This document shows, in pieces, positions 1 through 64,000 of a DNA stretch of 64,000 bases. The DNA comes from a virus (Duplodnaviria > Heunggongvirae > Uroviricota > Caudoviricetes). The notes below the pieces were generated by a model. That model ran no database searches, was not told where the DNA came from, and saw nothing but the letters and a program-made list of their open reading frames with translations. Numbering within the stretch: position 1 is the stretch's first letter; each line of letters starts with the position of its first letter. The translations under genes were made by a program, and so were the position numbers. The stretch is taken from IMG/VR virus record IMGVR_UViG_3300028805_000083, positions 37,572 to 101,571 of that record, one strand, 5' to 3'.

Positions 1-655
1 AATTGTAGAGTTTTCTAATATTTCCTCTACCGCTATATTCCATTGTACAAATATGCTTAGTTGTGTTGTTGTTTGGATTTTTAGCTTTGGAAAAATTAAG
101 TTTCGTTTTTTTTAATTTTATTTCTTCTATTAAAAAATTTTGAAATGCTAAAACGAATTCTTCGTTTCCAGTGTATGTAAATTTCACATTATGTATGATT
201 TTTTCTCTTGTTTCGTTTATGGTTTTTTCTTTTTTAATTACCATTTTTTTACGTTTTCCATTCCAAATACACCCATCACCATCAAATAAACCCCTAATGA
301 AATGCGGCATTAATTTTTTTTCTATTGAATTAGGAAATTGTAAAATCAATGATTTATTAGGCGTAACTCCTAATTTAATTAAATCATCATACATTTTTTT
401 ACTAACAACACTAAAATAATAAAACATTTTACTGCCATTTAGTGTTGAGTGTATTTTAGATTCAGAACCTAAAATCTTGTGTAATTTATACACTAACTCT
501 TTTCTTTCCTCTTGCTGCCCAAAGGTAATATACCAACTGTACTTGTCACGATGAATATTACCATCTGAGTAAATTAATCCAAGCGCATAAGCTTTTTCTT
601 CACAATCAATGTTTTCAAAAAATGAATCTTTTAATTTATATTTCCTTGTACTCAT
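1..655 (-). mobile_element. LAGLIDADG homing endonuclease, 5' part. The ORF runs off the window start and was not in the ORF track because it has no in-window stop.
   Basis: Hand translation from the ATG at 655-653 gives MSTRKYKLKDSFFENIDCEEKAYALGLIYSDGNIHRDKYSWYITFGQQ...FIRGLFDGDGCIWNGKRKKM. It carries two LAGLIDADG-type motifs, LGLIYSDGN and GLFDGDGCI. Confidence 0.7.
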
Positions 656-710
656 AATATAATCGTTTTACATATTATAAATATATGGAAATCACCAAAA
701 GATTACCAAA

Positions 711-929
711 TCAGAAAAAATATTTATGATTTCCAGCAACGAATAAAACCTTTTCACAAGGTAAATTGGTACACCAAGGTATGAATACTGTTTTAAACCA
801 TTTCTCTGATGGCGTACTATAGCTTTGTATATTAAGCGGAACAATATCCCCACCAATCAAAACTATATCGCATGGCTCAACTTTAAAATCCAATTGCCCA
901 TGCATGTCTGAGAATGCACATATTTTCAT
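711..929 (-). CDS. Calcineurin-like metallophosphoesterase, N-terminal fragment. It ends right after the GNH motif and may be interrupted by the downstream homing endonuclease.
   Basis: CAFSDMHG (DxH motif), GGD and AGNH motifs are present. At 72 aa it is too short for a full phosphoesterase. A TGA stop sits 55 nt upstream of the LAGLIDADG start. Confidence 0.55.
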   Translation of the reverse strand: MKICAFSDMHGQLDFKVEPCDIVLIGGDIVPLNIQSYSTPSEKWFKTVFIPWCTNLPCEKVLFVAGNHKYFF

Positions 930-985
930 TTTTTTAAGCTTTTTGGCAAAGATATATAAAATATTTTAAAATTCCAAATTATTCT

Positions 986-1369
986 CTACATTCTAATATG
1001 TATGATATATGCTCTATTATCCTTCACGTCTATTGTTATTTTAGGAGAAACTTTAATTTCTGTCATTATTTTGGCATAAAATAAGTTCATAATATCTAGA
1101 ACAATATCAGACAGTATTGATATTGGATTCCACATAATTGGGTGAAATGAAACGAATCTTTTTGTCTTTCTACCAAACCAAAAATTAGCAGACCTTACTT
1201 CATACTGATAGAATCTAACTTGAAAACATCCAAGCAGATAGAATACAAACAGTACGAAACGATAGAACGTTTCCGTTTCTCCATACCATATTATCCTAAT
1301 GCAATCAGCAAATCTAGGCATTAAGAATCCTTCCTCCAATATGTTTTTATCTAAATCATCTATAAGCAT
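986..1369 (-). CDS. hypothetical protein
   Basis: ORF of 127 aa with a promoter motif upstream at 1386-1394. It ends with a TAG stop. Confidence 0.4.
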   Translation of the reverse strand: MLIDDLDKNILEEGFLMPRFADCIRIIWYGETETFYRFVLFVFYLLGCFQVRFYQYEVRSANFWFGRKTKRFVSFHPIMWNPISILSDIVLDIMNLFYAKIMTEIKVSPKITIDVKDNRAYIIHIRM

Positions 1370-1385
1370 AATACATAGTTTTTAT

Positions 1386-1430
1386 GCAAATATATAAAAA
1401 AAAATTCGAGAAGCAAAATACCTCTCGAAT
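1386..1430 (-). promoter_or_regulatory. Composite terminator-promoter cassette
   Basis: Minus strand reads ATTCGAGAGGTATTTTGCTTCTCGAAT, then a T9 tract, then ATATATTTGCA. Confidence 0.5.
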
Positions 1431-1443
1431 CTTTTAACATTTA

Positions 1444-1698
1444 TTAATCTTCTACTTCAATTATAATTCTACACTTTTTAGGCTTGTTCCTAAATGTTAT
1501 GTTTGGAAACTTCTCTGCTGGCACATAAATCTGATTTCTCTTAAATGCCTCATAGTCATCACTTGGCGGTACATACCCACCATGTGATTTCTTAATAGGA
1601 GGACTATGATAACCAGTCCAAACTATACATCCACGTTCAGCGAACCCATATTGTGCTGAATCCCTTGTTATATAACAATCTTCAATAACTTCTCTCAT
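1444..1698 (-). CDS. hypothetical protein
   Basis: ORF of 84 aa, tightly packed with the downstream ORF. Confidence 0.4.
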   Translation of the reverse strand: MREVIEDCYITRDSAQYGFAERGCIVWTGYHSPPIKKSHGGYVPPSDDYEAFKRNQIYVPAEKFPNITFRNKPKKCRIIIEVED

Positions 1699-1699
1699 A

Positions 1700-2281
1700 T
1701 TACTTAATTGTTATATATTTAGTTTTATAAAATTTCATTGCATCTTCTATTGGAATAGTTACCTTTGTTGGAATATCTACTTCTTTCAAGCACCAACAAG
1801 CACATTTTACTGGCTCCTTGTATGTCCAATGTTTGCATTGACATTCCCTACATTTTGGTGCTGGATGTCCTACCTTGCAAATATGGTTTTCTGCAACAAA
1901 AGGCTCATCATTATGGTATTTTTTCCAATTTTCTTCACATTCTTTTAAGCTACTTTCCTCATAATCTTCATGGCCGCAAGTAAAGTTAGATAGGAAAAAT
2001 AGATTACCAATTTTATTGTCTATTTTTTTCTTGATGCTAGACAATCTAAGGTTTTTTTTCTCGTCAGAAAGACCTTCCACCCATCCATTACGTATGTAGG
2101 CTTCCTCTTGATATGAATCATACCAAGATAAACATCTGTTATCGTGTGGTGCTCCAATAAGGAAAGCATATTCCACGTAATAACCGTTTTTATCTTTTCT
2201 TAAGTAGACATATTTATGTAAAGTATTGCTTAACATAGCAGCAAACTTTATCTTCTCTATTTCTATGTTTGTAAAATTCAT
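1700..2281 (-). CDS. hypothetical Cys-rich protein
   Basis: 193 aa with a C-terminal Cys/His cluster, CKVGHPAPKCRECQCKHW...CACWC. Confidence 0.45.
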   Translation of the reverse strand: MNFTNIEIEKIKFAAMLSNTLHKYVYLRKDKNGYYVEYAFLIGAPHDNRCLSWYDSYQEEAYIRNGWVEGLSDEKKNLRLSSIKKKIDNKIGNLFFLSNFTCGHEDYEESSLKECEENWKKYHNDEPFVAENHICKVGHPAPKCRECQCKHWTYKEPVKCACWCLKEVDIPTKVTIPIEDAMKFYKTKYITIK

Positions 2282-2440
2282 AACTTAATATTATTTTAAT
2301 TTCTTAGAATAATTTATACAGCCACGTTTACACACTATGTCTCTTTCGTCATAATAATATACGCAACCACAACATTCGTAACTACGGTTTAGTTCACACT
2401 CTTTATCAATTTTACCACTGTCAACATTATTTGTCATTTT

Positions 2441-2758
2441 TTATAACGTGCCATTATTTTTATCTTTTAATAGTTTGATTGATTTATTTATTTTTTCAAG
2501 AGCCCAGCTTATATTCAAATTTTGTTTATGACCTCTAAGCAAATATTTAGCAGTGTTTAACAGCTCAATTATTTCTTGGTTATCTTCAATTAGTTCCCAT
2601 TCGTCTTCTGCCTCAAATGGAAGAAGCCAATTTATTAGCTTACATTCTATTACATAAGAAGCGTCAAGAACATCTGTTATAAGATACACCGAACCATTAT
2701 ATTTGTTGCGAATGTGTTGCCCTTTTTTAAACTTTGCCATATTATTATATTTATTCAT
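2441..2758 (-). CDS. hypothetical protein
   Basis: ORF of 105 aa. Confidence 0.4.
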   Translation of the reverse strand: MNKYNNMAKFKKGQHIRNKYNGSVYLITDVLDASYVIECKLINWLLPFEAEDEWELIEDNQEIIELLNTAKYLLRGHKQNLNISWALEKINKSIKLLKDKNNGTL

Positions 2759-3128
2759 TTAACATTGCGATACAGAAATCCTTAACGGCTTGTTCATCAT
2801 CGAAATCAGACCATTCATCTGATTCATAATAATCTGTTAAGTGGTATTGAAGCCATCTACGAGCATCAGATAATTTAATGACAGCATCATTATGCAATGC
2901 ATTATATTCTTTTACTCTAATGTCATTATCATCAAGAAGGTCTTTTTCTGTTAGAACAAGATTATCCCAATATGATGGGTTAATCAATGTCTCTCCATCA
3001 ATTTCAACTAACTCTTTTATTCTATCTATTTGGAAAGAGCCGTGAAAATCAAAAAATATTAAATCGCCAACTTTTCTGTCCATTGTTTCTTTTTGATGCA
3101 AATATACGAAAAAAAGTTGAACTGACAA
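2751..3128 (-). CDS. hypothetical acidic protein
   Basis: ORF of 125 aa. A promoter and an operator-like palindrome lie at 3098-3150. Confidence 0.45.
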   Translation of the reverse strand: MSVQLFFVYLHQKETMDRKVGDLIFFDFHGSFQIDRIKELVEIDGETLINPSYWDNLVLTEKDLLDDNDIRVKEYNALHNDAVIKLSDARRWLQYHLTDYYESDEWSDFDDEQAVKDFCIAMLNE

Positions 3129-3322
3129 AACATCAATTCAACTTTTAATATTGTTTAACATTTTTATTGAGGCTCGTATTGGATTTGCACCAATGTAGAA
3201 CGTTTTTGCAGAACGACCGCTTACTACTCACGCAACGAGCCATTTAAAGAAGCCTAGTCTATTTTCACAAACGGAACTAGGCAATGTACCAATCAATATG
3301 AACAATTTTTTTTTTAAGATAA

Positions 3323-3997
3323 TTATTCGCTTTTAGGAGTTCTACGAACAAAACGTCCGTTCTTATCCCTACCCATCATTTTGGCATATTTGTTACCATT
3401 CTGATTGAGTTTCTGGGCGAGTTTACTTGAAATGTGAGTCATTGTTTCCTCATCATTTGAGGGAGTTGTCTCTTCAGCAGCTTTCTTAGCAGCCTTTTTT
3501 CTCACCGTCTTTTTCTTAGGTTTTTCAGTTGGTGCTGCCTCTTCCTTAATAGGCTCAATCACCTTTTTAGGAATCGTTACTGTAGCTGTCTTCAGAGTGC
3601 TGTTTGAAGTGAAGCTTACTTGCTCCAAGTCACAGTTAGTCGGAATAACTACAGAAGTCTTGTTGCTTCTTGTCTGTGATACGTCAGCATATGAAACCTC
3701 AATTTCTAGATTTCCGTCCTTTACCTCGTATGAAATCTTCTCACCGATGGACTCGTCAAAAGGAACTGTCACTGAGAAATCGGTAAGGCTTTCCTTAACT
3801 TGCTTCAAGAGTTCAGCGAAGTCACCAAAGAGTTCATTACCCCTCTTGATAAGCTCCTTCTTCTTCTCATTGAAGTACTCAATCTGTGCGTTCATGTCGA
3901 ATGAATCAACAACATCGTTAAAACTCTCGATAAGACTTTTAGCTTGTGACGCACCATTGTCAATAAGACCTAAAAGTTTGCTTTTGAAATCTTTCAT
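3323..3997 (-). CDS. hypothetical protein with a lysine-rich C-terminal tail
   Basis: 224 aa with C-terminal KKKTVRKKAAKKAAEE and KYAKMMGRDKNGRFVRR. Confidence 0.45.
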   Translation of the reverse strand: MKDFKSKLLGLIDNGASQAKSLIESFNDVVDSFDMNAQIEYFNEKKKELIKRGNELFGDFAELLKQVKESLTDFSVTVPFDESIGEKISYEVKDGNLEIEVSYADVSQTRSNKTSVVIPTNCDLEQVSFTSNSTLKTATVTIPKKVIEPIKEEAAPTEKPKKKTVRKKAAKKAAEETTPSNDEETMTHISSKLAQKLNQNGNKYAKMMGRDKNGRFVRRTPKSE

Positions 3998-4185
3998 AAA
4001 TTTAAATATAAATATAACGTTAGAATATGTTTGCTAATATCAGTACCACTAATACTATGAATGTGACCAATCCTATTAGGTCAAACGTGCGATATAGTAG
4101 TATAGAAAAATCATCTTTTACCATAACTGTTGCAAAGATATAACTATTTTTTATAAAAACCAAATATATTAAAACTTTTTAACAA

Positions 4186-4872
4186 TTATTCTAGTCTCTT
4201 ACATTCCTCTTCACTGAAATTAGCATGAAGTTTGTTAATCCACCAGTTTGTTTTAACTTTACACATAGGTAGCTTCTGCCCTTTCATCAGTGTTGAACGT
4301 TTGATTACAACACCCTCTTTCACATTAGGGTACTGACAACCTTCTTGTGTCCAATCATTGTTGACAATTGAATTAACAAAATCCATGTCAAGTTTACCAA
4401 CGTAGATAACATCTGGAGTTTCAATTCTTTCATCCTTACAGAAAATGTCAATGAAGTCGTTAGGCTCAATATAACCTTTTTTCTTCAAGAACATATCAGT
4501 CATTGCAAGGTGCATTTTATCGTCATGTTGATGAAAACCAGCGAAACTGTTATCTCCGTACCACTCAAAGAACAGCGTTAGTTCTTCAATACCTTTGAAA
4601 ATACCCTTCTTACTAGAGTTATTAATGATTATTTGTCTAAGAACGTCCTCATAGTTTTTCTTAAAGAATTTAACAGCATTGCCAAATCCCTCAGTATCTT
4701 CATCAACTAATGTGTGCCTAGAGCCAAACAATGTAAACTGGTTCTTATTAGCACCTTTAGTGTTATATTTAACCCTAAAGTTCTGACCATCTAGCTTATT
4801 GAAAGCTACCACTTGCTCACCATGTAGTGTTTGGTCATCAAAAAATCTTGGTATGCTGTTATACTCTTTCAT
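4186..4872 (-). CDS. Putative nucleotidyltransferase-superfamily protein, possibly an RNA ligase with a KxDG motif
   Basis: Motif I-like AFNKLDGQNFRV, motif III-like FFEWYGDNSFAGF and motif IV-like LAMTDMFL resemble Rnl2-type ligases. Confidence 0.4.
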   Translation of the reverse strand: MKEYNSIPRFFDDQTLHGEQVVAFNKLDGQNFRVKYNTKGANKNQFTLFGSRHTLVDEDTEGFGNAVKFFKKNYEDVLRQIIINNSSKKGIFKGIEELTLFFEWYGDNSFAGFHQHDDKMHLAMTDMFLKKKGYIEPNDFIDIFCKDERIETPDVIYVGKLDMDFVNSIVNNDWTQEGCQYPNVKEGVVIKRSTLMKGQKLPMCKVKTNWWINKLHANFSEEECKRLE

Positions 4873-4968
4873 AATAAATGCGCAAGGATACTCCCACCTT
4901 TAGGTGGGGGAGGAATTGCGTTTTCCTCTTTTTTTAATTTAATTTTTTTATTAAATATTTGATATTTT

Positions 4969-5613
4969 TCAAAATGGCAATCTTCCTACAAAAGCTCCCA
5001 TAGTCTCTATGTCGTAGATATATTGGCTATCTTCCATTAGGGTAGACCATCTATAATTGGTCTCAAGATTAATTTTAAATTTTTCTATATAAGCTTTCCT
5101 TAGTGCTATGTAGGCATTATGCAGCATTTCGTTTACTTGCCCCATCACGCCAATCAAAGATACCCATGTAGAGTGTTTACCATTCAATGTTATTTTCAAT
5201 ACCACCCTATTGTCACTAAGGAAATTAAACTGAAATGCCATTTTTCCAGAATTAATCTGTTTTTCCATGAATTTCTTTGAAATCTCATTCAGTCCAATCT
5301 CCACTTCTTCAAAACACTCAATTTCATTTCCATCAAGAGAGTACAAAGACCCCATGTCATCGTATAGTGCTGTCTTTGAAAATGCTTGATATATTCTACC
5401 AAGTGTGAATCTTTTGGAAGCCTCATACGGAGATACATTTGGAATTATCATATTACCATTGCTATCATATGTAGAAATAGTATATGAGCCATATCCATAC
5501 ATGTTGCTGTTTCCATAATAAGCTGCGCCATTATACCAACTAGGCATTTGAAATAGTTGCTTTACTGGTATTTCTTTCGTCAGTTTATAAAAATGATTCT
5601 CAATAAATTCCAT
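4969..5613 (-). CDS. hypothetical protein
   Basis: ORF of 214 aa. Confidence 0.4.
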   Translation of the reverse strand: MEFIENHFYKLTKEIPVKQLFQMPSWYNGAAYYGNSNMYGYGSYTISTYDSNGNMIIPNVSPYEASKRFTLGRIYQAFSKTALYDDMGSLYSLDGNEIECFEEVEIGLNEISKKFMEKQINSGKMAFQFNFLSDNRVVLKITLNGKHSTWVSLIGVMGQVNEMLHNAYIALRKAYIEKFKINLETNYRWSTLMEDSQYIYDIETMGAFVGRLPF

Positions 5614-6154
5614 AACCGTCTAATGATTTGTATAGTTTGGTTTTAGTTAGCAAATTTTTTCTAGCTTCTCTATACGCTAGTCTCAAGCCATTCATTTTAT
5701 TCTTTGCCATTGCTTCTCCAACACCAGTGTTTTTAAAACCAACTACTGTAACCTTACAGCTATATAGAATCATGCTACCAATTTTTACTGATGGGATGAC
5801 AGAAACAGAACAACGGCACTCTTCACGCAACTTAGTTGCAATTGGCTCGATGTCTGAATTGTCAAATGGCACTTCCTCGAATTCATATCCACTAGCATCA
5901 CTAATGAATACAAGAGTCTCCATAGCATCTATCAATGCGCCATCTGTAGAACAACGGTATATATGACCCTCGTAGAATAATCCAACACAAGAATCAGCAT
6001 ATTCGTCATAGTTGTAATACCTTGGAAACCTACCACCCCTTTTATACTCCCTACCATAACTGTTTCCAAATACGGTAGAAATAAAAGAATTGATAGATTC
6101 GCTTGATGTATCTTTTTTCTTTATGCAGAGATAAAATTTTCCAGCTTTAAACAT
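5600..6154 (-). CDS. hypothetical protein
   Basis: ORF of 184 aa. Confidence 0.4.
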   Translation of the reverse strand: MFKAGKFYLCIKKKDTSSESINSFISTVFGNSYGREYKRGGRFPRYYNYDEYADSCVGLFYEGHIYRCSTDGALIDAMETLVFISDASGYEFEEVPFDNSDIEPIATKLREECRCSVSVIPSVKIGSMILYSCKVTVVGFKNTGVGEAMAKNKMNGLRLAYREARKNLLTKTKLYKSLDGYGIY

Positions 6155-7412
6155 AATATCTTATCTTCTTAAACGTATCAACCAACGGAGTCAGTTTAGC
6201 GTTTATTTTTTCCAACAATCTTTCATAATCTTCTATTGATAGCGACCATTTAAAATTACCGTCAGACTTATATATGTTTTCATTAATATACTCATTACCA
6301 ATTAGGAATATAGATAACCCTATATCAAGTAATAGAATGATTATGAATAGCGCAACAGTCTGTCCGTCAGACATTTCCACATCTATATAGTCAAAGTCTT
6401 TAAACTCTTTACGTTTCCAGAGCTTAATATTTTGCTCCAACCATTTGCAGTACCCCATTAGGTTTAGGGTAGGATGCTCTCTGAAATATCTCTTAGTAGC
6501 CACCTCTAGTTTTGGTGAATCGCACCATGAGAAGGGATTGCACCAATCAACCTTATGCGTTTTAGTATTATATCCCAAGCACAGAACAAACTCATTTTTG
6601 TTACCACCTTGCCAATAGGATTTCTGCTGCTCGGATATTACCAATGGTTTATCTTTGAACACAAGAATGTACATTCTGAATTGGTATATACCACCAAACG
6701 TAGCATTCAAGTATTTTATTTTCTTCTCAGTTAATCTATCAAGTCTAACCCCAAGTAATGATTTTTGGTCGTAGTCTTGAATCTCTGGGTATTCAAACAA
6801 CCCAAGTTCTTTTGCTTTCTCTTTGTCAATGTCCTCAAACCTAAATATAGACCTAGAGGCAATGACCTTGTTAGTGTAAGTGTGCCATGTAGTAAGCGTT
6901 CTACTGTTTTCAAACGTACCATCCCAATAGTAATCTTGTGCATCACCATCCTTTGTATAGTAATGACGATGCATGTCAACGAATACCATTTTTGGATAGC
7001 CTAATTCAGCCATAGCACGGTCAAATTCTGCCTTGTCACAGAAGTAATGCTCGCTGCCATAGTTATCGGTATATGTCCACCTTTCTGGGTGGTAATCCCT
7101 ATATGAACAATCATATGTCTCAGTACGATAAATGGTGTTACCTTTACTATCTCTACCTGCAGGAACTCGTCTGGTGCATGTCTTATGAACCCATTCATCC
7201 CAATCGTCATAGTGGCGAATCTTTGTCATATAGCTGCCCCAATACTCTGTATCACTCTCATTGATGGATACAAATATCCCCCTAAACATTAAGGTGAATA
7301 ATATTGAAATAACTATCAATCCAATATACTCAAACCACGTCACTTGATTTCTAAAGAATATCAAAAGCAATACTGCAATGATAAATGGTAGTGAATAGAT
7401 AAGAATTAGCAT
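6147..7412 (-). CDS. hypothetical membrane protein
   Basis: 421 aa with hydrophobic N-terminal segments and a further transmembrane segment near residue 340. Confidence 0.45.
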   Translation of the reverse strand: MLILIYSLPFIIAVLLLIFFRNQVTWFEYIGLIVISILFTLMFRGIFVSINESDTEYWGSYMTKIRHYDDWDEWVHKTCTRRVPAGRDSKGNTIYRTETYDCSYRDYHPERWTYTDNYGSEHYFCDKAEFDRAMAELGYPKMVFVDMHRHYYTKDGDAQDYYWDGTFENSRTLTTWHTYTNKVIASRSIFRFEDIDKEKAKELGLFEYPEIQDYDQKSLLGVRLDRLTEKKIKYLNATFGGIYQFRMYILVFKDKPLVISEQQKSYWQGGNKNEFVLCLGYNTKTHKVDWCNPFSWCDSPKLEVATKRYFREHPTLNLMGYCKWLEQNIKLWKRKEFKDFDYIDVEMSDGQTVALFIIILLLDIGLSIFLIGNEYINENIYKSDGNFKWSLSIEDYERLLEKINAKLTPLVDTFKKIRYYV

Positions 7413-7834
7413 CTTTTTTTGTTAAATATTAATTGGGTTTTCTTTGTAATTGGGTCTATTATAATGTATCTAGACATTTCTTCATCGGTTCTGTCGGAAA
7501 GGTATTGCCTTGTGACTGGATGGATGTTATACCCCTCAAATCCCATTTTTTTAATCCAATAGGCAAACCGATAATATATAGGAACCCCCATATGATATGT
7601 TACACCGTCTCTCTTACTTAGCCTATCTGCTACAAATTGAGTAAAAGTGGTATTCCCTAACATATAGTCAACATGCCTCACATCAGACCAATGCTTTTTT
7701 GTGAATCTTCTACCTATTTTAATTTGTAGGTAAAAGTATTCTTGCCATAATGGTAATAGTCCTGTTTCCTTAAGGAATCTCAGGACTATTCTCATATTTT
7801 TTCTGTTTACTTTAAAGGTTTTCTTTTCCATCAC
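7406..7834 (-). CDS. hypothetical protein
   Basis: ORF of 142 aa. Confidence 0.4.
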   Translation of the reverse strand: MMEKKTFKVNRKNMRIVLRFLKETGLLPLWQEYFYLQIKIGRRFTKKHWSDVRHVDYMLGNTTFTQFVADRLSKRDGVTYHMGVPIYYRFAYWIKKMGFEGYNIHPVTRQYLSDRTDEEMSRYIIIDPITKKTQLIFNKKRC

Positions 7835-8385
7835 TTCTTGAACAAATCCACGTTATCATCAATACCAGTCTCCATTGTCTGTTTGCTCTTCGTTGATGAA
7901 ATAATCGTGTATTCAATCTCTGAAGTGTTACTGATGAACCAACATCCTGGATATGTCTTACACAGCGTACTATGCTCTCGTTTAATGTCAATCATGCGCT
8001 CTTGGGCTTTCATAAACTGTGTACGCTGCACCTCAATAGCATCCATCAAGTCTTTGTATAGACTAGTGTCAAAATTGGGGTTAGCCTCTGTAATCCATTT
8101 CATCAACGAACCATCACCTTGAGAGTAACGTCCACTTATGATGTGGGTATAGATGGAATCAAACCCAGCACGGTACTCGTTTGACACTTGAGCCTTCTGT
8201 GAGATAATCTTCCACATGGCATCATGGACACCTTCTACCTTGCCACGCTGTGCTTCAGCTTGCTCACGCAGACCAACTTCTTTGTTGTTGTAGGAGAAAT
8301 AACTTCCTACAGTGGTAATAACTGCCAAGCCAAAGATAACCACAATGGCAATAACCACAATTGTTTTAATACTTACGTTGCTCAT
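7831..8385 (-). CDS. LemA-like membrane protein
   Basis: N-terminal transmembrane segment followed by a coiled-coil region. Size and layout resemble the LemA family. Confidence 0.3.
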   Translation of the reverse strand: MSNVSIKTIVVIAIVVIFGLAVITTVGSYFSYNNKEVGLREQAEAQRGKVEGVHDAMWKIISQKAQVSNEYRAGFDSIYTHIISGRYSQGDGSLMKWITEANPNFDTSLYKDLMDAIEVQRTQFMKAQERMIDIKREHSTLCKTYPGCWFISNTSEIEYTIISSTKSKQTMETGIDDNVDLFKK

Positions 8386-8428
8386 TTACTTTTTTTTTCT
8401 AAAAATTAATTTTGCTTTGAATATAAAA

Positions 8429-8902
8429 CTAATAACCGCAACCATAAGACCTAACCTTTCTCCATGTATATTCTCCAAATGAATCTCTCAAGTAAAGCTC
8501 TGGAAACATAAACCTATCAATTTTAAACGCATAGGTACTACCATCCCTAGTGAACTTTATGTAGCCACCAACATACGAATATGTGTATGTGTCAGTAAAC
8601 CAATCTGGGTCTCTTCCCTCTGAATAGGTGATGTCACACAAACGATTGTTGAAGAACTTGATTTCCTTGATTGTTTTGCGACCAATGGTGGTGTTATACT
8701 CACACTGCCATGTTCCTAACAAAGTTTCAGCGCAGAAATAGTCACTACCATTGTATTTAACGTTGTTTCTATTACAAGTGCAATAGTAATCCAACTCGCC
8801 ACACACAGGACAATAGCAACAGTTACATGATGTAAGAGCTACGATTGCAATCAGCATTAAAATAACTTTCTTCATACTTTGATACATTTTATTGTAATGC
8901 AA
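8429..8902 (-). CDS. Cys-rich lipoprotein
   Basis: Lipoprotein signal MKKVILMLIAIVALTSC followed by many Cys residues. Confidence 0.5.
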   Translation of the reverse strand: MHYNKMYQSMKKVILMLIAIVALTSCNCCYCPVCGELDYYCTCNRNNVKYNGSDYFCAETLLGTWQCEYNTTIGRKTIKEIKFFNNRLCDITYSEGRDPDWFTDTYTYSYVGGYIKFTRDGSTYAFKIDRFMFPELYLRDSFGEYTWRKVRSYGCGY

Positions 8903-8970
8903 AGATACGAAATAAACTTGTAATAACCAAATATATTAAGAAAATTTAACTACAATACATTCTAGTTTCG

Positions 8971-9486
8971 TTAGCTTTCTGTATTTTCAGCAATTATTCT
9001 TTCTCTAACCTCGTCAAGAACCTTACCTAGCAAGTTCTGACCTCTCCAATTCTTTTCATCATCAATTAATTGGTTATTTTGATGTAACCCTACACCATAT
9101 ATACAATCCACTGGAGACGCTTCAACAAAACTCTTTCCCATGTATCTCTCACCTAGCAAAGCCTCTTGGAGTTTAGGACACTTGGTATATTTAAGATAGT
9201 TTGCATCAAGCATGACTTGATAACGTTTCTCATTCCAAACTTTATCATCATAGTTCTTAACCTCCCTACCCAATGCCTTTGCAACTTTGGGGTCTTTACC
9301 ATCTTTGATTATTCTCTCAGCTATTTCATCGTCACCAAATGTCTTGGCTTTAACGAACATGAAATACTGTTCCGCATTGTGGAACTCGTGCTCTTTACCC
9401 TCATACTCAGCAGTAAAAATTGAAGGATGCCAATTTGAAGGCCATCCACTCCAGAAAAATACGTGTTTGTCTGTAACTCTAATCAT
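8971..9486 (-). CDS. NADAR domain protein (YbiA/DUF1768 family)
   Basis: FFWSGWPSNW, AEQYFMFVKAKTFGD, AKALGREV, EASPVDCIYGVG match the conserved blocks of the NADAR family. Confidence 0.7.
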   Translation of the reverse strand: MIRVTDKHVFFWSGWPSNWHPSIFTAEYEGKEHEFHNAEQYFMFVKAKTFGDDEIAERIIKDGKDPKVAKALGREVKNYDDKVWNEKRYQVMLDANYLKYTKCPKLQEALLGERYMGKSFVEASPVDCIYGVGLHQNNQLIDDEKNWRGQNLLGKVLDEVRERIIAENTES

Positions 9487-9839
9487 AGTTTTTCGATATT
9501 TTTTGTTTTTTTATTATATTTGTAACCGTTTTCTTTTAGCCTATTAATTAATTCTGTCATTTCAGAAAAAGTTGGTTTTCTTATCGTACTTGTTTTATGT
9601 TTTTCTATTAAATCTATTAGGTAACCAATGGACAAATTAATTCCAACTTCAAGAGTATTTGAAAGGTCTATCGAAACCATAACTGGTATCGAATAGCAAA
9701 TATATCCATTACCGCTTGATATAGATGGGTTAGAACCACTAGCAATAAAAATTATATAATCCCTTTCAAATAGATACGGCTCAAGATTGTTACATTTTAT
9801 AACTAAAATATCACCACGTTTTATATCAAATATTTCCAT
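9483..9839 (-). CDS. hypothetical protein
   Basis: ORF of 118 aa. Confidence 0.4.
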   Translation of the reverse strand: MEIFDIKRGDILVIKCNNLEPYLFERDYIIFIASGSNPSISSGNGYICYSIPVMVSIDLSNTLEVGINLSIGYLIDLIEKHKTSTIRKPTFSEMTELINRLKENGYKYNKKTKNIEKL

Positions 9840-10183
9840 TTCTTTATTTTTTTAACTTTTCTAGCCCTTCTGTCGTAGTAGCAACCACTGTTTTTAAGTT
9901 TGCCTACTACAAACATTGTTTCTAGTGGAGAGGCTTTAATCAAATCAAGAACATCAAAATCAACTTCTAATTTAATATTTATTTCAATACCATTATGCGT
10001 AAAATTATATATAAAATGATATTCCACCTCCACAGCATAAGAATCGCTATCAATTGATTTAAAACAGCCAATAGCCAAAGTTTTGCCTTTATCAGCTACT
10101 TTGAAAAAGTCACCGTCTTTAAACTCTTTTTTTGCTTTAATGAACTTTTCTTTAGCTCTTCTGCTTATATCTTCTACAGTCAT
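9821..10183 (-). CDS. hypothetical protein
   Basis: ORF of 120 aa. Confidence 0.4.
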   Translation of the reverse strand: MTVEDISRRAKEKFIKAKKEFKDGDFFKVADKGKTLAIGCFKSIDSDSYAVEVEYHFIYNFTHNGIEINIKLEVDFDVLDLIKASPLETMFVVGKLKNSGCYYDRRARKVKKIKKWKYLI

Positions 10184-10204
10184 ATTGTATTATGTTTAGT
10201 TTGT

Positions 10205-10248
10205 GCAAATATATAGAAAAACGTGGAAGATTCCAAATCTCCCACGTT
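10205..10248 (-). promoter_or_regulatory. Composite terminator-promoter cassette
   Basis: Minus strand reads AACGTGGGAGATTTGGAATCTTCCACGTT, then TTTCTATATATTTGCAC. Confidence 0.5.
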
Positions 10249-10256
10249 AATCTATG

Positions 10257-10487
10257 TTAAAGAAAATATTTCTTGAAAGAATCAAAAACTTCTACCCACG
10301 AAATTATGAATAAGAGAAATGCTCTCCAACAATAAAGTAGAAAATGATATATGTTCACAATCGGAACAAATACTACTTTAACATTTTCCTTTGTGAAAGG
10401 ATTATAACCTTCAGATAGCATAAGTAGAATCAATGCTATCATTGGAACAATGTAAAACCAAAAAATCCAAATCATTAATGTATTCAT
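10257..10487 (-). CDS. small membrane protein with two transmembrane segments
   Basis: 76 aa, strongly hydrophobic. Confidence 0.4.
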   Translation of the reverse strand: MNTLMIWIFWFYIVPMIALILLMLSEGYNPFTKENVKVVFVPIVNIYHFLLYCWRAFLLFIISWVEVFDSFKKYFL

Positions 10488-10829
10488 AGATTTTAATTTA
10501 TTGATGACATATTAATCTCCGTCTTCTTCAAATAAGAATGCATTTCTTAATGGCACAACTTCTAAACCGCAGTAAGGGTCTTCACTTGCAAGACCTATGT
10601 CATATTTTTGGCATAATTTTCTATATTCTTCAATGAATGAATCATATCCACTATCAATTTGTTTAATCTCTTCATGTGTTAATGTATCCATATACTTTTT
10701 ATTGTTTAATATTACATTGCAAAGATATAAAAAAAAGATGAGATAAACAAATATCTATTGATAATTATTGTTAATTTGGTATTTTTTATATTAAGGAGAT
10801 ATTTATATTTAAATAAACGATTTTAAATT

Positions 10830-12176
10830 ATGGATTGGAAAGAGAATTTTATTAAGAAAGCGAATGAACGTCATAACAACAAATATGATTATTCAAAAGT
10901 AGAATATTTTAATGCAACAACTAAAGTATGCATCATATGTCCTATTCATGGAGAATTCTGGATGACACCGCAAAACCATTTAAAAAAACAAGGTTGCCCA
11001 CAATGTTCTTATGACGTTAATAGAAAAACAACTAGACAGTTTGTCATAGAATCACAAAAAGTTCATGGTGGCAAATATGATTATTCCAAAGTTAAGTATA
11101 AAAATGCAAATACAAAAGTTTGTATAATATGTCCAAAGCACGGTGAATTTTGGCAAAAACCTTCAGAGCATATCAATGGTCACGGATGTCCTAAATGTTC
11201 TCATAGAAGTTATATTTATACTAAGGATGAGTTTGTTAAAGAAGCACAGAAAGTTCATGGAAATAAATATGATTATTCTAAAGTAGACTATAAAGGCAAT
11301 AAAGTTAAAGCTTGTATAATATGTCCAGAACACGGAGAATTTTGGATGAAACCAAATAGTCATTTGCAAGGGCAATCATGCCCTAAATGTGTTCATAGAA
11401 GTTATGCATATACAAAAGAAGAATGGATTAAGGAGGCACAAAAGGTTCATGGTAACAAGTATGACTATTCTAAAGTAGAATATGTCAATAATGATACAAA
11501 AATTTGTATAATATGTCCAAAGCACGGTGAATTTTGGCAAAGACCAGCTAATCATTTAAACGGTAGTGGGTGTTGCAAATGCGGAAAAAATGACATGAAA
11601 GAAAAAACCAAAAAAAATAAAGAAGAATTTATTAAACAATCAAAATCATTTTTTGGTGATTGGTTTGATTATTCCAAAGTAAACTATGTTAACAATAAAA
11701 CAAAAGTCTGTTTAATATGTAAAAAACATGGTGAGTTTTATACAAGGCCAGATGGACATTTAACTTCTCATAGAGGATGCCCACAATGTGCCTCAGAAAA
11801 AAATATTCATGAGACTATACTTTTCGAGCATCTTAAAGCAAGATACAAAAGTGCAAATTTCTTTCACTCTAAAAGAGGTATAAAGAATCTAGGACTATTT
11901 GAAATAGATATATATGATGAGAAAAATAAAATAGCCATAGAATACCAAGGTGATGAACATTTTGAAGCAATAGATTTTTTTAATGGAGAAGATGGTTTAA
12001 ATGAAACTTTGGAAAGAGATAAAAGAAAAATTGAATTATGCGAAAATAATGGCATAAAACTATTTCACTTTACTTATAACAAGAATTATAAAAAAGATAA
12101 AATATCATATAAAGTATACACTGATGAAAATGAATTGTATAAAGAATTGGATATTATATATAAAGAAAAACTGTAA
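10830..12176 (+). mobile_element. Homing-endonuclease-like protein with repeated Zn-ribbon modules and a C-terminal PD-(D/E)XK/Vsr-like nuclease domain. It is the only long plus-strand gene.
   Basis: About six repeats of HG.KYDYSKV.Y....K.CIICP.HGEFW..P..HL.G.GCP.C, then a C-terminal FEIDIYDEKNKIAIEYQGDEHF block. Paralogs lie at 33459-34784, 14955-15392 and 52921-53901. It is on the opposite strand to its neighbours. Confidence 0.55.
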
Positions 12177-12180
12177 GCAA

Positions 12181-13422
12181 TCAATGCTTACAGTTTTTTA
12201 TTAAATTAAGTATATATTCACACTTTTCTTTGTTTCCTAACATTTTCCCTTTATCATTTGATAGTTTAACACAATCTTGCCACTCACGGCTTTCAGTAAT
12301 TCTAAATCCAGTGAGTTTTATTACAATATTGCTATATGGGAACTTCTCATTTGTTTCATAATTAGTTACGTCAGCGCATAAATGAGTTCCTATTCCCACT
12401 GAATCTTTCATACGCCCATTGAGCCAATTATGAAGTTCTATAGCCTTGTCAATTGTAAGAGCATTTGAATACACGATTGCCTTTGTCGATGGGTCAATAC
12501 CAAGAGAACGATACTTTTCAATAATCTTCTCAGTTTGTTCTTTCTCATCACCACTATCAACACGTAGGCCATCAAATGTTTTCGCAAGACGCTTAGACAA
12601 ATTAGGGAAGAACATAACATCTGAGAAATTATCATAAAGGAAAATTCCGACATCACCGTTAAAACAGCGACTCCACTTATCCATTACTTGATAGTTACAT
12701 TCAAACACGCCACTAACGCACTCTTCGGCAGATACAATCTGATGCGACATCGTGCCTATAACTCCAAGGTTAAATTCCTTTGCGAACCATACGTTAGATG
12801 TACCAACAAATTTACCCGTATAAATTTGAGGGCAATCCTTTTGACGATATTTCACAGCATCACAAAATGCTTTAAGTACATCGTGGTGGTTCTGGAAATC
12901 AAAGCGCCTGCGAGTTCCCATGTCAGAAATAGAAAGTCCACCTTTTAAAGCTTTTAATGCCTTGTCAAATGCCTTATTATATTCCACTTCACGGTCTACT
13001 TTTTCAATATCTCCATTAACAATATGCATCAACTCAGAAATGGTGGAGAGAATAGGCATTTCCCACATGATAGTTGAGTACCATTTACCCTCAATCATAA
13101 TTGAGAGATAACCCTCAAGGTCTTGGAAAATGTGTACCTCAGATGGGTTAAAACGATACCCACGAAGGAAATTGTAATACCAATCTGGAAGGAAATAAAT
13201 CTTGCTCTTCATGAAAGCAATCTCTTCCTCAGTGATAACGACATCTTTCATACCGTCAATCTGCTCTTGTAGAAGCTTACCAAACCCAGCTGGATACTTG
13301 GTGTGATTGCGGTCAAAGAAAGAATAACGTACCTCTGCACGAGGATAAGTGTGAAGAATGTAATACTGAACCGTATACGAATATAAATCGTTATCGGTAA
13401 AATGCGTAACAATTTGTTTCAT
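12181..13422 (-). CDS. pncB: nicotinate phosphoribosyltransferase
   Basis: SDMGTRRRF, FVGTSNVWFA and GLRVDSGD are signature NAPRTase motifs. 413 aa. Confidence 0.8.
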   Translation of the reverse strand: MKQIVTHFTDNDLYSYTVQYYILHTYPRAEVRYSFFDRNHTKYPAGFGKLLQEQIDGMKDVVITEEEIAFMKSKIYFLPDWYYNFLRGYRFNPSEVHIFQDLEGYLSIMIEGKWYSTIMWEMPILSTISELMHIVNGDIEKVDREVEYNKAFDKALKALKGGLSISDMGTRRRFDFQNHHDVLKAFCDAVKYRQKDCPQIYTGKFVGTSNVWFAKEFNLGVIGTMSHQIVSAEECVSGVFECNYQVMDKWSRCFNGDVGIFLYDNFSDVMFFPNLSKRLAKTFDGLRVDSGDEKEQTEKIIEKYRSLGIDPSTKAIVYSNALTIDKAIELHNWLNGRMKDSVGIGTHLCADVTNYETNEKFPYSNIVIKLTGFRITESREWQDCVKLSNDKGKMLGNKEKCEYILNLIKNCKH

Positions 13423-13426
13423 GCTT

Positions 13427-13864
13427 TTATGATTTTATTTTTTCTAGTTTTATTACTGTTTTCTCTCCAATGCGTAGTGGCAATTGCTTCACAAGTTCCA
13501 ACCCTTCTAAACCTATAACTTGACCACGACCAACTCTATCTTGAATATAGGCTAAAATGTAATGTTTATTCTGACCGTGTTCAGCAACACCAATTATTTT
13601 AAATTCTCCAGCGTTTTCTCTTGCATCCTTTTCGTCTTGCCAATGTAAGAAATTAGAATAGTATGGAGCTTGACACTTTCTAGTGAAATGGACAAATGCA
13701 TCCTTATAATATGAATAGGATTCACCCCAATCCTTAACCTTTACAATATCTCCCACACGAAATGGAAATAAAATTGAATACCCTTCACTATTGATATACT
13801 CAAATAGTTTAATATTCATATTCTTGTTGGGGATATGTCCTTGCAGTGTCTTGCTCATAATCAT
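13427..13864 (-). CDS. hypothetical protein
   Basis: ORF of 145 aa. Confidence 0.4.
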   Translation of the reverse strand: MIMSKTLQGHIPNKNMNIKLFEYINSEGYSILFPFRVGDIVKVKDWGESYSYYKDAFVHFTRKCQAPYYSNFLHWQDEKDARENAGEFKIIGVAEHGQNKHYILAYIQDRVGRGQVIGLEGLELVKQLPLRIGEKTVIKLEKIKS

Positions 13865-14063
13865 TAATATCTTCTACGGCATCAACTGTTTCAGTTGTAC
13901 TACTACTATTATAATAGTAAGTTCTATTGTTATGATAAGGATTATATCTATCATGGGAGTTATTAGAAAGTTCTCCCATGAAATAGAATGTTTCCGCACA
14001 AGAAACCATTAAGCAAATAACTAAGGCTACTCTAATTAACCCTCTAAATAAATCTCTTATCAT
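13809..14063 (-). CDS. hypothetical small secreted or membrane protein
   Basis: 84 aa with a hydrophobic N-terminus. Confidence 0.35.
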   Translation of the reverse strand: MIRDLFRGLIRVALVICLMVSCAETFYFMGELSNNSHDRYNPYHNNRTYYYNSSSTTETVDAVEDINDYEQDTARTYPQQEYEY

Positions 14064-14989
14064 TACCCAATTTTGATGTCTTCATAATTCTCATGATACC
14101 ATTTGTCGAATTCCTCAAACTCAGCGTCTGAGAACTCCTTACGTACTGCATCATACTCGATGTAATCGCAATACTTCACCTTAACGATGATACGATTACC
14201 ACTACCATCGCAAAGAGGAATGGTTGGACGTGCAACAATACCCTCTTCAAGCATGGTTGGGTCAGCAGCCCTATCAAACTGTGTGGTAAAACCAGCACGT
14301 ACCTTATCTTCAATCTCTTTAAGTGTCATAACACCCAAGAAAGGAACAGTGTTAAGATTCAAACCCTTACAAAGAGCGTCACGAACATCCTTTGGAGTCC
14401 ACCAACCTTGCTGCTTAATGTCGAATACAAGGAAATCATTACCATTCTGAATATAGCGAGAGCCACATTTCTGAATTCCACTTCCGAAATACTCGCCATA
14501 GATATAAATGGGAACTTCCTCTAGTTCCACACTGTAGAAACCTTTTGAGAGTGGTGTATCAATGCTATTGTAACCAATCATTTCATCTTCTCCAAGCTCT
14601 GGAGTATAGTACTGTACCTTGTTTGTATCCTTATTTTTCACAGGAGCAAATCTAGCACTCTCCTTGGGGAACATTGTACAAAGCTGTGGCTTAATTCTCT
14701 CACCAATTTTCTCAAGCATTTCAAACTGTCCATGCTGTGACTGTGCTTTCTCAGTTTTACCCTCAACACGAATCTCACCTGTTGAAGGGAAGAATGCAAT
14801 CTTGGAATTTGTACCATCTATTTTACTTGTAGCCTCCCAAGGACAATTGAACAAATGACCAGCCTCCTTAAATGAGAACTCACCAAGGATAATCTTGTTC
14901 TTGAATTTTGCCCATGCCTTATTAGGGCATTTGCTTGCGTCAAAGATATACCTTTTATACAATGTCTGTATTTTCTGGTAGGTTTCCAT
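14063..14989 (-). CDS. RNA ligase, Rnl2 family (T4 RnlB-like)
   Basis: EATSKIDGTNSKIAF is KxDG motif I (compare T4 Rnl2 EKIHGTNFS). GEYFGSGIQK matches motif IIIa (GEFAGPGIQK) and FLVFDI matches motif IV (FYVFDI). Confidence 0.8.
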   Translation of the reverse strand: METYQKIQTLYKRYIFDASKCPNKAWAKFKNKIILGEFSFKEAGHLFNCPWEATSKIDGTNSKIAFFPSTGEIRVEGKTEKAQSQHGQFEMLEKIGERIKPQLCTMFPKESARFAPVKNKDTNKVQYYTPELGEDEMIGYNSIDTPLSKGFYSVELEEVPIYIYGEYFGSGIQKCGSRYIQNGNDFLVFDIKQQGWWTPKDVRDALCKGLNLNTVPFLGVMTLKEIEDKVRAGFTTQFDRAADPTMLEEGIVARPTIPLCDGSGNRIIVKVKYCDYIEYDAVRKEFSDAEFEEFDKWYHENYEDIKIG

Positions 14990-15392
14990 ATATTTTTTCT
15001 TTTAATGTTATTAAATCAGTTACTAATTCACATTCGTACTCAATTTCATAATGAGTATAATATATTATTTTTATGTTATGTAGTTCACAATTATTTCGTT
15101 TATTCCTATCTAATTCTACTGTTTTTTTGTATCTTTCTTCTCCGCCAAAATAATCAGAAGCCTTAAAATGCTGTAAGCCTTGACATTCGATAGCAATTTT
15201 ATATTTTGGTAGATAAAAGTCTAATGATTGTTTACCTAGCCATTTACCCCTTTTTTGTGCCACATATTCTATATTTTCTTTTTCTAGAAATTCTCTCACT
15301 TCTTTTTCCAAAGATGTGCTACTAAAGTTTCTGTTGCCATTTTTTTTATTAATTAGTAGGACAATGTGGACTCGAACCACAGACCTCACCAT
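14955..15392 (-). CDS. Stand-alone PD-(D/E)XK/Vsr-like nuclease domain, homing-endonuclease-like paralog
   Basis: LDFYLPKYKIAIECQGLQHF is the same C-terminal domain found in 10830-12176 and 33459-34784. Confidence 0.5.
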   Translation of the reverse strand: MVRSVVRVHIVLLINKKNGNRNFSSTSLEKEVREFLEKENIEYVAQKRGKWLGKQSLDFYLPKYKIAIECQGLQHFKASDYFGGEERYKKTVELDRNKRNNCELHNIKIIYYTHYEIEYECELVTDLITLKEKIYGNLPENTDIV

Positions 15393-15440
15393 ACTAGTGT
15401 TTCCACGTTCTGCTGCGCTCTCCCAACTGAGCTATCGTCC
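15358..15440 (-). tRNA. tRNA-like gene with an unassigned anticodon and about 13 extra nt in the anticodon region
   Basis: Canonical acceptor GGACGAT/ATTGTCC, D arm AGCTCAGTTGGGAGAGC and T arm TGTGG-TTCGAGT-CCACA. No 5-bp/7-nt anticodon arm could be folded by eye. Confidence 0.5.
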
Positions 15441-15696
15441 TTAACGCAATCTTCATGCGGCTAGCGTTTCCTTCTTCCGCACTCATCTAAGTGATTGCTT
15501 GATAACCGACTGTTTTACAATCTCGGTCAAACTAACTCCATTGCAAGCATCAATCTGTTCCGAAGTCGAGACTGTTATATCTTAGCAATGTCGTGTGGCA
15601 GGACTGCCCTCACCACGTCTTTCAGTTACCGTTTTGAAGCTTCATGTTGCAAAGGTACGAAAAAAAATTCAAATACCAAAATATTTTATGTTAAAA

Positions 15697-16320
15697 TTAG
15701 TTAACATTACAAAGTTTATAAATTCCAATACATGAATAGATGAATATCATAATCAGAATTATACCCAAAACCAATCCACCCCAAAAGTAATAGATTAACC
15801 CAAATATCATAAATAAGCCAATTATAACGCTTGTTGTACCAAATACAAATTGATAATACAACAATGAATGTTTTATTGGATACTCTTTATCTTTGAAATA
15901 TTCTTTAGCGTAATACCCAAAGGCTTTAGGTAGATTCATTATAGACACCGATTTACTATGGTCATAGTTATTGTTGTGAATCATTCTACGTATAATCTGC
16001 ACCCTTTTTATAAAGTCACTCTCAAAAGGCCTTATGGCAATGTCACCTACATAAAATAACTCATGCGCTCTTAATGCTGATTTTTTTTCCTCTGTAGTTA
16101 AACCACATATCTTGAACAATGAACAAAACGAGCCAAATACCTTTTGATTTTTCAGTGCTTTATAAAAATCGAGAACAATGGGGTTATTGACCTCAACTCC
16201 TGAATTATGATAAACATTCAAAGTAGTCTCTCTAACTCCCAAAACCTCTTTTTCCGCTTTTACTTTCTTTAATGCGGTTTTCCTACGTTTTCTTAACTTA
16301 ACCTTTTTACTGTGTATCAT
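15697..16320 (-). CDS. hypothetical membrane protein
   Basis: 207 aa with a K-rich N-terminus and a C-terminal transmembrane helix. Confidence 0.4.
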   Translation of the reverse strand: MIHSKKVKLRKRRKTALKKVKAEKEVLGVRETTLNVYHNSGVEVNNPIVLDFYKALKNQKVFGSFCSLFKICGLTTEEKKSALRAHELFYVGDIAIRPFESDFIKRVQIIRRMIHNNNYDHSKSVSIMNLPKAFGYYAKEYFKDKEYPIKHSLLYYQFVFGTTSVIIGLFMIFGLIYYFWGGLVLGIILIMIFIYSCIGIYKLCNVN

Positions 16321-16543
16321 TCTTCTTGAATACGTCTTTGAAAGGCTTTACAATGCTTTTCCAACTGAATAGTCTATCAACTAATTTCTCACTGTCTAAG
16401 TCTATTACAAGACCCTCTAGTATTCCAAGTTTCTCTTTATATGTCGATGCTTCTTTTGAAACATCAACAAGGGTTGATTCCAACTGCTTGATTTTGTTTT
16501 TTAAGCCGTTGTACTCTGCCATCGGGACTTCTATCCTAGACAT
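16307..16543 (-). CDS. hypothetical coiled-coil protein
   Basis: ORF of 78 aa. Confidence 0.35.
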   Translation of the reverse strand: MSRIEVPMAEYNGLKNKIKQLESTLVDVSKEASTYKEKLGILEGLVIDLDSEKLVDRLFSWKSIVKPFKDVFKKNDTQ

Positions 16544-17112
16544 ACTCTTTCAGAATTTTCTATAAAATTAGTAAACTTGTCAGCAGTATCTTTAGAGATA
16601 GCTGGGCACAAATCCTTAATCACATGGAAGTTTACGTGAGGTAACCCCCTCAGTCCATCTTTTACAGAATCTTGGATGCAATAATCGTAGGCAATACCAG
16701 CGACATCTATGTCAGTCACTTTCAACTGCTCTTCACATATTGTAATAAGCTTGTCACAAGACTTACTATTCTTGAAGATAGAATACTCTTCGTGGTCTTC
16801 GTTCACGCCCTTTCTCAAAACAAGGTAATCTGCCTTAATCTTATTAAGTGCCTCAAGAATCGGCTCATAGATAGCTGCACCCTTTGAATGCTGAACACAG
16901 TGAACTGGCCACATACCACCATTATCCTTGAACGAACAGTGTGTGAACGGATGCCAATCAGTTGTAAGGATAATCTTATCATACGCTGGACCATTTTCTA
17001 TGATAAACTGAGCGAGTTTATCCATTGCTGCTGTTGCTCCATTAACAGCAAGCTTGCCGCCCTCCAAGAAATCATATTGTGGGTCCACTATCAACAAAAT
17101 TTTTGTATTCAT
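16531..17112 (-). CDS. pncA: nicotinamidase, isochorismatase family
   Basis: LLIVDPQYDFLEGGKLAV, TTDWHPFTHCSF and WPVHCVQHSKGA match PncA (ALLLVDLQNDF...DWHP..H.SF...HCV). Confidence 0.75.
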   Translation of the reverse strand: MNTKILLIVDPQYDFLEGGKLAVNGATAAMDKLAQFIIENGPAYDKIILTTDWHPFTHCSFKDNGGMWPVHCVQHSKGAAIYEPILEALNKIKADYLVLRKGVNEDHEEYSIFKNSKSCDKLITICEEQLKVTDIDVAGIAYDYCIQDSVKDGLRGLPHVNFHVIKDLCPAISKDTADKFTNFIENSERVCLG

Positions 17113-17138
17113 ATTTTTTTAATTTCTTTTAAAATTAT

Positions 17139-17507
17139 TTATTTAAAATACGCATGTTTACCTTCTGCACTTGAAATAAAAGCCATGCTATAAGATTTGG
17201 CTTCAGACTTATAATACCAAAGTTCGTTTTTTACACATATTTTTGCCCATTCATAACTTAAATCACACCACTTAATACCGTTTTCAGTGTAATAAGATGG
17301 CCAATGGCAAAAATAGGTAGATGATTGAATCAATTCAATTGGTTCTCGAATTACTCTAGATACTAAGTCAATAAAAGTTATCCTATCATCATTTAATGGA
17401 CTTGATAATTTTTTATATTCTTCCCAAAATTCTTTTTCCCTAGCAAATTTTTTGAAAAAATATATTGTTTTTTTGGCAATTTCTTGCTTCGTTGGTGCTT
17501 TATCCAT
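17139..17507 (-). CDS. hypothetical protein
   Basis: ORF of 122 aa. Confidence 0.4.
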   Translation of the reverse strand: MDKAPTKQEIAKKTIYFFKKFAREKEFWEEYKKLSSPLNDDRITFIDLVSRVIREPIELIQSSTYFCHWPSYYTENGIKWCDLSYEWAKICVKNELWYYKSEAKSYSMAFISSAEGKHAYFK

Positions 17508-17560
17508 TTTCTTCAGTTATTTCTTTTTCTACTTTTTTAGCTGTATTTTTTCTAACCCTC

Positions 17561-17791
17561 TTAGGTTTCTCTTCCTTGAGGGGGAACATCTTTCACATCT
17601 GAGGGAAGCTCTTGAAAGAACGTATCAGTTTTCATCTGTTTCTCGAATTCATTAAATTCTTTCAAGAACTGATGCTTCGATATATCATAGGTGACACAAC
17701 TATTATGGAATTTCTTCGCAAATAGCTCAGTGCAAGAACCTTCTGTTCTCTTTACGCCCTTAAATGGACAATTCTTACATAATGTACCCAT
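17561..17791 (-). CDS. hypothetical protein
   Basis: ORF of 76 aa. Confidence 0.35.
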   Translation of the reverse strand: MGTLCKNCPFKGVKRTEGSCTELFAKKFHNSCVTYDISKHQFLKEFNEFEKQMKTDTFFQELPSDVKDVPPQGRET

Positions 17792-17896
17792 AGTTTATTG
17801 TTTTTTATGCAAAGATACTAAAAATATTTTAAATATAAAAATATTATATAATATATTTATATATTTTAATATAAATTAATAATATTATATATTAGT

Positions 17897-17932
17897 TAAA
17901 GACCCTAATAAATTATATTGTTAGGGTCTTCA
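17897..17932 (-). terminator. Strong hairpin at the 3' end of the CCA-enzyme gene
   Basis: AAGACCCTAA...TTAGGGTCTT is a 10-bp stem flanked by A/T-rich sequence. Confidence 0.45.
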
Positions 17933-19319
17933 ATTTATTTTCAACAATTTCAAATGCTTCATCCTTGGTCATATTAGTATTCTCAAAGTAGGCATCTTTA
18001 ACTGCTTCTAGTAGTATACCAACAAGAGGTGAAGACTTGATACTAAACTCTTTCATAATGTCGTTTCCAGATATTGGAAGTTTGACATTTGCAGCTTTTT
18101 CAGCATCTTCCATTTCCTCAATCCTATTAAGAATATCAAGAACTTGTCTCTTTTTCTTACCATAGGTACAATGCAAGTTGTTGGCATTCATTAAGTCAAC
18201 TGTTGCACCAAGGTTTTCTCCAGTGGTATTAATAAATTTTCTAATCTTCTTATCTGGGGGCATTACACCATCAGCGTAAAGCGCAAATGCTCTATGATAC
18301 TTAATGGCTGTTTCTACCGTATTGATAACGTAGTTAGGGAACTTCATTTTCTTGAGGTCATCAGCAGCAACTTCAGCACTAAACTTATCAGGATTAACAT
18401 CCCTTCTACTATCAGTGATAACCTTACCAACATCATGGAACAATGCCGCTAGGCGATTATCAACATATGGCTGTACAGTATCTAACACATTCATGGTGTG
18501 GTCGAAAGTAGAAACCATTGGATTCTTTGACTCATAAGCATAAGTTGTGTCATATATGTCTGGCATTACCCTATGCAATATACCACAGTAGTACATCTTA
18601 CGAATACCGATACTAGGTTTCTCACAAAGCAGTATCTTTGATATTTCTTCACTGATACGCTCTTGAGATATAATGCTTATTCGATGCGCATTCTTAACCA
18701 TACCTAGCCATGTGTTTTTCTCAATTCCCCAACCGAATCTAGTTGAGAATCGAATAACACGCAATATACGCAATGGGTCATCATTGAATGTAACATCTGG
18801 GTCGGTTGGCGTTTTAATAACTTGATTAACAAGGTCATCCAATCCATTGTTGTAGTCATGAATCTTCTCCGTGCTAATGTTGTAATACAAAGAATTGATT
18901 GTAAGGTCACGCCTCTTAGCGTCCTCTTGAATCGTACCATACACGGTATCTGGATTTCTGCTCTCCTTATGATACTGCTCCTTACGAGTCTGAACACACT
19001 CAACCTCAATGTCTTTCAGCTCATCGTTTTTATAAAGCTGAAATTTAGCAGTTCCATAAGTTTCAAACAGAACAGGATTACTTCCTTGTACAAAACATTG
19101 ATGCTTCATTGTCATGTAGTTTGCAAATAGCATTCCTCCGTTTTTAATGTCTACACAAATATCGACATCTTTACAAGGTATTTTTAATAGAAGGTCTCTT
19201 ACACATCCACCAACTAGAAATACATGGTTTTCAAATGCAGTACCTTTGATTGATTCTTGTATTAGTTTAACTAATTTTTTAATCCTTTCGTCAGCGTTTT
19301 TAAACAATATTTCGTTCAT
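17913..19319 (-). CDS. cca: CCA-adding tRNA nucleotidyltransferase with an HD domain
   Basis: HVFLVGGCVRDLLLKIPCKDVDICVD is the pol-beta nucleotidyltransferase head (GGxVRD...DxD). LAALFHDVGK is an HD motif. 468 aa. Confidence 0.8.
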   Translation of the reverse strand: MNEILFKNADERIKKLVKLIQESIKGTAFENHVFLVGGCVRDLLLKIPCKDVDICVDIKNGGMLFANYMTMKHQCFVQGSNPVLFETYGTAKFQLYKNDELKDIEVECVQTRKEQYHKESRNPDTVYGTIQEDAKRRDLTINSLYYNISTEKIHDYNNGLDDLVNQVIKTPTDPDVTFNDDPLRILRVIRFSTRFGWGIEKNTWLGMVKNAHRISIISQERISEEISKILLCEKPSIGIRKMYYCGILHRVMPDIYDTTYAYESKNPMVSTFDHTMNVLDTVQPYVDNRLAALFHDVGKVITDSRRDVNPDKFSAEVAADDLKKMKFPNYVINTVETAIKYHRAFALYADGVMPPDKKIRKFINTTGENLGATVDLMNANNLHCTYGKKKRQVLDILNRIEEMEDAEKAANVKLPISGNDIMKEFSIKSSPLVGILLEAVKDAYFENTNMTKDEAFEIVENKLKTLTI

Positions 19320-19321
19320 TT

Positions 19322-20287
19322 TTATTTAATCAGTTCTAATGGATTTAAAAATTGGCATAACTCATGTTCATAATAGAAGATTAAATCGCTCTGAGGGTTT
19401 ATTTCCATTCCATTGAGTAGTTTATACACTTGTGGGTAATAAGTGGCAGGAACCCCCTTTAAAATGCTTTTATGGGCATTTAAATAGTCTTCTTTCTCAT
19501 ATACAGTTAATATTGAACTAGAAGTAGCTAATTTAAACTGCTTTGAATGAAGTTTAAACTTGCTTCCTTTATATTCTACTCCTTCAAAATTTTTTATTGG
19601 GTCAATTTCAAGTTTTTCAAATTCTTCCTCACTACCGTTAAATTTTAATATGATTTCGTCAGCATTAAGAGAAAAATATTCTAATTTTGTGTGGATAAGA
19701 AATGAATATAAACTGCCACAGAATTCATTGGTAATCCATTTTTCAAGATTCATTGTCCTTTTAGGATTGAGTTTACCAAAAATTACTTGCCTTGTGTATT
19801 TAGAATGCTTAATGTAATCAAGGTCAGTGAAGATACCGATAAATGTTTCATAAGTATCAGCATCATAAACTATAGCAGGATTTGCATATCTCAATGTTTG
19901 GAAATTTGCTTTCTTCATGTCATATGATATGAACATGCACCCATCTTGTTCGTTTGTGTATAGGTTTCTATTTGAACAAATTGGTTTTACGTTTTTAACA
20001 AACTTATCATTTGAAATGAATTCCTTATATGCTTCAGAATTGAGTATTGTTGTTATAATGGTATCTCTAACTTGATGATAGTATTCAAGAAATTTATTTG
20101 AATTTCCATCAAATCTGCTGTCTATTAGCTCCAATAAATTATCATATGAAGTTTTAGCCCCATACTCTTCTTCTAATAGTTCTAACCTATCTTCAAAATA
20201 AGGACTTTGTAAAATTTGTATTGGTAAGTTATAATCACTTACAAAACGAGTTCTTAATTGTTTCAGTAATAATGTGTTCTCTACCAT
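19322..20287 (-). CDS. hypothetical protein
   Basis: ORF of 321 aa. Confidence 0.4.
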   Translation of the reverse strand: MVENTLLLKQLRTRFVSDYNLPIQILQSPYFEDRLELLEEEYGAKTSYDNLLELIDSRFDGNSNKFLEYYHQVRDTIITTILNSEAYKEFISNDKFVKNVKPICSNRNLYTNEQDGCMFISYDMKKANFQTLRYANPAIVYDADTYETFIGIFTDLDYIKHSKYTRQVIFGKLNPKRTMNLEKWITNEFCGSLYSFLIHTKLEYFSLNADEIILKFNGSEEEFEKLEIDPIKNFEGVEYKGSKFKLHSKQFKLATSSSILTVYEKEDYLNAHKSILKGVPATYYPQVYKLLNGMEINPQSDLIFYYEHELCQFLNPLELIK

Positions 20288-20643
20288 ATATTGTATTTTT
20301 TATAATTTTTATAATTCTGATAGTAAATGTATCTCTCCCATTTCTGTTGTATATCTATCCAAAATTTAAATTTTTCATAACTAGTTAACCCTTTTGGATA
20401 GATTGCTGATGCGAAAAGAAAAAATTCATCAAATTTTAAATTGCATAATTCTGTTGTGTTGAGAATGTTATTCAGATATACGATTTTTTTACCCTTCTGA
20501 TTTAGCACATTCCCAATGAAATACCCATATATTTTCTTTTCCTTCAGAAACTTATTGAGTACGTTTTTCCTCATTTTACCCCAATCATTCAGTTTTTCCA
20601 TAATGCAAATATATGAAAAAAAGTTGAATTGACAAAATATCAA
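20281..20643 (-). CDS. hypothetical protein
   Basis: ORF of 120 aa. A promoter and an operator-like palindrome lie at 20605-20655. Confidence 0.4.
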   Translation of the reverse strand: MIFCQFNFFSYICIMEKLNDWGKMRKNVLNKFLKEKKIYGYFIGNVLNQKGKKIVYLNNILNTTELCNLKFDEFFLFASAIYPKGLTSYEKFKFWIDIQQKWERYIYYQNYKNYKKYNIW

Positions 20644-20778
20644 TCCAACTTTTAACTTTTTTTATGGTTCTTTATACTCTTAAAAGAACCAATACCCAAT
20701 AATGCAAATAAGGCATAAATACCTCCAATTGTCCAACAAATTGGGCATAGTATCAAATTAACCATAATGTATTATTTT

Positions 20779-21561
20779 TTAGCCATTATTGATTGAGCAT
20801 TCAAAAATGGATACAAGGTCATTTGGCTTCAGTTTTTCAACGAATCGTGGGAAAAAGTCATTTATCCATCTTTCCTCGTTTCCATCATCATCAACATCAA
20901 CCCATCCATTCTTATCAGCATAGGCATAGTTCCAGTATGCTGTGCTATAGATAACGTAAGCCTCCTTTGACTTGAAGTTCTCAAAATATGCTTCCCTATC
21001 TTTCATTGATTCGTAAATGGTATTCTCTTGGTCATTCTGTGGTTCTCTACCATCTACTACAAGTTCCCAAGCAGCTTCATATACCTCTTTGTTAGCACCA
21101 TTCATTGAATTCCAATCAACGTCTTTAGCTAGTGCGCTATAAGATTCTGACCCATCTTTCAATTTCAATGGTATACAGAAATTACGTCCTATCCTACAAG
21201 TATTATACTTAACATTTGGATTGTCCTCTGATAATGCATCGCCATCTTCATTGTAATACATTCCGTCTGTAAGCTCTCTGTAGTACTCGAATGGTGTCAG
21301 CTTGCTAAGATTGTCTAAACGTGCTTGTAAGGCTTCTTTAAGAGTTGGTTGAAGCCCAATCGTATCTACGTTATCAAGCATCGTCTGAATGGCTTTAATT
21401 GCCGTATCTTGGTATTTCTTAGCGTTAAGGTATTTGTATTTGACGTATGGCTCTGACTTGTAATCAGAACCATACTTTTCTACTATTTGTTGTGGGTTTT
21501 CACCCACAACCATCAATGAATAAAATTTACTAGGAGTGAAATTATTTTTTAAATCTTTCAT
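20779..21561 (-). CDS. hypothetical protein
   Basis: ORF of 260 aa. Confidence 0.4.
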   Translation of the reverse strand: MKDLKNNFTPSKFYSLMVVGENPQQIVEKYGSDYKSEPYVKYKYLNAKKYQDTAIKAIQTMLDNVDTIGLQPTLKEALQARLDNLSKLTPFEYYRELTDGMYYNEDGDALSEDNPNVKYNTCRIGRNFCIPLKLKDGSESYSALAKDVDWNSMNGANKEVYEAAWELVVDGREPQNDQENTIYESMKDREAYFENFKSKEAYVIYSTAYWNYAYADKNGWVDVDDDGNEERWINDFFPRFVEKLKPNDLVSIFECSINNG

Positions 21562-21733
21562 TTTTTTAATAATTTTTCCATTTATTGCAATATGATTTCA
21601 TACAAATATAAACTATACAGAACAAAGAACACAAGTCACTTGGACAATATGTTGTCTGAGGCTTGCTTTGTGAGTGGTCAAGAATCTCCTTGCTTTAGCT
21701 AGGAGAGTATGTCAATATTCGTTTGTGCCATAA

Positions 21734-23155
21734 TTATCCATGTTCTTCTCCATCGTCAGTATCTATAGCACCTCTTGTTACATCTGCTAAAGCACCTCTT
21801 AGTGTTGCTTGGTCGTGATATACCATGTTATTTGTGTTGTCAACAGTGAAGGGGTTGGCAAACTCAGCAGTAAGTCTATCAATCTCGTCTCTTATGCCAT
21901 GAACTGTTTCATCGTCATATAGTCCTTGCCACATACCGACTCCAACATCTACACCTTCAGCATTATCTCTTCCATTGTTATCTTCCTCTGCTGCATGCAT
22001 TTCATCAATGAAATCTATTTCTGCTTCATTATTACCCTCTTCCGCTGGAATGTTCTCTTCGTCTATCATTTCTCCATCTTCCATTGGCTCACCAATATCT
22101 TCATCGGCAAATGGGTCATTATATGTGAATGCATGTGCTGTCATTTTTTTCTTAAACGAGTCAGCCACGTATTCATTTTCTTTAAGCATCTTCGAAAAAT
22201 CAACTTTGAAAAAGGAAGAGGCTGTATCATTAAAGTGGAAAAACTGAAAGGAATTCAATGATTGGAAAAGAATATCATTAATGAAATTCTGATTAGAATT
22301 CTTAAATCTGCTGTATGTCCAAATATAAGGTTTCTTGTTATTCTCTACAATTTTATTATAGATTTTATCCATAAACATTCTCTCTTCTGTTATGTCTTTA
22401 ATAACAGTCTTATCATTGGAAGCCCAAGTAGAATGTTTGAATGAGTTCATTCCAGGATATGCGAATGATGGACAGCTAGCAGTTACGACACAAGCGATAT
22501 TATATTTTTTTAGAATCTTATCTATATTTTCTTCATTGTATTGCATTCTCTCATTTTCCCAATACATCTTTCTACCAATACGTTTCTCTTGCTCCATTCT
22601 CCATGTTCTATCAAGAGATACGCAACCGCCAATGCAAAGACAGTTAAACTTGCTCAGTTTGATAACTGAATAATCTTGAATTGTTTTGATGTTACTGAGG
22701 TCAATAAGAGCATCCTCAAAATACTTAGGGTCATCATTACCCCTAACAAACAATACATGTGTATTATTATCAGCTAGAACCTTATTGAACATTTCTAGTT
22801 TATCGTGATAGTATTTTAAATCTCTTTCACCAAATCCATTGCAACCATCTACAATGATAACTGTTTCTGTAAGGTTGTAACCACAATTCGTCATCTTTTT
22901 TTTCAGCCTAATAGGTCTAGGCGCATAGTGCGGTGCTGGACCGCCAAATATTCCGCCTCCACCATTATGGCTCTCTTCTTCCCTTTTCCTAGCCAATCTC
23001 TCTTGTCTTTCAATCTCTTTGGGGTGTGTCCCAACCACATAACTTTTTAAGTTGCGTAGACTACTGACTACTGTTTTGATAAATCTATCAAAGTTTCCGT
23101 CAATGTTACCGCAAATTACACAGTTTTTTGTTTTACCATAATCGTAAACTTTCAT
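21734..23155 (-). CDS. Metallophosphoesterase-like protein with degenerate motifs and an acidic C-terminal tail
   Basis: ICGNIDGNFD (compare SDIHGN), IVDGCNGFGERD (compare GD..DRG) and FVRGNDD (compare GNHE). The catalytic His residues are replaced. The C-terminal region is D/E-rich. Confidence 0.3.
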   Translation of the reverse strand: MKVYDYGKTKNCVICGNIDGNFDRFIKTVVSSLRNLKSYVVGTHPKEIERQERLARKREEESHNGGGGIFGGPAPHYAPRPIRLKKKMTNCGYNLTETVIIVDGCNGFGERDLKYYHDKLEMFNKVLADNNTHVLFVRGNDDPKYFEDALIDLSNIKTIQDYSVIKLSKFNCLCIGGCVSLDRTWRMEQEKRIGRKMYWENERMQYNEENIDKILKKYNIACVVTASCPSFAYPGMNSFKHSTWASNDKTVIKDITEERMFMDKIYNKIVENNKKPYIWTYSRFKNSNQNFINDILFQSLNSFQFFHFNDTASSFFKVDFSKMLKENEYVADSFKKKMTAHAFTYNDPFADEDIGEPMEDGEMIDEENIPAEEGNNEAEIDFIDEMHAAEEDNNGRDNAEGVDVGVGMWQGLYDDETVHGIRDEIDRLTAEFANPFTVDNTNNMVYHDQATLRGALADVTRGAIDTDDGEEHG

Positions 23156-23242
23156 ATCAAATAGTTAGGTTTAAAATGTTTAACATAAAATTTCTTTTTG
23201 CAAAGATATGTTTTTTTTCCTTAAAAAACAAATAAAAAAGTA

Positions 23243-23290
23243 AAAAAAATAAGTGATGAATTAATTTTTTTTTTTATTCATCACTCATTG
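23243..23290 (-). terminator. Rho-independent terminator after 23299..25356
   Basis: Minus-strand stem GTGATGAAT...ATTCATCAC followed by a U-rich run. Confidence 0.5.
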
Positions 23291-23298
23291 GCGGTTAT

Positions 23299-25356
23299 TT
23301 AAGCTCTAGTAAGCTCGTATTCAAGGGCATCTTCTGTCTTGGCTACATCGCTTTTAACTACATACTTTCCGAAGATAGACTCTGTAGGCTTGATGTACTC
23401 GTCCAACTTGATGCCGCACTCTTTAGCAAGGTCTTTAGCTTGCTTTCTAATCTTCAAGTCAGGTCTCTGACCAAGCAACTTGAGTGCTTCTATGTTCTTA
23501 TTGCGGATGCAATTCTCAACAGCCGAACAATCAAAGTCGTTAACGACATTGACATCAATGTTCTTCTTAGAGACAAGTGCCTCTACAACCCATACCTCGC
23601 TAGGATATTCACAAGCTACGTTAATAGCTGTATCGTTATTGAGGTCTTTAGCGTTGAAGTCGAAAGTCTTACTTGACAGTATAGACTTAAGCATACTCTT
23701 CAACAAAGTCTTGTCCTCATTAGAGGTGTTAACCTCTTCACTACCACTCAGATAAAGCAGTGACTCAAGAAGTGTCTCACCGAAACCATCCTCAATCTTA
23801 GAGTCGAAACCCTCGCAATTAACGATAGTATCGAAAAGCTTGAACATCTTATTGTTGATAGCTGAGAAGATAGGAACTCTCTGGTTGAATTCGTAATTAA
23901 CGTTAATCTTACCACGCTCATTTTCAATCAGCTTGATTGCGCCAATCTCATCGTTCTCATCAATGAGTTTATGGAGAAGAATAGATGGGTCAATTGCCTC
24001 ACGATTAAGGAAGTCATTACTTGTCATTCCAATCTTAGAGAAATAGCCATCCCTTGTGATGTCAGCACCGAAGATGTCTTGCATTCTCACAAGAGACAGT
24101 GTACCATATTGGTCTTTGCGGTACTGCATTGCAATCAATGACTTGTCGTTATTGATTGGGAGGTTGAAATCCATAAACAAGTAAATCTTGTTGTTGTTAT
24201 CAACACCATTGAAGTTACCAGTCTTAATGAAGGTCTTCTGAACGAAGTGTTGGAATGCTCTAGTGTTCAGAATGTTAAGAACCAAACGACCATCGTTCTC
24301 GTATGCCACTGCATATGATTCTGGCTGTTTCTTAGCCATTTCCAATATGTCAGTGATATTCCACTTGAAGCCCAAATCCTTTGGCAAACGCATGAACATA
24401 CTCATCTTGATGCCGAAATTATCAAAGACGTTATAAATGCTCAGTTTCTCGTTGCCTTGCGTATAAGGACTAAGCATACCATAGTTATGACAAGTCTGTG
24501 CTTCAACGATACCATTACCACCCTCTACAGTGAAACCGATATGTGCGAATGCATCAGTTTCCTTACGGCTGAAGTCGAACAAGAAGTATTGGTCACGATT
24601 TGATTTACTTGTGACATAGTTCTTGAAGTAACTTTCCTCACGAGAGATACACCATCCTGTACGTCCGTTACCACAAAGCTTGTGGCTAGATTCAAATGAT
24701 GGTACGTGAACAATCACACAAGGACCTTCGTTGAAAACAACATCACAGTCTTTAGTATTATGTTCAATATAAGCAAGAAGGTCATCCTTACCCTCTTTCC
24801 AATCGTATGATTTGTTCAAACAATCTAAAATTGCTTGATGGAGAGAGTCAGCAGACTTAAGGGCAGAACAAGTGCTATAGAACTTGTTCTTGATTCCCAT
24901 AGGCTTCTTGTTGAACGACTTAAATACATCGTACCATTTTTTAATATTGGCATCATTATATGCCTCAATAGGTGTATACTCCTTACCTAAGATAGACTCT
25001 GTTAAAATCTTTCTCTGGTCGGTGTTGAAGCGTGAAATGATATTCTTAATAAACGCAATACGGTCAACACCTTCAATCTCTTTAAGTAACTGCGCAATAC
25101 CACTTTTATTAGAGTATGATACCACGTTCTTCTTTTCGAGCTTACTAATCAGATTGCTGTTACCAACAATCCAATTGTGGATATGCTCAAGCTCTTCAAA
25201 CGTCATAGACTGAGAGAAAATCATTCTAACAGCCCAAATCTGATAGTTTGACTGACCATCGAACATTTCACATACCTTAATAAACAATTTGTTAGTCTCT
25301 GGATTGATGCCATACTTATCAATCAAAGGCTGCATCTGTTTTTTGTTATAAGTCAT
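23299..25356 (-). CDS. Large hypothetical protein with C-terminal ankyrin-like repeats, paralogous to 25691-28153
   Basis: 685 aa. The block TGWCISREESYFKNYV is shared with TNWCISKNKTYWNNYI in the neighbouring gene. Confidence 0.5.
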   Translation of the reverse strand: MTYNKKQMQPLIDKYGINPETNKLFIKVCEMFDGQSNYQIWAVRMIFSQSMTFEELEHIHNWIVGNSNLISKLEKKNVVSYSNKSGIAQLLKEIEGVDRIAFIKNIISRFNTDQRKILTESILGKEYTPIEAYNDANIKKWYDVFKSFNKKPMGIKNKFYSTCSALKSADSLHQAILDCLNKSYDWKEGKDDLLAYIEHNTKDCDVVFNEGPCVIVHVPSFESSHKLCGNGRTGWCISREESYFKNYVTSKSNRDQYFLFDFSRKETDAFAHIGFTVEGGNGIVEAQTCHNYGMLSPYTQGNEKLSIYNVFDNFGIKMSMFMRLPKDLGFKWNITDILEMAKKQPESYAVAYENDGRLVLNILNTRAFQHFVQKTFIKTGNFNGVDNNNKIYLFMDFNLPINNDKSLIAMQYRKDQYGTLSLVRMQDIFGADITRDGYFSKIGMTSNDFLNREAIDPSILLHKLIDENDEIGAIKLIENERGKINVNYEFNQRVPIFSAINNKMFKLFDTIVNCEGFDSKIEDGFGETLLESLLYLSGSEEVNTSNEDKTLLKSMLKSILSSKTFDFNAKDLNNDTAINVACEYPSEVWVVEALVSKKNIDVNVVNDFDCSAVENCIRNKNIEALKLLGQRPDLKIRKQAKDLAKECGIKLDEYIKPTESIFGKYVVKSDVAKTEDALEYELTRA

Positions 25357-25449
25357 TGTTTATGAAATAATTTAAATTTGTTTCTTGTTTGTTTTGTGCA
25401 AATATATATCTATTTTTTCAATCTACCAAATTTTTTTGGTTAACAAAAC

Positions 25450-25632
25450 TTAAAAGCATGAAAAAAATATCGTCCATGCGACAATAATCACTATCATCAT
25501 AAGGAAAGATATAATTGCACCATTCTTGGATTCATCCTCATTAAATGCAATAACCCTAACCGCCTTACTGAACTTATCATTAATGAAAAACACTGTAAAG
25601 GCAATCGCAATAAATAATACAAATGTTTTCAT
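25450..25632 (-). CDS. small membrane protein
   Basis: 60 aa with two hydrophobic segments. Confidence 0.3.
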   Translation of the reverse strand: MKTFVLFIAIAFTVFFINDKFSKAVRVIAFNEDESKNGAIISFLMMIVIIVAWTIFFSCF

Positions 25633-25690
25633 TTCTTAAATTTTAAAGTGTGGTGTGCTGTTGCACACACCACTTATTTTAGAATGGAGG

Positions 25691-28153
25691 CTATGCCAAA
25701 TCTACTGTATATATACTATTGTTAACAGTAACGTGAACTGAAGAAAAAGTCTCTTGTTCTTTTTTGAACTTTATATCTGATTCATATATAGGAGTAATCC
25801 AAGAATATTTCTCAGCTAGACCCTTAATAGTATCTTGCATTTCCTCGTCACCGAATCGAGCAAAGTAAGACACAATATAAAAAGAAAAATCTCTCTTTTC
25901 TGACATATTAACATTATTAAGCATCAGATACATGAGTTCCTTGATAAGAGGACCAGTTAATCCAGAGTTGTATATGTTACTGAGAATTTTACAGTATATT
26001 CTACCGAAGTCCGAATCTTTTTTGTTCTCGTGTGTAATAATCTCCTTAACAATAAGGTAATTACCAACATACAAAACATCGTTGCGGTTTTTCAATGACT
26101 CATTATAAAAAGCCTCGATGCGTTCTTCATTCGGCTTTTCCATCACTGAATTACGATACAATTGTCTACTAGCAGATTTAAGGTTATTAAATGTTCCTTT
26201 CAAAATTTCTGCTATGTAACTAGAATCTATATACTCACTAAGATAATGACCATTATCGTAGATAATATTAAGATAATCAAATGATAAGAAGTCTACAACT
26301 GACAGATATACCGTGTGATAGATTGTTTCTTGCTCAAAGTATTCCATCATTGCCTTATGCAAGCAATTTTTTTCTTTCTTGATGCAATCCTTTATCATGC
26401 TTACATTGAAACTAGTGAAAGCATTTCTAACTTTCTTATTGATGTCATCAGTTCTCTTGATAATATCATAAGGTACGCCAAACTCAATTAACTTAGAATC
26501 AAAGTTCGCATTAATATGCATTGAGGATTCATTATACATGTAACTGCAATAATCCTCTTCTGAACCGCCACCATCATATATGATGCCAAAAATCAGTTTA
26601 TTTGGGTCATACTGACTCATGGTGAAATCAGCGAATATAATGTGCTGCTCTTCATAATCATCAGATGAAATATTATCCATGTAAGCATCGCCTAGGAAAT
26701 ATTTGATGTTCTCGTCACGAATTGACAATACAAGTTTGTCACCATCGTATTTAATAACATCTACATTATTTTTGTCAACGCACTCATAAAGATAAGACAT
26801 TAAATCCTCATAGTTCCACTTGTATTGTGGCTTATCATAATGCGCAACTAGAGTAATGTCAATACCACAATTCTGGAGTATCTTGTAGATACTATTGCTA
26901 CCATTAAATCTAGCAATGTATGACTTTAGCATAAGTGTGTTTATATTGTTACCATCATCCATCAAATTGTCATTGATGAAGTTGTGTGCCGAAGTAATAC
27001 CCTTGTTGTATGTGGTAGTAAAACCTACAATAGAGAGTTTATCATCCTCAAGTTTTGAGAAGTCAAAAATCATATATTGTATTGCCTTACCATGATTGTT
27101 CTCAATATAGTTATTCCAATATGTTTTATTTTTGGAAATACACCAGTTGGTTGTTTTACCTAACTGCTTAATGGTTTCGTAGTCTGTTACCTTAACAAGA
27201 ACAACAAAATCATTTTCATAGATAACCTCATAGTTAATGCCCTCTACATTCTTTATAAAATCCATGAATGACTCCTTACTCCAATCAAAATGAACACTTG
27301 TGACGTGCCTCATTTGACGCATAAGCTCTTGGTAGTCATCAATTGTTGATACTTTTCTGATGAAGTTAGTCTTTTTTGTCTCAGAAAGTTTAGAGAATCT
27401 TGCCAATGTGTTCTTATCAGTGCTTGATAATTCATTGGTTTTCAACAGCTTTTTCTGGGTTGTGTTAAATGAGTTTATGGCATCGTTAACTCTTTTCTCA
27501 TTTCTGAGAATTGCAAGTTCTTCCATAAGGCTATTTATACTTTCTTGGCTTGTATAAGCCGTAATAGTGCCTTTTGATAGATTCTTTGTTAACTGCTTAT
27601 AGTGTTCATTCCAAGTGAGGATATTAAGAATGGTACGCATAGAGCACCCAGCCTTGAAGTATAAATCCATAGCCCATTGAAAGAAGTATTTAGAACCCTC
27701 AGTATAGATGTAAATTCTTTTGAGTTTAATATCATTAGTATTTACACCATACTTATCAACAAGGCTATTTATCATTTTAGAATTTCCCTTCAAAAATGCT
27801 GCATAGTCTTTGTCAAACGAATTAGGAAGAAGTGTTATTTCACTGAATAAGCTATCATATCCACTAAATCCATCACCGTCTTTTGTTACCTCTAACACCC
27901 TACTATGAGTAACCCCACCCAATTCTTCATGCATTTCTTTGGATAAACCACATAGGGTAGAAATGCCATAATGGTTTTGATTATAGCAAGGATTAAAGAT
28001 ATACAATCGCTCTCCTATCTTTGAGTCAGGTTTTGTCTTTATAACCTCACAGATGTCAAAGCCGTGCTCTCCACATCTGATTAAGACTTTTCTAAGAGAG
28101 CAATCAGACACCCTCCATAGATGTCTGATTCCTCTTATATTAGTACCTATCAT
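25691..28153 (-). CDS. Large hypothetical protein, paralogous to 23299-25356
   Basis: 820 aa with a shared internal domain. Confidence 0.5.
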   Translation of the reverse strand: MIGTNIRGIRHLWRVSDCSLRKVLIRCGEHGFDICEVIKTKPDSKIGERLYIFNPCYNQNHYGISTLCGLSKEMHEELGGVTHSRVLEVTKDGDGFSGYDSLFSEITLLPNSFDKDYAAFLKGNSKMINSLVDKYGVNTNDIKLKRIYIYTEGSKYFFQWAMDLYFKAGCSMRTILNILTWNEHYKQLTKNLSKGTITAYTSQESINSLMEELAILRNEKRVNDAINSFNTTQKKLLKTNELSSTDKNTLARFSKLSETKKTNFIRKVSTIDDYQELMRQMRHVTSVHFDWSKESFMDFIKNVEGINYEVIYENDFVVLVKVTDYETIKQLGKTTNWCISKNKTYWNNYIENNHGKAIQYMIFDFSKLEDDKLSIVGFTTTYNKGITSAHNFINDNLMDDGNNINTLMLKSYIARFNGSNSIYKILQNCGIDITLVAHYDKPQYKWNYEDLMSYLYECVDKNNVDVIKYDGDKLVLSIRDENIKYFLGDAYMDNISSDDYEEQHIIFADFTMSQYDPNKLIFGIIYDGGGSEEDYCSYMYNESSMHINANFDSKLIEFGVPYDIIKRTDDINKKVRNAFTSFNVSMIKDCIKKEKNCLHKAMMEYFEQETIYHTVYLSVVDFLSFDYLNIIYDNGHYLSEYIDSSYIAEILKGTFNNLKSASRQLYRNSVMEKPNEERIEAFYNESLKNRNDVLYVGNYLIVKEIITHENKKDSDFGRIYCKILSNIYNSGLTGPLIKELMYLMLNNVNMSEKRDFSFYIVSYFARFGDEEMQDTIKGLAEKYSWITPIYESDIKFKKEQETFSSVHVTVNNSIYTVDLA

Positions 28154-28162
28154 AAAGTATTG

Positions 28163-29608
28163 TTAGAATTTAATTTCGTTACTAAATTTCTCTGTGATAG
28201 CCTTTTCAAATTCATCGAACTTGATGTTAGACTTTTCACACAGACCCTTTACAGCCTCAAGAACCTCTTCTTTGATTGCAAGTATATGAGAATCATAACG
28301 ATTAACAATATACTTGACAGACTCAAATTTGAGTTCATCCTCTTTCTTGGTTGTGGTAGTTGTGGTACGTGTCTGCTGACCGTATCCATAATAGCTTCTA
28401 CGACTATTGTCACCAAGGTCTTGGAGCATTTCTGTATCGTCAACAACGACACGCTCGTATGTACCGTTATTGTTACGTCTGAACGAGTTCTCGGTACGAG
28501 TAGTCCAGCTACTTCCAACGTGCTTCAACTTATGCTCTGTGCAACCAATATTGTCAATAAGGTCAATACCCATACCGCAAGCTTGGTCCATATCCTCAAT
28601 AATGATATACTCACTTGGACAGTGTGCATTATATCCACCATTACCAAAGTTCATACAGATAATATCTGTCTTCTCACGAATGTTCTTAACATCGGTGTAA
28701 GGCTCTGAGAAGAAGCAACCCTTGGTAAGACCCCAACGGTCACACACCTCTTTCATGTGCTTTGTATAGAACTCGTAACTAAACAGCTTAACGCCACTAC
28801 AAGACCATGCAGCACGATAAAGGTCTGGAGAGTCATAACCGATTACATAACCAACGTCCTTGAACCAATCCAAGTCAAGTGCGTCAGAACCATGACAACC
28901 AGTTTCCTCATCCAAGAAGAAACAAGCCTTGAGTTTATCAAGATGGTCAAACATTGACAGACAGATGCAGACACCACTTTTATCGTCAGCACCGATACCT
29001 ATTGCTGCACCACCGTTTGCATCCACACTTACCTTGTGGTAGCCCTCCTTGGTTCTCTCAGTCTTGAGGTCAAGAGGTACACCAGCGTAGATGTATGGGT
29101 CTTGTTTGTCTTGCACTGTGTCCAAGTGTGACGTTACACAAGGATAGAACTCACCTTCTGCAAGCTCACCCTTTGTGAGATATACGTTTCCGAAATCGTC
29201 AAACTCGTATTTGACACCATTTCTTCTCGCCCACAAAATGATAAACGTAACCATGCGATACTCTTTCTTTGAATGAGTTGGCACGGACATACAATCATAC
29301 ACGAAGTCCTTGTTCAAATAGAGCAACTGCATATCATCATCCTTTGGGTCTTCAGGCAGTTCCACTTTCTTTTTCTCTTCGCTGGGCTTTGACTCATTTG
29401 AGTTATTAGCATTTGTTGCTGCATTTGCTTCAGCATTTTCAGCACCCTTATTCTCTACATTCTCATTAGAGTCATTTTTCTGTTCTTTCTCAGCCTCATT
29501 AGGAATGTTTACATTTTCCTCATAAGGTGTGTTGGCAACAACATTGCCATTCTCATTTAATTTACTTGAGTCAGCCATTTCTATTATATATTTAATAAGT
29601 TTTTGCAA
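28163..29608 (-). CDS. M20/M28/M42-family metallopeptidase-like protein with an acidic low-complexity N-terminus
   Basis: TSHLDTV (H-x-D), GIGADDKSGV (D-D-K), FFLDEETGCHGS (E-E) and a C-terminal NAHCP His. Confidence 0.45.
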   Translation of the reverse strand: MQKLIKYIIEMADSSKLNENGNVVANTPYEENVNIPNEAEKEQKNDSNENVENKGAENAEANAATNANNSNESKPSEEKKKVELPEDPKDDDMQLLYLNKDFVYDCMSVPTHSKKEYRMVTFIILWARRNGVKYEFDDFGNVYLTKGELAEGEFYPCVTSHLDTVQDKQDPYIYAGVPLDLKTERTKEGYHKVSVDANGGAAIGIGADDKSGVCICLSMFDHLDKLKACFFLDEETGCHGSDALDLDWFKDVGYVIGYDSPDLYRAAWSCSGVKLFSYEFYTKHMKEVCDRWGLTKGCFFSEPYTDVKNIREKTDIICMNFGNGGYNAHCPSEYIIIEDMDQACGMGIDLIDNIGCTEHKLKHVGSSWTTRTENSFRRNNNGTYERVVVDDTEMLQDLGDNSRRSYYGYGQQTRTTTTTTKKEDELKFESVKYIVNRYDSHILAIKEEVLEAVKGLCEKSNIKFDEFEKAITEKFSNEIKF

Positions 29609-29671
29609 AGATATAAATTTTTATTGGTTAAACAAATTATTGATAAAAACTTTAACATTTTTTAACTCAAA

Positions 29672-29917
29672 TCACTCGATGATTGCACAAGCCACAAGTG
29701 GCGAGTGCTTTTCTTTCGGTGCTATCTGAATTCGTGTTTCTTTCCTTTTCCCTATTGTAATATCTTTCTCACAACAATTTTTAGTGGCAACATTCACTCC
29801 AATCTTATAACCAAGTTCCTTGATGAGACTAATTCTAAAATTAATTTCTTTAACATGGTCTATGAAGTAATTTATGTCCCTAATATCCCTAGATATGTCC
29901 TTGACTTTCTTACCCAT
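29672..29917 (-). CDS. hypothetical protein
   Basis: ORF of 81 aa. Confidence 0.35.
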   Translation of the reverse strand: MGKKVKDISRDIRDINYFIDHVKEINFRISLIKELGYKIGVNVATKNCCEKDITIGKRKETRIQIAPKEKHSPLVACAIIE

Positions 29918-30272
29918 TGTGTAATACTGAGTTTAGAAGTGTTTTTTTGTCTTGGGGTGAGAGTTTAAACCATTTACTTGAAAAATGAGACAAACCAAAC
30001 TGATTCTTAATCTTAGTTTTGTCTATATTCGCCAATGCGTCATAAGTCCTAATTAATTCACCTTTAAGTAATATATTCCTTTGATGAGAAGTCAAATCAT
30101 TGAATATGTTTGACCAATCATTTGTTGGTAAATGATACTTTGCAAATATGTGCTTATATTTGGAACTTGTACGTAGCCTTTCTGTAACGGTTTTTTTGTT
30201 CCATCTGTCACTCGCTCTTTTTTCTATTGAGGTATGTGATAAAAGATTACTGATGTTTTCATTATCGTTCAT
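29910..30272 (-). CDS. hypothetical protein
   Basis: ORF of 120 aa. Confidence 0.4.
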   Translation of the reverse strand: MNDNENISNLLSHTSIEKRASDRWNKKTVTERLRTSSKYKHIFAKYHLPTNDWSNIFNDLTSHQRNILLKGELIRTYDALANIDKTKIKNQFGLSHFSSKWFKLSPQDKKTLLNSVLHNG

Positions 30273-30274
30273 TA

Positions 30275-30799
30275 TTATTTCTTCCTCTTTAAAATGTGGA
30301 AATAGAATGATTTATCAACACCTTCCCATGAACTCACTTGAGCCATAGACTTATAATAGGTGCTCCACTCGTCTTCATTGAACTCTGGGAAAGTTACATC
30401 ACCTTCCTTGTCATCTTTTACTACGGTAAGCCTCAACTCGTCAACTAAGTCACCATCCATAAACTGGCGATATAATGTCTCACCACCAATTACGAAAAGC
30501 TCTTTATCTGAGAAGAAAGCTTCACACAACTCAATTACGTCTTTAACGGAATGGACGATGTAAACATTATCAAAGTCTTTACTTACACCGTATTCCTCGT
30601 TAGAGGTGAGGATTATGTTAATCCTATCCTTCAAAGGTTCACCGTTGGGCAGAGATTCAAACGTCTTACGACCCATAATCACAACATTTCCAAGAGTCTG
30701 ACGCTTGAAATTTAAAAGGTCATTCTTAATGGTATAAAGCAGTTTGCCATCCTTACCCAATGCCCTCTTTTGGTTAATACATGCGATAATCTTAAACAT
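30275..30799 (-). CDS. folA: dihydrofolate reductase
   Basis: MFKIIACINQKRALGKDGKLLYTIKNDLLNFKRQTLGNVVIMGRKTFESLP...INIILTS and GGETLYRQF match the DHFR family. Confidence 0.85.
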   Translation of the reverse strand: MFKIIACINQKRALGKDGKLLYTIKNDLLNFKRQTLGNVVIMGRKTFESLPNGEPLKDRINIILTSNEEYGVSKDFDNVYIVHSVKDVIELCEAFFSDKELFVIGGETLYRQFMDGDLVDELRLTVVKDDKEGDVTFPEFNEDEWSTYYKSMAQVSSWEGVDKSFYFHILKRKK

Positions 30800-30826
30800 A
30801 AATTAAAAAAATTGATTACTTTTGCT

Positions 30827-30869
30827 GCAAAGATATAAAAAAACATGGAGAATCCAAAATCCTCCATGT
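30827..30869 (-). promoter_or_regulatory. Composite terminator-promoter cassette
   Basis: Minus strand reads ACATGGAGGATTTTGGATTCTCCATGT, then a T7 tract, then ATATCTTTGCA. The hairpin loop carries the -33 TTTG and the U-run doubles as the spacer before the -7 box. Confidence 0.5.
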
Positions 30870-30878
30870 TAATTTATG

Positions 30879-31187
30879 TTAATTATGTTCACAAGAAAAT
30901 GGGTTATGTTGTAATATCATATTAAAAAAACAATTGCTAACAATTTCTTGAACTACATTATGATATAAATATTTCCTACACTCATCAAGAAAAGGCTTTT
31001 CTTTACACAATTCTTGCGGTTTTTCACCTTTATAGATTACTTTCCACTCATTTCCATAAAGTTCTTTGTATTTTCCATATGGGTCAATATCTTTATAACA
31101 GTAAAGTGTTATAGTTTCTATTTTATAACCAAGTCTAGAAAGTAATTCATTACATTGGTCATCTGAAAGTTTTAAATTTATATACAT
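30879..31187 (-). CDS. hypothetical protein
   Basis: ORF of 102 aa. Confidence 0.4.
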   Translation of the reverse strand: MYINLKLSDDQCNELLSRLGYKIETITLYCYKDIDPYGKYKELYGNEWKVIYKGEKPQELCKEKPFLDECRKYLYHNVVQEIVSNCFFNMILQHNPFSCEHN

Positions 31188-31189
31188 AA

Positions 31190-31951
31190 TTAATCACGCC
31201 AATAACAGTACAAACATTTATTATCACATCTATGAGGTTTCACCCTCAATAATTCAGATTTATTAGCTAGGCATCCACAGCTTTTTCTCTGTTCAGCAGA
31301 CCCTTCTAATAAAATTTCATCAGTTAAGCCTAAAATATCAATGTCCTTTTGAGAGAGGCAAGGAATAGAATCAATTCCTGGTTCGCCGCAAGCCTCTACA
31401 GTTTCATAACCACATTCTTCAGCACAATACTTGATGGCGGCTAAATATTTAAGTCTTTCTTTCAATGGGGCATGAAACTCGCCATTATATAGTTCAACCC
31501 CAATTTCTTTAAAACGCTCTCTGACGTGTTTATAATTGTCCAAGAAGGAAATCCTTACCCTTTTAATCCCAAGACCTCTGAAAAGCCTTAAAACACTTGT
31601 AGCAGTGTTTAACCCTTTAATAGTTGGAACTATTGGGTCAACCCTTAATACTATATGGTCTGTTGGAAAACCACCATTAATCAACTTTTGTAACTTTTCT
31701 AGAGTTGTTTGCGGATTAGGAACAAACGGCTCAATACGAGTTGACCCCATGCCAGTTACGGTAAGATGTAATATTATCTTATCTTTATGCTCGATAAGTT
31801 TTTCTATCAATTTATCGGTTAACCTTTTTGTAATGATTATATTACCTTTATACAATCTATCAAAAGCATCTAGGTTATAAGCGATTTCACCTGATTCCGT
31901 GGTTCCGATTCTATTTTCTATGTCTGAAACTGATTTTTTTGTCGAAGCCAT
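31190..31951 (-). CDS. hypothetical protein with a C-terminal Cys cluster
   Basis: 253 aa with a CGC...C..C.YCY tail. Confidence 0.4.
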   Translation of the reverse strand: MASTKKSVSDIENRIGTTESGEIAYNLDAFDRLYKGNIIITKRLTDKLIEKLIEHKDKIILHLTVTGMGSTRIEPFVPNPQTTLEKLQKLINGGFPTDHIVLRVDPIVPTIKGLNTATSVLRLFRGLGIKRVRISFLDNYKHVRERFKEIGVELYNGEFHAPLKERLKYLAAIKYCAEECGYETVEACGEPGIDSIPCLSQKDIDILGLTDEILLEGSAEQRKSCGCLANKSELLRVKPHRCDNKCLYCYWRD

Positions 31952-32555
31952 GTGATTCTATATGTTGGTCGTTGGTTCTAGTGTCTTCAAATTCTTTATC
32001 TCTTAGAGAAGATATGTATTCATAAAGATTATTCCACATTTCTTTTGCATCAATGAATTTAGGAATATATGTGTTTTTTAATATCGGATTTTCAACAATA
32101 TTTCCTGAGTTTTTACTAATAGAAACCTCACCTCTATATCTAGTATATACCACGTCAGTGCAAATAGACAAAGGGCAATCACTTAATCTCTGCTCTTTAC
32201 CAATTTTCTTTTTCTCGATTAGTTGCGGCTCTAAAATCACTTTATCGTTATCATCAAGATACCTCTCAACTTTAAAAAAATAATGATAATATCCGCTTTC
32301 CACAACAAAATAGAAGAATCTACCTTCCATGACTGGTACTTTAATTCCGTATCCTTTAACTAGTCTACGTTTTATATCATATGTTTTATCTTTTTCCTTT
32401 TTAAAAATATTATCAAGACCATAACCGATATAACAATTGTTTATGTCAATTGGGTATGATTTCCTTCTGTCATATACAACTAATTCATCAATACCAAAAT
32501 AATTTTGGAGATAATCATAATAATCTTTTTCTCCACGTTTACAAATAATCTTCAT
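31911..32555 (-). CDS. hypothetical protein
   Basis: ORF of 214 aa. Confidence 0.4.
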   Translation of the reverse strand: MKIICKRGEKDYYDYLQNYFGIDELVVYDRRKSYPIDINNCYIGYGLDNIFKKEKDKTYDIKRRLVKGYGIKVPVMEGRFFYFVVESGYYHYFFKVERYLDDNDKVILEPQLIEKKKIGKEQRLSDCPLSICTDVVYTRYRGEVSISKNSGNIVENPILKNTYIPKFIDAKEMWNNLYEYISSLRDKEFEDTRTNDQHIESHGFDKKISFRHRK

Positions 32556-32635
32556 AACAAAAAAAAAATAAACGCTAGATAATAATATTTGTAATTATCA
32601 TCTAGCGTTGTTACTTACTAAACTGTTTCTTAGTT

Positions 32636-32812
32636 TACTCTGCAACTGCACTGTCAAGTACAAGTGAATCAACTACAAGGCTGTCACCAGCAAGTGAGTC
32701 AACTACTGCAACACTGTCAGAGTCATTTGCATTTTTTTCTGATGCAGTCTGACCACCGCAAGCTGCAAATGTCATAGCAACGCTAGCTATGAACATGAAT
32801 ACTAACTTTTTC
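32636..32812 (-). CDS. Small acidic lipoprotein of about 58 aa (not in the ORF track)
   Basis: Hand translation gives MKKLVFMFIASVAMTFAACGG followed by a D/S-rich tail. Confidence 0.35.
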
Positions 32813-32929
32813 ATTTCTTTCTTTTACTTTTTAAAAATGTTATTTTATCTTTAATAAATATCATATTCTCGAAATTTGTGCAAAGATATAAATATTTTTT
32901 TTATTTTCCAAATTTTTATTATAGAAATT

Positions 32930-33496
32930 TTATTTTATCATTTGATTGAAAATTTCTACTATACGATTCTTATGATTAAAAGCCCATTCATAATTATCAA
33001 TGTCTTTGACCTTAACCCAAGCAATCTTGCCAACCTCTTTGCCCTCATTATGCTCTTTAGAGAACTTAAAATCAGATGTAATGCGGTCTTCTATTTTGGC
33101 AGCAAAACGGAAAGTAACGTTCTGCCTATTTGCTTTAACTGGGTCATCCTCATATCCAATGAAAATCAAACTTTCAATAGGAATCTTAACTCCAGTTTCC
33201 TCAAAACACTCACGCACAGCACATTCTTTGGCGGTCTCGTTCCTAGAAAGATAGCCGCATGGACAATTCCACATGCCTCTGAAATCTGCTGCCTCTTCTC
33301 CGCGCTCACATGCTAAAACACACCAATCACCATTTTCGTCTTTAGAAAATACGAATAATGCAGTAGCCATAGAACGGCTAAACCACCCTAAAAAACGCCC
33401 ATATCTATCATAGCAAGGCTGATTTTCCAATGTTAACTCTGGGGCATTTTCTACCCATTTAAGGAGTTTTGTCAATAATTTCTTTAAATAATTCAT
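32930..33496 (-). CDS. Nudix hydrolase
   Basis: Nudix box GYLSRNETAKECAVRECFEETGV (G.5E.7REx2EExG). Confidence 0.8.
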   Translation of the reverse strand: MNYLKKLLTKLLKWVENAPELTLENQPCYDRYGRFLGWFSRSMATALFVFSKDENGDWCVLACERGEEAADFRGMWNCPCGYLSRNETAKECAVRECFEETGVKIPIESLIFIGYEDDPVKANRQNVTFRFAAKIEDRITSDFKFSKEHNEGKEVGKIAWVKVKDIDNYEWAFNHKNRIVEIFNQMIK

Positions 33497-34784
33497 CTAA
33501 ATTAAAATAAATTTTATCATAATATGTATCTGGAATATATCTTTTATCATTTTTTGCATAATAAAAAATTTTTATTCCGTTTTGTTTACATAGAGTATAT
33601 TTTCTTAAATCATTACATTTTATTTTTTCAAAACCTTCTTCTGTATTATAAAATTTGGCAAAATGCTGTTTACCTTGACATTCTATTGCCACATTATATT
33701 GTGGTAAATAAAAATCTAAACGTTGAAGTCCAAGCCACTTATCTTTATGCTCTTTTATGTATTCAACTCCTTTTTCTTCCAAAAAATTTTTGGTTTCTTT
33801 TTCTAAAGCTGAACTTTTGCAATAAGGACAGCCTTCGCCACTTAAATGTTTATTAGGAGTTTGGCTAAAATATTCTCCGCATTTTTTACATTTTATCTTA
33901 ATTTTAGTTTTTGCCCCTTTATATATAACAGAACTATAATCATAATCGTCACCATGAATTTTTTTGAACTCTTCAATAATGGTTTCAGTTGTTTTGTTTC
34001 TTCCTGCACATTTAGGGCAACCTTTACCTCTAAGGTGATTGTTTGGGGTGACTAAAAAATCACCGTGTACAAGGCACGTAACAATAATTTTTCCGTTTTC
34101 ATTCTTATTATTTAAATCAGTTCTATGATATGCATATTTATTTTGATGCCTTTTTGAGGCTAATTCTATGAATTCAGATGTTGTCATTCTTTTGGATTCA
34201 TTGTTACACAATGGGCATTCATCGCCTCCCTTATGGGAATGTGGGTTTTGCCAAAATTCACCATGTTTAGGGCAAATTATGCACACTTTACCGTCTTCTC
34301 TAGGGGCATCTAAATTCAACTTATCATAATTGTATTTTATTTTATGATTCGCTAAACAATAGTTAACATATTCTTTATATTTCTTTTCTGATTCGCAAAT
34401 AGGGCATTTTCCTCTTTTTCCGTTATAATACTTATGTACGCAAGGCTTTACTAGAAAATCCCCATGTTTTTTACAAGTGACTAAAACCTCAGTTCGTTCA
34501 TTTTTATAATCCACATGGTCATAACCAAACTCTCCATTATGAACCTTTATTGATTTTTCAATAAACTCTTTTTTTAGATTTTCTTGCTGTTTTTCTAATC
34601 TACATACATCACATATTTGATTTGCGTTTAGAAAATGGTCAGCAGTGGTTTTAAAATATTTTTTATGCTTTTTACAATAAGGATATATAAAATGTTTTGC
34701 ATCAACATATTCTATAGACGAAAAATCATATATATTGCCATATTTTTCTATTGCTTTGTTAATAAAAATTTCTTTTTTACCCAT
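33459..34784 (-). mobile_element. Homing-endonuclease-like protein with Zn-ribbon repeats and a PD-(D/E)XK/Vsr-like nuclease
   Basis: Repeated HG(D/E)F...P..H..G.GCP.C modules, then a C-terminal LDFYLPQYNVAIECQGKQHF block. Confidence 0.55.
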
Positions 34785-34888
34785 AACTTATGATATTACT
34801 ATTATAAATATCTATAAAGTTATAAAATCACTAGTTTCTCATTCTTTTTTTGCCTCACCTAAATCTTTTGGTAAAACATAAGGATTTG

Positions 34889-35362
34889 TCATTTTCTCCA
34901 TGCTTTTTTATCATATTTATTTTTTTCGTAACTTTTATTATACCAAGGTTGTTCTTCTTTTTCTCTTAGGTGATAGCAACTGCTTATTTTGTTGTTAGAC
35001 CTATAAAGTTTTTTGGATAACTTTCTAGATAAAATGATTGGTGGATGCCTTAAAGTATAAAATTCTTCATATATTTGAATCCAATTTATTTTTGATGAAC
35101 TATAATAAGCAAAAGTCCAATTTAAATTATGAACGATACTAATTATTATATCTCTAATACCTTTATCGTTTGTTACGCCAAATGAATTAATAATTCTGTC
35201 TATGTAGTTAGATTTTCCGCCTATACCAAAAATCTTGCGCCTTGGTGAAATATTTTTAAATGCATAGGCGCATAACGATAAATCGTTTTTCCATGCTCCA
35301 TATATTTTTTTCTCATGTAGATAATCTATCCAATCTAGATATAATTCTGGATATTCCATCAT
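34889..35362 (-). CDS. hypothetical protein
   Basis: ORF of 157 aa. Confidence 0.4.
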   Translation of the reverse strand: MMEYPELYLDWIDYLHEKKIYGAWKNDLSLCAYAFKNISPRRKIFGIGGKSNYIDRIINSFGVTNDKGIRDIIISIVHNLNWTFAYYSSSKINWIQIYEEFYTLRHPPIILSRKLSKKLYRSNNKISSCYHLREKEEQPWYNKSYEKNKYDKKAWRK

Positions 35363-35770
35363 TTCGTAAATAACTTAAAAAAACCGTCCACTAATATATC
35401 ATATATACTTTTCTCTAGTTTACTGCTTCCGATGTATGTAGAATGACGTTCCTCTTTTTTATCAGTCATATACAGTCTAGCACTCATAATATGGTTAATG
35501 CTTGCTTTATTCTCTTCAAACATAAAGTCATCATATACGTTTTGCCATATAATGCAAAGATACTAAAAAAAAATTGAATATCCAAGATAAAACCGTTAAA
35601 AAAACAAAAAGTTGATGCAGATGCACCAACTTTTATTCAACTTTTTTTAATAATGCCTATATGAATATTTATAATATTTCTCATTATAGCACTGTGCATA
35701 CTGGTTAAAATACCATTTAATTGCTTTCTTAGCTAAATTACCAATTGTCTTCATATTTATTTCCCTTTCT

Positions 35771-36166
35771 TCACTTAATTAAAAATTTGTTTAACTCATA
35801 AACATCAAATCCCCTATTAGTTAGGGTAATGTTAAGAAGCGTCAAATACTTACGATATTGTTTATCGTTCAAGATATAAGACATATATTTGATATTCTTC
35901 TTAACAGCGTTTGCAACGATTTTCTCGCTGCTCTCTTCTGTATCCATGCAAGATGCAAAAACCAAATCTCTCTCAAGTTCTGAGATTATTTCATCCGACA
36001 TTTCCGTCTGGTCTTTTGACATATTCAACGCACATGCCAATTTACGATGATTTACTTTCAACTCATACTTTTCAGTATTTGCCAACTTAGTTGCATTGTT
36101 ATCCTCTGCAAATGAATACACACTCATGGTGAGCATCATCACCATCATTAAAAAAAACTTCTTCAT
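35771..36166 (-). CDS. secreted hypothetical protein
   Basis: Signal peptide MKKFFLMMVMMLTMSVYSFA. Confidence 0.45.
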   Translation of the reverse strand: MKKFFLMMVMMLTMSVYSFAEDNNATKLANTEKYELKVNHRKLACALNMSKDQTEMSDEIISELERDLVFASCMDTEESSEKIVANAVKKNIKYMSYILNDKQYRKYLTLLNITLTNRGFDVYELNKFLIK

Positions 36167-36983
36167 AATTATTTCCCTTTTTACACTTACTTATTTACTT
36201 ACTTTTTTTTTTTTAAGGAACTGTTAAAGGGTCTAAACCCCCAACAATTCCGCTGCACTTACTGTTCTTTTCGTTTGGCTAGGGCAAAACTTCCCAAGCT
36301 GTCATTACACCAATGGAATCATTCCAGTGGGAGTCATGCTAGCATAGTTGTTAAGCCAAGCATGTAAAAAATTTGCTATCTTCTTCATAATTATTTCCCT
36401 TTCAATTTAAATTTAACAATCTGATACAGTTTTGAAAAATAACCATATAGGTCTGTGTAGTACTCATCAGCCAACTTTAGTTTAGACCAATTATAATACC
36501 CTAGCTTTATAAAGCCTACAGTTGCGAACTCTTTAATTGCACTTCTTCCTATTTTTTTCAAGTTCGGTGGCTGAACCACGCCTCTTAGCTACCACATAGC
36601 CAAGATTAGATTTCAAATTAACTGCATCCATTATTCACTCACTTCGTATAATATATATTATGCTATTTCAGTTTATCAACTAAAATTTATCACAATTTTC
36701 GAAAACCAATCCTAATTTTGATTTACGTCAAGTTTGGAATGTGTGCGAACACATCAGTTATTTACAACAGTGCAAAGATATGAAAAATATATTTGATGCA
36801 CAAAAAATGGGCAATAAAAATTCGATTTACCAACTTAAAATTGATATATGTCAGTTGAAATGATTTATATCAAGATAAGAAAAATAGATGGCTTGAAGGT
36901 TAGAAAGATAATGGGATTTATTCTTTATTGACGAAAATGAAAATGAGCAACTGTTTAGCTGCTCATTTGTTCTTTACTGTAAG

Positions 36984-38744
36984 TTATTGTTCTACCTTTG
37001 TCCAATTATATAATCCTAAGTAGTAATTACCTATACCCATCCATACATTATAACCACTACTACCACTTGGGACTGTTAATGTACCTCCTGTTTTTACCTT
37101 ATTGAATGTATAATTTTTTATTGTAGGAGCTGTTATGGCATTTGACACTATACTTGTTAGACTGCTACATTCATAGAAAACATTATCACCAATAGTTGTA
37201 ACACCACTACCTATGGTTATACTTGTTAGACTGCTACAGTCACGGAAAGCCTCACCGCTAATACTTGTAACACTATTAGGTATGACTATATTTGATAGTT
37301 TCCTACAGTTTTGGAAAGCACCAAAACCAATACTTGTAACACTATTACCTATGGTTATACTTATAAGACTACTACAATTATTGAAAGCACCAAAACCAAT
37401 ACTTGTAACACTATCTGGTATTGTTATATTTGTTAAACTACTACAGTTTTGGAAAGCATAATTACCAATACTTGTGACACTATCTGGTATAATTGTTGTT
37501 TTACAACCTACAATTAAGGTATTTGTCGATGTTTCAATTATTGCATTACAATTATTACGTGAGTCATATACAGTATTGCCACTATTAACATTTATACTTG
37601 TTAAACTACTACAGTTTTGGAAAGCACCACCACCAATACTTGTAACACTGTTTGGTATTGTTACACTTGTAAGACTTGTACAGCCACCAAAAGCACCACT
37701 ACCTATGCTTGTAACGCCACTACCTATGGTTACACTTGTTAAACCACTACAATAGTTGAAAGCAGCATCACCTATGCTTGGAGTTGAATCACCTATAACA
37801 ACGGTTTCAAGATTCGGCCAACTAGACCTAAAGGAAGAACTTAACTCACACTTTGCATTATAATTTAGAACCTTTAATGCATTAGTACTTTCAAAAGCAC
37901 CACTACCTATGCTTGTAACGCCACTACCTATGGTTACACTTGTAAGACTTGTACAGCCACCAAAAGCACCACTACCTATGCTTGGAGTTGAATCACCTAT
38001 AACAACGGTTTCAAGATTCGGCCAACTAGACCTAAAGGAAGAACTTAACTCACACTTTGCATTATAATTTAGAACCTTTAATGCATTAGTACTTTCAAAA
38101 GCACCACTACCTATGCTTGTAACACTATCTGGTATGGTTACACTTGTTAAACTACTACAGTTTTGGAAAGCACCACCACCAATAGTTGTAACACTATCTG
38201 GTATATCTATACTTGTTAAACTACTACAATTATTGAAAGCAGCAATGTCAATACTTGCAACACTGTTTGGTATGGTTATACTTGTTAAACTCTCACAACT
38301 TAAGAAAGTATTAATACTAATATTTGTAACACTATCTGGTATAATAGCTTCTATCAAATTACCATTATAAAATGTAGGAGCATTATTACCACCCAATTTC
38401 GTCTTATCATATAACTCATATTTAACTGTGTGAACACCTGTCGTGTCAAATGTGTACGCAGTCACAAGTTCGTCAAGCATCACACCATCAATCTCCATTG
38501 ACTTAAATATGTTCTGCTCATAATTTGTTCTTAACGCTGTTGGCTCAGATGTACTTGTTACATTATACTTGCATATAAGCCTTGTCTCTACATAAGGATT
38601 ATAATGCACCTCATTCTCTTGTACACAGAGACTTACATTAGGCAAAATTAAATTTTGCCTAGCTTCTTCATACTCAGTATGATTATTAAATTTCTTTAAA
38701 TATTTTCCCATAATTCTTAAATGTATTTTTCTAATAAATATCAT
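36984..38744 (-). CDS. BspA-type leucine-rich repeat surface protein
   Basis: About 15 repeats of IPDSVTSIGSGAF.NC.SLTSI.IG. A near-perfect tandem duplication of 204 bp lies inside the gene. Confidence 0.8.
   Translation of the reverse strand: MIFIRKIHLRIMGKYLKKFNNHTEYEEARQNLILPNVSLCVQENEVHYNPYVETRLICKYNVTSTSEPTALRTNYEQNIFKSMEIDGVMLDELVTAYTFDTTGVHTVKYELYDKTKLGGNNAPTFYNGNLIEAIIPDSVTNISINTFLSCESLTSITIPNSVASIDIAAFNNCSSLTSIDIPDSVTTIGGGAFQNCSSLTSVTIPDSVTSIGSGAFESTNALKVLNYNAKCELSSSFRSSWPNLETVVIGDSTPSIGSGAFGGCTSLTSVTIGSGVTSIGSGAFESTNALKVLNYNAKCELSSSFRSSWPNLETVVIGDSTPSIGDAAFNYCSGLTSVTIGSGVTSIGSGAFGGCTSLTSVTIPNSVTSIGGGAFQNCSSLTSINVNSGNTVYDSRNNCNAIIETSTNTLIVGCKTTIIPDSVTSIGNYAFQNCSSLTNITIPDSVTSIGFGAFNNCSSLISITIGNSVTSIGFGAFQNCRKLSNIVIPNSVTSISGEAFRDCSSLTSITIGSGVTTIGDNVFYECSSLTSIVSNAITAPTIKNYTFNKVKTGGTLTVPSGSSGYNVWMGIGNYYLGLYNWTKVEQ
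37797..38204. repeat. Near-perfect tandem duplication (2 x 204 bp) inside the LRR gene
   Basis: Blocks 37797-38000 and 38001-38204 are identical over more than 150 bp. They encode the duplicated peptide GAFESTNALKVLNYNAKCELSSSFRSSWPNLETVVIGDSTPSIG. Confidence 0.7.
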
Positions 38745-38887
38745 TAAGATTTTGTTTCACTTAATTAAAAAAAAACAAGACATTAATAAAGGCAATGATA
38801 TAGAAGTTGGCACAAAGTACTGTTGGGGCACAAGAAAAAATGGGCGAATCAAAAAGATTCGCCCAAATTAATTACAAAAACAAGAAG

Positions 38888-38957
38888 CATTAAAGGTGGG
38901 ATTCGAACCCACAAAAATAGTGTTGCAAACTATTGAGTATACCATTCCTCCACAGAG
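38888..38957 (-). tRNA. tRNA-Cys(GCA)-like gene. The anticodon and T arms are canonical. The acceptor pairing could not be resolved.
   Basis: Anticodon arm ATAGT-TTGCAAC-ACTAT and T arm GTGGG-TTCGAAT-CCCAC. Confidence 0.45.
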
Positions 38958-38979
38958 ATACTTGCTGTATGCTTCTTTG

Positions 38980-39062
38980 TAGTGGTAGCTGAATTCGAAT
39001 CAGCGATAGGTTTCCCAACTTCCTTATGAGAGAAGCGCAATTGACCACTCTGCCATACCACT
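38980..39062 (-). tRNA. Type-II tRNA with a long variable arm and a CUCAUAA loop, anticodon CAU
   Basis: Acceptor AGTGGTA/TACCACT, D stem GCA/TGC, anticodon arm CTTCT-CTCATAA-GGAAG, 14-nt variable region, T arm GCTGA-TTCGAAT-TCAGC. Confidence 0.55.
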
Positions 39063-39303
39063 ATTTATGAGTTTCGCTATGTGGCGAGATTTTATGAATA
39101 ACTTTGCGAGAATACTCCCACTTTCAAGTGGGGGATGAATCGCAAAAAAATATTTTTTAATTTTTAATATAAAAAGCCTAGACCACCACGAGGATGGTCT
39201 AAGGTATGTTAGAAAATTATTACTTCCAATTAGCATCTTACTTTCACTATTTATTACATATTATTTATAATAAATAAATATAGTGTAATTTTAAATAGTT
39301 ATC

Positions 39304-40680
39304 TTACTTTTTCCACCATTCTATTGTAGGGTCGATAATCCAATTTACAAATTTATCATATACTTTGCTGATTAAAATACGTTCATCGACCCACTCTGTT
39401 TCTACTGGAGCAACAATCATCTTTGGTGCGTTAGAGTAATTTTCATAAGAAGCTTTTGGAGTAAGGTGTACAGTGTTATTACCAATCTTCACAGTAATAT
39501 TCAAAGCATCAACAGCATCTTCTGCCTTCATTGCTGCATAGTCCTTACCAGCAGGTAATATTACTGTAAATGGAACTGGTTTTAAACCGCTTCTACCCTT
39601 TAGACCTCTTTCTTCTGCATGTGTGTTAACCATTACATCAGTATTAACGCCAAATAAAGCATGTACCTCATAAGTGTTACCTTCTCCTTCACCAATATAT
39701 AATGGAAGAGTGCCACCTGCTGCTTGCAATAAGATGTCAGCCTTATAAGTATCGCCATCCTTGACAAACAAAATGTCAAACACAATATCATTATAGTCAA
39801 AGTCTGAACTCATTGTACCAAGGTCTTCAGCCATAACACGTACACGGCTTACTGGCATAGATTCACCCTTTCCTGGAACTATTTTAACAATCCAATCATC
39901 ATAAACAAAGTCTCTTGCAACTTGTTCATTTTTATTTTGTCCAGTTGCTTCAAAATCGAAACCAACATAGTAATAATCACCAATTTTTTCCATTCTCCAA
40001 TTTTCATGGAATATACCACCATCTTGTGATGACTTACATTTCCAACCAAGTGTAGATGACTTTAGCATGAGGGTACATCCATTATAATTACCCATCCAAC
40101 TTGCGCCACCATTATTTGTGTTGTTAATATAATCCCACTCATAATTCGTTAGCTCTTCAAATTCTAATGGCCAATCACTTGTTTTTTTATGCTTTGTCCA
40201 ACAATACATTTCATTCATTTTTGCTGAACCTTTTCCTATACTCTGACCATTTCCGTCTGTATAAATAGAATCTCCGCAATAAACTTGTTGAACGAAGAAA
40301 TTTCTAAAATCAACATCTGTTGTATACTTTTCTTCACCTTTTTTACTAAATACTGCTAATACGGCAGCAAGTTCATCCTCGGTAATAGGTGCAGGTGTAG
40401 GATAATCTAAATAGCCCAAGCCATTAGAAGTACCCCATTCATTTCCATTAACATTTGCAACTCTCATTGCTCTAGATGCAGATGTGCTTGTAACAACCAA
40501 TGGTACAGTATTCATACCCCATCTGTGATTAGCATACTGCGCTTCAGTTACGCCAAATGTGGTGTTGAAGTTGTCAGTCAACACTTGTTCTTTTGTTTGT
40601 TCGTAGCTTGTTGGGTCAACATCTTTCACGCAAGATGAAATTGTAAATGCTGCCAACATAAATAAAAAAATCTTTTTCAT
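39304..40680 (-). CDS. large lipoprotein of unknown function
   Basis: Lipoprotein signal MKKIFLFMLAAFTISSC. 458 aa. Confidence 0.5.
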   Translation of the reverse strand: MKKIFLFMLAAFTISSCVKDVDPTSYEQTKEQVLTDNFNTTFGVTEAQYANHRWGMNTVPLVVTSTSASRAMRVANVNGNEWGTSNGLGYLDYPTPAPITEDELAAVLAVFSKKGEEKYTTDVDFRNFFVQQVYCGDSIYTDGNGQSIGKGSAKMNEMYCWTKHKKTSDWPLEFEELTNYEWDYINNTNNGGASWMGNYNGCTLMLKSSTLGWKCKSSQDGGIFHENWRMEKIGDYYYVGFDFEATGQNKNEQVARDFVYDDWIVKIVPGKGESMPVSRVRVMAEDLGTMSSDFDYNDIVFDILFVKDGDTYKADILLQAAGGTLPLYIGEGEGNTYEVHALFGVNTDVMVNTHAEERGLKGRSGLKPVPFTVILPAGKDYAAMKAEDAVDALNITVKIGNNTVHLTPKASYENYSNAPKMIVAPVETEWVDERILISKVYDKFVNWIIDPTIEWWKK

Positions 40681-40686
40681 TTTTGT

Positions 40687-40917
40687 TTATTTAAGTTTAT
40701 TATTTAATAACTTCCACACACTAACACTAGTATTTTTATAGAAATTAAGGTCAGTTACCTTATCCGTTACAAAGGCAATAACCATGTCTATAAAAAATAC
40801 AAGAATTGTAAAGAAAAGCAATAGATAACTTGGAGTACCAATTCCTATTGTATACCCAAACAATGCCGATAGAACTAATGCAATTGGCATTAATAATTTA
40901 ACTATGATTTTTAGCAT
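40687..40917 (-). CDS. small membrane protein
   Basis: 76 aa with two transmembrane segments. Confidence 0.35.
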   Translation of the reverse strand: MLKIIVKLLMPIALVLSALFGYTIGIGTPSYLLLFFTILVFFIDMVIAFVTDKVTDLNFYKNTSVSVWKLLNNKLK

Positions 40918-41204
40918 ACTCTATACCGTATTCAAAAAAATTTTTACACAACTCTGACACTCTAGATTGTGACATTAATGATGACTCACCAAGCAAAGCT
41001 ATTGTTAGCTTTCTACGGAAGTATTCTTGTTTCTCTTTATCTGTTGCCACCATGTCTGTACTCCTTATATTTAATAGGTTAGTTTCTCTAAGAACTCATC
41101 GTCCTCTTCCTCCTTCACATATATCCCCATGTCAAAGATGCATTGTTTCCTAAGTCCTCTTAAATCGCATCTATTATAAAGTTGGCATCTTTCATTACAC
41201 GGAA

Positions 41205-41504
41205 TCATTGTATATCTCCTTTTAATGTGTTATTTTCTAAGTCTCTGGATTCTTTTCGTGTTTTTTTAACCTTTTGGTGTGATTCTATTTTCTTCCACAT
41301 TTCACGCCAATGTTTAGAGGTTTTTTTATATAATTTTACTTTAGATTCTGGGTCTGCATCTAATTCTTTCCAATTTTTTGCATCCCTATATCCCATAGGA
41401 GAATTTTCGTCTTTAATTTTCCAATAATAAAGATTTCGATTTATCCTAGAAACATACTTTAAGTAAGCAGTCCAAAGTCTATAAGCCTTTCCTCTTTTAT
41501 CCAT
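41205..41504 (-). CDS. hypothetical basic protein
   Basis: ORF of 99 aa. Confidence 0.35.
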   Translation of the reverse strand: MDKRGKAYRLWTAYLKYVSRINRNLYYWKIKDENSPMGYRDAKNWKELDADPESKVKLYKKTSKHWREMWKKIESHQKVKKTRKESRDLENNTLKGDIQ

Positions 41505-41574
41505 AAATATAGGTAATTATATATTATTTGTCCCCAATGGTCAAAATTATTAATTTTTTTCAGTGAAAAATAAG

Positions 41575-41648
41575 TACCCCATACTGGGCTCGAACCAGTG
41601 ACAGTTTGTTTAGGAAACAAATGCTCTATCCATCTGAACTAATGGGGC
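41575..41648 (-). tRNA. tRNA-Arg(CCU)
   Basis: Full cloverleaf drawn by hand: GCCCCAT / D stem GTTC-GAGC / anticodon arm TTTGT-TTCCTAA-ACAAA / T arm ACTGG-TTCGAGC-CCAGT / ATGGGGT. Confidence 0.75.
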
Positions 41649-41707
41649 AATTAAATAAAAAAGGCTTATCAACCATTCTCCTAATTGATAAGCCTATTAA
41701 ATGCGTC

Positions 41708-42286
41708 TTAGTGTTTGCCAAGTCTGAATCTGCGATTCATAACTGTGCTAGCACCATCATCAGTTGGAATGTTCTTCCAAGGTTCATCGTTAGGAACCTG
41801 TTCTGTCTTGCGAACAAAACGTCCATTAGCATCACGTCTTGCCACCTCTTTCTCGAACTGCTGCATTGCACGATAGTTGTTCTCTGCAACTTGCTCAAGG
41901 CTTGGACGTGGAGCGAAGCGAACCTCTGGTCTACCACACTGAGACTGTCTTGGCTGTACACAACCGTTAAGCAGTTCAGTAACCACACAAAGCAAAACTG
42001 CTGAAGCAATCTGAAGCTCTGGAGTACTGTCAATCAAGTAGACATCCTTAGTTCTTACGTCAAACGCAAGTACTGCGTGTGCGCCATTACGTGCATCACG
42101 ACTGATGGCACGAGCCTCATCGCTAGTGAGTTTGTACTCACGGTCAGCGTTAGGAGTGGTTGCGCACTCTACATGATTCTCAGAGAGGTGATAGATTACG
42201 AGACGGAGATTCGACTTATCGCTGCACTGTGACAGAATTTCAGCCATAGGGCTGTTGTCAGAATGAAGTCTTACGTAATTCCACAT
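41708..42286 (-). CDS. Hypothetical protein lying in a GC-richer island
   Basis: 192 aa. Local GC content is clearly higher than the flanks. Confidence 0.45.
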   Translation of the reverse strand: MWNYVRLHSDNSPMAEILSQCSDKSNLRLVIYHLSENHVECATTPNADREYKLTSDEARAISRDARNGAHAVLAFDVRTKDVYLIDSTPELQIASAVLLCVVTELLNGCVQPRQSQCGRPEVRFAPRPSLEQVAENNYRAMQQFEKEVARRDANGRFVRKTEQVPNDEPWKNIPTDDGASTVMNRRFRLGKH

Positions 42287-42384
42287 AAAGTCTCTTGTTT
42301 TTAGATTAATACTGTTAAGAAATTAGGTGGGCAGTCGTTTGGCGGCTACCCACCTTTAGATTAGAGGTTTGCTACGAGCAATGA

Positions 42385-42732
42385 TTACTTACCGTCAGCA
42401 ACATCCTCGTCATCACCACCGAAGAACTCATCATAGGTTGCCTGAGCAATCTTCAGCTCTACACCAAGCTCGTAAAGACGAGTCTTAGCATCCTGCAAGT
42501 CAGCAGCCCACTTGTTAGGATTCCAACCCTTCACACCAGGACGCAGACTATCTGTGGTGTCTGGAGCGAAGTCAGTCAGACCCTGAATCTGCATTTCCAC
42601 GTTGGTCTTCTCAATCTTGAGCTTGTGGATGATTTCCTCTTGGGCAATCTTTGCCTGAGTGTTAATCTGTGAAGCACGTGCTACAAGAGCCTTAGAGTCA
42701 TTCTGACTCATCATCTGTAAAAACTTTCCCAT
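42385..42732 (-). CDS. Hypothetical coiled-coil protein in the same GC-richer island
   Basis: ORF of 115 aa. Confidence 0.45.
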   Translation of the reverse strand: MGKFLQMMSQNDSKALVARASQINTQAKIAQEEIIHKLKIEKTNVEMQIQGLTDFAPDTTDSLRPGVKGWNPNKWAADLQDAKTRLYELGVELKIAQATYDEFFGGDDEDVADGK

Positions 42733-42990
42733 TGTTGTTTAAGTTTAAAGGTTTATAAAAAAAGTAAATTGTGAATATTGTTTTGCAACTTGCGTTGCCT
42801 TGTTTGTTTCTCAATCACAGTGCAAAGATATATAAAATTTTTGAGATTTCCAAATTTTTAAGAGTTAAAAACTTTTAAAAAAATATCTTTGTTTTTGTGT
42901 TTCATTCTTCTTTCTTAATTACAGTGCAAAGATATATAAAATTTTCGATACTTCCAATTTTTTGCGCGTTAAAAACTGTTAATATTTTAA

Positions 42991-43608
42991 CTACTTCTTT
43001 AAAATCAAAAGGTTACGTTTGTAATCAATGGAAATATCGTCACCTAGTTTTTTTAAAACACTCATACCTAATAGTAAAGGAGCGTCTTGCTGTTCCATAA
43101 CAACGCAAGGTATATTATTAACCTTTATACCTCCCACTTCTACCTCATTTATAATGATTGTATAAGACTTTACAGTATCTCCATTGGCAATTCTACATTG
43201 ACCACTCTCTAGAGTTGAATCATTGAGTAATTTTTGCTTTTTCAAGAACATATACTCAACAACAGAAATAGAAATGTCGGTAGCACCAGTATCCAATGTC
43301 ATCATCATCGATATTCCGTTGATTTTAGTGGGAACAAGGTAGCAATTATCCTCATGCTGTAGTTTGACCGCTAATTTAAAGTCATTTGGAACTTGTTTCA
43401 AAACCTTTGTGGTTTCAGTCTTCGGTATTGTGTCAGATTTGGTAATCTGAATCACTGTGGCTGTGTCCTTTTCGATTCCTAACGCCTTGGCTTCTAATGT
43501 ATCATATGCTCTAGGAAATAGTTTAGAGAACACCCAAATAAATCCCATCACTATTACAACCCCTAAAAAGAGTTTGGTGATACAACTTGATAATGTTATC
43601 TTCTTCAT
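42991..43608 (-). CDS. Membrane-anchored retropepsin-like (clan AA) aspartyl protease
   Basis: N-terminal transmembrane segment. MMMTLDTGATDISIS contains the D-T-G-A catalytic motif. Confidence 0.65.
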   Translation of the reverse strand: MKKITLSSCITKLFLGVVIVMGFIWVFSKLFPRAYDTLEAKALGIEKDTATVIQITKSDTIPKTETTKVLKQVPNDFKLAVKLQHEDNCYLVPTKINGISMMMTLDTGATDISISVVEYMFLKKQKLLNDSTLESGQCRIANGDTVKSYTIIINEVEVGGIKVNNIPCVVMEQQDAPLLLGMSVLKKLGDDISIDYKRNLLILKK

Positions 43609-43611
43609 ATT

Positions 43612-44598
43612 TTATTTACTAAAAATTTCAAAAGCATCATCTACTAGTTTGTCAACCATATCTATTTGATAAGTTGCTAACGCACTCCTAAACATTTTAC
43701 CACTCATTGTACGTCTGCCTTTCCTCTTCTTTCCACCACTAGAAACTGTTTTAACAACCTCTTTCTTTTTTGGCGGCTTCAAGTGTTCAGCTTCAGTTGC
43801 ATATCCAATGTGTGTAAATCCTAGGAATGAGCCGTTCTTCTCAATCTTACAAATCTCAACATGATTAGCACCATACTTGAATTCACCAGTACGAACTTTA
43901 ATCTGCTTAACGTATCTCAATGTTTGGTCTTTAAGACTCATTCCAACTGCAAACATCGCATCAAAGAAATTAGTAAGCTTTTTGCTTCCACTAAGACTGT
44001 TCTGTGTGAGGGGTGAACCTAAGTTTCGTTTTGGGGTATGAGATAGAACTAGTATGCTAGCCCCATACTTCTTTTTAATTTCACATAGATTTTTCATTAG
44101 TTTACCAGCAGTAGTTGCTGTGTCTTTCATATTAACAAGCCAACTCAAGTTATCTACAATTAATATCTTGGAGTTATACTTTATAATATTAGCTTCAATA
44201 GCCTCTATGATGACTTCATCAAATGCTTTCTTAGAATACTCGCAATAATCCCTTACTTTATCACTATCAAGCTCGACCCTAATAAACTTATCGTTAAAGT
44301 TAAACGTTTTCTTGGTTTTTTCATCTGTGTACCTAAGTTCAAATTGCTTCTTACTTAACTCAAAGTCATAATAAAGAATGGTGTCATCACCCTTTAGTCT
44401 TTCAGCAATAGAATTACCAATTTGTACGGCAAGAATACTCTTACCAACATTAGCATCTGCAAAAAGGCAGCAAACTTCATTCTCAAACCAAAACTCTTTC
44501 CAGAGCTTATTTGGATTCTTCTGTGCCTTTGCTTCCTCAATTGCTTGATTAGCAGTCATTGCGCTGAAGATGTCTGTTAAAGTTGGTTTATTTGCCAT
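43612..44598 (-). CDS. RecA-like/AAA_25 P-loop ATPase, RepA-like replicative helicase or primase-associated
   Basis: Walker A ADANVGKS. ASILVLSHTPK resembles RepA/DnaB-like proteins. The start is probably MANKPTLTD near 44598, because the longer ORF would overlap a tRNA-like gene. Confidence 0.55.
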   Translation of the reverse strand: MANKPTLTDIFSAMTANQAIEEAKAQKNPNKLWKEFWFENEVCCLFADANVGKSILAVQIGNSIAERLKGDDTILYYDFELSKKQFELRYTDEKTKKTFNFNDKFIRVELDSDKVRDYCEYSKKAFDEVIIEAIEANIIKYNSKILIVDNLSWLVNMKDTATTAGKLMKNLCEIKKKYGASILVLSHTPKRNLGSPLTQNSLSGSKKLTNFFDAMFAVGMSLKDQTLRYVKQIKVRTGEFKYGANHVEICKIEKNGSFLGFTHIGYATEAEHLKPPKKKEVVKTVSSGGKKRKGRRTMSGKMFRSALATYQIDMVDKLVDDAFEIFSK

Positions 44599-44619
44599 TA
44601 TGTAAAAATTAATGATTAG

Positions 44620-44694
44620 TGTACGGTAGAGGAATCGAACCTCTCTTCTTCTCAGGAAAACTCCTCGACATCCTAACCGATAGACGAACCGCAC
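44620..44694 (-). tRNA. tRNA-like gene with a non-canonical anticodon arm
   Basis: Acceptor GTGCGGT/ACCGTAC, D arm GTCT..GGAT, T arm AGAGG-TTCGATT-CCTCT. The anticodon region folds only as AGGA-GTTT-TCCT. Confidence 0.45.
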
Positions 44695-44865
44695 ATGATG
44701 CTTTTTTAAAATTAACTGCTAGGGGCAGGCTACGTTCTAACGATTATCCCCTCTTAACTGAGTACGCCCATAGGTCTTATTGCGCAATTATCTCCTACTG
44801 CTTTCTCTGCCTTGTGGTAGACCTTTATCAAATTACGTCCGCAGCAGCTAATTATGTTGTTTGTG

Positions 44866-44939
44866 AACCCCCTAGAGGAATCGAACCTCTTTTTCTAGCG
44901 TCACGCTATTGTTGTCCTAGCCATTAGACGAAGAGGGTA
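44866..44939 (-). tRNA. tRNA-like gene with a non-canonical anticodon arm, paralog of 44620-44694
   Basis: Acceptor ACCCTCT/AGGGGGT, D arm GTCT-AATGGCTA-GGAC, T arm AGAGG-TTCGATT-CCTCT. The anticodon region is TAGCG-TGA-CGCTA with a 3-nt loop. Confidence 0.45.
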
Positions 44940-45135
44940 TAGACGAGAAATGATTTTGCTAGCGTTGCTCACTTCTCGCAAAAGCAACAGTTGTACTCAA
45001 CCAACGAGACGGTTTATTTACCCACCAGCTCTAAATCCGACAACCCAGCTAGCTGTTTTAAGACCAGCCAATCTACAAGTTTATGCGCTAATCCTCACGC
45101 AAAAAGGGAAACTTGTTCACCCTTAATTTTTCAAC

Positions 45136-45960
45136 TTATCGTCTAACGTTCCACATACTAGTTGGACTTCCTCCAACTAGAACATCGATATTAGCACCTT
45201 GCTTTGCAGCAATAGTTTCAATCCACTTAAGACTGATAAAATCTTGTGTGCTCAAGCCAAGTTCCTCACGATATGCCTTATCAGCCTTTGCCCTTTGGCG
45301 TTCAGCTTTTTCACGAGCCAACTGTACCTCTGCCTCACGTTCTTGAGTCTGCTTTGCTTGCACAGCCTTTGCTGTGTTGTTCATTTCAGCCAACTGCTCC
45401 TTATTAGGCATAGCCTTACCAATGGTAACTTGTTTTACAACAACTGGAAACTCTTTCTCCTTGGACAACTTTGCCACATAATCTTGCATCTGCTTAAGTA
45501 CCTTTGCATCAATTTCATTTAGAATTGCACGATTACTCATAAGGTCAAAAGGACTATGCTGAGAAATATGGTCACGTACCAAATTACAGTAATAGTTATA
45601 CAAGTTAGTATTGAACCAATCTACACCATAATTCTGCAACAGAATAGGAGACTTACCCTTCTCAATCTGTGTGATAATAATGGTATGGAAATCCAACGGT
45701 GTGTTGTCATCAGAGAACAAATCGTCCATATCCACTTGATGTTTGAACGGAACAATCTTAAATTTCTCAGAAGACGTGCTCCACCAAACCCATGTCAAAC
45801 CTGTCTGTACTGGAGTCATGTCAATGCCACCATGCCCAAAAAACCAAGGCTTGTCAATGAGAACTGACTCTTCATCAGCACCAGGACGCACACCATGACA
45901 AGAACTCATGCTCAACATTGCTACGAGAGCAATAGAAAACATTGCTAAAAATTTCTTCAT
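45136..45960 (-). CDS. SPFH/band-7 domain lipoprotein
   Basis: Signal MKKFLAMFSIALVAMLSMSSC. C-terminal coiled coil AKAVQAKQTQEREAEVQLAREKAERQRAKADKAYRE is typical of HflC/K and stomatin. Confidence 0.5.
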   Translation of the reverse strand: MKKFLAMFSIALVAMLSMSSCHGVRPGADEESVLIDKPWFFGHGGIDMTPVQTGLTWVWWSTSSEKFKIVPFKHQVDMDDLFSDDNTPLDFHTIIITQIEKGKSPILLQNYGVDWFNTNLYNYYCNLVRDHISQHSPFDLMSNRAILNEIDAKVLKQMQDYVAKLSKEKEFPVVVKQVTIGKAMPNKEQLAEMNNTAKAVQAKQTQEREAEVQLAREKAERQRAKADKAYREELGLSTQDFISLKWIETIAAKQGANIDVLVGGSPTSMWNVRR

Positions 45961-46058
45961 AATTCTTTAATTAAAAGTTAAACAAATATGTTAATTCAAA
46001 TTCGATGCAAAGATATGAAAAATAATTGAAATGCCCAAATTATTTTCGTTAATTCTTG

Positions 46059-46442
46059 CTAATCCTTTGCAATTGTCTTGACAATCCAATCAATGAAACC
46101 ATTCTGTATCTTAGATGCCTTATCAATTGGTAGAGCCAAAGCTCCAACACCAGTTAACTCTCCCCATCCACGAACAAGGATGAAATTACCTTTGATATAA
46201 AGCTCGGCTTTGTCAACCACAACGTCTTTCTTGTCATATTTTTCACCACCCTCACCATTCAAGAGTTTGATTATATTGGCAAGTTCATCTTGTGCCTTAT
46301 AAGTGAAAGCACTTAAGCACTTCATACCATTCGAACTGAAACCGTAAATAGGGCAGAATGAATCTTGGTTGTAAGGCGCTTTGTAAAACTCCTCAAACGT
46401 AATGTCCTTACCCTTTAATCTGTCAATTTCTGCGAAATTCAT
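46059..46442 (-). CDS. hypothetical protein
   Basis: ORF of 127 aa. Confidence 0.4.
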   Translation of the reverse strand: MNFAEIDRLKGKDITFEEFYKAPYNQDSFCPIYGFSSNGMKCLSAFTYKAQDELANIIKLLNGEGGEKYDKKDVVVDKAELYIKGNFILVRGWGELTGVGALALPIDKASKIQNGFIDWIVKTIAKD

Positions 46443-46462
46443 AATTACCTATTTTATATTAG

Positions 46463-46539
46463 TTGCAGAGGATGGATTCGAACCAATCGACCTCCTAGGG
46501 ATGAGCCTAGGCGAGCTGACCAAACTGCTCTACTCTGCG
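46463..46539 (-). tRNA. tRNA-like gene with a CUCAU-containing anticodon loop of 6 or 8 nt and a bulged T stem
   Basis: Acceptor (C)GCAGAG/CTCTGCA, D stem GAGC/GCTC, palindromic anticodon stem CCTAGG around CTCATC. Confidence 0.4.
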
Positions 46540-46645
46540 GTGCTATCTGTTTATATCGTCTGTTATAGCAAAGACCTAAGTACTTAGAATGAAATCGAAC
46601 TTTCAAAAGGTAATGGCCTGTCACCTAATGACTCAGATTCCATCG

Positions 46646-46725
46646 TGGACCAGGTAGGGCTTGAACCTACGTGTAACCAACTACGGTTTCAACTGCTTAT
46701 GAGGCAGAGCCGATACAAGTCCAAA
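46646..46725 (-). tRNA. tRNA-like gene with a Met-like anticodon loop CUCAUAA
   Basis: T arm GTAGG-TTCAAGC-CCTAC and anticodon stem-loop CTGC-CTCATAA-GCAG. The 5' end is poorly defined. Confidence 0.4.
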
Positions 46726-47068
46726 TCGCCAAAGGAACTTTCAAATTAATTCTATCGCACATGCCGTGTTTTACGCCTAGACTCTAACACGTTTAAGCCA
46801 ATATCCTTCCGTTTCAGCGCATATACGAATCCTATGTTAGACTCTCTTTGGCTATATCTTTATTTAATAATTCCAATCATCATCAAACTCGTCATCAAAG
46901 ATGGAGTAATCGTCATAGTCTTCATCGTAATCCTCTTCATGAACCTCATCGTAGTCATCGTAAAGGGATTCATCTAAATAATCGTTATATTCGTCAATCA
47001 TAGTTTATAATGTTTTTTTTTGTTTCACAATGCAAAGATACAAAAAAAAATTGGAATAGCCAAATTTA

Positions 47069-47461
47069 TTAACTTTTTTTAAATATTGTACTAACCCCAA
47101 CTATTATCCAAATTATACCGTATAAAACATAAAAAATAAGGGCAATAATTATCATTCCAAAAAAGGTGATAGATAGTTTCAAAAAATTGTTTACAAAGTT
47201 TTGGATATTTGTAGTTTTCTTTTTTCCTTCATCTATTTTTTTCTGTTTCGCTATGAAGTCGGTTTTAGGTATCATAGGAACTAACTGCAACTTGTCATTT
47301 TCATCTATCTTGAGACCAATATCAACTCGTCCATCGTTAAAAATAAGATATTCTTTGCCATTTGCATCTTTTTCCTTTACACCTTGGAAATAATAGGTAT
47401 CAGCATATACAGATGATGAAAATATTAATGCCGCTAAAAAAAATAATATTCTACTAATCAT
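47069..47461 (-). CDS. hypothetical secreted or membrane protein
   Basis: N-terminal signal plus a C-terminal transmembrane segment. Confidence 0.4.
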   Translation of the reverse strand: MISRILFFLAALIFSSSVYADTYYFQGVKEKDANGKEYLIFNDGRVDIGLKIDENDKLQLVPMIPKTDFIAKQKKIDEGKKKTTNIQNFVNNFLKLSITFFGMIIIALIFYVLYGIIWIIVGVSTIFKKS

Positions 47462-47479
47462 ATCAACATTAAAAAATAT

Positions 47480-47851
47480 TCAGTAGGACATACGTGATGG
47501 GATACACCCCCTCACACCCCCTCTTGGGTCTTCACAATCACCGTTATATCTAGGTATAATGTGTATATGGCAATGCATAACGGTTTGTCCAGCAGCCTCG
47601 CCACAATTCATCCCTATATTATACCCATTAGGTTTGTATTTATCATCAAGTATTTCTTTAACGTGGTCAACTGCGCAAACAAGAGCACCCAATTCCACTT
47701 GGTTTAAATCAAAATAGGTTTTACAATGTCTTTTTGGAATTAATAGGGTATGCCCTTCCGAGACTGGATAACCATCTAAAATAGCCACCCATAAAGAATC
47801 TTGATATATTATTCTATCTTCTTTAACGCCACAAAATACACAATCTTCCAT
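47480..47851 (-). CDS. HIT-family nucleotide hydrolase
   Basis: HTLLIPKRH and the histidine triad HCHIHIIPR. Confidence 0.85.
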   Translation of the reverse strand: MEDCVFCGVKEDRIIYQDSLWVAILDGYPVSEGHTLLIPKRHCKTYFDLNQVELGALVCAVDHVKEILDDKYKPNGYNIGMNCGEAAGQTVMHCHIHIIPRYNGDCEDPRGGVRGCIPSRMSY

Positions 47852-48351
47852 TATTCTTCTACGGCTATACGTTTTATCTCACCAATTACAACATCCAAAG
47901 CCTCATTAATGGCTGCTTCTATGTTCTTGCCTCTCAACCCATCAACATTGATTTTGCTGTATTTGAAATCTACTTTCTTGTCAGTAAGGGTAGCCACACA
48001 AATCCAAACCGTATTATCTGAGTCTTCATCAGCCGCCATAGGTGGAACTACGTTACCCACAACAGCCACACAAACGTCCACATTAAGTTTATAAATGCCG
48101 TTGAGAGCCATTTGGCAAGCTGCTTGGGAACTAACAAGCCCATTGTTTTTAAACACGTTGTGAGAGACTTCTAGCATTTTCTCCATGTGGTCTTCATCGA
48201 CTGTAACAATTGTACCGCCATAAACGGTTGAAAGTCCACACATGCTTGAGATTGATGCGCCAAGCAAACCACTAGTGCAATGCTCAACAGTTCCGATGGT
48301 TAGACCAGCGTTCAGAAGCTCTAACCCTAATACTCTTAATTTATCCCTCAT
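47851..48351 (-). CDS. pncC: CinA C-terminal domain protein / NMN deamidase
   Basis: TVEHCTSGLLGASIS matches the CinA-C ESCTGG motif. 166 aa. Confidence 0.7.
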   Translation of the reverse strand: MRDKLRVLGLELLNAGLTIGTVEHCTSGLLGASISSMCGLSTVYGGTIVTVDEDHMEKMLEVSHNVFKNNGLVSSQAACQMALNGIYKLNVDVCVAVVGNVVPPMAADEDSDNTVWICVATLTDKKVDFKYSKINVDGLRGKNIEAAINEALDVVIGEIKRIAVEE

Positions 48352-48352
48352 T

Positions 48353-48718
48353 CTATATTACTATTTTTTTACCATACAGTTCCATCTGTAGTTTCAGCAT
48401 TTTTTTGTTAATGTTTTGACGCTGTTTTCTAAGATTCTCTATTACATAGTTATATGCCTCTTCTTTATCAAGGTATAACTTGGCATAACCGTAATCATAT
48501 ACACTAGATTTGGTTATATAAAACCCTCCATAATGTATTGTATGATACACATGTTCTTGGCATCTTCCTAATTTGTCAACTAGTTTAAGTTCTATGGTGT
48601 TATTACCATAAAATCTGCCTTTCTTTATTTTACCTTTTTTAGCTTTTATGGAATTACCTTTAACTTCATAGTAGTCTATGATTTGTCCTTCCATTTGTTT
48701 TAAATCATCAAATGTCAT
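48353..48718 (-). CDS. hypothetical protein
   Basis: ORF of 121 aa. Confidence 0.4.
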   Translation of the reverse strand: MTFDDLKQMEGQIIDYYEVKGNSIKAKKGKIKKGRFYGNNTIELKLVDKLGRCQEHVYHTIHYGGFYITKSSVYDYGYAKLYLDKEEAYNYVIENLRKQRQNINKKMLKLQMELYGKKIVI

Positions 48719-48792
48719 TGCATAATAATTTTACTTTGTGCAAATGTATAAAAAAAAATTGAGAAAGACAACCATCTTCCTCAACTTTAAGC

Positions 48793-49200
48793 TTATTTAA
48801 CAGTTAGTGCTTTTATTTTTATCTGCCTAGCAACTTCCATCATCGTTTCGCTTGTGATGCTGTTCTCGAAATAAGTATATATCTCTTCTTTATTTTTTAA
48901 TACAGCACCCTCTTTGTGGTAGACTGTTTTCATGAGAAACCTTTCTCCATATTTCTCATATAATGGGTCAAAACTTTTACGAACAACCAATTTTGAAGCC
49001 ACCTCAATAGAATCACGCAGTTCATCGGCATCAACTGAATAATACCCCTCAGTATTGTGTGCTTTCAAGGTGTATTCTAGTTTAACGCTATCTTTAAGTG
49101 CCTCATAAGTTGTAAATGCACACTGAATGTCTAAACCAGGGGTTTCATTACATGATGCGAGACATACAATCGCTAAAATTGCTAATAAAATCTTTTTCAT
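48793..49200 (-). CDS. lipoprotein
   Basis: Signal MKKILLAILAIVCLASC. A promoter and an operator-like palindrome lie at 49231-49285. Confidence 0.45.
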   Translation of the reverse strand: MKKILLAILAIVCLASCNETPGLDIQCAFTTYEALKDSVKLEYTLKAHNTEGYYSVDADELRDSIEVASKLVVRKSFDPLYEKYGERFLMKTVYHKEGAVLKNKEEIYTYFENSITSETMMEVARQIKIKALTVK

Positions 49201-49277
49201 ACTGTTTGTTATTAATTGGTTTAATTTGGTGCAAAGGTACGAAAAAAAGTTGAACTAACCAAACAATCAGTTCAACT

Positions 49278-49508
49278 TTAACAATCTTTAACTTTACATT
49301 TGTTTTGTGCTCTGTTTATCTTGTTGTAAAAGTTAATCCTTTTCAGTTTATCAGTAGACTTATTGGCTGTAGCCAAATAAGAGTTCTTAGCTTTTTTCTT
49401 TTTATTCTCGCTTGCCATATCAATAAGGGTCAACATTAACTCTTTTAACTTCTCCACACTTTTTACAACGATACATCTTAACGAAAGGATTACCAACTTC
49501 ATAACCAT
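49278..49508 (-). CDS. hypothetical basic protein
   Basis: ORF of 76 aa. Confidence 0.3.
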   Translation of the reverse strand: MVMKLVILSLRCIVVKSVEKLKELMLTLIDMASENKKKKAKNSYLATANKSTDKLKRINFYNKINRAQNKCKVKDC

Positions 49509-49727
49509 AATCCTCCCATTTATGCTTGCACATCGTTGCTTCTAATTTTTTGAGATATTCTATCATAATAGTAAATTAGGTTTACTTGTACCAACCTTAA
49601 AGGTATCCTTTTATCCATCAAGGAACTAGGGCAAGGGGCTAATCCTCGCACCGCATTACTGCTTGCCTACCATTTATTACGTGGTTTGCGCTTGTCTAAC
49701 TATTTCAGCACCCAACGTGGGAGCACC

Positions 49728-49812
49728 AAGCCGTAGTGAGCGTAGTGGGATTCGAACCCACGTAGCTTATTGCCATAATAGTTTTAGAGACTATCCCAAT
49801 CGACCTCTCTGG
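49728..49812 (-). tRNA. Type-II suppressor tRNA with anticodon CUA (reads UAG), tRNA-Tyr-like and supF-like
   Basis: Acceptor GAGCGTA/TACGCTC is a 7/7 match. D stem CCA/TGG with an 11-nt loop. Anticodon arm ATAGT-CTCTAAA-ACTAT gives C34-U35-A36. The variable arm is 16 nt. T arm GTGGG-TTCGAAT-CCCAC. The bacterial tRNA-Tyr loop CUGUAAA differs by a single G-to-C change. Confidence 0.7.
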
Positions 49813-49829
49813 CATACGCTCATTATCTC

Positions 49830-50216
49830 TTATTCTGAAAGCCTTTTTAACTTATTATTCAGAACAAGCAGCATACCTTCAGCAAGAAGCTTTTCATCGG
49901 TATGCTTCTTGATTGCTTCTTTCAGCCTCTCTATTGCCACTTTCTTGGCTTCTTCTGCGCTATCATACACAAGCTGTCCATTAACGAGATAATCACCATT
50001 CTCAAGGTCAGTTCTACCGATTTTGAACTTGGGTCTAGTTTTACCATCGTTAATAGGTTCTTTGACTACTTTTGATTCTATTACATCGTAGCCATTTATG
50101 TATATGGCAGTATCGCCAATATTTAAACTTGCTGCTTTTTTCATATTGCAAAGATACGAAAAAAAAATTGAATTATCCAAATTTTTTAAGAATTTTTTAT
50201 AAAAAAAAAACACCAT
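49830..50216 (-). CDS. hypothetical protein
   Basis: ORF of 128 aa. Confidence 0.4.
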   Translation of the reverse strand: MVFFFYKKFLKNLDNSIFFSYLCNMKKAASLNIGDTAIYINGYDVIESKVVKEPINDGKTRPKFKIGRTDLENGDYLVNGQLVYDSAEEAKKVAIERLKEAIKKHTDEKLLAEGMLLVLNNKLKRLSE

Positions 50217-50247
50217 AAGCTAAAGCCTATAGTGCTTTTATATCGCA

Positions 50248-50613
50248 TCAGTCTTCGGTTACTGTTTTCAAATTTTTAAATAGCTCTTCGTGTCCGAAAA
50301 CCGCCAAGGCTGTTGTTTTATAGTTTAAATCTGGTTCTTTAAACTCGGTATAGTCAATGCCATACCCTTCAAGCTTTCTTTTCCACTTATCTACGTCAGC
50401 GTATAGATAAATCAAATAATCGTTACTCCATTCAAGACTATTGGGATGCTCAATCATCCATTGAGCCACTGCATGACCGCCTTGAACACAACCATATACT
50501 GGTTTTAACGCTCTATCTACGAGTATGTATAACTTCTTTTTAATCATTGCCTTCTGCGGATGCAAATTTGTTATACTCCTCGATAACGTAATTTTTAAAA
50601 AGTGGAATTGCAT
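50248..50613 (-). CDS. Peptidyl-tRNA hydrolase, PTH2-like
   Basis: KKLYILVDRALKPVYGCVQGGHAVAQW resembles the PTH2 core (K..lVvR.DL.M..GK.aAQ..HA). 121 aa. Confidence 0.5.
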   Translation of the reverse strand: MQFHFLKITLSRSITNLHPQKAMIKKKLYILVDRALKPVYGCVQGGHAVAQWMIEHPNSLEWSNDYLIYLYADVDKWKRKLEGYGIDYTEFKEPDLNYKTTALAVFGHEELFKNLKTVTED

Positions 50614-50854
50614 AATTCTCAGTCATATCACCACCACTACCAACTAGTCTACCACTGTAGAGACCTTTATAACAACGGTTTCTTACTTCTTCCTCAAGAT
50701 ACTTGTCACGCTCTTCACCCTCAATACGATGCTTAAAAATGTAATAAGCAACATAATCTTCGTGAGAATGTACGCAATCAGCTTTAATGTACTCCTTAAA
50801 CTTAAGATACTGTTCTCTAGTGGTGGCTTCGTTTGTAAAAATTTTCTTTTCCAT
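50540..50854 (-). CDS. hypothetical protein
   Basis: ORF of 104 aa. Confidence 0.35.
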   Translation of the reverse strand: MEKKIFTNEATTREQYLKFKEYIKADCVHSHEDYVAYYIFKHRIEGEERDKYLEEEVRNRCYKGLYSGRLVGSGGDMTENYAIPLFKNYVIEEYNKFASAEGND

Positions 50855-51139
50855 ATGATATATTTTTTAATTTGTTTGTTATTATTAATGAATTTAAAAT
50901 ACTTCACTTATATTCCCCATCCAAACTAAAATATATCAGGACCACGAATCAGTTTCAGCTACCAAAACTCGCTAGAAACCTACCAAAAACTGTTTTTTCT
51001 CATAATGATAATTAATTTAAATTTGTTATTAAAAAACGGAAGCTTTTTTTCTAGAATAAATGATTTCAAGTCAAGTCCTATAGAAATTTGCTGTTAGCTT
51101 CCTTGATATATCCGCTTGTTTAGCAGAAAGGATTAGTTG

Positions 51140-51263
51140 CAGGGACTGACGGACTCGAACCGCCATCTTTTATTAACAGTTAAAGGTACAATCTGTTCCG
51201 AAGTCGAGACTGTGTGATTCCTTAAATCGCAACAAACCACTCTTACCATTGAGCTAAATCCCT
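51140..51263 (-). tRNA. tRNA gene carrying an intervening sequence of about 50 nt
   Basis: 5' half AGGGATT-TA-GCTC-AATGGTAA-GAGT and 3' half GGCGG-TTCGAGT-CCGTC-AGTCCCT have complementary acceptors but lie 124 nt apart. The insert contains a 25-nt element that also occurs at 15551-15575. Confidence 0.5.
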
Positions 51264-51610
51264 ATATAAATACAAAAGGCTGAGAATTTGACCTTATTGT
51301 TGATGCCTTTATGCAAGCGTTGGAACTTGTTCTTCACACGCCACCTTACGATGGACGTAGACACCATGCACGATGATTTTGTGAAAACCACCTAAACTCT
51401 TACTGATTTAAACCTTTCGGTACAGAATCATAACATTCATTTCACCACCAAGCTGTTGCGCATTTTGACTAGATGCCTCCAGTCCACTCAGATGACTACT
51501 TTTACTAGTTTGTTGGATTCCTTGCGAGTCACCAACCACTTCATATTACAGAAGTATAAGTGCATTTTATCTGCTCAGTGTCGCACACTTTCGCTTTTAA
51601 TCTTTATTTT

Positions 51611-51688
51611 AAAAGACGACAGGATTCGAACCTGTAACACTCGGCTCCTCAAGCTGATGCTCTACCGTTGAGTTACACTTTCACAACT
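51611..51688 (-). tRNA. tRNA-like gene, anticodon possibly GAG, with mismatched stems
   Basis: T arm ACAGG-TTCGAAT-CCTGT and D arm ACTC-AACGGTA-GAGC. The anticodon arm is imperfect. Confidence 0.4.
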
Positions 51689-52400
51689 AATGGAAGACGA
51701 GGTGCGACTCTTAGAATCTGTGTCTTTTGGACACAGCCCACTAAATCGCCTTCCTATGCCAAACCCACCACAAGTTTGTAGCACTAATAAACACTCTCAG
51801 CCTTACGGTTCTTAACGCTTATAACATTCATCATGCCTTTCACGTTAAGACAAATGTGTATTTGAACCCAACACGCCAACTGGTGATTATTGTATCAAGT
51901 CCCACAAGGTAATCTATTGTATCACTACTCAACCCAAGCTGTTAACCTAGGTAGCATACTACACGATTTTACCTACCGAACAGTATACCGTACCTTGTGC
52001 TTTTCAGTGAAATGCCCTAGTTTCCTAGAACATCTGAGTCGGCTTAGTTGTCAATATCCGTCTCATTTATCCCATCACTGGATTATCCTTCCATCTGGCC
52101 ACGAAAGCTGACCATTAGCCTATGCCTTTTGCAAGACATTTCCTCTTGGAATCGGCTTATTCTTTTGGGTATTATTTCCATTTTGGTTTATTATAATCGG
52201 TAAACTGCTTCCTCTTACGAGGTGGGTCTATATCCCAAGCTCCGATTTTTTACACCATTATAGAATACCTTCCCCAATGCATTGTTTTCTAGTACACGTT
52301 CTCTAGAATTATGGCTTCCGAAGTCACCATAGTCATGGATTGTTTAACCACATAAAACCCACTTTTACCGTTGTCTACAGCACGAAAAGGCATATCTCGT

Positions 52401-52542
52401 TGGTTAGAGCAGATTTGCACTGCTGAAGCTTCCGAAGAAACACATCAAGCACGAACTTGATGTCCATTTGTCTACATCGTCATTACTGACGTTCTCCTCT
52501 GGTACTAACCAAAAGGTGGTTTTTTAACTTGTCCACCACAAG
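52401..52542 (-). ncRNA. Candidate structured ncRNA, copy 1 of 2
   Basis: A paralog of about 142 nt of 52702-52843. It has a terminal 8-bp closing helix, an internal C(UUCG)G hairpin and a CATCAAG...CTTGATG hairpin. A GGTGG...CCACC hairpin plus a U-run lies at its minus-strand 5' side. Confidence 0.4.
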
Positions 52543-52701
52543 GTATAGTGTGTAGTATTGTAAAGGCTAATTCATTTTACAGAACTAATTTAATGGTAAA
52601 GGACATCTGCTATGTTTCATACAGTTGTGTGTTTGTCGCAACCTCACTTTCCTCGCCAACCTTTACTGCCGATTGCACCTGAGCGTTTATACTACATTTG
52701 T

Positions 52702-52843
52702 TGGTAGAGCTAGATTTGCACTAGCGAAGACTCCGAAGAGCCACATCAAGCACGAACTTGATGCCCATTTGTCTACATCGTCATTGCTGACGTTCTCCTC
52801 TGGTATCTACCAAAAGGTGGTTTTTTAACTTGTCCACCACAAG
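52702..52843 (-). ncRNA. Candidate structured ncRNA, copy 2 of 2
   Basis: About 85% identical to copy 1. The terminal helix shows compensatory changes (TTGGTAGA/TCTACCAA against TTGGTTAG/CTAACCAA). Confidence 0.4.
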
Positions 52844-52861
52844 AATAGTTGCGGGAGTCAG

Positions 52862-52936
52862 GCTCGAACTGACACGATGCGTTTCTAGCGTAGAAGGCTT
52901 ATGAGACCCACATGTTACCATTACATTATCCCGCTA
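52862..52936 (-). tRNA. tRNA-like gene with a CUCAUAA loop (CAU) and an extended variable region
   Basis: Acceptor AGCGGGA/TCCCGCA is a 6/7 match. D arm ATGT-AATGGTA-ACAT. T arm GTCAG-TTCGAGC-CTGAC. Confidence 0.45.
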
Positions 52937-53901
52937 TTTATAAATTTATTGAATTCATCTTCAACAAACTGTGGTTTATATTTACCCATATCTTTTATAA
53001 TATAAGGTATATAGCCACAATTCTTAATCTCTTTAATCTTTATTTTATCTCTATTTTGAACTTGTTCAACAGAATGGTCTTCTTTTATCTTTTGATAATG
53101 CCATTTCCCATTCCATAAAACAGCCACTTTAATGTCTTCTATAATAACATCAGCGTCCCAACCATTAAATATTGGCTCATTATGTTTTACATTATTGAAA
53201 TGTTTTTCACATAATTCACAGAAATATTTTTCATTTTTAGAACGTCTATTTTCTCCTTGAACTTTGGCAGAATTCTTTCCAGCAGTACTAAGTTTTTTTA
53301 TTGCGTCCTCAGAAAGATATTTCTTCCTATTAATTCGATATTCATTCAAGCATTCTCTAGAACAGAACATTCTAGTTGCACCACTTTCATTTAAATGGTA
53401 TTTTCTACCACATATACGGCATATATATTCTTTTCGTGGAGCTATAGTATTAGCAATGTTTTTCTTCTTTAGCTCATAAGATTCGCCAAATTTAGAGCGA
53501 TAATATTTTAATATTGATTCACTAGTTTTCCTTTTAGTTTCTTCACTTGGTTTTTCTCTTAACCTATTGTTGTATTTAGCTGCACAACTTTTAGAGCAGA
53601 AAAAATGTTTTGTTTTAGATGCTTTATAAGCACTAGCAGTAACTTCTACATTCTTACCACAATTTTCACAATGGAAATGATTCTTTTTTCTATGTGAAAA
53701 AGCAGAACAATCAATTGAACAGTATTTTAATCTTCCTCTGTTATTTTTTAACTCGAATGTTATCTGTTTTTTTTCGCCATAAAATATTTTTCCGCAATGT
53801 TCGCATTCTAATGCTAATTTATCTGTGCTTTTTGCATTTTTATATTCTTCATCTGTATATCTAACTATCATAATACATATTCTTATATATATAAATATCA
53901 C
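52921..53901 (-). mobile_element. Zn-ribbon repeat protein with a C-terminal Vsr/PD-(D/E)XK-like nuclease domain, probably a homing endonuclease
   Basis: Several CxxC...CxxC modules. GWDADVIIEDIKVAVLWNGKWHY resembles the Vsr core (D.vf...k.avFvdGcFWH). It sits inside the tRNA array. Confidence 0.5.
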
Positions 53902-54036
53902 GATGGTTGCGAAAATACGATTCGAACATATGTTTTTTAGGCTAAAATTCGGAAACTATATTTTTTCACATCTTAAATTTGCAGTTTAATGTTAAAAAAT
54001 TAATTGCTGTAAGTTTCCTTGATTAATTTCAACTTT

Positions 54037-54072
54037 GCAAAGATATAAAAAATTTTTTTAATATCCAAATTT
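54037..54072 (-). promoter_or_regulatory. Representative Bacteroidetes sigma-A promoter (-33 TTTG, 19-nt spacer, -7 TATCTTTG) driving 53901..52921
   Basis: Minus strand reads ATTTGGATATTAAAAAATTTTTTATATCTTTGCAAAG. The plus-strand motif gcaaagata...ccaaat recurs about 28 times in the window. Confidence 0.65.
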
Positions 54073-54073
54073 T

Positions 54074-54343
54074 TTAAGAACTTTTTTCAAGTTTTTTGAA
54101 AAATTCATTCAACTTGGTCAATTCTGACAATCCATTTGCAAGTTCTTCTGCGTTGACAATCAACTCATTCTTACCTTCTTCAATACTATTTATCTGAGTA
54201 TGAAGAGATTCCATGAGCTTACCCTTTAGGGTGTCACGATATTTTACGCTAACAATCTTCTGAGCTTCTTGCTTCTCATAGCCAGCTTCACAAAGATTTT
54301 TATATAACTCGTTTCTAAATTCTTTTTCTAAAATCTTACTCAT
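54074..54343 (-). CDS. hypothetical coiled-coil protein
   Basis: ORF of 89 aa with a promoter at 54367-54410. Confidence 0.4.
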   Translation of the reverse strand: MSKILEKEFRNELYKNLCEAGYEKQEAQKIVSVKYRDTLKGKLMESLHTQINSIEEGKNELIVNAEELANGLSELTKLNEFFKKLEKSS

Positions 54344-54403
54344 TGCTTATATTTTCGTTTAACAATGCAAAGATATAGAAAATAATTGAGACTTCCAAAT
54401 TTT

Positions 54404-54985
54404 TTAACGAATATTAACAAAATCAATTAATAAAATATCTTTGTCAGTTCCATTTTTAATAATTTCTTTATTTTTCCTCTTAGCATATAGCCAAGGCCAC
54501 CAATCATCTATTAATTTAGGGGCTTTCACTGAAGAATAATTTTCTTCGCAAGAAGGCTCATCCTTAAATTTGTAATCATATTCCCAATTATAAAGATTTC
54601 TTCCGCACCAAAATGTGATGTTTTTATATTCATCAGAAATATGTTTACAAAAATCTACAAAGTTTTCTTTTGAGAAAGTTGTATATTGGTTTTTATTTCT
54701 AACCTCATGCAAAACTCTAATATAGCAGTCCTTTTTGGAATTAATATATTCTAAATCATTTACCAAATCAAACCAGCGATATTTATATTCCATTATACCG
54801 TGCGCTAAAACCAAACCTTCAGTTTTGTCAAATCTTACTCTTAAATCGAAACACCTAACACCATATTTCTCATATTGAGTTTTAATATCAACGCTTTGGC
54901 ATTTTGACATGAATTTTAACGGATATTGCCACCATTTTTTAGGTTTTAAATATGTCCAAGAATTATGTGAACCTAATATGCTCAT
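54404..54985 (-). CDS. hypothetical protein
   Basis: ORF of 193 aa. Confidence 0.4.
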   Translation of the reverse strand: MSILGSHNSWTYLKPKKWWQYPLKFMSKCQSVDIKTQYEKYGVRCFDLRVRFDKTEGLVLAHGIMEYKYRWFDLVNDLEYINSKKDCYIRVLHEVRNKNQYTTFSKENFVDFCKHISDEYKNITFWCGRNLYNWEYDYKFKDEPSCEENYSSVKAPKLIDDWWPWLYAKRKNKEIIKNGTDKDILLIDFVNIR

Positions 54986-55392
54986 TGATTTTCAGATATT
55001 TTAATGTGGACCTAGAGGGATTCGAACCCTCGTTCCAGAAATTCGCCTCATAAGAAATTATACAAGCTTCCCCAAAGTGTCCGAAAACACCGCCTTTGAG
55101 ACCACCTCATTTTGAGAAAACGAGGAAAACTAGGGGTGGATGACTAGAGTCACCGATTCCACCATCTTTTAAATAAAAAATATTAAAAAGAATAATGCTA
55201 GGATGTTCTGTTCCTAAGAGCCTAGCCTCTCGGCTCACATTACGCAGCTATAGCGTACTCGTAAGCAGGAGAATTAACATTCTCGCCAGTTATATTTTTT
55301 GCTATTTCAAGTGTATGCCCACTGCTTGTTTCTTACCAAACTCAACTCATAACGGTCAAAACCAAATAGGCCCAAATTATTTGTATTTTTGG

Positions 55393-55466
55393 TGTTGAAG
55401 GGGTGACTCGAACACCCAACCTATTGAATATCAGTCAATTGCGCTAACCAATTGCGCCACTCCAAC
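55393..55466 (-). tRNA. tRNA-Ile(GAU)
   Basis: Acceptor GTTGGAG/CTTCAAC, D arm GCGC-AATTGGTTA-GCGC, anticodon arm ATTGA-CTGATAT-TCAAT, T arm GGGTG-TTCGAGT-CACCC. Confidence 0.7.
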
Positions 55467-55634
55467 ATTAATAATGCTCTAACCTACTGAGCTACCACTC
55501 GATTATATAACTAGTTTGTGGAATTCCGATTCTTCACCACACAAGTTTCACTAGACCTCCTAATGTTATATGCGTCCGTTATAGGATACCAACGTTATAC
55601 GCTTGCCAATTTATTTATCGTACTGCGGAACTAG

Positions 55635-55859
55635 TTATAGACTTACCGTTTCGCAACTTTTTTTAAACTCTTCTAGAGTGCCATCAAAAATCCAATCTGA
55701 CACCCTATCATCTTTTACATTCTTTACTACAATTGTAACACGAGATTTGCCATCTTTCTCTTCCTCTTTGATGAGCCTAATATCTTCATATCTAAATATT
55801 GCAACTTTTACGCTTCTTGTCGGAAATCTCACTTGCAAGAATAGTTTACCATTTGCCAT
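55635..55859 (-). CDS. hypothetical protein
   Basis: ORF of 74 aa. Confidence 0.35.
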   Translation of the reverse strand: MANGKLFLQVRFPTRSVKVAIFRYEDIRLIKEEEKDGKSRVTIVVKNVKDDRVSDWIFDGTLEEFKKSCETVSL

Positions 55860-55934
55860 TATAAATATTGTTTTATGTTCAAAAAGTACGGAAACGTTTT
55901 AATACATTAAGTTGCTCTACCTAACTGAGCTACA

Positions 55935-56000
55935 AGGAGTATAAACCCCTCGATGGGATTCGAACCCATGACCTACTGCTTACAAGGCTTATTAAAAAAC
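55935..56000 (-). other. Juxtaposed tRNA halves in permuted order, a 3' half then a 5' half. See findings.
   Basis: On the minus strand the sequence reads ...ATGGG-TTCGAAT-CCCAT-CGAGGGG-T-TTATA-CTCCTTG-TA-GCTC-AGTTAGGTA-GAGC-A-ACTTA.... The strands CGAGGGG and CTCCTTG are complementary, with two G-U pairs. Confidence 0.4.
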
Positions 56001-56313
56001 TATTGCTGTCTGTTTCCTTAGCGCTTGAGGTCGGATTTGCACCTTCTGTCTCTGTCTCCATCTTTCGACTTTGTACCAGCGTTTATACTACTTAACACTT
56101 CTCAAGCATGTTTCGCCTACTGTACCCATGTGATAACTTGAACGATGTATCACATCAAGCCATCGCAGACTTGTCTTACATTAACGTAGTTAAGACCAAT
56201 ATACGGCATTCTTAACCTAAAGTATGCTTACGAGCACGTTACAGATATTCATTGTTTTGTATGTCTTGCAGATAAGCCTTTAACGTGCAAAAGGCTATTT
56301 TTCAGTATATCTA

Positions 56314-56421
56314 AAATGAAAACCACAATGAGGACATAAAAACACCTCACCATTCTCGTCAATTGCTTTGGAAATGTCAATTTTGACATTATTTCCACAT
56401 CTTACACATTTTACCTCCATA
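56314..56421 (-). CDS. Zn-ribbon mini-protein of about 35 aa (not in the ORF track)
   Basis: Hand translation gives MEVKCVRCGNNVKIDISKAIDENGEVFLCPHCGFHF, with CxxC...CxxC. Confidence 0.3.
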
Positions 56422-56498
56422 ACATTTATTTTTGTAATGCAAAGATATGAAAAAAAAATTGGAATAACCAAATATTTTAACGTTTTTTTAGAAAAGTG

Positions 56499-56573
56499 TT
56501 GGACTGGTGGGAGTCGAACCCACGATTTTCACCTTGTAAGGGTGCTGTCCTAAACCACTAGACGACAGTCCAG
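56499..56573 (-). tRNA. tRNA-Val(UAC)
   Basis: Acceptor TGGACTG/CAGTCCA, D arm GTCT-AGTGGTTTA-GGAC, anticodon arm CACC-CTTACAA-GGTG, T arm GTGGG-TTCGACT-CCCAC. Confidence 0.65.
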
Positions 56574-56896
56574 TTTGGCACGAACATTTTGTCATATATA
56601 CGTGTAGAATCTTTATGTTAAGCGAAACAATACAAAATTGTCAAGGGGTTTGCACCCTTATCGTTCTATTCAGAATAGAGTGCTTTGTTCTCTACCTCGT
56701 CTATTGCTAGACAAACTCAGTGCCTTTGTATCAGTCATGGTCTATTACAGACCAACCTTGCCTTTGTATTTGTAAGCAAACCAACCGATAACCCCACCCA
56801 AAATGAATTCAATCATAGTTGTAATATTTTTAAAAGATTAGACAATTAATTTGATGTTGCAAAGATATAAAAAATATTTTTAATTTCCAAATAAAA

Positions 56897-57562
56897 TTAC
56901 CATTTTTCTAACTTTTTAACAATCTTTTCTTTTTCCATTTGAGCATTGAATTTGTCTTGAATCAATTCAGCTTGAATCTCATTCTCAAGTTCATCATAGT
57001 CATCTTCGTTATATTGCTCATGTAAGCCATACTTTTTCTTACGAGGTCTCTTACATGCTAGTTCGTCACACTTTACAGCGTTTTTACCATCACCCCAGCG
57101 GAACTGTAGCCAACCCTCGTATTCTCCATAATCGAATACATAGCCTTTTGGAATTTCATCGTCACCCCTAAAGTATTCATCAAGCATTCTCAGTGATACC
57201 TCTTGTGTTCTCCAAGGATAATACATATTGGAGTGACCATATACTCCGTCATGTCCAATTTTAATGATTCTACTTCTTTCAAAATCTAAAACCATGTATC
57301 CCCAGAACCTATCTTGGACATCAAATTTCCATTCTTTAGTGTGCCACTTATCCCTTGGAATTTCTTCTTGATGTGGTCTTGGAGTATCAGCGTAAACCTC
57401 TTCAATCAGTTTAACCTCTTTCTTCCACTCTTCCTCAGTATCAAACTCAGTCTCAGTATGGATATACTCATGTAGGTTATACAAGCCAGTCATTTTTCTA
57501 TCTGACAATGATTTACCCCACATTGAGAATATGACCATATATCGTTTTGTATGTTTCTTCAT
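56897..57562 (-). CDS. hypothetical protein
   Basis: ORF of 221 aa. Confidence 0.4.
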   Translation of the reverse strand: MKKHTKRYMVIFSMWGKSLSDRKMTGLYNLHEYIHTETEFDTEEEWKKEVKLIEEVYADTPRPHQEEIPRDKWHTKEWKFDVQDRFWGYMVLDFERSRIIKIGHDGVYGHSNMYYPWRTQEVSLRMLDEYFRGDDEIPKGYVFDYGEYEGWLQFRWGDGKNAVKCDELACKRPRKKKYGLHEQYNEDDYDELENEIQAELIQDKFNAQMEKEKIVKKLEKW

Positions 57563-58176
57563 GTTTCTTTTCTTTTTCTGAAAGATGCCTTTAAATCAAA
57601 TCCATGAGACAATATCTTGCCCTCATTGGTTTGCGTCTTAATACCATCAACCGAACCAAACAAGTCTATGAAAAGAGTATTCTTAAACTCTTTCAAGTAA
57701 TCTTTCTTATAGCCATAATCCTCTAAAGATTCGATAAGGTTTGAAAGCAACCCCTCAAGGTCTTTAACAAGATGGTCTTCAATACCATTACCAATCAAAT
57801 CCCAAGGTCTTGTTTCGTGTCCAATTGATGTGCCATTAAGTTGGGCTAAATATGTAATCTCATAATAACCACCAGTAATGCCAATGATATGTTTGCACCT
57901 TATACCGACTTCATCATGTACCTTTTTAGCTTTTATTTTACTTACGTCTTTATAGTAATAGAATCCAAGAGGTGAAATACATTTAGCATCACGCCCACCT
58001 TTACCAGTGTAGCATACTACTCTAGAATCGTCCTTAATAACTTTCTCACCTTTGGTGAAAGATGTTCTTGTAGTATTAATTCCGATTCCTATACAGTCCT
58101 TATCCTCAACTTTAGCAACAATCACGTCACATTTGCTGAATAGGATTTTCCGCTTTTCTCTTATTTTAACAGCCAT
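57559..58176 (-). CDS. hypothetical protein
   Basis: ORF of 205 aa. Confidence 0.4.
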   Translation of the reverse strand: MAVKIREKRKILFSKCDVIVAKVEDKDCIGIGINTTRTSFTKGEKVIKDDSRVVCYTGKGGRDAKCISPLGFYYYKDVSKIKAKKVHDEVGIRCKHIIGITGGYYEITYLAQLNGTSIGHETRPWDLIGNGIEDHLVKDLEGLLSNLIESLEDYGYKKDYLKEFKNTLFIDLFGSVDGIKTQTNEGKILSHGFDLKASFRKRKET

Positions 58177-58391
58177 TAGTCAACAAAACCTTCAAAATAA
58201 TTTTTTACAACTTTAAACGGCCAGAAGAATACCAAACCTAATAAAAACAAAACTGCCATTGGTTCTTCACTGCCTTCGTTTAGCTCTTTCACTAATTTAT
58301 ATTCTAGTTCATATTCGTCTTTCCACCAAATATATACCAAAATAATACCAACAAGGAAATATCCAATTATAATATATTCCCAAATCGTCAT
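58176..58391 (-). CDS. small membrane protein
   Basis: 71 aa with two transmembrane segments. Confidence 0.35.
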   Translation of the reverse strand: MTIWEYIIIGYFLVGIILVYIWWKDEYELEYKLVKELNEGSEEPMAVLFLLGLVFFWPFKVVKNYFEGFVD

Positions 58392-58508
58392 AATAGTAAA
58401 GTAGGCTTCCTCGACCTACCACGACAGTTAACGGTTTTTGTTAGTTCAAGGTACTAATAGACCAAGCGCAGTGCTCTGTTACACCGTAAACACCGATAAG
58501 GATTATCG

Positions 58509-58580
58509 CAGGCACAGCAGGAATCGGACCCACATCTGAGGTTTTGGAGACCCCCATTCTAACCATTAAACTATGCGCCT
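58509..58580 (-). tRNA. tRNA-Trp(CCA)
   Basis: Acceptor AGGCGCA/TGTGCCT. Anticodon arm GGGGT-CTCCAAA-ACCTC. The T arm has wobble pairs. Confidence 0.55.
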
Positions 58581-58590
58581 ATATATACGG

Positions 58591-59094
58591 CTAGATAACC
58601 CAGCCGCTACTTTCTGTAAACAGTATTTCTTTTCCTTTATAAAGTATAAAGCCTTTCCCCTTTTTATAAACAATTGGGCAAATTTTTGGCATGGAAATAG
58701 AACACTTTTCGTTGTTTCTCCAACCAACCAAGGCTTTTTTCTTACCGAAGAAATCAACAATACATAAAGTTTTGTCCTTATTCTTCATCACCTCAATAGG
58801 CTTCCTCTTCTGTAGGATAAGATAAGCATCAATACCTTCCTTACCCTTTTTATGGGCTTGTTTAGATAGAGCCTTATAATCAGCTTTTACCTCTTCATCG
58901 GATGGCATTTTCTCCCCAAAACCAGCCCACCTCTCAGCAAGCTCCTTACGCATCTGTCTGTACTCAGCCAAAGTCATTTTCTTATCTGACTTAGGTGTTT
59001 CATGCTGACCATCAATGCTAGTCAAATATTTGTAAGGTACATTGAGATACCTAGTATCTACTGACCTATTCTTACCAAACTTATTTACTGACAT
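58591..59094 (-). CDS. hypothetical basic protein
   Basis: ORF of 167 aa. Confidence 0.4.
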   Translation of the reverse strand: MSVNKFGKNRSVDTRYLNVPYKYLTSIDGQHETPKSDKKMTLAEYRQMRKELAERWAGFGEKMPSDEEVKADYKALSKQAHKKGKEGIDAYLILQKRKPIEVMKNKDKTLCIVDFFGKKKALVGWRNNEKCSISMPKICPIVYKKGKGFILYKGKEILFTESSGWVI

Positions 59095-59095
59095 A

Positions 59096-59806
59096 TTATT
59101 TATCTTCTACATACACACCGCAATATTGAGGTTTACCCAATTCAACCCACTCATCGTGAGTCATAATGTGATATGTTTTGTGTTTTGGTTGTTTCTTATT
59201 ACCGACACTACTAATATCCCTTGTCTTCGAATCAACAGACTTTATGATGTCTGGTATTCTATAGCTTCCCACCATCTGTTTAATCAAAGACGCATAGTTC
59301 TTTGCTAAATAATACTCAGAGCATGTTATCCACAATGGAGTTTTAGACTCACCACGTAGAATCTCTACACAATCTGGAATATTACAATGGTATGGATTCT
59401 TAGCAATACCAACAATTGATATGTCTGGTCTGTTGTATTCTGTCATCAGAGCGTTTGCTAGACGCATACCAATTCCAGGAGTTCTGTCTTTTCCATTTTC
59501 AGATAACCAAACAAATCCGTCAACAATGATTGTATCAACGTCATCTAAATCTAGCATCTTCAAACATTGCATAATACATGGTAATTCACGTTTATACAAC
59601 TCTCCAGGTTTATACTCTGCATCAATGGTTTCCCTTTTACTTGTGACGAAATATTTTACTTTCGTGTCTGTCCAACTTTCAAATACACCGCCAACAGTAT
59701 ATGAATATCCATCGTAATAGTATGTATCAAATGCAACAATCATCCTAATATTTTTTCTATATCTTTTTTTAACCCATAAAAATTCCTTTTTAATGGTAAT
59801 GGACAA
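59096..59806 (-). CDS. nfi: endonuclease V (Nfi) homolog
   Basis: IVAFDTYY, EYKPGELYKRELPCIMQCLKML, IIVDGFVWLSENGKDRTPGIGMRLANAL and ISIVGIAKNPY line up with the E. coli EndoV blocks (ADVGF; [41 protein letters not shown]). Confidence 0.65.
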   Translation of the reverse strand: MSITIKKEFLWVKKRYRKNIRMIVAFDTYYYDGYSYTVGGVFESWTDTKVKYFVTSKRETIDAEYKPGELYKRELPCIMQCLKMLDLDDVDTIIVDGFVWLSENGKDRTPGIGMRLANALMTEYNRPDISIVGIAKNPYHCNIPDCVEILRGESKTPLWITCSEYYLAKNYASLIKQMVGSYRIPDIIKSVDSKTRDISSVGNKKQPKHKTYHIMTHDEWVELGKPQYCGVYVEDK

Positions 59807-59906
59807 TAGTCAATAATTTCACCAATTCCCAAAAGTTCTTCTTTTGTGAGTTCGATGATGTCGTATTTATCGTTTAAAGTATCATGAGCAATAGACATAA
59901 TTACGT

Positions 59907-60170
59907 TTATTGAAGGTATCCGTGTTCAATTAAATATATCTCACCCTTTTTAGTACAGCGATAAACAGTCCTAACGACTTCACCAACTCTACATTTTCTC
60001 AAGGGTTTCTTAAATTTCTCTATTATGTAATCATCTTTAATCAATCTCTCAATTGAATAAGAAATACCATAATCAGAGATAGTTTTTAAACAAGGTAATG
60101 CACTTATCTCACCATACGACATTGGAGCAGCATGAATACTAGCTAATATTTTTTCAGTAACTTCTAACAT
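59907..60170 (-). CDS. hypothetical protein
   Basis: ORF of 87 aa. Confidence 0.35.
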   Translation of the reverse strand: MLEVTEKILASIHAAPMSYGEISALPCLKTISDYGISYSIERLIKDDYIIEKFKKPLRKCRVGEVVRTVYRCTKKGEIYLIEHGYLQ

Positions 60171-60174
60171 ACTA

Positions 60175-60528
60175 TTAATACCAAGTAATTATTACTTTGT
60201 AACCACCACTATTGCAAAGCCAATCAAGTATACACCCACAAGTGATATGTAAAGTTATACAAAAACCAAGCACATTGAACTCTTCTTTAATCATAGATTC
60301 AATAATTTTAGCTTGTTTTTCTCCATAAACTCTAAGATGCCATGGTATTACAATCTCAACTTTTCGCTCATTATAATTTTTGGATAATACTTTTTTTATC
60401 TCATCCTCATACGTTTTTCGCAAAAAGTCAATAATTAAATTGCCTTTGTTGTGTAATTTTTTTTCTTCTTCGATTCGATTTAATTCAGCCCAATATATAG
60501 CTGAGTTCTTATCAAATTTTTTTTCCAT
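60175..60528 (-). CDS. hypothetical protein
   Basis: ORF of 117 aa. Confidence 0.4.
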   Translation of the reverse strand: MEKKFDKNSAIYWAELNRIEEEKKLHNKGNLIIDFLRKTYEDEIKKVLSKNYNERKVEIVIPWHLRVYGEKQAKIIESMIKEEFNVLGFCITLHITCGCILDWLCNSGGYKVIITWY

Positions 60529-60546
60529 ATGAAACCTATCTTGTGA

Positions 60547-61077
60547 TTATTGGTAGTTACTATCTTGTATAATTCCATATTTATGAAAATATCGCAATGG
60601 TCTCCACTTGTGTCCATTAACATAAAAACCCCACTTATGCTTTGGTCTGCCCTCAAACATTAAAGTCCATGCGCCCCCTTTAGGTATTTTGAGATAGTGT
60701 CTGTCTTCTGCTTTAGAAAACCAGATAGACTTATTCATATGTAAAAAGTTATGCCATGAATTGAAAATTCCTTCTACATAGCAACATTTTTCGTTTGGCT
60801 TAACTCCCAAAGAACTCTTTCCCCAATCTGGATTTTCATTCTCATTTTCTGGTTTAACGTTCCAATATTCACCCTTTAAGACAATACTTAATAAATCAGC
60901 ACTATGGTCGTGAAAAAATCTATTGTCATCAGATTTAATCCAATGATGTATTCTTATAGAGAAACCAAATATAATGAATGTCCACCTTATAAGATATGGG
61001 TCATTCTCATATCCCAACTTCTCTTTCCATCTTATCTGGAAATTTTTAAACCTAGATGTATTAGTACTACCTTTCAT
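60547..61077 (-). CDS. hypothetical protein
   Basis: ORF of 176 aa. Confidence 0.4.
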   Translation of the reverse strand: MKGSTNTSRFKNFQIRWKEKLGYENDPYLIRWTFIIFGFSIRIHHWIKSDDNRFFHDHSADLLSIVLKGEYWNVKPENENENPDWGKSSLGVKPNEKCCYVEGIFNSWHNFLHMNKSIWFSKAEDRHYLKIPKGGAWTLMFEGRPKHKWGFYVNGHKWRPLRYFHKYGIIQDSNYQ

Positions 61078-61082
61078 AACAA

Positions 61083-61296
61083 TTTATTATTGTCAGTGGG
61101 GAAGGATTCGAACCCCCAATACCTTACTGCTTCTCTCGTAACTACTTCCTAATGCATTCTAGACTACACTTCGGTTTCATTTTAGTACATAACAGTTCAG
61201 TGACTTTCTTAAGCCCTTAGTCATGTTCAGAAACGCTACCCATCGTCATGGGCACTCCCTCGACTACGCTCTGCTCCAAATTGAGCTATCCCACCG
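61083..61296 (-). tRNA. tRNA gene split by an intervening sequence of about 130 nt
   Basis: 5' exon CGGTGGG-AT-AGCTCAATTTGGAGCAGAGC-G-TAGTC... and 3' exon ...GGGGG-TTCGAAT-CCTTC-CCCACTG have complementary acceptors across 214 nt. The internal hairpin CCCAT-GACG-ATGGG and a GACTA segment complementary to TAGTC are present. Confidence 0.5.
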
Positions 61297-61344
61297 TTTT
61301 TGAATTACGCTGCAAATATACGAAAAAAAATTGAAACAACCAAA

Positions 61345-61545
61345 TCAATTAACATTATTTAGGAAAATATTGGAAACAGAGTCATAAATCCTATAATCCA
61401 ATCTCCTACGATGCCTACCTCTCTTTTGTCTTAATATTTCATCTTTAGCTTCATCCAATGTGTAAGCACCTTTTCGCTGCCCTATCTCTACATCTTCACG
61501 TCCTTTTACGTAGCAGCATACGTAATATATTCTATTCTCATTCAT
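61345..61545 (-). CDS. hypothetical protein
   Basis: ORF of 66 aa. Confidence 0.3.
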   Translation of the reverse strand: MNENRIYYVCCYVKGREDVEIGQRKGAYTLDEAKDEILRQKRGRHRRRLDYRIYDSVSNIFLNNVN

Positions 61546-61550
61546 GTTAG

Positions 61551-61618
61551 AGCCTCGTGGGTGAATCGAACACCCCTCTCAAGATTACAAATCATGCATA
61601 ATAACCGATATACTAACG
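61551..61618 (-). tRNA. tRNA-Thr(UGU)-like
   Basis: Perfect acceptor GCCTCGT/ACGAGGC. Anticodon arm CATGA-TTTGTAA-TCTTG has one mismatch. T arm GGGTG-TTCGATT-CACCC. Confidence 0.55.
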
Positions 61619-61658
61619 AGGCATTACCTTATTTTTGTACACCGTGTAGGACTCGAAC

Positions 61659-62534
61659 CTACGTTGCGTCTCCGCACAGTATTCCGTAACCCTTACACCA
61701 TTTTCTTATTGCAGTATCAGACACCCCAAAAATACGTCCGACTTTAGAAAAATTATTTTTTTCAAGTAAAGATATTAATTCTTCTTTGGATGGTCTGCTA
61801 ACTTTCCTTCTTGTTTCATGATAACATTTAGAGCACAGTTTAATTTTTGGGCTTGATGTACTGCACCCACATTTCTCACAAGTTCCTTTTTTGTGTTTTC
61901 TTTTTATTAAAGATTCTATTTTTCTTATTGTGTCTTTTTTATTCCTTTTTACAAACCCAAACTCTACTATTCCTTCAGATAATTTATCATAACATTCGTC
62001 ACATAATAAACTTGGGGTTTTATCTATTTCTTTACCACACATCCTACAATAATAATGTTTTTGAAAATTTTTATTTTCGATGTTGTGAGTTCCGCAGAAG
62101 TTATCAGTTTGTGAATGACAATTGGGGCATAATATTTGTAAGTTCTCTAGCCTATTGTCTGTATTATCACCATTGATGTGGTGCAACTGTAGACTAATTT
62201 GCTCTCCATTCCATCGAGTACATCCACATTTTTCACATTTGTGCTGCTTCAACCCAGATGAAAATAATTTCCATTTAAGATATGATGGCTTAATGAATGA
62301 GTCCTTTGTGAGATACTCATTTATATCTTTTTCATTGTTACCAAGTCTATTGCCAATGTTGGTTTTTTTACCAGTAAAATGCGAAATATCCAAACCAAGT
62401 TCTTTAATATATCTTTTTACATAACGATAATTTCCACCAGTTGGTTTCCAACCAATCTTTCGGCATACATCAGCATATGTGGTGCTTTCTTCTACATATT
62501 TTTTAAATTTTTCTAAATCCATAACACAAATCAT
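61659..62534 (-). mobile_element. HNH homing endonuclease
   Basis: LQLHHINGDNTDNRLENLQILCPNCHS is the HNH motif. Extra CxxC Zn-ribbons are present. It is embedded between tRNA genes. Confidence 0.8.
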
Positions 62535-62594
62535 TTACTATATAATAAATAGCATTTGACTCGCAAAAGTAAACATTTAGGTTTGATTTTTTTG

Positions 62595-62666
62595 TTCCCC
62601 CAGAGAATTTTGCAATCTCGACCACATGTTTAAGAGACACGTGCTCTACTTCTGAGCTATGAGGGA
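62595..62666 (-). tRNA. tRNA-Lys(CUU) variant with a non-canonical T loop
   Basis: Acceptor TCCCTCA/TGGGGGA, D arm GCTC-AGAAGTA-GAGC, anticodon arm CGTGT-CTCTTAA-ACATG. The T loop reads TGCAAAA rather than TTCGAAT. Confidence 0.5.
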
Positions 62667-62675
62667 ATATTCTTG

Positions 62676-62766
62676 TGCTTCCACAGGGAGTCGAACCCTG
62701 CTTTTCGGTTTAAAAGACCGAAGTAATCCGTCTGTCTCCAGGCACTTACCGATATACGATGGAAGC
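62676..62766 (-). tRNA. tRNA-Lys(UUU) variant with about 19 extra nt in the D region
   Basis: Perfect 7/7 acceptor GCTTCCA/TGGAAGC across 91 nt. Anticodon arm TCGGT-CTTTTAA-ACCGA. T arm CAGGG-TTCGACT-CCCTG. Confidence 0.5.
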
Positions 62767-62772
62767 GTATCG

Positions 62773-62845
62773 TGCGCCCAGAGGGACTCGAACCCTCGAC
62801 CCCAGCATTAAAAGTGCCGTGCTCTACCAACTGAGCTATGAGCGC
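62773..62845 (-). tRNA. tRNA-Lys(UUU), canonical
   Basis: GCGCTCA-TA-GCTC-AGTTGGTA-GAGC-A-CGGCA-CTTTTAA-TGCTG-GGGTC-GAGGG-TTCGAGT-CCCTC-TGGGCGC. Confidence 0.75.
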
Positions 62846-62857
62846 ATTAAACCTAAG

Positions 62858-62929
62858 TACTCCTAAAGGGATTCGAACCCTTAACCCTCGGCTTAAGAGG
62901 CCGCAGCTCTACCGTTAAGCTATAGGAGC
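62858..62929 (-). tRNA. tRNA-Lys(CUU)
   Basis: GCTCCTA-TA-GCTT-AACGGTA-GAGC-T-GCGGC-CTCTTAA-GCCGA-GGGTT-AAGGG-TTCGAAT-CCCTT-TAGGAGT. Confidence 0.7.
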
Positions 62930-63101
62930 ATTTCTATATCTTATCCATAACGCTCCTAGCCCAACTGTGTTGGTTGCTAACAGAGCGTTACATCTGTTTA
63001 CGTTTTATGCACTTTATCTTTCTCATATGCTTATTCTTTTTTATTTTGTTTGTTACTTATTTCAATTATTTTTTGTTTAAATTCTATGCCCATCTTCTCC
63101 A

Positions 63102-63347
63102 TTAAGCAATCTTGATTAGGGTGTCGTTATCATTTGCCCTCCTAATCCACCTCATAAGAAGCAGACCCTTTTCTGTAGGCTTAAATGCAGCAGTCTCTCC
63201 GACATCTTTCTTGTCGCTCAAGTCAATCTCAATCTGATACTTGTTTCCATCGACACTAGTGATGTGGTATACTGCAATTCCTCCAGCCATGATGTACTGC
63301 AACTGAGCAATACCCTTTACCAATGGTTTAATATCTTGTACTATCAT
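63102..63347 (-). CDS. hypothetical protein
   Basis: ORF of 81 aa. Confidence 0.4.
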   Translation of the reverse strand: MIVQDIKPLVKGIAQLQYIMAGGIAVYHITSVDGNKYQIEIDLSDKKDVGETAAFKPTEKGLLLMRWIRRANDNDTLIKIA

Positions 63348-63727
63348 ACTATCTTATGGTTTTTTCTGTCTAATTTAAATTTATAATTGCTCAAGTCTCT
63401 AAGGAATTTTTCTTTTATCCCTAGTTCCTTTATGTCGAATTCTTTCTGCTTTCTTTTGAACACTCTATAATCTACATAAGCCATTCCAAAGCTAATTATA
63501 GCCATGATAATATCAAATGTATTATCAATGTCTGCCAAGCAAGCGAAACCATTGAATATCAATCCAATTGCCATCAGCATCCATCCCATTAGGACTTTCT
63601 TTTTGTCTGACTTAAAACTAAATGTAAACCCTATGTAGATGCCAATAATTCCAATTGTCCAAAGAATCCACCAAATCGTACTCATAACATTAAACTTATT
63701 AAATATGTTAGAATTCCACTCTCCCAA
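63344..63727 (-). CDS. membrane protein
   Basis: 127 aa with several transmembrane segments. Confidence 0.4.
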   Translation of the reverse strand: MGEWNSNIFNKFNVMSTIWWILWTIGIIGIYIGFTFSFKSDKKKVLMGWMLMAIGLIFNGFACLADIDNTFDIIMAIISFGMAYVDYRVFKRKQKEFDIKELGIKEKFLRDLSNYKFKLDRKNHKIV

Positions 63728-63877
63728 ATGATTGACATATATTTCTTATGCCAAGTTACACTCCGTCAAGTTTATCCAATTTATTTTCTACTCTCCTATA
63801 TACGCAGAAGAGAAGCCCAGTCAATAATACCTCTGTCATACTCTATCCTCCAACGTTTTAATGAAATTAGTCTAATG

Positions 63878-63963
63878 CGGAGGGGCAGGAATTCGAATCC
63901 TATACCCTAATGGGTACGTTCTGATTAGCAGTCAGACCCAGTTCCTTTCTGGTTGCGCCCTCC
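63878..63963 (-). tRNA. tRNA-Ser(GCU), type II
   Basis: Anticodon arm TCTGA-CTGCTAA-TCAGA. Variable-arm hairpin GTACCC-ATTA-GGGTAT. T arm TAGGA-TTCGAAT-TCCTG. D arm CCAG-AAAGGAA-CTGG. Confidence 0.55.
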
Positions 63964-63971
63964 TTTTAAAG

Positions 63972-64000
63972 TCGAGGTGGTAGGATTTGAACCTACGTGT
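63972..64000 (-). tRNA. 3' part of another tRNA, truncated by the window end
   Basis: T-arm signature GGTAGG-ATTTGAA-CCTAC read on the minus strand. Confidence 0.35.

What the first reader, a model, noticed from the sequence alone, without database searches (positions are those of the whole stretch)
4186..59806. Dispersed RNA-repair and tRNA-maintenance module (two ligases, CCA enzyme, Pth2, HIT, EndoV, phosphoesterase)
The window encodes the following, alongside more than 20 tRNA genes:
- an Rnl2-family RNA ligase at 14063-14989 (KIDGTN, GEYFGSGIQK, FLVFDI);
- a second KxDG ligase-like protein at 4186-4872;
- a CCA-adding enzyme with an HD domain at 17913-19319;
- a Pth2-like peptidyl-tRNA hydrolase at 50248-50613;
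- a HIT hydrolase at 47480-47851, a family that de-adenylates RNA and DNA;
- an endonuclease V homolog at 59096-59806, which also acts on inosine-containing RNA;
- a calcineurin-like phosphoesterase fragment at 711-929.

This mirrors the T4 Pnkp/Rnl healing-and-sealing logic used against anticodon nucleases, but with a broader enzyme set.
Basis: partly seen in the sequence, partly recalled or inferred. Interest (0 to 1): 0.65.

Follow-up and report, generated by a model that had tools for sequence, protein, structure and literature searches.

The report
Huge-phage tRNA-care and NAD genes
This stretch of a roughly 410-kb phage genome does carry two RNA ligases, a tRNA CCA-adding enzyme, a Pth2-type hydrolase and other helpers next to a tRNA array, but they form a loose toolkit of a kind already described for jumbo phages, mixed with an NAD-salvage gene set, and not a new repair module.

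Summary

Corrections:
- The phosphoesterase "fragment" is exon 1 of a complete gene split by a 1135-nt group I intron carrying a LAGLIDADG endonuclease.
- The HIT protein is Hint/Fhit-like, not aprataxin-like, and abuts an NMN-deamidase-family gene.
- The two ligases have complete Rnl2-type catalytic motifs but no Rnl2 C-terminal domain.
- tRNA-like genes number 16-18 plus a tmRNA, not more than 20.

No polynucleotide kinase was detected in the window, so a T4-style heal-and-seal pathway is incomplete as seen here.

The set splits in two. The Pth2-like, EndoV-like and HIT genes sit inside tRNA arrays (0.5-1.2 tRNA per kb). The ligases do not (0.02-0.08 per kb). They lie in a block with the CCA enzyme and the NAD genes PncA-like, PncB and NADAR, and that order is kept only among close relatives.

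Iyer et al. 2021 already describe jumbo-phage RNA repair with tRNAs, several Rnl2 paralogues, calcineurin-like or HD phosphatases, CCA enzymes and PTH2. Verdict: a new member of a known kind.

The parts
14063..14989 (-). Rnl_A: ATP-dependent RNA-ligase-family protein of 308 aa. It has an Rnl2-type adenylyltransferase domain with a ~45-aa insertion and a short C-terminal helix, and no Rnl2 C-terminal domain.
   Evidence: PF09414, 62 bits. PHROG 548, E 1e-19. In the family alignment K56, G59, N61, E166, D190, E249, G250, K270 and K272 are invariant. The family profile hits the T4 Rnl2 domain 1s68 at E 2.2e-18. The Rnl2 equivalog TIGR02307 scores only 20 bits against a cut-off of 197.
4186..4872 (-). 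Rnl_B: minimal 228-aa RNA-ligase-family protein consisting of the adenylyltransferase domain only.
   Evidence: PF09414, 36.3 bits. PHROG 548, E 3.8e-16, covering positions 3-237 of 341. K26, D28, G29, N31, E103, D126, E186, G187, K205 and K207 are invariant. hhalign to the Rnl_A family gives 91.6% probability, E 8e-7. It is 22% identical to Rnl_A.
17913..19319 (-). Class II tRNA nucleotidyltransferase, most likely CCA-adding, with a C-terminal HD domain.
   Evidence: PolyA_pol 93 bits, PolyA_pol_RNAbd 56.6 bits and HD 25.3 bits. PHROG 2244, E 4e-62. The best NCBIfam hit is TIGR02692 CCA, 212 bits, below its cut-off.
50248..50547 (-). It belongs to a large phage family embedded in tRNA arrays.
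47480..47851 (-). HIT hydrolase of the Hint/Fhit/Ap4A-phosphorylase type. It overlaps the upstream CinA/PncC-like gene by 1 nt.
   Evidence: PF01230, E 1.6e-25. The PDB hits are Hint-like, Ap4A phosphorylase and Fhit, with no aprataxin. A CinA gene lies directly upstream in 3 of 8 related loci.
47851..48351 (-). CinA/PncC-type protein (NMN deamidase family).
   Evidence: PF02464, E 6.4e-24. NCBIfam PncC_domain, 65.7 bits against a cut-off of 68.9.
59096..59743 (-). Endonuclease V-like protein of 215 aa, counted from the ATG.
   Evidence: PF04493, 25.9 bits against 23.4, N-terminal half only. The only PDB sequence hits are EndoV entries 3ga2 and 6ozq, at E 0.5-0.9. D6, Y44, E53, D75 and K115 are invariant in 5 homologues. 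All 7 related loci hold 5-10 tRNAs within 3 kb.
726..929 (-). Exon 1 of a 227-aa calcineurin-like metallophosphoesterase. It ends at the GNH motif.
   Evidence: The spliced protein matches the full Metallophos profile, E 2.2e-12, 48 bits. Exon 2 lies beyond the window's left edge, at L017 15283-15762.
1..725 (-). 5' part of a 1135-nt group I intron with a LAGLIDADG homing-endonuclease ORF (window 655 to the edge). The catalytic core lies outside the window.
   Evidence: RF00028, 50.2 bits against a cut-off of 50, at L017 14913-15235. LAGLIDADG_3, E 9e-6. The splice junction restores GNHD.
38888..62929 (-). tRNA array: about 15 tRNA or tRNA-like genes, including a CTA-anticodon suppressor at 49736-49821, interspersed with small ORFs and HNH endonuclease genes.
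   Evidence: ARAGORN. Rfam. PHROG HNH hits.
55004..55373 (-). tmRNA.
   Evidence: ARAGORN gives the tag peptide GENVNSPAYEYAIAA. RF00023, 55.2 bits against a cut-off of 47.
12181..13422 (-). PncB, nicotinate phosphoribosyltransferase. It lies about 640 nt downstream of Rnl_A, separated from it by two small ORFs.
   Evidence: TIGR01514 equivalog, 298 bits against a cut-off of 269.6. Pfam NAPRTase plus NAPRTase_N.
16531..17112 (-). Isochorismatase-family protein, PncA (nicotinamidase)-like.
   Evidence: PF00857, 30.8 bits. Its only NCBIfam hit is nicotinamidase/pyrazinamidase, 87 bits, below cut-off.
8971..9486 (-). NADAR-domain protein.
   Evidence: PF08719, E 2.5e-42. TIGR02464, 136 bits against a cut-off of 73.7.
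32930..33496 (-). NUDIX hydrolase of unknown specificity.
   Evidence: PF00293, E 1.1e-14.

Best explanation
The window is an accessory arm of a roughly 410-kb huge phage. It holds two loosely linked toolkits, not one module.

Toolkit A is a tRNA/tmRNA array (about 38.9-62.9 kb) with genes embedded in it: a Pth2-fold hydrolase, an EndoV-like nuclease and a Hint/Fhit-type HIT protein coupled to a PncC-like gene.

Toolkit B (about 4-19 kb) is a block conserved within the clade. It carries a CCA-adding enzyme with an HD domain and two stand-alone Rnl2-type adenylyltransferase-domain ligases, interleaved with Preiss-Handler NAD salvage genes: PncA-like, PncB, NADAR, and NadD just outside the window.

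Inferred mechanism:
- The phage supplies its own tRNAs and tmRNA.
- The CCA enzyme rebuilds damaged tRNA 3' ends. Its HD domain may remove 2',3'-cyclic or 3' phosphates, as in E. coli Cca.
- The Pth2-fold protein frees tRNA from stalled peptidyl-tRNA.
- Each ligase self-adenylylates on its motif I lysine (K56 in Rnl_A, K26 in Rnl_B) and seals 3'-OH/5'-phosphate nicks in structured RNA such as cleaved tRNA.
- The NAD genes restore NAD+ independently of all this.

Shown here: the family and fold assignments, the intact catalytic motifs, the genomic associations and the conservation. Inferred: every substrate and every activity.
For: - Profile hits support six of the seven genes.
- Ligase motifs I, III, IIIa, IV and V are invariant in both ligase families.
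- The Rnl_A family profile matches the T4 Rnl2 domain at E 2e-18.
- tRNA density is 1.18 per kb around Pth2-like genes (78 of 80 loci), 1.12 around EndoV-like genes (7 of 7) and 0.52 around HIT genes (7 of 8), against 0.075 around Rnl_B and 0.023 around Rnl_A.
- The order CCA, PncA-like, Rnl_A, PncB, NADAR is kept in 10 of the 11 loci with at least 60% Rnl_A identity (the 11th lacks only NADAR), and Rnl_B lies within range in 5 of them.
- The genes keep the same order and spacing on contigs of about 410 kb.
- PncB and NadD pass their equivalog cut-offs.
- Published descriptions cover jumbo-phage RNA repair with tRNAs, Rnl2 paralogues, CCA and PTH2 (PMC7824862) and NAD gene clusters in ruminant-gut jumbo phages (PMC11662467).
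Against: - No activity was tested.
- Both ligases lack the Rnl2 C-terminal domain. From my own knowledge of Ho et al. 2004, T4 Rnl2(1-249) needs that domain for complete nick sealing, so stand-alone function is uncertain.
- No 5' kinase was detected in the window, so repair of 5'-OH breaks cannot be completed with these genes alone.
- The ligases are not near tRNAs, and their synteny with CCA and the NAD genes disappears in homologues of 43-50% identity. So neither a tRNA link nor an NAD link is supported by conserved context.
- The Pth2-like family scores below every Pth2 sequence model. By inspection and my own recollection of Pth2 sequences, it seems to replace the catalytic lysine region of archaeal Pth2 with an invariant Y-G-C-V-Q-G-G-H motif.
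- The EndoV match is marginal.
Confidence: 0.6

Rival explanations
1. The seven genes are one coordinated heal-and-seal pathway against anticodon nucleases. The phosphoesterase and/or the HD domain heal 3' ends, the HIT protein removes abortive 5'-AMP, the ligases seal, and the CCA enzyme and Pth2 finish the repair.
For: All components are present and conserved together in the clade. Calcineurin-like and HD phosphatases are proposed healing enzymes in some jumbo phages (PMC7824862). The spliced phosphoesterase is full length, and the junction restores the canonical GNHD motif.
Against: No 5' kinase was detected in the window (plus the Pfam lists). The HIT protein is not aprataxin-like. The phosphoesterase is generic and not adjacent to either ligase. 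The genes are spread over 55 kb among roughly 90 others, in two neighbourhoods with tRNA densities that differ 7- to 50-fold. Synteny holds only at clade level.
Confidence: 0.15
2. The ligase-family proteins and the HIT protein are not tRNA repair enzymes. They serve nucleotide or NAD-linked metabolism or DNA transactions. Examples are adenylyl transfer connected with the adjacent PncA/PncB/NadD/PncC genes, or sealing of nucleic acids other than tRNA.
For: Rnl_A lies between PncA-like and PncB in all 11 close loci. HIT overlaps a PncC-like gene by 1 nt, and this adjacency recurs in 3 of 8 loci. The nearest HIT relatives include Ap4A phosphorylase and an 'ATP adenylyltransferase' model. The ligases are far from tRNAs.
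Against: PF09414 and the T4 Rnl2 domain are the only families matched by the ligases. The NAD linkage vanishes in more distant Rnl_A homologues. The CCA enzyme sits in the same block. HIT lies as often near Pth2-like genes and tRNAs as near CinA. I know of no precedent for an Rnl-type enzyme in NAD synthesis.
Confidence: 0.15
3. An RNA-processing or offensive role. The EndoV-like nuclease, with or without the ligases, acts on specific RNAs. These could be host inosine-containing tRNA or the phage's own unusual tRNA-like and GOLLD-like RNAs. The action would be cutting, or cutting and rejoining, and not the repair of host-inflicted damage.
For: The EndoV-like gene always sits in a tRNA array (7 of 7 loci) and has conserved catalytic-type residues. 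Two tRNA-like genes carry insertions in the anticodon arm that are too short for self-splicing, and one of them is conserved with a structured arm. A GOLLD-like RNA lies next to it. From my own knowledge, EndoV enzymes cleave inosine-containing RNA.
Against: The extended arm shows covariation as a stable hairpin, which suggests a mature structured RNA and not an intron. The EndoV loci all come from one clade, so the association may simply be inherited. The ligases are about 35-55 kb away. There are no RNA data.
Confidence: 0.07

Closest known systems
Jumbo-phage RNA repair and ribosome rescue repertoire (Iyer, Anantharaman, Krishnan, Burroughs and Aravind 2021, Viruses 13:63, section 3.4.9)
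   Same: tRNA arrays are supplemented by one to three Rnl2-family ligase paralogues, a CCA-adding enzyme, archaeo-eukaryotic-type PTH2, and calcineurin-like or HD phosphatases. The genes are dispersed and not organised as an operon.
   Different: No polynucleotide kinase, RlaP nucleotidyltransferase, RtcB, 2H or HAD enzyme is visible in this window. The EndoV-like and HIT proteins are not part of the published set. This clade of about 410 kb is uncultured, and no phage in the GenBank collection is close to it.
T4 RNA ligase 2 (Rnl2; PDB 1s68, 2hvq)
   Same: The adenylyltransferase domain carries motifs I, III, IIIa, IV and V. The Rnl_A family profile matches it at E 2e-18. Both window proteins hit PF09414 and PHROG 548.
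   Different: Both window proteins end 20-35 residues after motif V, so the Rnl2 C-terminal domain is absent. The equivalog model scores 20 bits against a cut-off of 197. Rnl_A has a ~45-aa insertion between motifs Ia and III and a conserved N-terminal YxKIxTLYKR segment.
T4 Pnkp plus Rnl1 repair of PrrC-cleaved tRNA-Lys
   Same: The logic of phage-encoded enzymes that restore tRNA function.
   Different: There is no Pnkp-type kinase-phosphatase here, and the ligases are Rnl2-like, not Rnl1-like. No link to an anticodon nuclease is shown.
Pth2 / Bit1 (PF01981; PDB 1wn2, 1xty, 1q7s) and phage 'peptidyl-tRNA hydrolases' (RaK2, Myrna)
   Different: No Pth2 sequence model is matched. Identity is 13-26%. 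The invariant YGCVQGGH motif and E71/D73 differ from the archaeal consensus as I recall it. The equally good match to Atu0240, a protein of unknown function, shows that the fold alone does not fix the activity.
Bacterial class II CCA-adding enzyme with HD domain (E. coli Cca type)
   Same: Head domain, RNA-binding domain and HD domain in the same order.
   Different: It scores below every NCBIfam equivalog cut-off, 212 against 438.8 bits at best. CCA specificity as opposed to poly(A) specificity is inferred, not tested.
NAD-jumbo phages of animal guts (Li et al. 2024, Microbiome 12:268) and the NARP2 pathway
   Same: Phage-encoded PncB and NadD, with PncA-like and PncC-like helpers, clustered in a huge phage from gut-type metagenomes.
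   Different: NadE was not seen within the regions examined. NARP1 (Adps/Namat) and NARP3 (PnuC/NadR) components are absent.

Membership tests
PF09414 RNA_ligase superfamily | Pfam HMM score above the gathering cut-off | tested here: met
   Rnl_A 62 bits and Rnl_B 36.3 bits, against a cut-off of 27.
Covalent nucleotidyltransferase (ligase) active site | Motif I KxDGxN lysine plus motifs III, IIIa, IV and V conserved | tested here: met
   Rnl_A family: K56, G59, N61, E166, D190, E249, G250, K270 and K272 are invariant over 41 sequences down to about 30% identity, and D58 is nearly so. Rnl_B family: K26, D28, G29, N31, E103, D126, E186, G187, K205 and K207 are invariant.
Rnl2 family proper (T4 Rnl2, TIGR02307) | Equivalog HMM score at or above the curated cut-off | tested here: not met
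   Rnl_A scores 20.1 bits against 197.15. Rnl_B has no hit. 31 of 41 relatives match, none better than E 2.6e-10.
Rnl2 family proper (T4 Rnl2, TIGR02307) | Rnl2-specific C-terminal domain of about 85 aa following motif V | tested here: not met
   The PHROG 548 matches stop at positions 241 and 237 of 341. The PDB alignment covers only the 1-249 domain. The proteins end about 35 and 20 residues after motif V.
T4-type tRNA heal-and-seal pathway | A 5'-OH polynucleotide kinase encoded alongside the ligase | tested here: not met
   No kinase Pfam hit appears on any window gene. The only real Walker A motif is in the AAA_25 protein. The rest of the 410-kb genome could not be examined.
T4-type tRNA heal-and-seal pathway | A 2',3'-cyclic phosphodiesterase or 3'-phosphatase | tested here: inconclusive
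   The candidates are the HD domain of the CCA enzyme and the spliced metallophosphoesterase. Neither is of the Pnkp type. The nearest PDB sequences to the phosphoesterase are MPPED2 and Dbr1.
Class II CCA-adding tRNA nucleotidyltransferase | PolyA_pol head domain plus RNA-binding domain above cut-off | tested here: met
   93.1 bits against 23, and 56.6 bits against 22.
Class II CCA-adding tRNA nucleotidyltransferase | Equivalog-level match that separates CCA-adding enzymes from poly(A) polymerase | tested here: inconclusive
   The best hit is a CCA model (TIGR02692, 212 bits), ahead of PcnB (142.6 bits), but both are below cut-off.
Pth2 (PF01981) | Match to a sequence model | tested here: not met
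   No Pfam or NCBIfam hit. The family profile finds nothing in PDB at E up to 10. None of 120 homologues has a precomputed Pfam domain.
Pth2 (PF01981) | Pth2 alpha/beta fold | tested here: met
Pth2 (PF01981) | Peptidyl-tRNA esterase activity and catalytic residues | not testable with these tools
   No residue-level structural alignment was available. The invariant C20, H25, E71 and D73 suggest an active site, but it may differ from that of archaeal Pth2.
HIT superfamily | HIT domain HMM and the HxHxHxx motif | tested here: met
   PF01230, 90 bits. The sequence contains HCHIHII.
Aprataxin branch of HIT (RNA/DNA 5'-deadenylase) | Closest relatives are aprataxins, and a zinc-finger extension is present | tested here: not met
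   All 47 PDB hits are Hint, Fhit, Ap4A phosphorylase or generic HIT proteins. The protein is only 123 aa.
Endonuclease V (PF04493) | Pfam HMM above the gathering cut-off over the whole domain | tested here: inconclusive
   25.9 bits against 23.4, but only profile positions 11-95 of 198 are matched. NCBIfam equivalogs score 16-20 bits against cut-offs of 230-300. The PDB EndoV hits have E 0.5-0.9. The D6, Y44, E53, D75 and K115 pattern is conserved.
Calcineurin-like metallophosphoesterase | Full-length Metallophos match including the GNHD motif | tested here: met
   The spliced 227-aa product scores 48.2 bits over profile positions 1-190 of 191.
Group I intron | Rfam RF00028 at or above the gathering score, a U before the 5' splice site and a G before the 3' splice site | tested here: met
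   50.2 bits against 50. Exon 1 ends ...AAUCAU, and exon 2 follows ...AAAG.

The most novel reading that the evidence does not exclude
The two stand-alone Rnl2-type adenylyltransferase-domain ligases, which lack the domain T4 Rnl2 needs for nick sealing, may belong to a large uncharacterised family of minimal RNA ligases (774 representative clusters at E up to 1e-10). In this clade they may work with the EndoV-like nuclease on the phage's own unusual RNAs and not on damaged host tRNA. Those RNAs are tRNA-like genes with 12- and 52-nt anticodon-arm insertions, and a GOLLD-like RNA enclosing a tRNA. This would be a protein-catalysed RNA cut-and-rejoin or maturation system in a phage.
Probability: 0.06. 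Interest if true: 0.75.

Novelty: new member of a known kind. Interest (0 to 1): 0.3.

Why it matters
If the inferred functions hold, this uncultured huge-phage clade would be another example of a phage that maintains translation during infection. It would do so with its own tRNAs, tmRNA, tRNA end repair, peptidyl-tRNA recycling and RNA sealing, alongside NAD+ replenishment. Both are recognised answers to host defences that cleave tRNA or deplete NAD+.

The concept is already published, so the value is incremental:
- A clean fold-level assignment of a very widespread phage Pth2-like family that sequence models miss, and that is almost always embedded in tRNA arrays.
- Two minimal Rnl2-type ligase families suitable for biochemical study.

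Tried and rejected
- **Finding a close phage relative.** Megablast of two window segments and tblastn of the 820-aa protein against the GenBank phage collection found nothing.
- **Single-sequence PDB searches.** Searches for Rnl_A, Rnl_B and the Pth2-like protein gave nothing useful. So did a shallow Rnl_A profile and the Rnl_B profile, which returned only spurious Rsp5 hits.
- **AlphaFold model of Rnl_A.** It failed (pLDDT 42.5) and was not used, so there is no fold-level classification of the ligases.
- **First look-up of the EndoV-like protein.** It used a wrong start coordinate and was redone.
- **NARP3 (PnuC plus NadR).** Considered for the NAD genes and rejected, because its components are absent.
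- **TAG recoding.** Tested because of the CTA-anticodon tRNA and rejected for this window. TAG ends 12 of 67 long ORFs, and no genes merge.
- **A possible 2H phosphoesterase at 54404-54985.** A motif screen raised it, but it has no family support and its N-terminal GSHNSW motif looks PLC-like, so it was dropped.
- **The 52-nt tRNA insertion as a spliced intron.** Considered, but its conserved and covarying hairpin argues for a mature structured arm.
- **The 304-nt gap at 15393-15696.** It shows no significant folding signal (z -0.18).

Full report
**Setting.** The window has about 34% G+C, and almost every gene is on the minus strand. No phage in the GenBank collection is close to it. The same proteins occur on JGI and ENA metagenome contigs. 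Relatives with 73-77% identity in Rnl_A sit on viral contigs of 407-413 kb. The window is therefore part of an uncultured huge phage. BspA-type leucine-rich repeats, ankyrin repeats and the published ruminant-gut jumbo phages with Bacteroidota hosts suggest a gut origin. I could not verify the sample type.

**Observation check.** All seven ORFs exist.

- The two ligase-like proteins both pass the PF09414 cut-off (62 and 36.3 bits against 27) and hit PHROG 548 'RNA ligase'.
- The 468-aa protein has the PolyA_pol head, RNA-binding and HD domains.
- The HIT protein is clear (E 1.6e-25).
- The EndoV match is marginal: 25.9 bits against 23.4, and only the N-terminal half of the profile is covered. 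The only PDB sequence hits are endonuclease V entries. D6, Y44, E53, D75 and K115 are invariant in five homologues down to about 49% identity. By inspection these fit the catalytic and wedge positions of EndoV.
- The proposed Pth2 has no hit in Pfam, NCBIfam or PDB by sequence, even as a 40-sequence profile.
- tRNAs: ARAGORN finds 14 plus a tmRNA. Rfam adds four more, two of them with odd anticodon arms. 'More than 20' is an overcount.

**Ligases.** A deep HMMER search shows that Rnl_A belongs to a small family of about 300-aa proteins. This family grades into a very large family of 210-240-aa proteins that share an N-terminal YxKIxTLxKR segment. Across 41 sequences, ligase motifs I, III, IIIa, IV and V are invariant. 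The profile matches the T4 Rnl2 adenylyltransferase domain at E 2e-18, well ahead of Pab1020 and DNA ligases. The Rnl2 equivalog model is nevertheless far below cut-off. Rnl_B is a separate paralogue, 22% identical to Rnl_A. Its motifs are also invariant, and its profile aligns with the Rnl_A family at 91.6% probability. Both proteins end shortly after motif V and so lack the Rnl2 C-terminal domain. The AlphaFold model of Rnl_A failed and was not used.

**Phosphoesterase.** The 'fragment' stops immediately after GNH. A contig that extends past the window edge shows a LAGLIDADG ORF, an Rfam group I intron match at the gathering score, and a second exon. Joining the exons after a U and after a G restores GNHD. 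The result is a 227-aa protein that spans the whole Metallophos profile. It is generic: its nearest PDB sequences are MPPED2 and Dbr1.

**HIT.** Its relatives in PDB are Hint-like proteins, Ap4A phosphorylase and Fhit, and never aprataxin. It overlaps a CinA/PncC-type gene by one base. That adjacency recurs in 3 of 8 related loci, and a Pth2-like gene lies within 3 kb in 4 of 8.

**Is it a module?**

- No kinase, HAD, 2H, RtcB or RlaP protein was found in the window. This rests on precomputed or fresh Pfam and PHROG scans and on a motif screen.
- tRNA density separates the set into two groups. It is 1.18 per kb around Pth2-like genes, 1.12 around EndoV-like genes and 0.52 around HIT genes. It is 0.075 around Rnl_B and 0.023 around Rnl_A.
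- The ligases sit in a block ordered CCA, PncA-like, Rnl_A, PncB, NADAR, then Rnl_B. That order is kept in the 11 loci with at least 60% Rnl_A identity, one of which lacks NADAR. It is absent in 8 loci at 43-50% identity. It is therefore inherited synteny and not a conserved operon.
- PncB and NadD pass their equivalog cut-offs. PncA and PncC are the best but sub-threshold hits for their proteins. A Preiss-Handler NAD route is therefore present, as reported for gut jumbo phages.

**Comparison with the literature.** Iyer et al. 2021 already describe, for jumbo phages, tRNA arrays supplemented by Rnl1/Rnl2 ligases (three Rnl2 paralogues in XacN1), kinases and phosphoesterases including calcineurin-like and HD types, CCA-adding enzymes, and archaeo-eukaryotic PTH2 for ribosome rescue. 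Al-Shayeb et al. 2020 list CCA-adding enzymes and tmRNAs in huge phages. EndoV and HIT are additions whose role is unproven.

**Verdict.** The annotations are mostly right, with three corrections: exon instead of fragment, the HIT branch, and the tRNA count. The single T4-like module is not supported. The best reading is two loosely linked accessory toolkits, one for tRNA and translation upkeep and one for NAD salvage, both of a kind already known. Confidence is 0.6, and interest is low to moderate.

Noticed in passing
window 1-725 (minus strand), continuing to L017 14148-15282: A 1135-nt group I intron with a LAGLIDADG homing-endonuclease ORF splits the metallophosphoesterase gene exactly after its GNH motif. 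Splicing restores GNHD.
   Followed up: yes
window 8971-9486, 12181-13422, 16531-17112, 32930-33496, 47851-48351; L017 19900-20544: An NAD-related gene set: NADAR, PncB (passes equivalog), PncA-like, NUDIX and PncC-like, plus NadD (passes equivalog) about 5 kb beyond the window edge. It is a Preiss-Handler salvage route interleaved with the ligase and CCA genes.
   Followed up: partly
window 51277-51754 (minus strand): A full-length match to the GOLLD RNA model: 73.4 bits, below the gathering score of 150, E 1.9e-17. The conserved 5' hairpin, pseudoknot strands and 3' end are present, and tRNA-Leu(GAG) sits inside its variable region. It lies in an ORF-free stretch.
   Followed up: partly
window 51140-51263 (minus strand): A tRNA-like gene with normal acceptor, D and T arms but 63 nt where the model expects 11 in the anticodon arm. 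It is conserved at full length in relatives and folds into a long hairpin with some compensatory changes.
   Followed up: partly
window 15551-15575 and 51189-51213 (minus strand): An exact 25-nt repeat, ACAGTCTCGACTTCGGAACAGATTG, which forms a UUCG-capped hairpin. One copy is at the tip of the extended tRNA-like arm. The other is in the 304-nt gap upstream of the Rnl_A region and is conserved in seven loci.
   Followed up: partly
window 15357-15441 (minus strand): A second tRNA-like gene (Rfam 42.9 bits) with about 12 extra nt in the anticodon region. It overlaps the start of the endonuclease-like ORF next to Rnl_A.
   Followed up: partly
window 49736-49821 (minus strand): An 86-nt tRNA with a CTA (amber-reading) anticodon and a long variable arm. 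TAG is nevertheless used as a stop for 12 of 67 long ORFs in this window, and no genes merge when TAG is read through.
   Followed up: partly
window 55908-55977 (minus strand): A sub-threshold match to the tRNA-like part of the YrlA (Y RNA-like) model, 39.7 bits, E 1.3e-5. No Ro/TROVE protein was seen in the window.
   Followed up: no
window 14955-15392, 10830-12176 (+), 33459-34784, 52921-53901, 61659-62534: Many homing-endonuclease-type genes are scattered through the region: HNH-type PHROG hits and DUF723/DUF4379 proteins. One abuts and overlaps the start of Rnl_A.
   Followed up: partly
window 36984-38744 and 23299-25356: A BspA-type leucine-rich-repeat protein (E 7e-112) and a 685-aa protein with C-terminal ankyrin repeats. 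These are unusual host-interaction-type proteins for a phage.
   Followed up: no
window 30275-30799, 31190-31951, 60547-61077, 43612-44694: Other accessory genes: DHFR, DUF1848, a protein matching a PHROG named cysteine dioxygenase, and an AAA_25 RecA-like ATPase.
   Followed up: no

Follow-up and report, generated by a model that had tools for sequence, protein, structure and literature searches.

A dispersed set of putative deamidated-type NAD+ salvage genes with ADP-ribose accessory enzymes in a probable jumbo phage

Background

Recovery of defence-depleted NAD+ by phage-encoded enzymes has been described for NARP1 (Adps and Namat), for NARP3 (PnuC and a NadR-like protein), and for NARP2 of Vibrio phage KVP40, in which Nampt and an NMNAT/Nudix protein rebuild NAD+ from nicotinamide and PRPP by an amidated, experimentally demonstrated two-step route via NMN (Osterman et al. 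2024). Preiss–Handler gene sets (pncB-nadD-nadE, also pncA) were reported in 2024 in Microbiome from gut jumbo phages of Bacteroidota, with a possible role against NAD+ depletion already proposed (PMC11662467); the terms ‘nudix’, ‘NADAR’ and ‘PncC’ have zero occurrences in the text of that paper. Phage NADAR proteins have been shown experimentally to reverse the ADP-ribosylation of DNA (guanine) by DarT1, countering DarTG1, an activity that is not NAD salvage (PMC11825919).

The DNA considered here, referred to as the window, is a stretch of 64,000 nucleotides (positions 37,572 to 101,571) of IMG/VR record IMGVR_UViG_3300028805_000083. Its best explanation, accepted as a whole with reasonable though not high confidence, is that it belongs to the accessory region, transcribed by host RNA polymerase, of a jumbo phage, and that it bears, in dispersed form, a phage module for NAD+ salvage by the deamidated (Preiss–Handler) route together with ADP-ribose accessory enzymes. 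The resemblance to the NAD-jumbo phages (e.g. Kuafu_71 pncB-nadD-nadE, PMC11662467) lies in large size, gut type, predicted Bacteroidota hosts and the presence of pncB, nadD and pncA, whereas the genes here are dispersed over >20 kb in separate units rather than clustered, and NadE was not found; with such gene sets already published, the suggestion in the original prediction that a PncA/PncB/PncC phage route would be a different solution is not supported. NARP2 likewise starts from nicotinamide and PRPP, rebuilds NAD+ and has an associated Nudix domain, but here PncA would deamidate first, with PncB, NadD and NadE then needed, and the route is predicted from sequence. NARP1 and NARP3 share the general strategy but use other substrates and chemistry, and homologues of PRPS-like Adps, Namat, PnuC and NadR were not detected in the window. 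Set against the bacterial pyridine nucleotide cycle (PncA, PncB, PncC, NadD, NadE), PncA, PncB and NadD look orthodox, with PncB nearest a Bacteroidota enzyme, whereas the PncC-like member has lost its Ser/Lys dyad and Tyr, and NadE is again the member not found.

Genomic setting and transcription units

Five ORFs, all on the minus strand and spread over ~39 kb, had been assigned to NAD and ADP-ribose metabolism; their coordinates and strand are exact, the motifs quoted for the PncB, PncA and CinA-like proteins are present, each protein matches the Pfam family named for it, and their description as dispersed, with no operon, holds. Taken as a whole, the initial observation is partly confirmed and its interpretation partly supported. 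The five genes are collinear in a close relative (IMG/VR 3300028833_002293), and relatives reach sizes of up to 300–425 kb. The host is most probably a member of the Bacteroidota, as indicated by the promoter elements (−33 TTTG / −7 TAnnTTTG), an encoded BspA-type LRR protein, and a PncB closest to the Porphyromonas enzyme. The window also encodes DHFR, a CCA-adding enzyme, two RNA ligases, ~15 tRNA genes and a tmRNA.

A conserved promoter, TTTGG-N~19-TAtaTCTTTGca, occurs at ~30 distinct minus-strand sites, with 4 plus-strand matches; a sigma-70 consensus scan of the window returned 56 sites against 44 ± 8 expected, no better than chance. Nearly all units in the window are headed by this conserved promoter, and the NAD genes are therefore not singled out by it. 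The copies heading the units of the five genes are as follows.

10206..10237, minus strand: promoter of the unit ending in NADAR, TTTGGAATCTTCCACGTTTTTCTATATATTTG; overlaps a terminator-like hairpin at 10248-10220
15650..15680, minus strand: promoter of the unit ending in PncB, TTTGGTATTTGAATTTTTTTTCGTACCTTTG; within a 304-nt gap upstream of ORF 14955-15392
17808..17845, minus strand: Bacteroidota-type promoter of the PncA unit, −7 element TATCTTTGCA at 17817; 26 nt upstream of ORF 17561-17791
35555..35585, minus strand: promoter of the unit ending in the Nudix gene, TTGGATATTCAATTTTTTTTTAGTATCTTTG; 2089 nt upstream of the Nudix start
49232..49263, minus strand: promoter of the CinA-like and HIT unit, TTTGGTTAGTTCAACTTTTTTTCGTACCTTTG; 911 nt upstream of the CinA-like start

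Each of the five genes is internal or last in a multigene unit, in five different transcription units, with distances to the upstream ORF of −4, +4, +26, −38 and +1 nt. Other genes always intervene between promoter and gene, the nearest promoter upstream of the start codon lying at 750 nt for NADAR, 2258 nt for PncB, 705 nt for PncA, 2089 nt for Nudix and 911 nt for the CinA-like gene. The claim of five separately promoted genes, each with the same early-type promoter, is not confirmed, none of the five (0/5) having a promoter of its own.

Enzymes of the proposed deamidated route

16531..17112, minus strand: PncA-type nicotinamidase, 193 aa; Isochorismatase match with a conserved active site, predicted to convert nicotinamide to nicotinate
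12181..13422, minus strand: PncB nicotinate phosphoribosyltransferase, 413 aa; NAPRTase models, predicted to convert nicotinate and PRPP to NaMN
12166..12198, unstranded: hairpin terminator, a 14-bp stem then a T-rich tail; covers the PncB stop codon, between convergent PncB and a 448-aa plus-strand ORF

PncA, gene 3 of the unit with its promoter at ~17817, scores 30.8 bits against Pfam Isochorismatase, barely above the cutoff of 27, and 87 bits against the NCBIfam equivalog NF008623 (nicotinamidase/pyrazinamidase), below the cutoff of 174; its PDB sequence matches are to nicotinamidases only (best E = 5.5e-22). The DWHP and HCV motifs begin at residues 52 and 71, and D10, K101, C145, D52, H54 and H71 line up with the active site of P. 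horikoshii PncA (1ILW), where we take the equivalents of D10/K101/C145 to be the catalytic triad and those of D52/H54/H71 the metal ligands. With the family matched and the full catalytic and metal-binding set kept, the predicted nicotinamidase is upheld as a real enzyme that appears catalytically competent.

PncB, likewise real and apparently competent as judged from its sequence, is the final gene of the unit under the promoter at 15680, with the hairpin terminator at its end. It combines NAPRTase and NAPRTase_N domains (131 and 106 bits in Pfam) with DMGTRRRF at residue 167, VGTSN at 206 and RVDSGD at 287, and matches NAPRTase models, not Nampt; its assignment as a nicotinate phosphoribosyltransferase is borne out by the TIGR01514 equivalog (298 bits, cutoff 269.6). 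Among solved structures, that of the NAPRTase of Porphyromonas gingivalis (2IM5) is the nearest (E = 5e-63).

A search for NadD and NadE elsewhere in the genome, proposed alongside the prediction, succeeded for NadD and failed for NadE. NadD is encoded on the same contig ~5 kb past the left edge of the window, scores 114.1 bits against TIGR00482 (cutoff 112.45), matches B. subtilis NadD 1KAM (E = 1e-17), carries GxFxPxHxxH and SSTxxR motifs, and is conserved on contigs of 300–409 kb. NadE, Prs, Nampt, PnuC and NadR were found neither among window ORFs 95 aa or longer, nor in ~20 kb past its left edge, nor near NadD in a relative, and the visible route is therefore incomplete. A PARG-like gene also lies nearby.

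Predicted ADP-ribose-processing enzymes and compact modules

32930..33496, minus strand: Nudix hydrolase, 188 aa; NUDIX match of 55 bits, probably an ADP-ribose pyrophosphatase
8971..9486, minus strand: YbiA-type NADAR protein, 171 aa, putative ADP-ribosyl N-glycosidase; PF08719, TIGR02464

The Nudix gene is the last of its unit, its start overlapping an upstream 441-aa ORF by 38 nt. An intact Nudix box (G81-V103) accords with the predicted hydrolase, although the family assignment by profile is generic. Of the ADPRase markers, P119 stands at +16 and the SQPWPFP motif is absent; an AF2 model (pLDDT 76) has NrtR:ADPR (3GZ8) and NadM Nudix domains among its top fold matches, with RppH, NUDT15, MutT and Dcp2 types scoring nearly as high. 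Sequence and model together suggest that the protein is probably an ADP-ribose pyrophosphatase.

NADAR is gene 3 and last of the unit under the promoter at 10237, its start overlapping the upstream ORF by 4 nt. Scores of 145 bits (PF08719) and 136 bits (TIGR02464, cutoff 73.7) agree with the predicted family and place it as YbiA-type; by sequence it matches a single PDB entry, 8BAU (the NADAR of P. nicotianae, with ADPr; E = 1e-20), and the conserved VE(A/H) Glu lines up with E. coli YbiA.

In other large phages, the corresponding genes form compact, same-strand modules: PncA, NadE, PncB, Nudix, NadD (L010); NadD, NADAR, PncB, NadE, Nudix, PncA (L050); PncA, Nudix, PncB, NadE (L031); PncA, PncB, NadE, NadD (L032 and L033); and PncA, PncB, NadE, NADAR (L036). 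NadE in these modules is confirmed by TIGR00552 (107–149 bits, cutoff 63.65), and PncB falls within 4 kb of PncA in all 22 of the 22 PncA-anchored loci from other lineages. The module members are homologous to the window Nudix (L010, L031, L050; E = 5e-25 to 2e-44) and NADAR (L050, L036; E = 6e-30 to 9e-50), and their embedding in these modules justifies, by gene neighbourhood, the grouping of Nudix and NADAR as partners.

A CinA-like protein paired with a HIT hydrolase

47851..48351, minus strand: CinA-C-like protein, 166 aa, without the NMN-deamidase dyad; PF02464 84.8 bits, not canonical PncC
47480..47851, minus strand: HIT-family hydrolase, 123 aa; PF01230 HIT 86 bits, HxHxH at 93-97, HinT-like 70 bits

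The fifth protein had been read as a CinA-C/NMN deamidase (PncC). The CinA family match holds, with PncC-type models as top NCBIfam matches and an EHCTSG motif at residue 23, but the specific cutoffs are missed (TIGR00199, 65.7 bits against 68.9; NF002975, 57 against 212) and H24, V51, M56 and V98 stand where AtCinA has S31, Y58, K63 and T105, of which the S31A, Y58A and K63A mutants are all inactive. These substitutions are conserved in the subfamily (~12 clusters at the 50% level), in which the former Ser position varies between H, Q, A, C and E, so that there is no conserved new nucleophile. The window protein still has the phosphate-binding Arg (R140), S41 and the E-x-C-T-x-G block, and close homologues carry the JGI label ‘PncC family amidohydrolase’. 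With the Ser/Lys dyad and essential Tyr replaced, a role as canonical PncC is not supported.

The HIT start and the CinA-like stop have a base in common, the two genes being translationally coupled; a HIT-hydrolase gene almost always follows genes of the CinA-like subfamily, as in L014, L015, L076, L077 and L078, and the CinA-like gene is absent from every compact NAD module examined. As judged from these sequences, the CinA-like gene stands outside the NAD route and belongs with the HIT hydrolase to a conserved pair of their own.

Proposed pathway and competing explanations

The identities of the enzymes are established by sequence comparison, and from them we infer their activities, a flux through the pathway and a role in counter-defence. 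PncA would convert nicotinamide to nicotinate, PncB would join nicotinate and PRPP to give NaMN, NadD would convert NaMN to NaAD, and NadE would presumably be supplied by the host or another part of the phage genome. The Nudix hydrolase probably splits free ADP-ribose into AMP and ribose-5-phosphate, and NADAR would remove ADP-ribose from nucleobases or related N-glycosides, their tie to the pathway being suggested by the compact modules of related phages. The net effect would be to sustain the NAD+ supply of the infected cell, both countering NADase defences of the host and serving the NAD+-consuming enzymes of the phage. A PncA/PncB/PncC route that also deamidates NMN to NaMN, every gene being driven by a separate copy of one common early promoter, draws on the PF02464 and PncC-type matches, the JGI label and the retained R140, S41 and E-x-C-T-x-G block, but is very improbable and already largely refuted, given the CinA-like residues at positions essential in AtCinA, the lack of a conserved replacement nucleophile, the missed cutoffs, the gene's absence from compact modules and the lack of individual promoters.

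PncA, PncB and NadD might instead be ordinary auxiliary metabolic genes serving phage NAD+-dependent enzymes and a long infection cycle, with no specific tie to NADase defence. This explanation is somewhat unlikely. In its favour, the DHFR, CCA-adding enzyme, RNA ligases, tRNAs and tmRNA look like general self-sufficiency, and NAD-jumbo phages encode many NAD+-consuming enzymes, for example an NAD-dependent ligase in 90/174 (PMC11662467). However, the starting compound, nicotinamide, is a product of NADase defence, and ADP-ribose-processing Nudix and NADAR join the pathway in relatives, with the PARG-like gene nearby, as would suit a system that recycles what is left of degraded NAD+; experiments have also shown three other phage NAD+ routes to be counter-defence. 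Counter-defence and general metabolic support do not appear separable from the sequence here. It is improbable that the five genes have no functional connection and share an NAD theme by coincidence, with only PncA and PncB concerned with NAD, NADAR an AdfN-like anti-DarT1 DNA de-ADP-ribosylase, Nudix an RNA-decapping or nucleotide-sanitising enzyme, and the CinA-like/HIT pair something else; five separate transcription units, the generic Nudix assignment and the known action of phage NADARs on DNA (PMC11825919) would suit such a reading, but in several large phage contigs unrelated to one another, Nudix and NADAR homologues sit directly between PncA, PncB, NadE and NadD, an arrangement difficult to account for unless the genes are functionally linked. 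Like the AdfN orphan antitoxins against DarTG1, the window NADAR is a stand-alone phage protein with conserved active-site residues and no DarG1 N-terminal extension; unlike them, it is YbiA-type (above the TIGR02464 cutoff), with homologues embedded in NAD-synthesis modules, and the AdfN paper (PMC11825919) found just a single phage NADAR with a distant relationship to the YbiA group. T4 gp30.3 has His where the window NADAR has Glu.

Enzymes of the deamidated salvage route

Five ORFs had been assigned to NAD and ADP-ribose metabolism in the original prediction, as PncA, PncB, PncC, a Nudix hydrolase and a NADAR protein; their coordinates proved exact, all five lie on the minus strand, each matched the proposed family in HMM searches (Pfam, NCBIfam), and every motif quoted for them is present in the proteins. 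With the HIT-family gene that is translationally coupled to the last of them, they are as follows.

8971-9486, minus strand, NADAR protein
12181-13422, minus strand, nicotinate phosphoribosyltransferase (NAPRTase), PncB
16531-17112, minus strand, nicotinamidase, PncA
32930-33496, minus strand, Nudix hydrolase
47480-47851, minus strand, HIT-family protein
47851-48351, minus strand, CinA-like protein

The surrounding DNA has a G+C content of ∼34%, with nearly all genes on one strand, and megablast of window positions 8000-20000 found no DNA relative among GenBank phages; tblastn with PncB matched only 13 of 50,697 phage records, at identities under 40% throughout and for the most part in huge phages that lack annotation.

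At the level of sequence, PncA and PncB, together with a NadD encoded beyond the window, are shown to be conventional members of the deamidated salvage pathway. PncB carries both the catalytic and N-terminal NAPRTase domains (PF04095, 131 bits; PF17767, 106 bits) and passes the equivalog model TIGR01514 (298.1 bits, cutoff 269.55), with PDB matches that are all NAPRTases, the closest being that of Porphyromonas gingivalis (E = 5e-63). Its H227 (GTMSHQ) aligns with the second histidine of GTHPHE in 2IM5; NAPRTases have a conserved histidine that becomes autophosphorylated, His219 in Salmonella PncB, and H227 is a candidate for that site. PncA lies just above the Pfam Isochorismatase cutoff (30.8 bits, cutoff 27), and its sole NCBIfam match is the nicotinamidase/pyrazinamidase model NF008623 (87.3 bits, under the equivalog cutoff of 174); its PDB sequence matches are nicotinamidases without exception, and alignment to 1ILW and 3PL1 places D10, K101 and C145 on the Asp-Lys-Cys triad, and D52, H54 and H71 on the Asp/His/His metal site, of Pyrococcus horikoshii and Mycobacterium tuberculosis PncA, enzymes with an isochorismatase-like fold.

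NadD had been left by the original prediction to be sought elsewhere in the genome, together with NadE. JGI contig Ga0310691_10000530 (JGI 3300031994; 69.8 kb) derives from the same phage, overlapping window positions 1 to ∼37,900 and extending ∼32 kb past the left edge (locus L061), and it encodes a bona fide, equivalog-level NadD of 214 aa ∼5 kb outside the window. This protein aligns with Bacillus subtilis NadD (1KAM, E = 1.3e-17) with the motifs GSFDPIHIAH (HxGH-type) and SSTLVR (SxxxxR), and a PARG gene lies ∼2 kb further on.

L061:17309-17953, ∼5.0-5.7 kb beyond window position 1, NadD (TIGR00482, 114.1 bits, cutoff 112.45)
L061:20063 onward, ∼7.8 kb beyond window position 1, microbial-type PARG (PF10021)

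A GIY-YIG endonuclease gene is situated between NadD and PARG, and the order NadD ... PARG-YqeY is conserved in a relative. Contigs with a NadD homologue measure 300-409 kb and those with a Nudix homologue up to 425 kb, so the lineage is that of a jumbo phage; one relative, IMG/VR 3300028048_000038, is 409 kb long.

The search for NadE gave a different outcome: no match to it, or to Prs, Nampt, PnuC or NadR, turned up in window ORFs of at least 95 aa, in the ∼20 kb beyond the edge, or within 10 kb of the relative's NadD. A 200-aa ORF overlapping the end of NadD was considered as a cryptic NadE and rejected, having neither a family match nor a PP-loop motif, and an IMG/VR scan for NadE resembling that of a 356-kb contig (L010), which detects close relatives only, did not match the window lineage. 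Past the right edge of the window, the anchor gene is carried only by contigs of ∼1 kb.

From these assignments, nicotinamide would be converted via nicotinate and nicotinate mononucleotide (NaMN) to NaAD, with the final amidation to NAD+ presumably performed by a NadE of the host or one encoded elsewhere in the phage genome.

NAD modules on other viral contigs

Compact, same-strand NAD modules on several other large viral contigs came to light when 68 fetched loci (719 kb) were searched with proteins of the window, with NadD of the phage and with Escherichia coli NadE; TIGR00552 confirmed the identity of the module NadE.

Gene content of NAD modules on other viral contigs (L numbers denote fetched loci)
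L010, 356-kb contig, PncB 73% identical: PncA, NadE, PncB, Nudix, NadD
L050, 87-kb contig: NadD, NADAR, PncB, NadE, Nudix, PncA
L031, 174-kb contig from the same metagenome as the window: PncA, Nudix, PncB, NadE
L032 and L033: PncA, PncB, NadE, NadD
L036: PncA, PncB, NadE, NADAR
More than 12 loci, e.g. L018, L025, L030 and L039: PncA-PncB pairs

PncB lies no more than 4 kb from PncA in all 22 PncA-anchored loci of other lineages, while within the window lineage (L003, L004, L006, L011) the order PncA, 3 kb, PncB, 1.5-3 kb, NADAR is kept, and in the closest relative the five genes are collinear with those of the window. The window is thus read as holding, in dispersed form, a module that elsewhere is compact, and gene neighbourhood links the Nudix and NADAR genes to it.

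Two paralogues (38% identity, E = 8e-74) with five treble-clef zinc-finger repeats (DUF723/DUF4379) and an endonuclease-like C-terminal domain are found among these genes, as is that C-terminal domain alone.

10830-12176, plus strand, zinc-finger paralogue 1, convergent with PncB in a low-GC patch
14955-15392, minus strand, C-terminal endonuclease-like domain alone
33459-34784, minus strand, zinc-finger paralogue 2, overlapping the Nudix start

These proteins are possibly selfish elements of the homing type, which could have contributed to the dispersal of the NAD module.

Nudix and NADAR proteins

The Nudix protein (NUDIX domain, 55 bits) has a complete GX5EX7REUXEEXGU box (G81-YLSRN-E87-TAKECAV-R95-E96-C-F-E99-E100-T-G102-V103), the key positions of which are invariant across 17 homologues. 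A proline ∼16 residues past the box marks ADP-ribose diphosphatases and SQPWPFPQS marks NADH diphosphatases (PMC5389931); P119 occupies position +16 and is kept in 15 of the 17 homologues, a weak marker of ADP-ribose diphosphatase, and the SQPWPFP motif is absent from the protein, which speaks against a NudC-type NADH pyrophosphatase or NAD-decapping enzyme, a reading that was considered, although the protein has four invariant cysteines. Nearest to the AlphaFold model (pLDDT 76) are an Enterococcus faecalis Nudix protein, the ADP-ribose-bound Nudix domain of NrtR and the Nudix domains of NadM, with RppH, NUDT15 and Dcp2 almost as close, so that fold neighbours are not discriminating. The enzyme is probably specific for ADP-ribose, which it would cleave into AMP and ribose-5-phosphate. 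The invariant cysteines (C28, C59, C78, C80) are accompanied by a conserved N-terminal NQPCYDKYGRFLGW motif, possibly a metal site.

The NADAR protein matches PF08719 (145.3 bits) and the YbiA-type model TIGR02464 (136.5 bits, cutoff 73.7), and its E122 (the glutamate of the VE motif), D127 and G131 are the same as in E. coli YbiA; among PDB sequences it matches 8BAU alone, a Phytophthora nicotianae NADAR:ADPr complex. The distinction between YbiA and other NADAR families has been set out previously (PMC11125620), activity on guanine-ADPr DNA in vitro has been observed for all NADARs tested (PMC11125620, PMC11825919), and phage NADARs (AdfN) strip ADP-ribose from guanine in DNA, neutralising DarTG1 (PMC11825919). 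The likeness of the window protein to AdfN is one of sequence family membership; the protein, and the PARG outside the window, would remove ADP-ribose from macromolecules or from small N-glycosides.

A CinA-like protein that has lost its catalytic residues

The CinA domain is present in the protein at 47851-48351 (PF02464, 84.8 bits, cutoff 23.5), which the original prediction had taken to be the NMN deamidase PncC; scores against the PncC-specific models fall below their cutoffs (TIGR00199, 65.7 against 68.9 bits; NF002975, 57.3 against 212 bits). The residues diagnostic of PncC are the Ser/Lys dyad and a tyrosine that contacts the substrate phosphate (S31, K63 and Y58 in Agrobacterium tumefaciens CinA, AtCinA, corresponding to S29, K61 and Y56 in E. 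coli PncC), and the AtCinA mutants S31A, Y58A, K63A and R145A are inactive (PMC5384747). At the positions of S31, Y58, K63, R145 and T105 the phage protein has H24, V51, M56, R140 and V98, such that dyad and tyrosine are all replaced; judged by these residues, it is not a canonical PncC.

The replacement extends beyond this one protein. In an alignment of 187 sequences, comprising the best 150 representatives from 1.8 billion cluster representatives and 37 close homologues, the Ser, Tyr and Lys residues are kept in 137 but not in the clade around the phage protein. Across the ∼12 nearest clusters, Ser gives way to H, Q, A, C or E and Lys to a hydrophobic residue, and Tyr is mostly missing; the E-x-C-T-G block, V-G and the Arg that binds phosphate are still present. 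Replacement of the catalytic residues across these clusters indicates a derived subfamily in which the known chemistry has been lost. No replacement nucleophile is conserved within the subfamily, and His24 was rejected as a new nucleophile, given the variation at its position. Labels of ‘PncC family amidohydrolase’ in this phage clade are consequently an annotation trap, attached to proteins that lack the catalytic residues and are paired with a HIT enzyme.

That pairing is close: a HIT-family gene directly follows the CinA-like gene in six of the seven members examined, down to 45% identity, with an overlap or a gap of at most 2 nt, and the HxHxH motif of the HIT protein is intact. All contexts are syntenic phage regions, and the pairing may therefore partly reflect common descent. 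Among the 68 loci searched, the CinA-like gene never occurs in the compact NAD modules. A speculative reading, to which we give only a small chance of being right, is that the pair is a novel module of two genes, belonging to Bacteroidota jumbo phages, which acts on a nucleotide resembling NMN, NAD or ADP-ribose, the CinA-like protein binding the ligand and the HIT protein cleaving or transferring a nucleotidyl group; ligand binding is proposed because the phosphate-binding Arg and the E-x-C-T-G block are kept and the deamidase chemistry is lost. Were it true, a NAD-derived immune signal could possibly be destroyed or sequestered, or a dinucleotide made or unmade in a non-canonical manner.

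Promoters and transcription units

Each of the five genes had also been described as separately promoted, a claim at odds with their arrangement, as all abut or overlap the upstream ORF (gaps of -4, +4, +26, -38 and +1 nt). A k-mer enrichment followed by a pattern search recovered a very conserved intergenic element, TTTGG-N∼19-TAtaTCTTTGca, and the promoter TTTGG-N19-TATATCTTTGCA (Bacteroidota -33/-7 type) stands at the head of nearly all transcription units in the window. The element fits the Bacteroidota promoter type, -33 TTTG / -7 TAnnTTTG. A relaxed pattern gives ∼30 distinct sites on the minus strand versus four matches on the plus strand, showing the element to be real; a sigma-70 promoter scan, which is unsuited to Bacteroidota promoters, performed no better than chance and was set aside in favour of the enrichment and pattern search.

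Examples of promoter sites found by pattern search
54375, minus strand
54045, minus strand
46015, minus strand
42830, minus strand
30835, minus strand
8907, minus strand
4140, minus strand
954, minus strand

No promoter site lies directly upstream of any NAD-related gene in the window. The nearest copies, at distances of 750 nt (NADAR), 2258 nt (PncB), 705 nt (PncA), 2089 nt (Nudix) and 911 nt (CinA-like), precede other genes, and the five thus sit inside, or at the end of, five different multigene units; a hairpin terminator is found at the end of PncB. The promoter type is common to the whole window and is no marker of NAD genes. Host-like promoters tend to be early, and a predicted ‘early’ class is plausible in that general sense only. 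At L010, the 356-kb contig, promoter-like motifs occur directly before PncB and NadD.

Relation to known phage NAD+ pathways

NAD+ depletion is among the commonest outcomes of bacterial anti-phage defence, and three phage routes for rebuilding NAD+ have been proven experimentally: NARP1 (Adps and Namat), NARP2 (Nampt and NMNAT) and NARP3 (PnuC and a NadR-like protein). None of these families is among the Pfam matches of window ORFs of at least 95 aa, scanned as concatenates, and whereas NARP2 needs Nampt, the only phosphoribosyltransferase of the window is of the NAPRTase type. The present gene set may serve as counter-defence against NADase systems, as supply for the phage's own NAD+ consumers, or as both.

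Related sets are already on record. In a 2021 survey, derivatives of ADP-ribose were the predicted substrates of the NADAR, Macro and Nudix domains of jumbo phages, and NAD+ synthesis genes were predicted to be an answer to host NADases; in 2024, 174 ‘NAD-jumbo phages’ of the gut were reported to have complete salvage or Preiss-Handler pathways, including pncB-nadD-nadE clusters and pncA, with hosts that are mostly Bacteroidota, and were proposed perhaps to counter NAD+ depletion (PMC11662467). As Preiss-Handler sets in gut jumbo phages have thus been reported, that of the window belongs to a known kind; from the pncB, nadD and nadE combination that defines an NAD-jumbo phage, pncB and nadD were found in a genome that is probably 300-400 kb and mostly unseen. 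Our literature search found no experimental test of the deamidated PncA-PncB-NadD-NadE route, so far a genomic prediction only, in gut jumbo phages, to which the window adds a further lineage. The analysis corrects the original prediction on the identity of PncC, on promoters and on NadD, and makes two modest additions: the CinA-like/HIT pair, and the embedding of a specific Nudix protein and a YbiA-type NADAR in the modules, with which they travel in relatives and which makes them concrete candidates toward a fourth route in Bacteroidota phages.

RNA genes and other features

Approximately 15 tRNA genes, at 38888-62929 on the minus strand and at 3169-3241, are interspersed with the ORFs, including an unusually long Rfam tRNA match of 124 nt (51140-51263). 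Together with a CCA-adding enzyme and two RNA ligases, they look like a toolkit for tRNA supply and repair.

4186-4872, RNA ligase
14063-14989, RNA ligase
17913-19319, CCA-adding enzyme with an HD domain
49737-49821, minus strand, tRNA with anticodon CTA, an amber suppressor (Rfam tRNA, 56.4 bits)
55004-55373, minus strand, phage-encoded tmRNA (Rfam RF00023, 55.2 bits, cutoff 47)

ARAGORN predicts the tmRNA tag peptide to be GENVNSPAYEYAIAA. TAG is the stop codon in 11 of the 73 window ORFs, and the CTA tRNA may point to recoding of stop codons in a different, late portion of the genome.

Accessory genes on the minus strand encode a dihydrofolate reductase, a DUF1848 protein, a BspA-type leucine-rich-repeat protein and an ankyrin-repeat protein (sites listed: 30275-30799, 31190-31951, 36984-38744, 23299-25356). 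In a row at 42991-45960 (minus strand) are genes for a retropepsin-like aspartyl protease whose N terminus has a membrane segment, for an AAA_25 ATPase and for an SPFH/Band_7 protein, the latter two genes being seen again near the CinA-like gene in distant relatives.

Follow-up and report, generated by a model that had tools for sequence, protein, structure and literature searches.

A phage tRNA gene with the anticodon CUA raises the questions of whether it encodes a genuine amber suppressor, which amino acid the product would insert at UAG codons, and whether the phage needs it to read its own genes. In the window, i.e., the whole 64-kb stretch of phage DNA analyzed here (34% G+C, about 80% covered by minus-strand ORFs in the standard code), ARAGORN calls such a tRNA at 49736..49821 on the minus strand, and the Rfam family RF00005 matches 49737..49821 on the same strand with 56.4 bits (E 1.8e-9), above the gathering score of 29. 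The gene reported in the preliminary description at 49728-49812 is thus real, but the coordinates were shifted by about 9 nt toward its 3' end and the strand had not been given. The tRNA is of class II shape and 85 nt long up to the discriminator A73. Its 5' part reads GAGCGTA TG CCAG AGAGGTCGA TTGG G ATAGT CUCUAAA ACTAT, followed by the variable region TATGGCAATAAGCTAC and then by the 3' part GTGGG TTCGAAT CCCAC TACGCTC A. This folds into a cloverleaf with the acceptor stem GAGCGTA/TACGCTC in canonical 7/5 acceptor/T-stem geometry, a D stem CCA(G)/(T)TGG of 3 bp plus a G.U pair with G18G19 in the D loop, the anticodon arm ATAGT-CUCUAAA-ACTAT with its 7-nt loop, a 16-nt variable region (thus longer than 10 nt) forming a stem-loop with a 4-bp stem, and the T arm GTGGG-TTCGAAT-CCCAC with the canonical loop TTCGAAT. 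Every structural detail of the earlier hand-drawn fold (acceptor, D, anticodon and T arms and the 16-nt variable arm) recurs in the ARAGORN structure, and the CUA anticodon holds as well: the program places cta, and no other triplet, at positions 34 to 36 behind U33. As read from its sequence, 49737..49821 is confirmed as a genuine phage-encoded tRNA of the amber suppressor type. The gene encodes no CCA end, so that the CCA-adding enzyme of the phage would be needed for maturation.

The same tRNA is found on IMG/VR and metagenome contigs of 129,491, 153,679, 412,362, and 412,753 bp and on short contigs, which are syntenic with the window and share 70% to 85% nucleotide identity with it around the tRNA. 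The 412,753-bp contig is record IMGVR_UViG_3300021387_000463; further genomes of the lineage are OCVV011357491.1, ERZ27280283 k141_110949 (403,100 bp), and ERZ28613021 scaffold_3 (410,826 bp). Among 9 distinct orthologs from other contigs, 95.9% of stem cells are paired and 9 pairs have changed on both sides in a compensatory manner (values reached by 0 of 500 shuffles), and the CUA is invariant in all 9. The anticodon loop otherwise shows variation among orthologs. Covariation together with the never-changing CUA indicates that the gene is under selection as a tRNA. Its position is equally stable, given that in every genome of the lineage that we examined it lies just downstream of a homolog of the gene for a conserved 121-aa protein. 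This protein has 695 homologs, and several of them are found on contigs of 387 to 430 kb, which suggests a genome size of about 410 kb for the phage of the window. The suppressor is a vertically conserved phage gene at one syntenic slot in a lineage of rumen jumbo phages. In relatives with genomes of 403 to 411 kb, the same slot holds type I orthologs of 75 to 76 nt. The two listed with coordinates in Table 1 (L265 and L267) have variable loops of only 4 to 5 nt and Rfam scores of 56.2 and 49.8 bits; one of the type I orthologs carries exactly the acceptor stem of the window tRNA plus A73, and the other has a D arm in class II style. Acquisition or loss of the long variable arm has therefore taken place inside a single orthologous tRNA gene. 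An 89-nt tRNA(CUA) in another locus (L029) was rejected as an ortholog because it has no homology to the window tRNA.

Table 1. Positions of the suppressor tRNA, its neighbors, and related tRNA genes. Coordinates refer to the window unless a locus handle is given.
Feature	Location	Strand	Evidence or remark
Amber-suppressor-type tRNA(CUA)	49737..49821	-	ARAGORN; Rfam RF00005, 56.4 bits; orthologs; covariation
Anticodon C34 U35 A36	49782..49784	-	ARAGORN: cta at tRNA position 35; invariant in 9/9 orthologs
Conserved gene (121 aa), marker of the syntenic slot	50251..50613	-	tblastn identity of 62-75% in relatives
ORF (104 aa)	49830..50144	-	ATG 50144-50142, TAA 49832-49830; stop 8 nt before the tRNA
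Candidate Bacteroidota-type promoter	50149..50181	-	TTTG 50181-50178, 21-nt spacer, TAtcTTTG 50156-50149; upstream of ORF and tRNA
Non-coding stretch directly 3' of the tRNA	49573..49736	-	86-93% nucleotide identity to L003, L104, L107, L109
CCA-adding enzyme (tRNA nucleotidyltransferase)	17913..19319	-	phrog_2244, 4.4e-62; PF01743, PF12627
Type I suppressor orthologs	L265 10405-10479; L267 10327-10402; also L266, L268, L269		Slot comparison
Class II shaped tRNA with class I anticodon	38979-39062	-
Class II shaped tRNAs with class I anticodons	L103 10872-10958, 12335-12419, 12967-13049, 13187-13269
Class II shaped tRNAs with class I anticodons	L112 1842-1927; L113 1590-1673, 1696-1781

The surroundings bear out the preliminary description of an amber suppressor tRNA in a tRNA-rich region of a phage genome. 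On the minus strand of the window, and only there, ARAGORN finds 14 tRNAs and 1 tmRNA. The protein-coding genes are of accessory type, with functions in tRNA and RNA repair that include the CCA enzyme and RNA ligases, HNH nucleases, a BspA-type LRR protein, NAD salvage genes (NAPRTase, NADAR, CinA, Nudix, and isochorismatase), DHFR, HIT, and EndoV; no aminoacyl-tRNA synthetase or release factor was found among the proteins of the window. Several of these proteins resemble proteins of Prevotella Lak megaphages at 31% to 44% identity. The 104-aa ORF immediately upstream of the tRNA is conserved in four related loci (L003, L104, L103, and L002) at 41% to 64% amino acid identity; neither Pfam nor PHROG gave a match for it, and the neighboring proteins likewise lack an informative family. 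The ORF and the tRNA are probably co-transcribed. An intergenic repeat (TGCAAAGATA... on the plus strand) occurs in 12 copies within 42820-61350 (e.g., at 50146-50186 and 49229-49269), and on the coding strand it reads TTTG-N(~21)-TAnnTTTG, which we take to be the promoter consensus of Bacteroidota (the -33/-7 elements of Bacteroides). These Bacteroidota-type promoters share the region with the suppressor, and the repeat points to a host among the Bacteroidota and to transcription of the tRNA island by the host RNA polymerase. On the 3' side, the 165-nt non-coding stretch 49573..49736 is more conserved than the flanking genes. It matches no Rfam family and folds no better than its shuffles (z 0.6), and it may be a processing or termination element.

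Other RNA genes and conserved DNA lie close by. The 2-kb interval 50908-52920 is free of ORFs and is still 72% to 85% conserved in relatives. It contains a 124-nt Rfam tRNA match with an insert of about 30 nt (51140-51263), another tRNA (51611-51682), and two tandem copies of 132 nt (52411-52542 and 52712-52843). The tmRNA (55004-55373, minus strand) encodes the tag peptide GENVNSPAYEYAIAA, and nearly the same tag is found in L002, L003, L265, and L267; a related 831-kb rumen megaphage has SmpB beside its portal gene (L121 6119-6589).

With regard to the coding capacity of the phage itself, we find that TAG is still used as a stop in the window, as stated before. It ends 13 of 94 minus-strand genes (14%, including 986..1369), next to 19 with TGA and 62 with TAA, and is thus not depleted. 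At orthologous stops, TAG, TAA, and TGA replace each other, e.g., for the gene at 31911-32555 (minus strand) that ends at the same position with TAG in the window, L111, and L114, with TAA in L110, and with TGA in L112. Such interchange identifies TAG as an ordinary terminator in this region. No in-frame TAG and no gene split by TAG was found in the window or in any related locus that we fetched, all of them from the accessory region. The coding coverage of the window, 0.77 in the standard code, becomes 0.80 if TAG is translated and 0.83 if TGA is; in Lak, translating TAG raises the coverage from 0.65 to 0.94. In the DNA sampled here, the genome thus lacks the marks of recoding, and late genes lie outside this sample. 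Back-up stops are not enriched after the TAG of window genes compared with other stops (p = 0.86). Because TAG ends 14% of the local genes without such enrichment, strong suppression would leave many phage proteins with C-terminal extensions. In the readable part of the genome, UAG is an ordinary terminator.

An 820-aa protein encoded at 25691-28153 (minus strand) ends with ...LA-TAG-PPF-TAA in the window, while its closest ortholog in L110 (86% identity) ends with ...N(AAC)-PPF-TAA and so keeps the three codons after the TAG; as a single case, this conservation of PPF could be due to chance at such divergence. An apparent TAG signal in L003 was rejected since it came from spurious ORFs over RNA genes. 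A split gene for an RNA polymerase beta-like protein in a related 430-kb phage was set aside as well: it is interrupted in L143 (14736-16400) and intact in L142 (14725-16467), and what interrupts it is not a TAG but about 150 nt of inserted DNA, probably an intron, crowded with stop codons.

How, then, would the phage use a suppressor? We tentatively favor, with somewhat less than even confidence, that the tRNA acts without any recoding of the genome and causes read-through of UAG stops of the host or of the phage, as has been proposed for Zeta crAss-like phages. A possible but less probable role, with Lak and crAss-like phages as models, is that of a decoder for recoded late genes (structural and lysis genes) located outside the window. 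For phages of Bacteroidota there is precedent for suppressors encoded in standard-code early regions while the late genes are recoded; the suppressor is conserved across the whole lineage; and the DNA inspected here, which comes entirely from accessory or tRNA regions, makes up roughly one quarter of a genome that appears to span about 410 kb, with the late genes outside. The stop codon usage described above speaks against this role, as does the lack of TAG-split genes in any fetched locus. Furthermore, the loss of the arm and the variation in the anticodon loop suggest little constraint on the precise identity of the tRNA, and suppressors without recoding have been documented (PMC12386605). 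An example of the latter kind is a type I tRNA(CUA) at 16928-17001 of L084 (IMGVR_UViG_3300035208_004923, 425,361 bp), i.e., a suppressor beside un-recoded late genes: it lies 5.4 kb from a portal gene without internal TAG, and among the neighboring large ORFs the only TAG codons are found toward the C-terminal ends of three.

Searches toward the late genes gave the following results. Over 8 kb beyond the left end of the window, all genes are small and use the standard code (Ga0310691_10000530, which covers window positions 1-37919); the right end is matched only by contigs of about 1 kb, and a search with a protein from this end gave no useful match toward late genes. Neither megablast nor blastn found a relative of the window among INPHARED phages, and the portal protein of Lak-A1, used as a single query, as an alignment, and as a hand-made DNA motif, matched no contig of the window lineage. 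A search with a portal protein from the rumen reached megaphages of 674 to 831 kb with sparse TAG-to-Gln recoding, for which no tie to the suppressor tRNA was found, and the RNA polymerase beta-like gene of the related 430-kb phage matched a different group of phages on contigs of 250 to 350 kb. Sparse amber recoding is seen in the Lak-like rumen megaphage L120/L121 (ERZ27280374 k141_1466377, 831,161 bp) at 9641-12983 and in L035 at 9980-11833. The N-terminal part of the portal gene of these megaphages has 2 to 3 in-frame TAG codons, some of which are aligned with Q in homologs, and two near-identical rumen megaphage contigs differ by TAG versus CAG at two sites.

Which amino acid the suppressor would insert can be approached through the identity elements that bacterial aminoacyl-tRNA synthetases recognize. 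For tyrosine in bacteria, these are A73, U35, and G1-C72, and G73, which tRNA-Ser has, acts as an antideterminant that blocks TyrRS (PMC9976931). All 9 orthologs have A73, U35, and G1-C72. Their acceptor stems are GAGCGTA, GGGCGTA, or GGGCATA, and GGGCGTA (of the L003 ortholog) resembles GGGAGTA and GGGCGAG of Tyr tRNAs, unlike GGAGAGG of Ser tRNAs. The closest among 17 tRNAs of a related 430-kb phage is tRNA-Tyr(GUA) with a score of 32 to 40, compared with at most 19.5 for the others. The anticodon loop CUCUAAA differs from CUGUAAA of real tRNA-Tyr at position 34 only, and in the type I orthologs the acceptor stem, A73, and CUA are all still present, which fits a tyrosine identity and not a serine identity that depends on the long arm. 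Several features are unlike tRNA-Tyr, however. The suppressor has C34 in place of the moderately strong Tyr determinant G34, and it also lacks the combination of A20b with a Tyr-type variable arm, i.e., 1 nt, a 3-bp stem, and 2 unpaired nt on the 3' side (as in the Tyr references L142, L179, and L189); suppressor variable arms instead have 1 to 2 nt on the 5' side, a stem of 4 to 5 bp, and no unpaired 3' nucleotides. On balance, we regard a supF-like tRNA with tyrosine-type identity as plausible and as the best reading of the suppressor, held at about even confidence. The preliminary description had arrived at the same reading from the one-base difference to the tRNA-Tyr loop, and A73, U35, and G1-C72 support it, but the loop is just as well a single G35U change away from that of tRNA-Ser(CGA). 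To judge from sequence comparison, the two parents Tyr and Ser(CGA) fit about equally well. In our ranking of amino acids, tyrosine at this even level is followed by serine and by glutamine or lysine, each of which we consider improbable.

For serine, the tRNA would be a supD-like suppressor derived from tRNA-Ser(CGA), with its loop CUCGAAA, by G35U and charged via the long arm by SerRS, which does not read the anticodon; serine identity indeed rests mainly on this arm (PMC9976931). The body of the tRNA argues for such a parent. A long arm in the Ser orientation is combined with a Ser-type D arm, whose motif TGCYAGAGNGGTCNATTRGG is nearly confined to bacterial tRNA-Ser: a scan of bacterial genomes gave 120 hits, and 111 of the 115 called tRNAs among them are tRNA-Ser (68 with CGA) versus 2 tRNA-Tyr. 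The anticodon arm, the T arm, and the layout of the variable arm are near-identical to those of Ser(CGA) tRNAs (e.g., L150 and L153), and global alignment scores are highest for Ser (41 to 45.5, compared with 36 to 41.5 for the best Tyr; 114 Ser versus 4 Tyr candidates). The tRNA body thus looks like a tRNA-Ser(CGA) scaffold. Its ends do not: all orthologs have A73 rather than G73, and their acceptor stem with G1-C72, R2-U71, and R3-Y70 is unlike the conserved GGAGAGG of Ser with its G2-C71. Position 20b is G in 111 of 111 bacterial Ser tRNAs and A in Tyr, and it is variable among the suppressor orthologs (G, A, or T, with G in the window). From the orthologs of the 403 to 411 kb relatives the arm has been lost, although their acceptor stem, A73, and CUA are retained at Rfam scores of 50 to 56 bits, so that charging by the arm-dependent SerRS is not possible for them. 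We hold a serine-inserting suppressor to be improbable.

Insertion of glutamine or lysine, as in phages with code 15, is about as improbable. Here, C34 and U35 of the CUA anticodon would draw GlnRS or LysRS, and the tRNA would decode TAG as Gln in late genes. In E. coli, many engineered tRNAs with a CUA anticodon are charged with Gln or Lys, and recognition through the anticodon would agree with the loss of the arm from orthologs. A73 is also found in phage tRNA-Gln and in Lak suppressors of this host range, the Lak-like megaphages of the rumen show TAG/CAG polymorphisms with TAG aligned with Q, and the paralog closest to the suppressor within the lineage is a tRNA-Lys(CUU) with a long arm. 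Every reassignment of TAG so far described for phages is to Gln (PMC10607447, PMC9523058). In turn, G1-C72 differs from the U1-A72 of the Lak suppressor LakA1_a and of phage tRNA-Gln, global similarity to tRNA-Gln and tRNA-Lys of the related phage is near zero, and in-frame TAG was seen nowhere in the lineage DNA that we fetched. With its class II shape and G1-C72, the suppressor is unlike the Gln-like suppressors of Lak phages, which are type I, in agreement with the earlier statement that it is not of the Gln type. That statement had offered Tyr, Ser, or Leu as likenesses. Alignment upholds the first two, whereas an origin from tRNA-Leu can be excluded by scores of 13 to 17 versus 36 to 45 for Ser and Tyr, and neither the Leu-type D loop (GGAATTGGTAGAC) nor overall similarity to Leu is present.

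The arm itself is a poor guide because type I orthologs occupy the same slot and because long arms are also found on Lys, Thr, Trp, Met, and Cys tRNAs of this lineage, which means that the long arm is not diagnostic of isotype here. In the suppressor, class II shape by itself, as far as the sequences tell, does not point to Tyr, Ser, or Leu. The other class II shaped tRNAs (with a 3-bp D stem and a long arm) carry the class I anticodons Met CAU, Trp CCA, Thr CGU/UGU, Lys CUU, and Cys GCA (Table 1). Most of these anticodons are one substitution away from a Ser anticodon, and the acceptor stems and discriminators fit the new anticodon, e.g., G1-C72, C2-G71, and U73 for Thr. It looks as if a Ser-type scaffold had been recruited for other amino acids. 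Three odd tRNA calls on the minus strand of the window are a tRNA with a 6-nt anticodon loop ("ca") at 46462-46539, an 88-nt "Met(CAU)" with an unpaired long variable region at 52848-52935, and a 92-nt "Val" at 62675-62766 beside an Rfam tRNA at 62595-62666. One can extend the idea of scaffold recruitment to the suppressor: a Ser-type class II scaffold would have been rebuilt for Thr, Lys, Trp, Met, Cys, and amber codons with re-tuned acceptor ends, and its amber member would insert Tyr at UAG codons of late genes. We give this a slim chance. Known TAG-recoding phages all use Gln, so that Tyr would be unprecedented if recoding exists; if true, the phage would have a code with TAG = Tyr, unlike the single amber reassignment that has been reported for phages (TAG = Gln).

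Very improbable is the view that the tRNA(CUA) is no working decoder and instead a tRNA-Pyl, a tRNA copy in decay, or the result of a chance mutation in the anticodon, for which one could quote several odd tRNAs in the lineage and the ARAGORN label "tRNA-Pyl" (given only because the anticodon is CUA), but against which stand the invariant CUA and covarying stems over 9 diverged orthologs, Rfam scores of 50 to 56 bits, and the canonical G18G19 and TTCGAAT T loop. The hallmarks of tRNA-Pyl are a 3-nt variable loop, a small D loop without G18G19, a 6-bp anticodon stem, and pyl genes nearby. We rejected this assignment given the 16-nt arm, the canonical D and T loops, and the 5-bp anticodon stem of the suppressor, and no Pyl gene family was found among the window proteins scanned.

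Our favored course of events thus involves tyrosine and no recoding. The host RNA polymerase would transcribe the tRNA together with accessory genes, and the transcript would be trimmed before CCA is added. Host TyrRS would then charge the tRNA with tyrosine, given that A73, U35, and G1-C72 are present and the blocking G73 is absent, and the charged tRNA could compete with RF1 at UAG as a natural supF-like suppressor.

Suppressors of Bacteroidota phages are already known, but those described have been treated as Gln-type and linked to TAG-to-Gln recoding. A class II suppressor with Tyr determinants on a Ser-like body would mean either that a different amino acid is inserted at UAG or that the amino acid matters little, as could be the case for a purpose like the takeover of host translation. 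The lineage should also be useful for the study of shifts in tRNA identity, since the arm comes and goes in one gene and sister tRNAs for Lys, Thr, Trp, Met, and Cys have long arms, and it warns against assigning the isotype of phage tRNAs from class II shape alone.

Among known systems, E. coli supF (tyrT, GUA to CUA) shares with the phage suppressor the class II shape, G1-C72, A73, and the loop CUCUAAA (the tRNA-Tyr loop with only G34 changed to C), and both would insert Tyr. However, supF is a laboratory mutation whereas the phage suppressor is a natural conserved gene. The phage tRNA resembles tRNA-Ser in its D arm, anticodon stem, T arm, and variable-arm layout, and some of its orthologs have no long arm; in real tRNA-Tyr, the arm consists of a 3-bp stem and then 2 unpaired nt. 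With E. coli supD (serU, CGA to CUA), it is the body that agrees, being almost identical to bacterial tRNA-Ser(CGA) with one G35U between them, while A73 instead of G73, the non-Ser acceptor stem, the variable position 20b, and the arm-less orthologs differ. The suppressors of Lak and crAss-like phages (code 15, TAG = Gln) are likewise CUA tRNAs among many phage tRNAs in phages of Bacteroidota hosts. Those of Lak-A1 are type I (73 and 75 nt) with U1-A72 in LakA1_a and belong to a genome dense with in-frame TAG, whereas the window tRNA is of class II with G1-C72 and no in-frame TAG is present in the sampled DNA.

Closer in behavior are Zeta crAss-like phages, which conserve "non-functioning" CUA suppressors in diverged genomes without amber recoding and for which a role in perturbing the host or countering its defence has been proposed (PMC12386605). 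The phages studied here also keep a CUA suppressor across diverged genomes, with no amber recoding seen in the sampled part. TAG stops of Zeta crAss-like phages are rare and always backed by a nearby stop, while TAG ends 14% of genes here without back-up enrichment, and the phage group and the tRNA architecture differ. Long arms on tRNAs with anticodons other than those of Leu, Ser, or Tyr are known from nematode nev-tRNAs (PMC3333845) and from allo-tRNAs (PMC5389517), and in our lineage they come with CUA, CUU, UGU, CGU, CCA, CAU, and GCA. Allo-tRNAs have an 8/4 or 9/3 acceptor/T-stem geometry compared with 7/5 in the tRNAs of the lineage, and for this reason the suppressor was rejected as an allo-tRNA. 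While nev-tRNAs keep their Leu identity, the acceptor stems and discriminators of the phage lineage appear adapted to the new anticodon.
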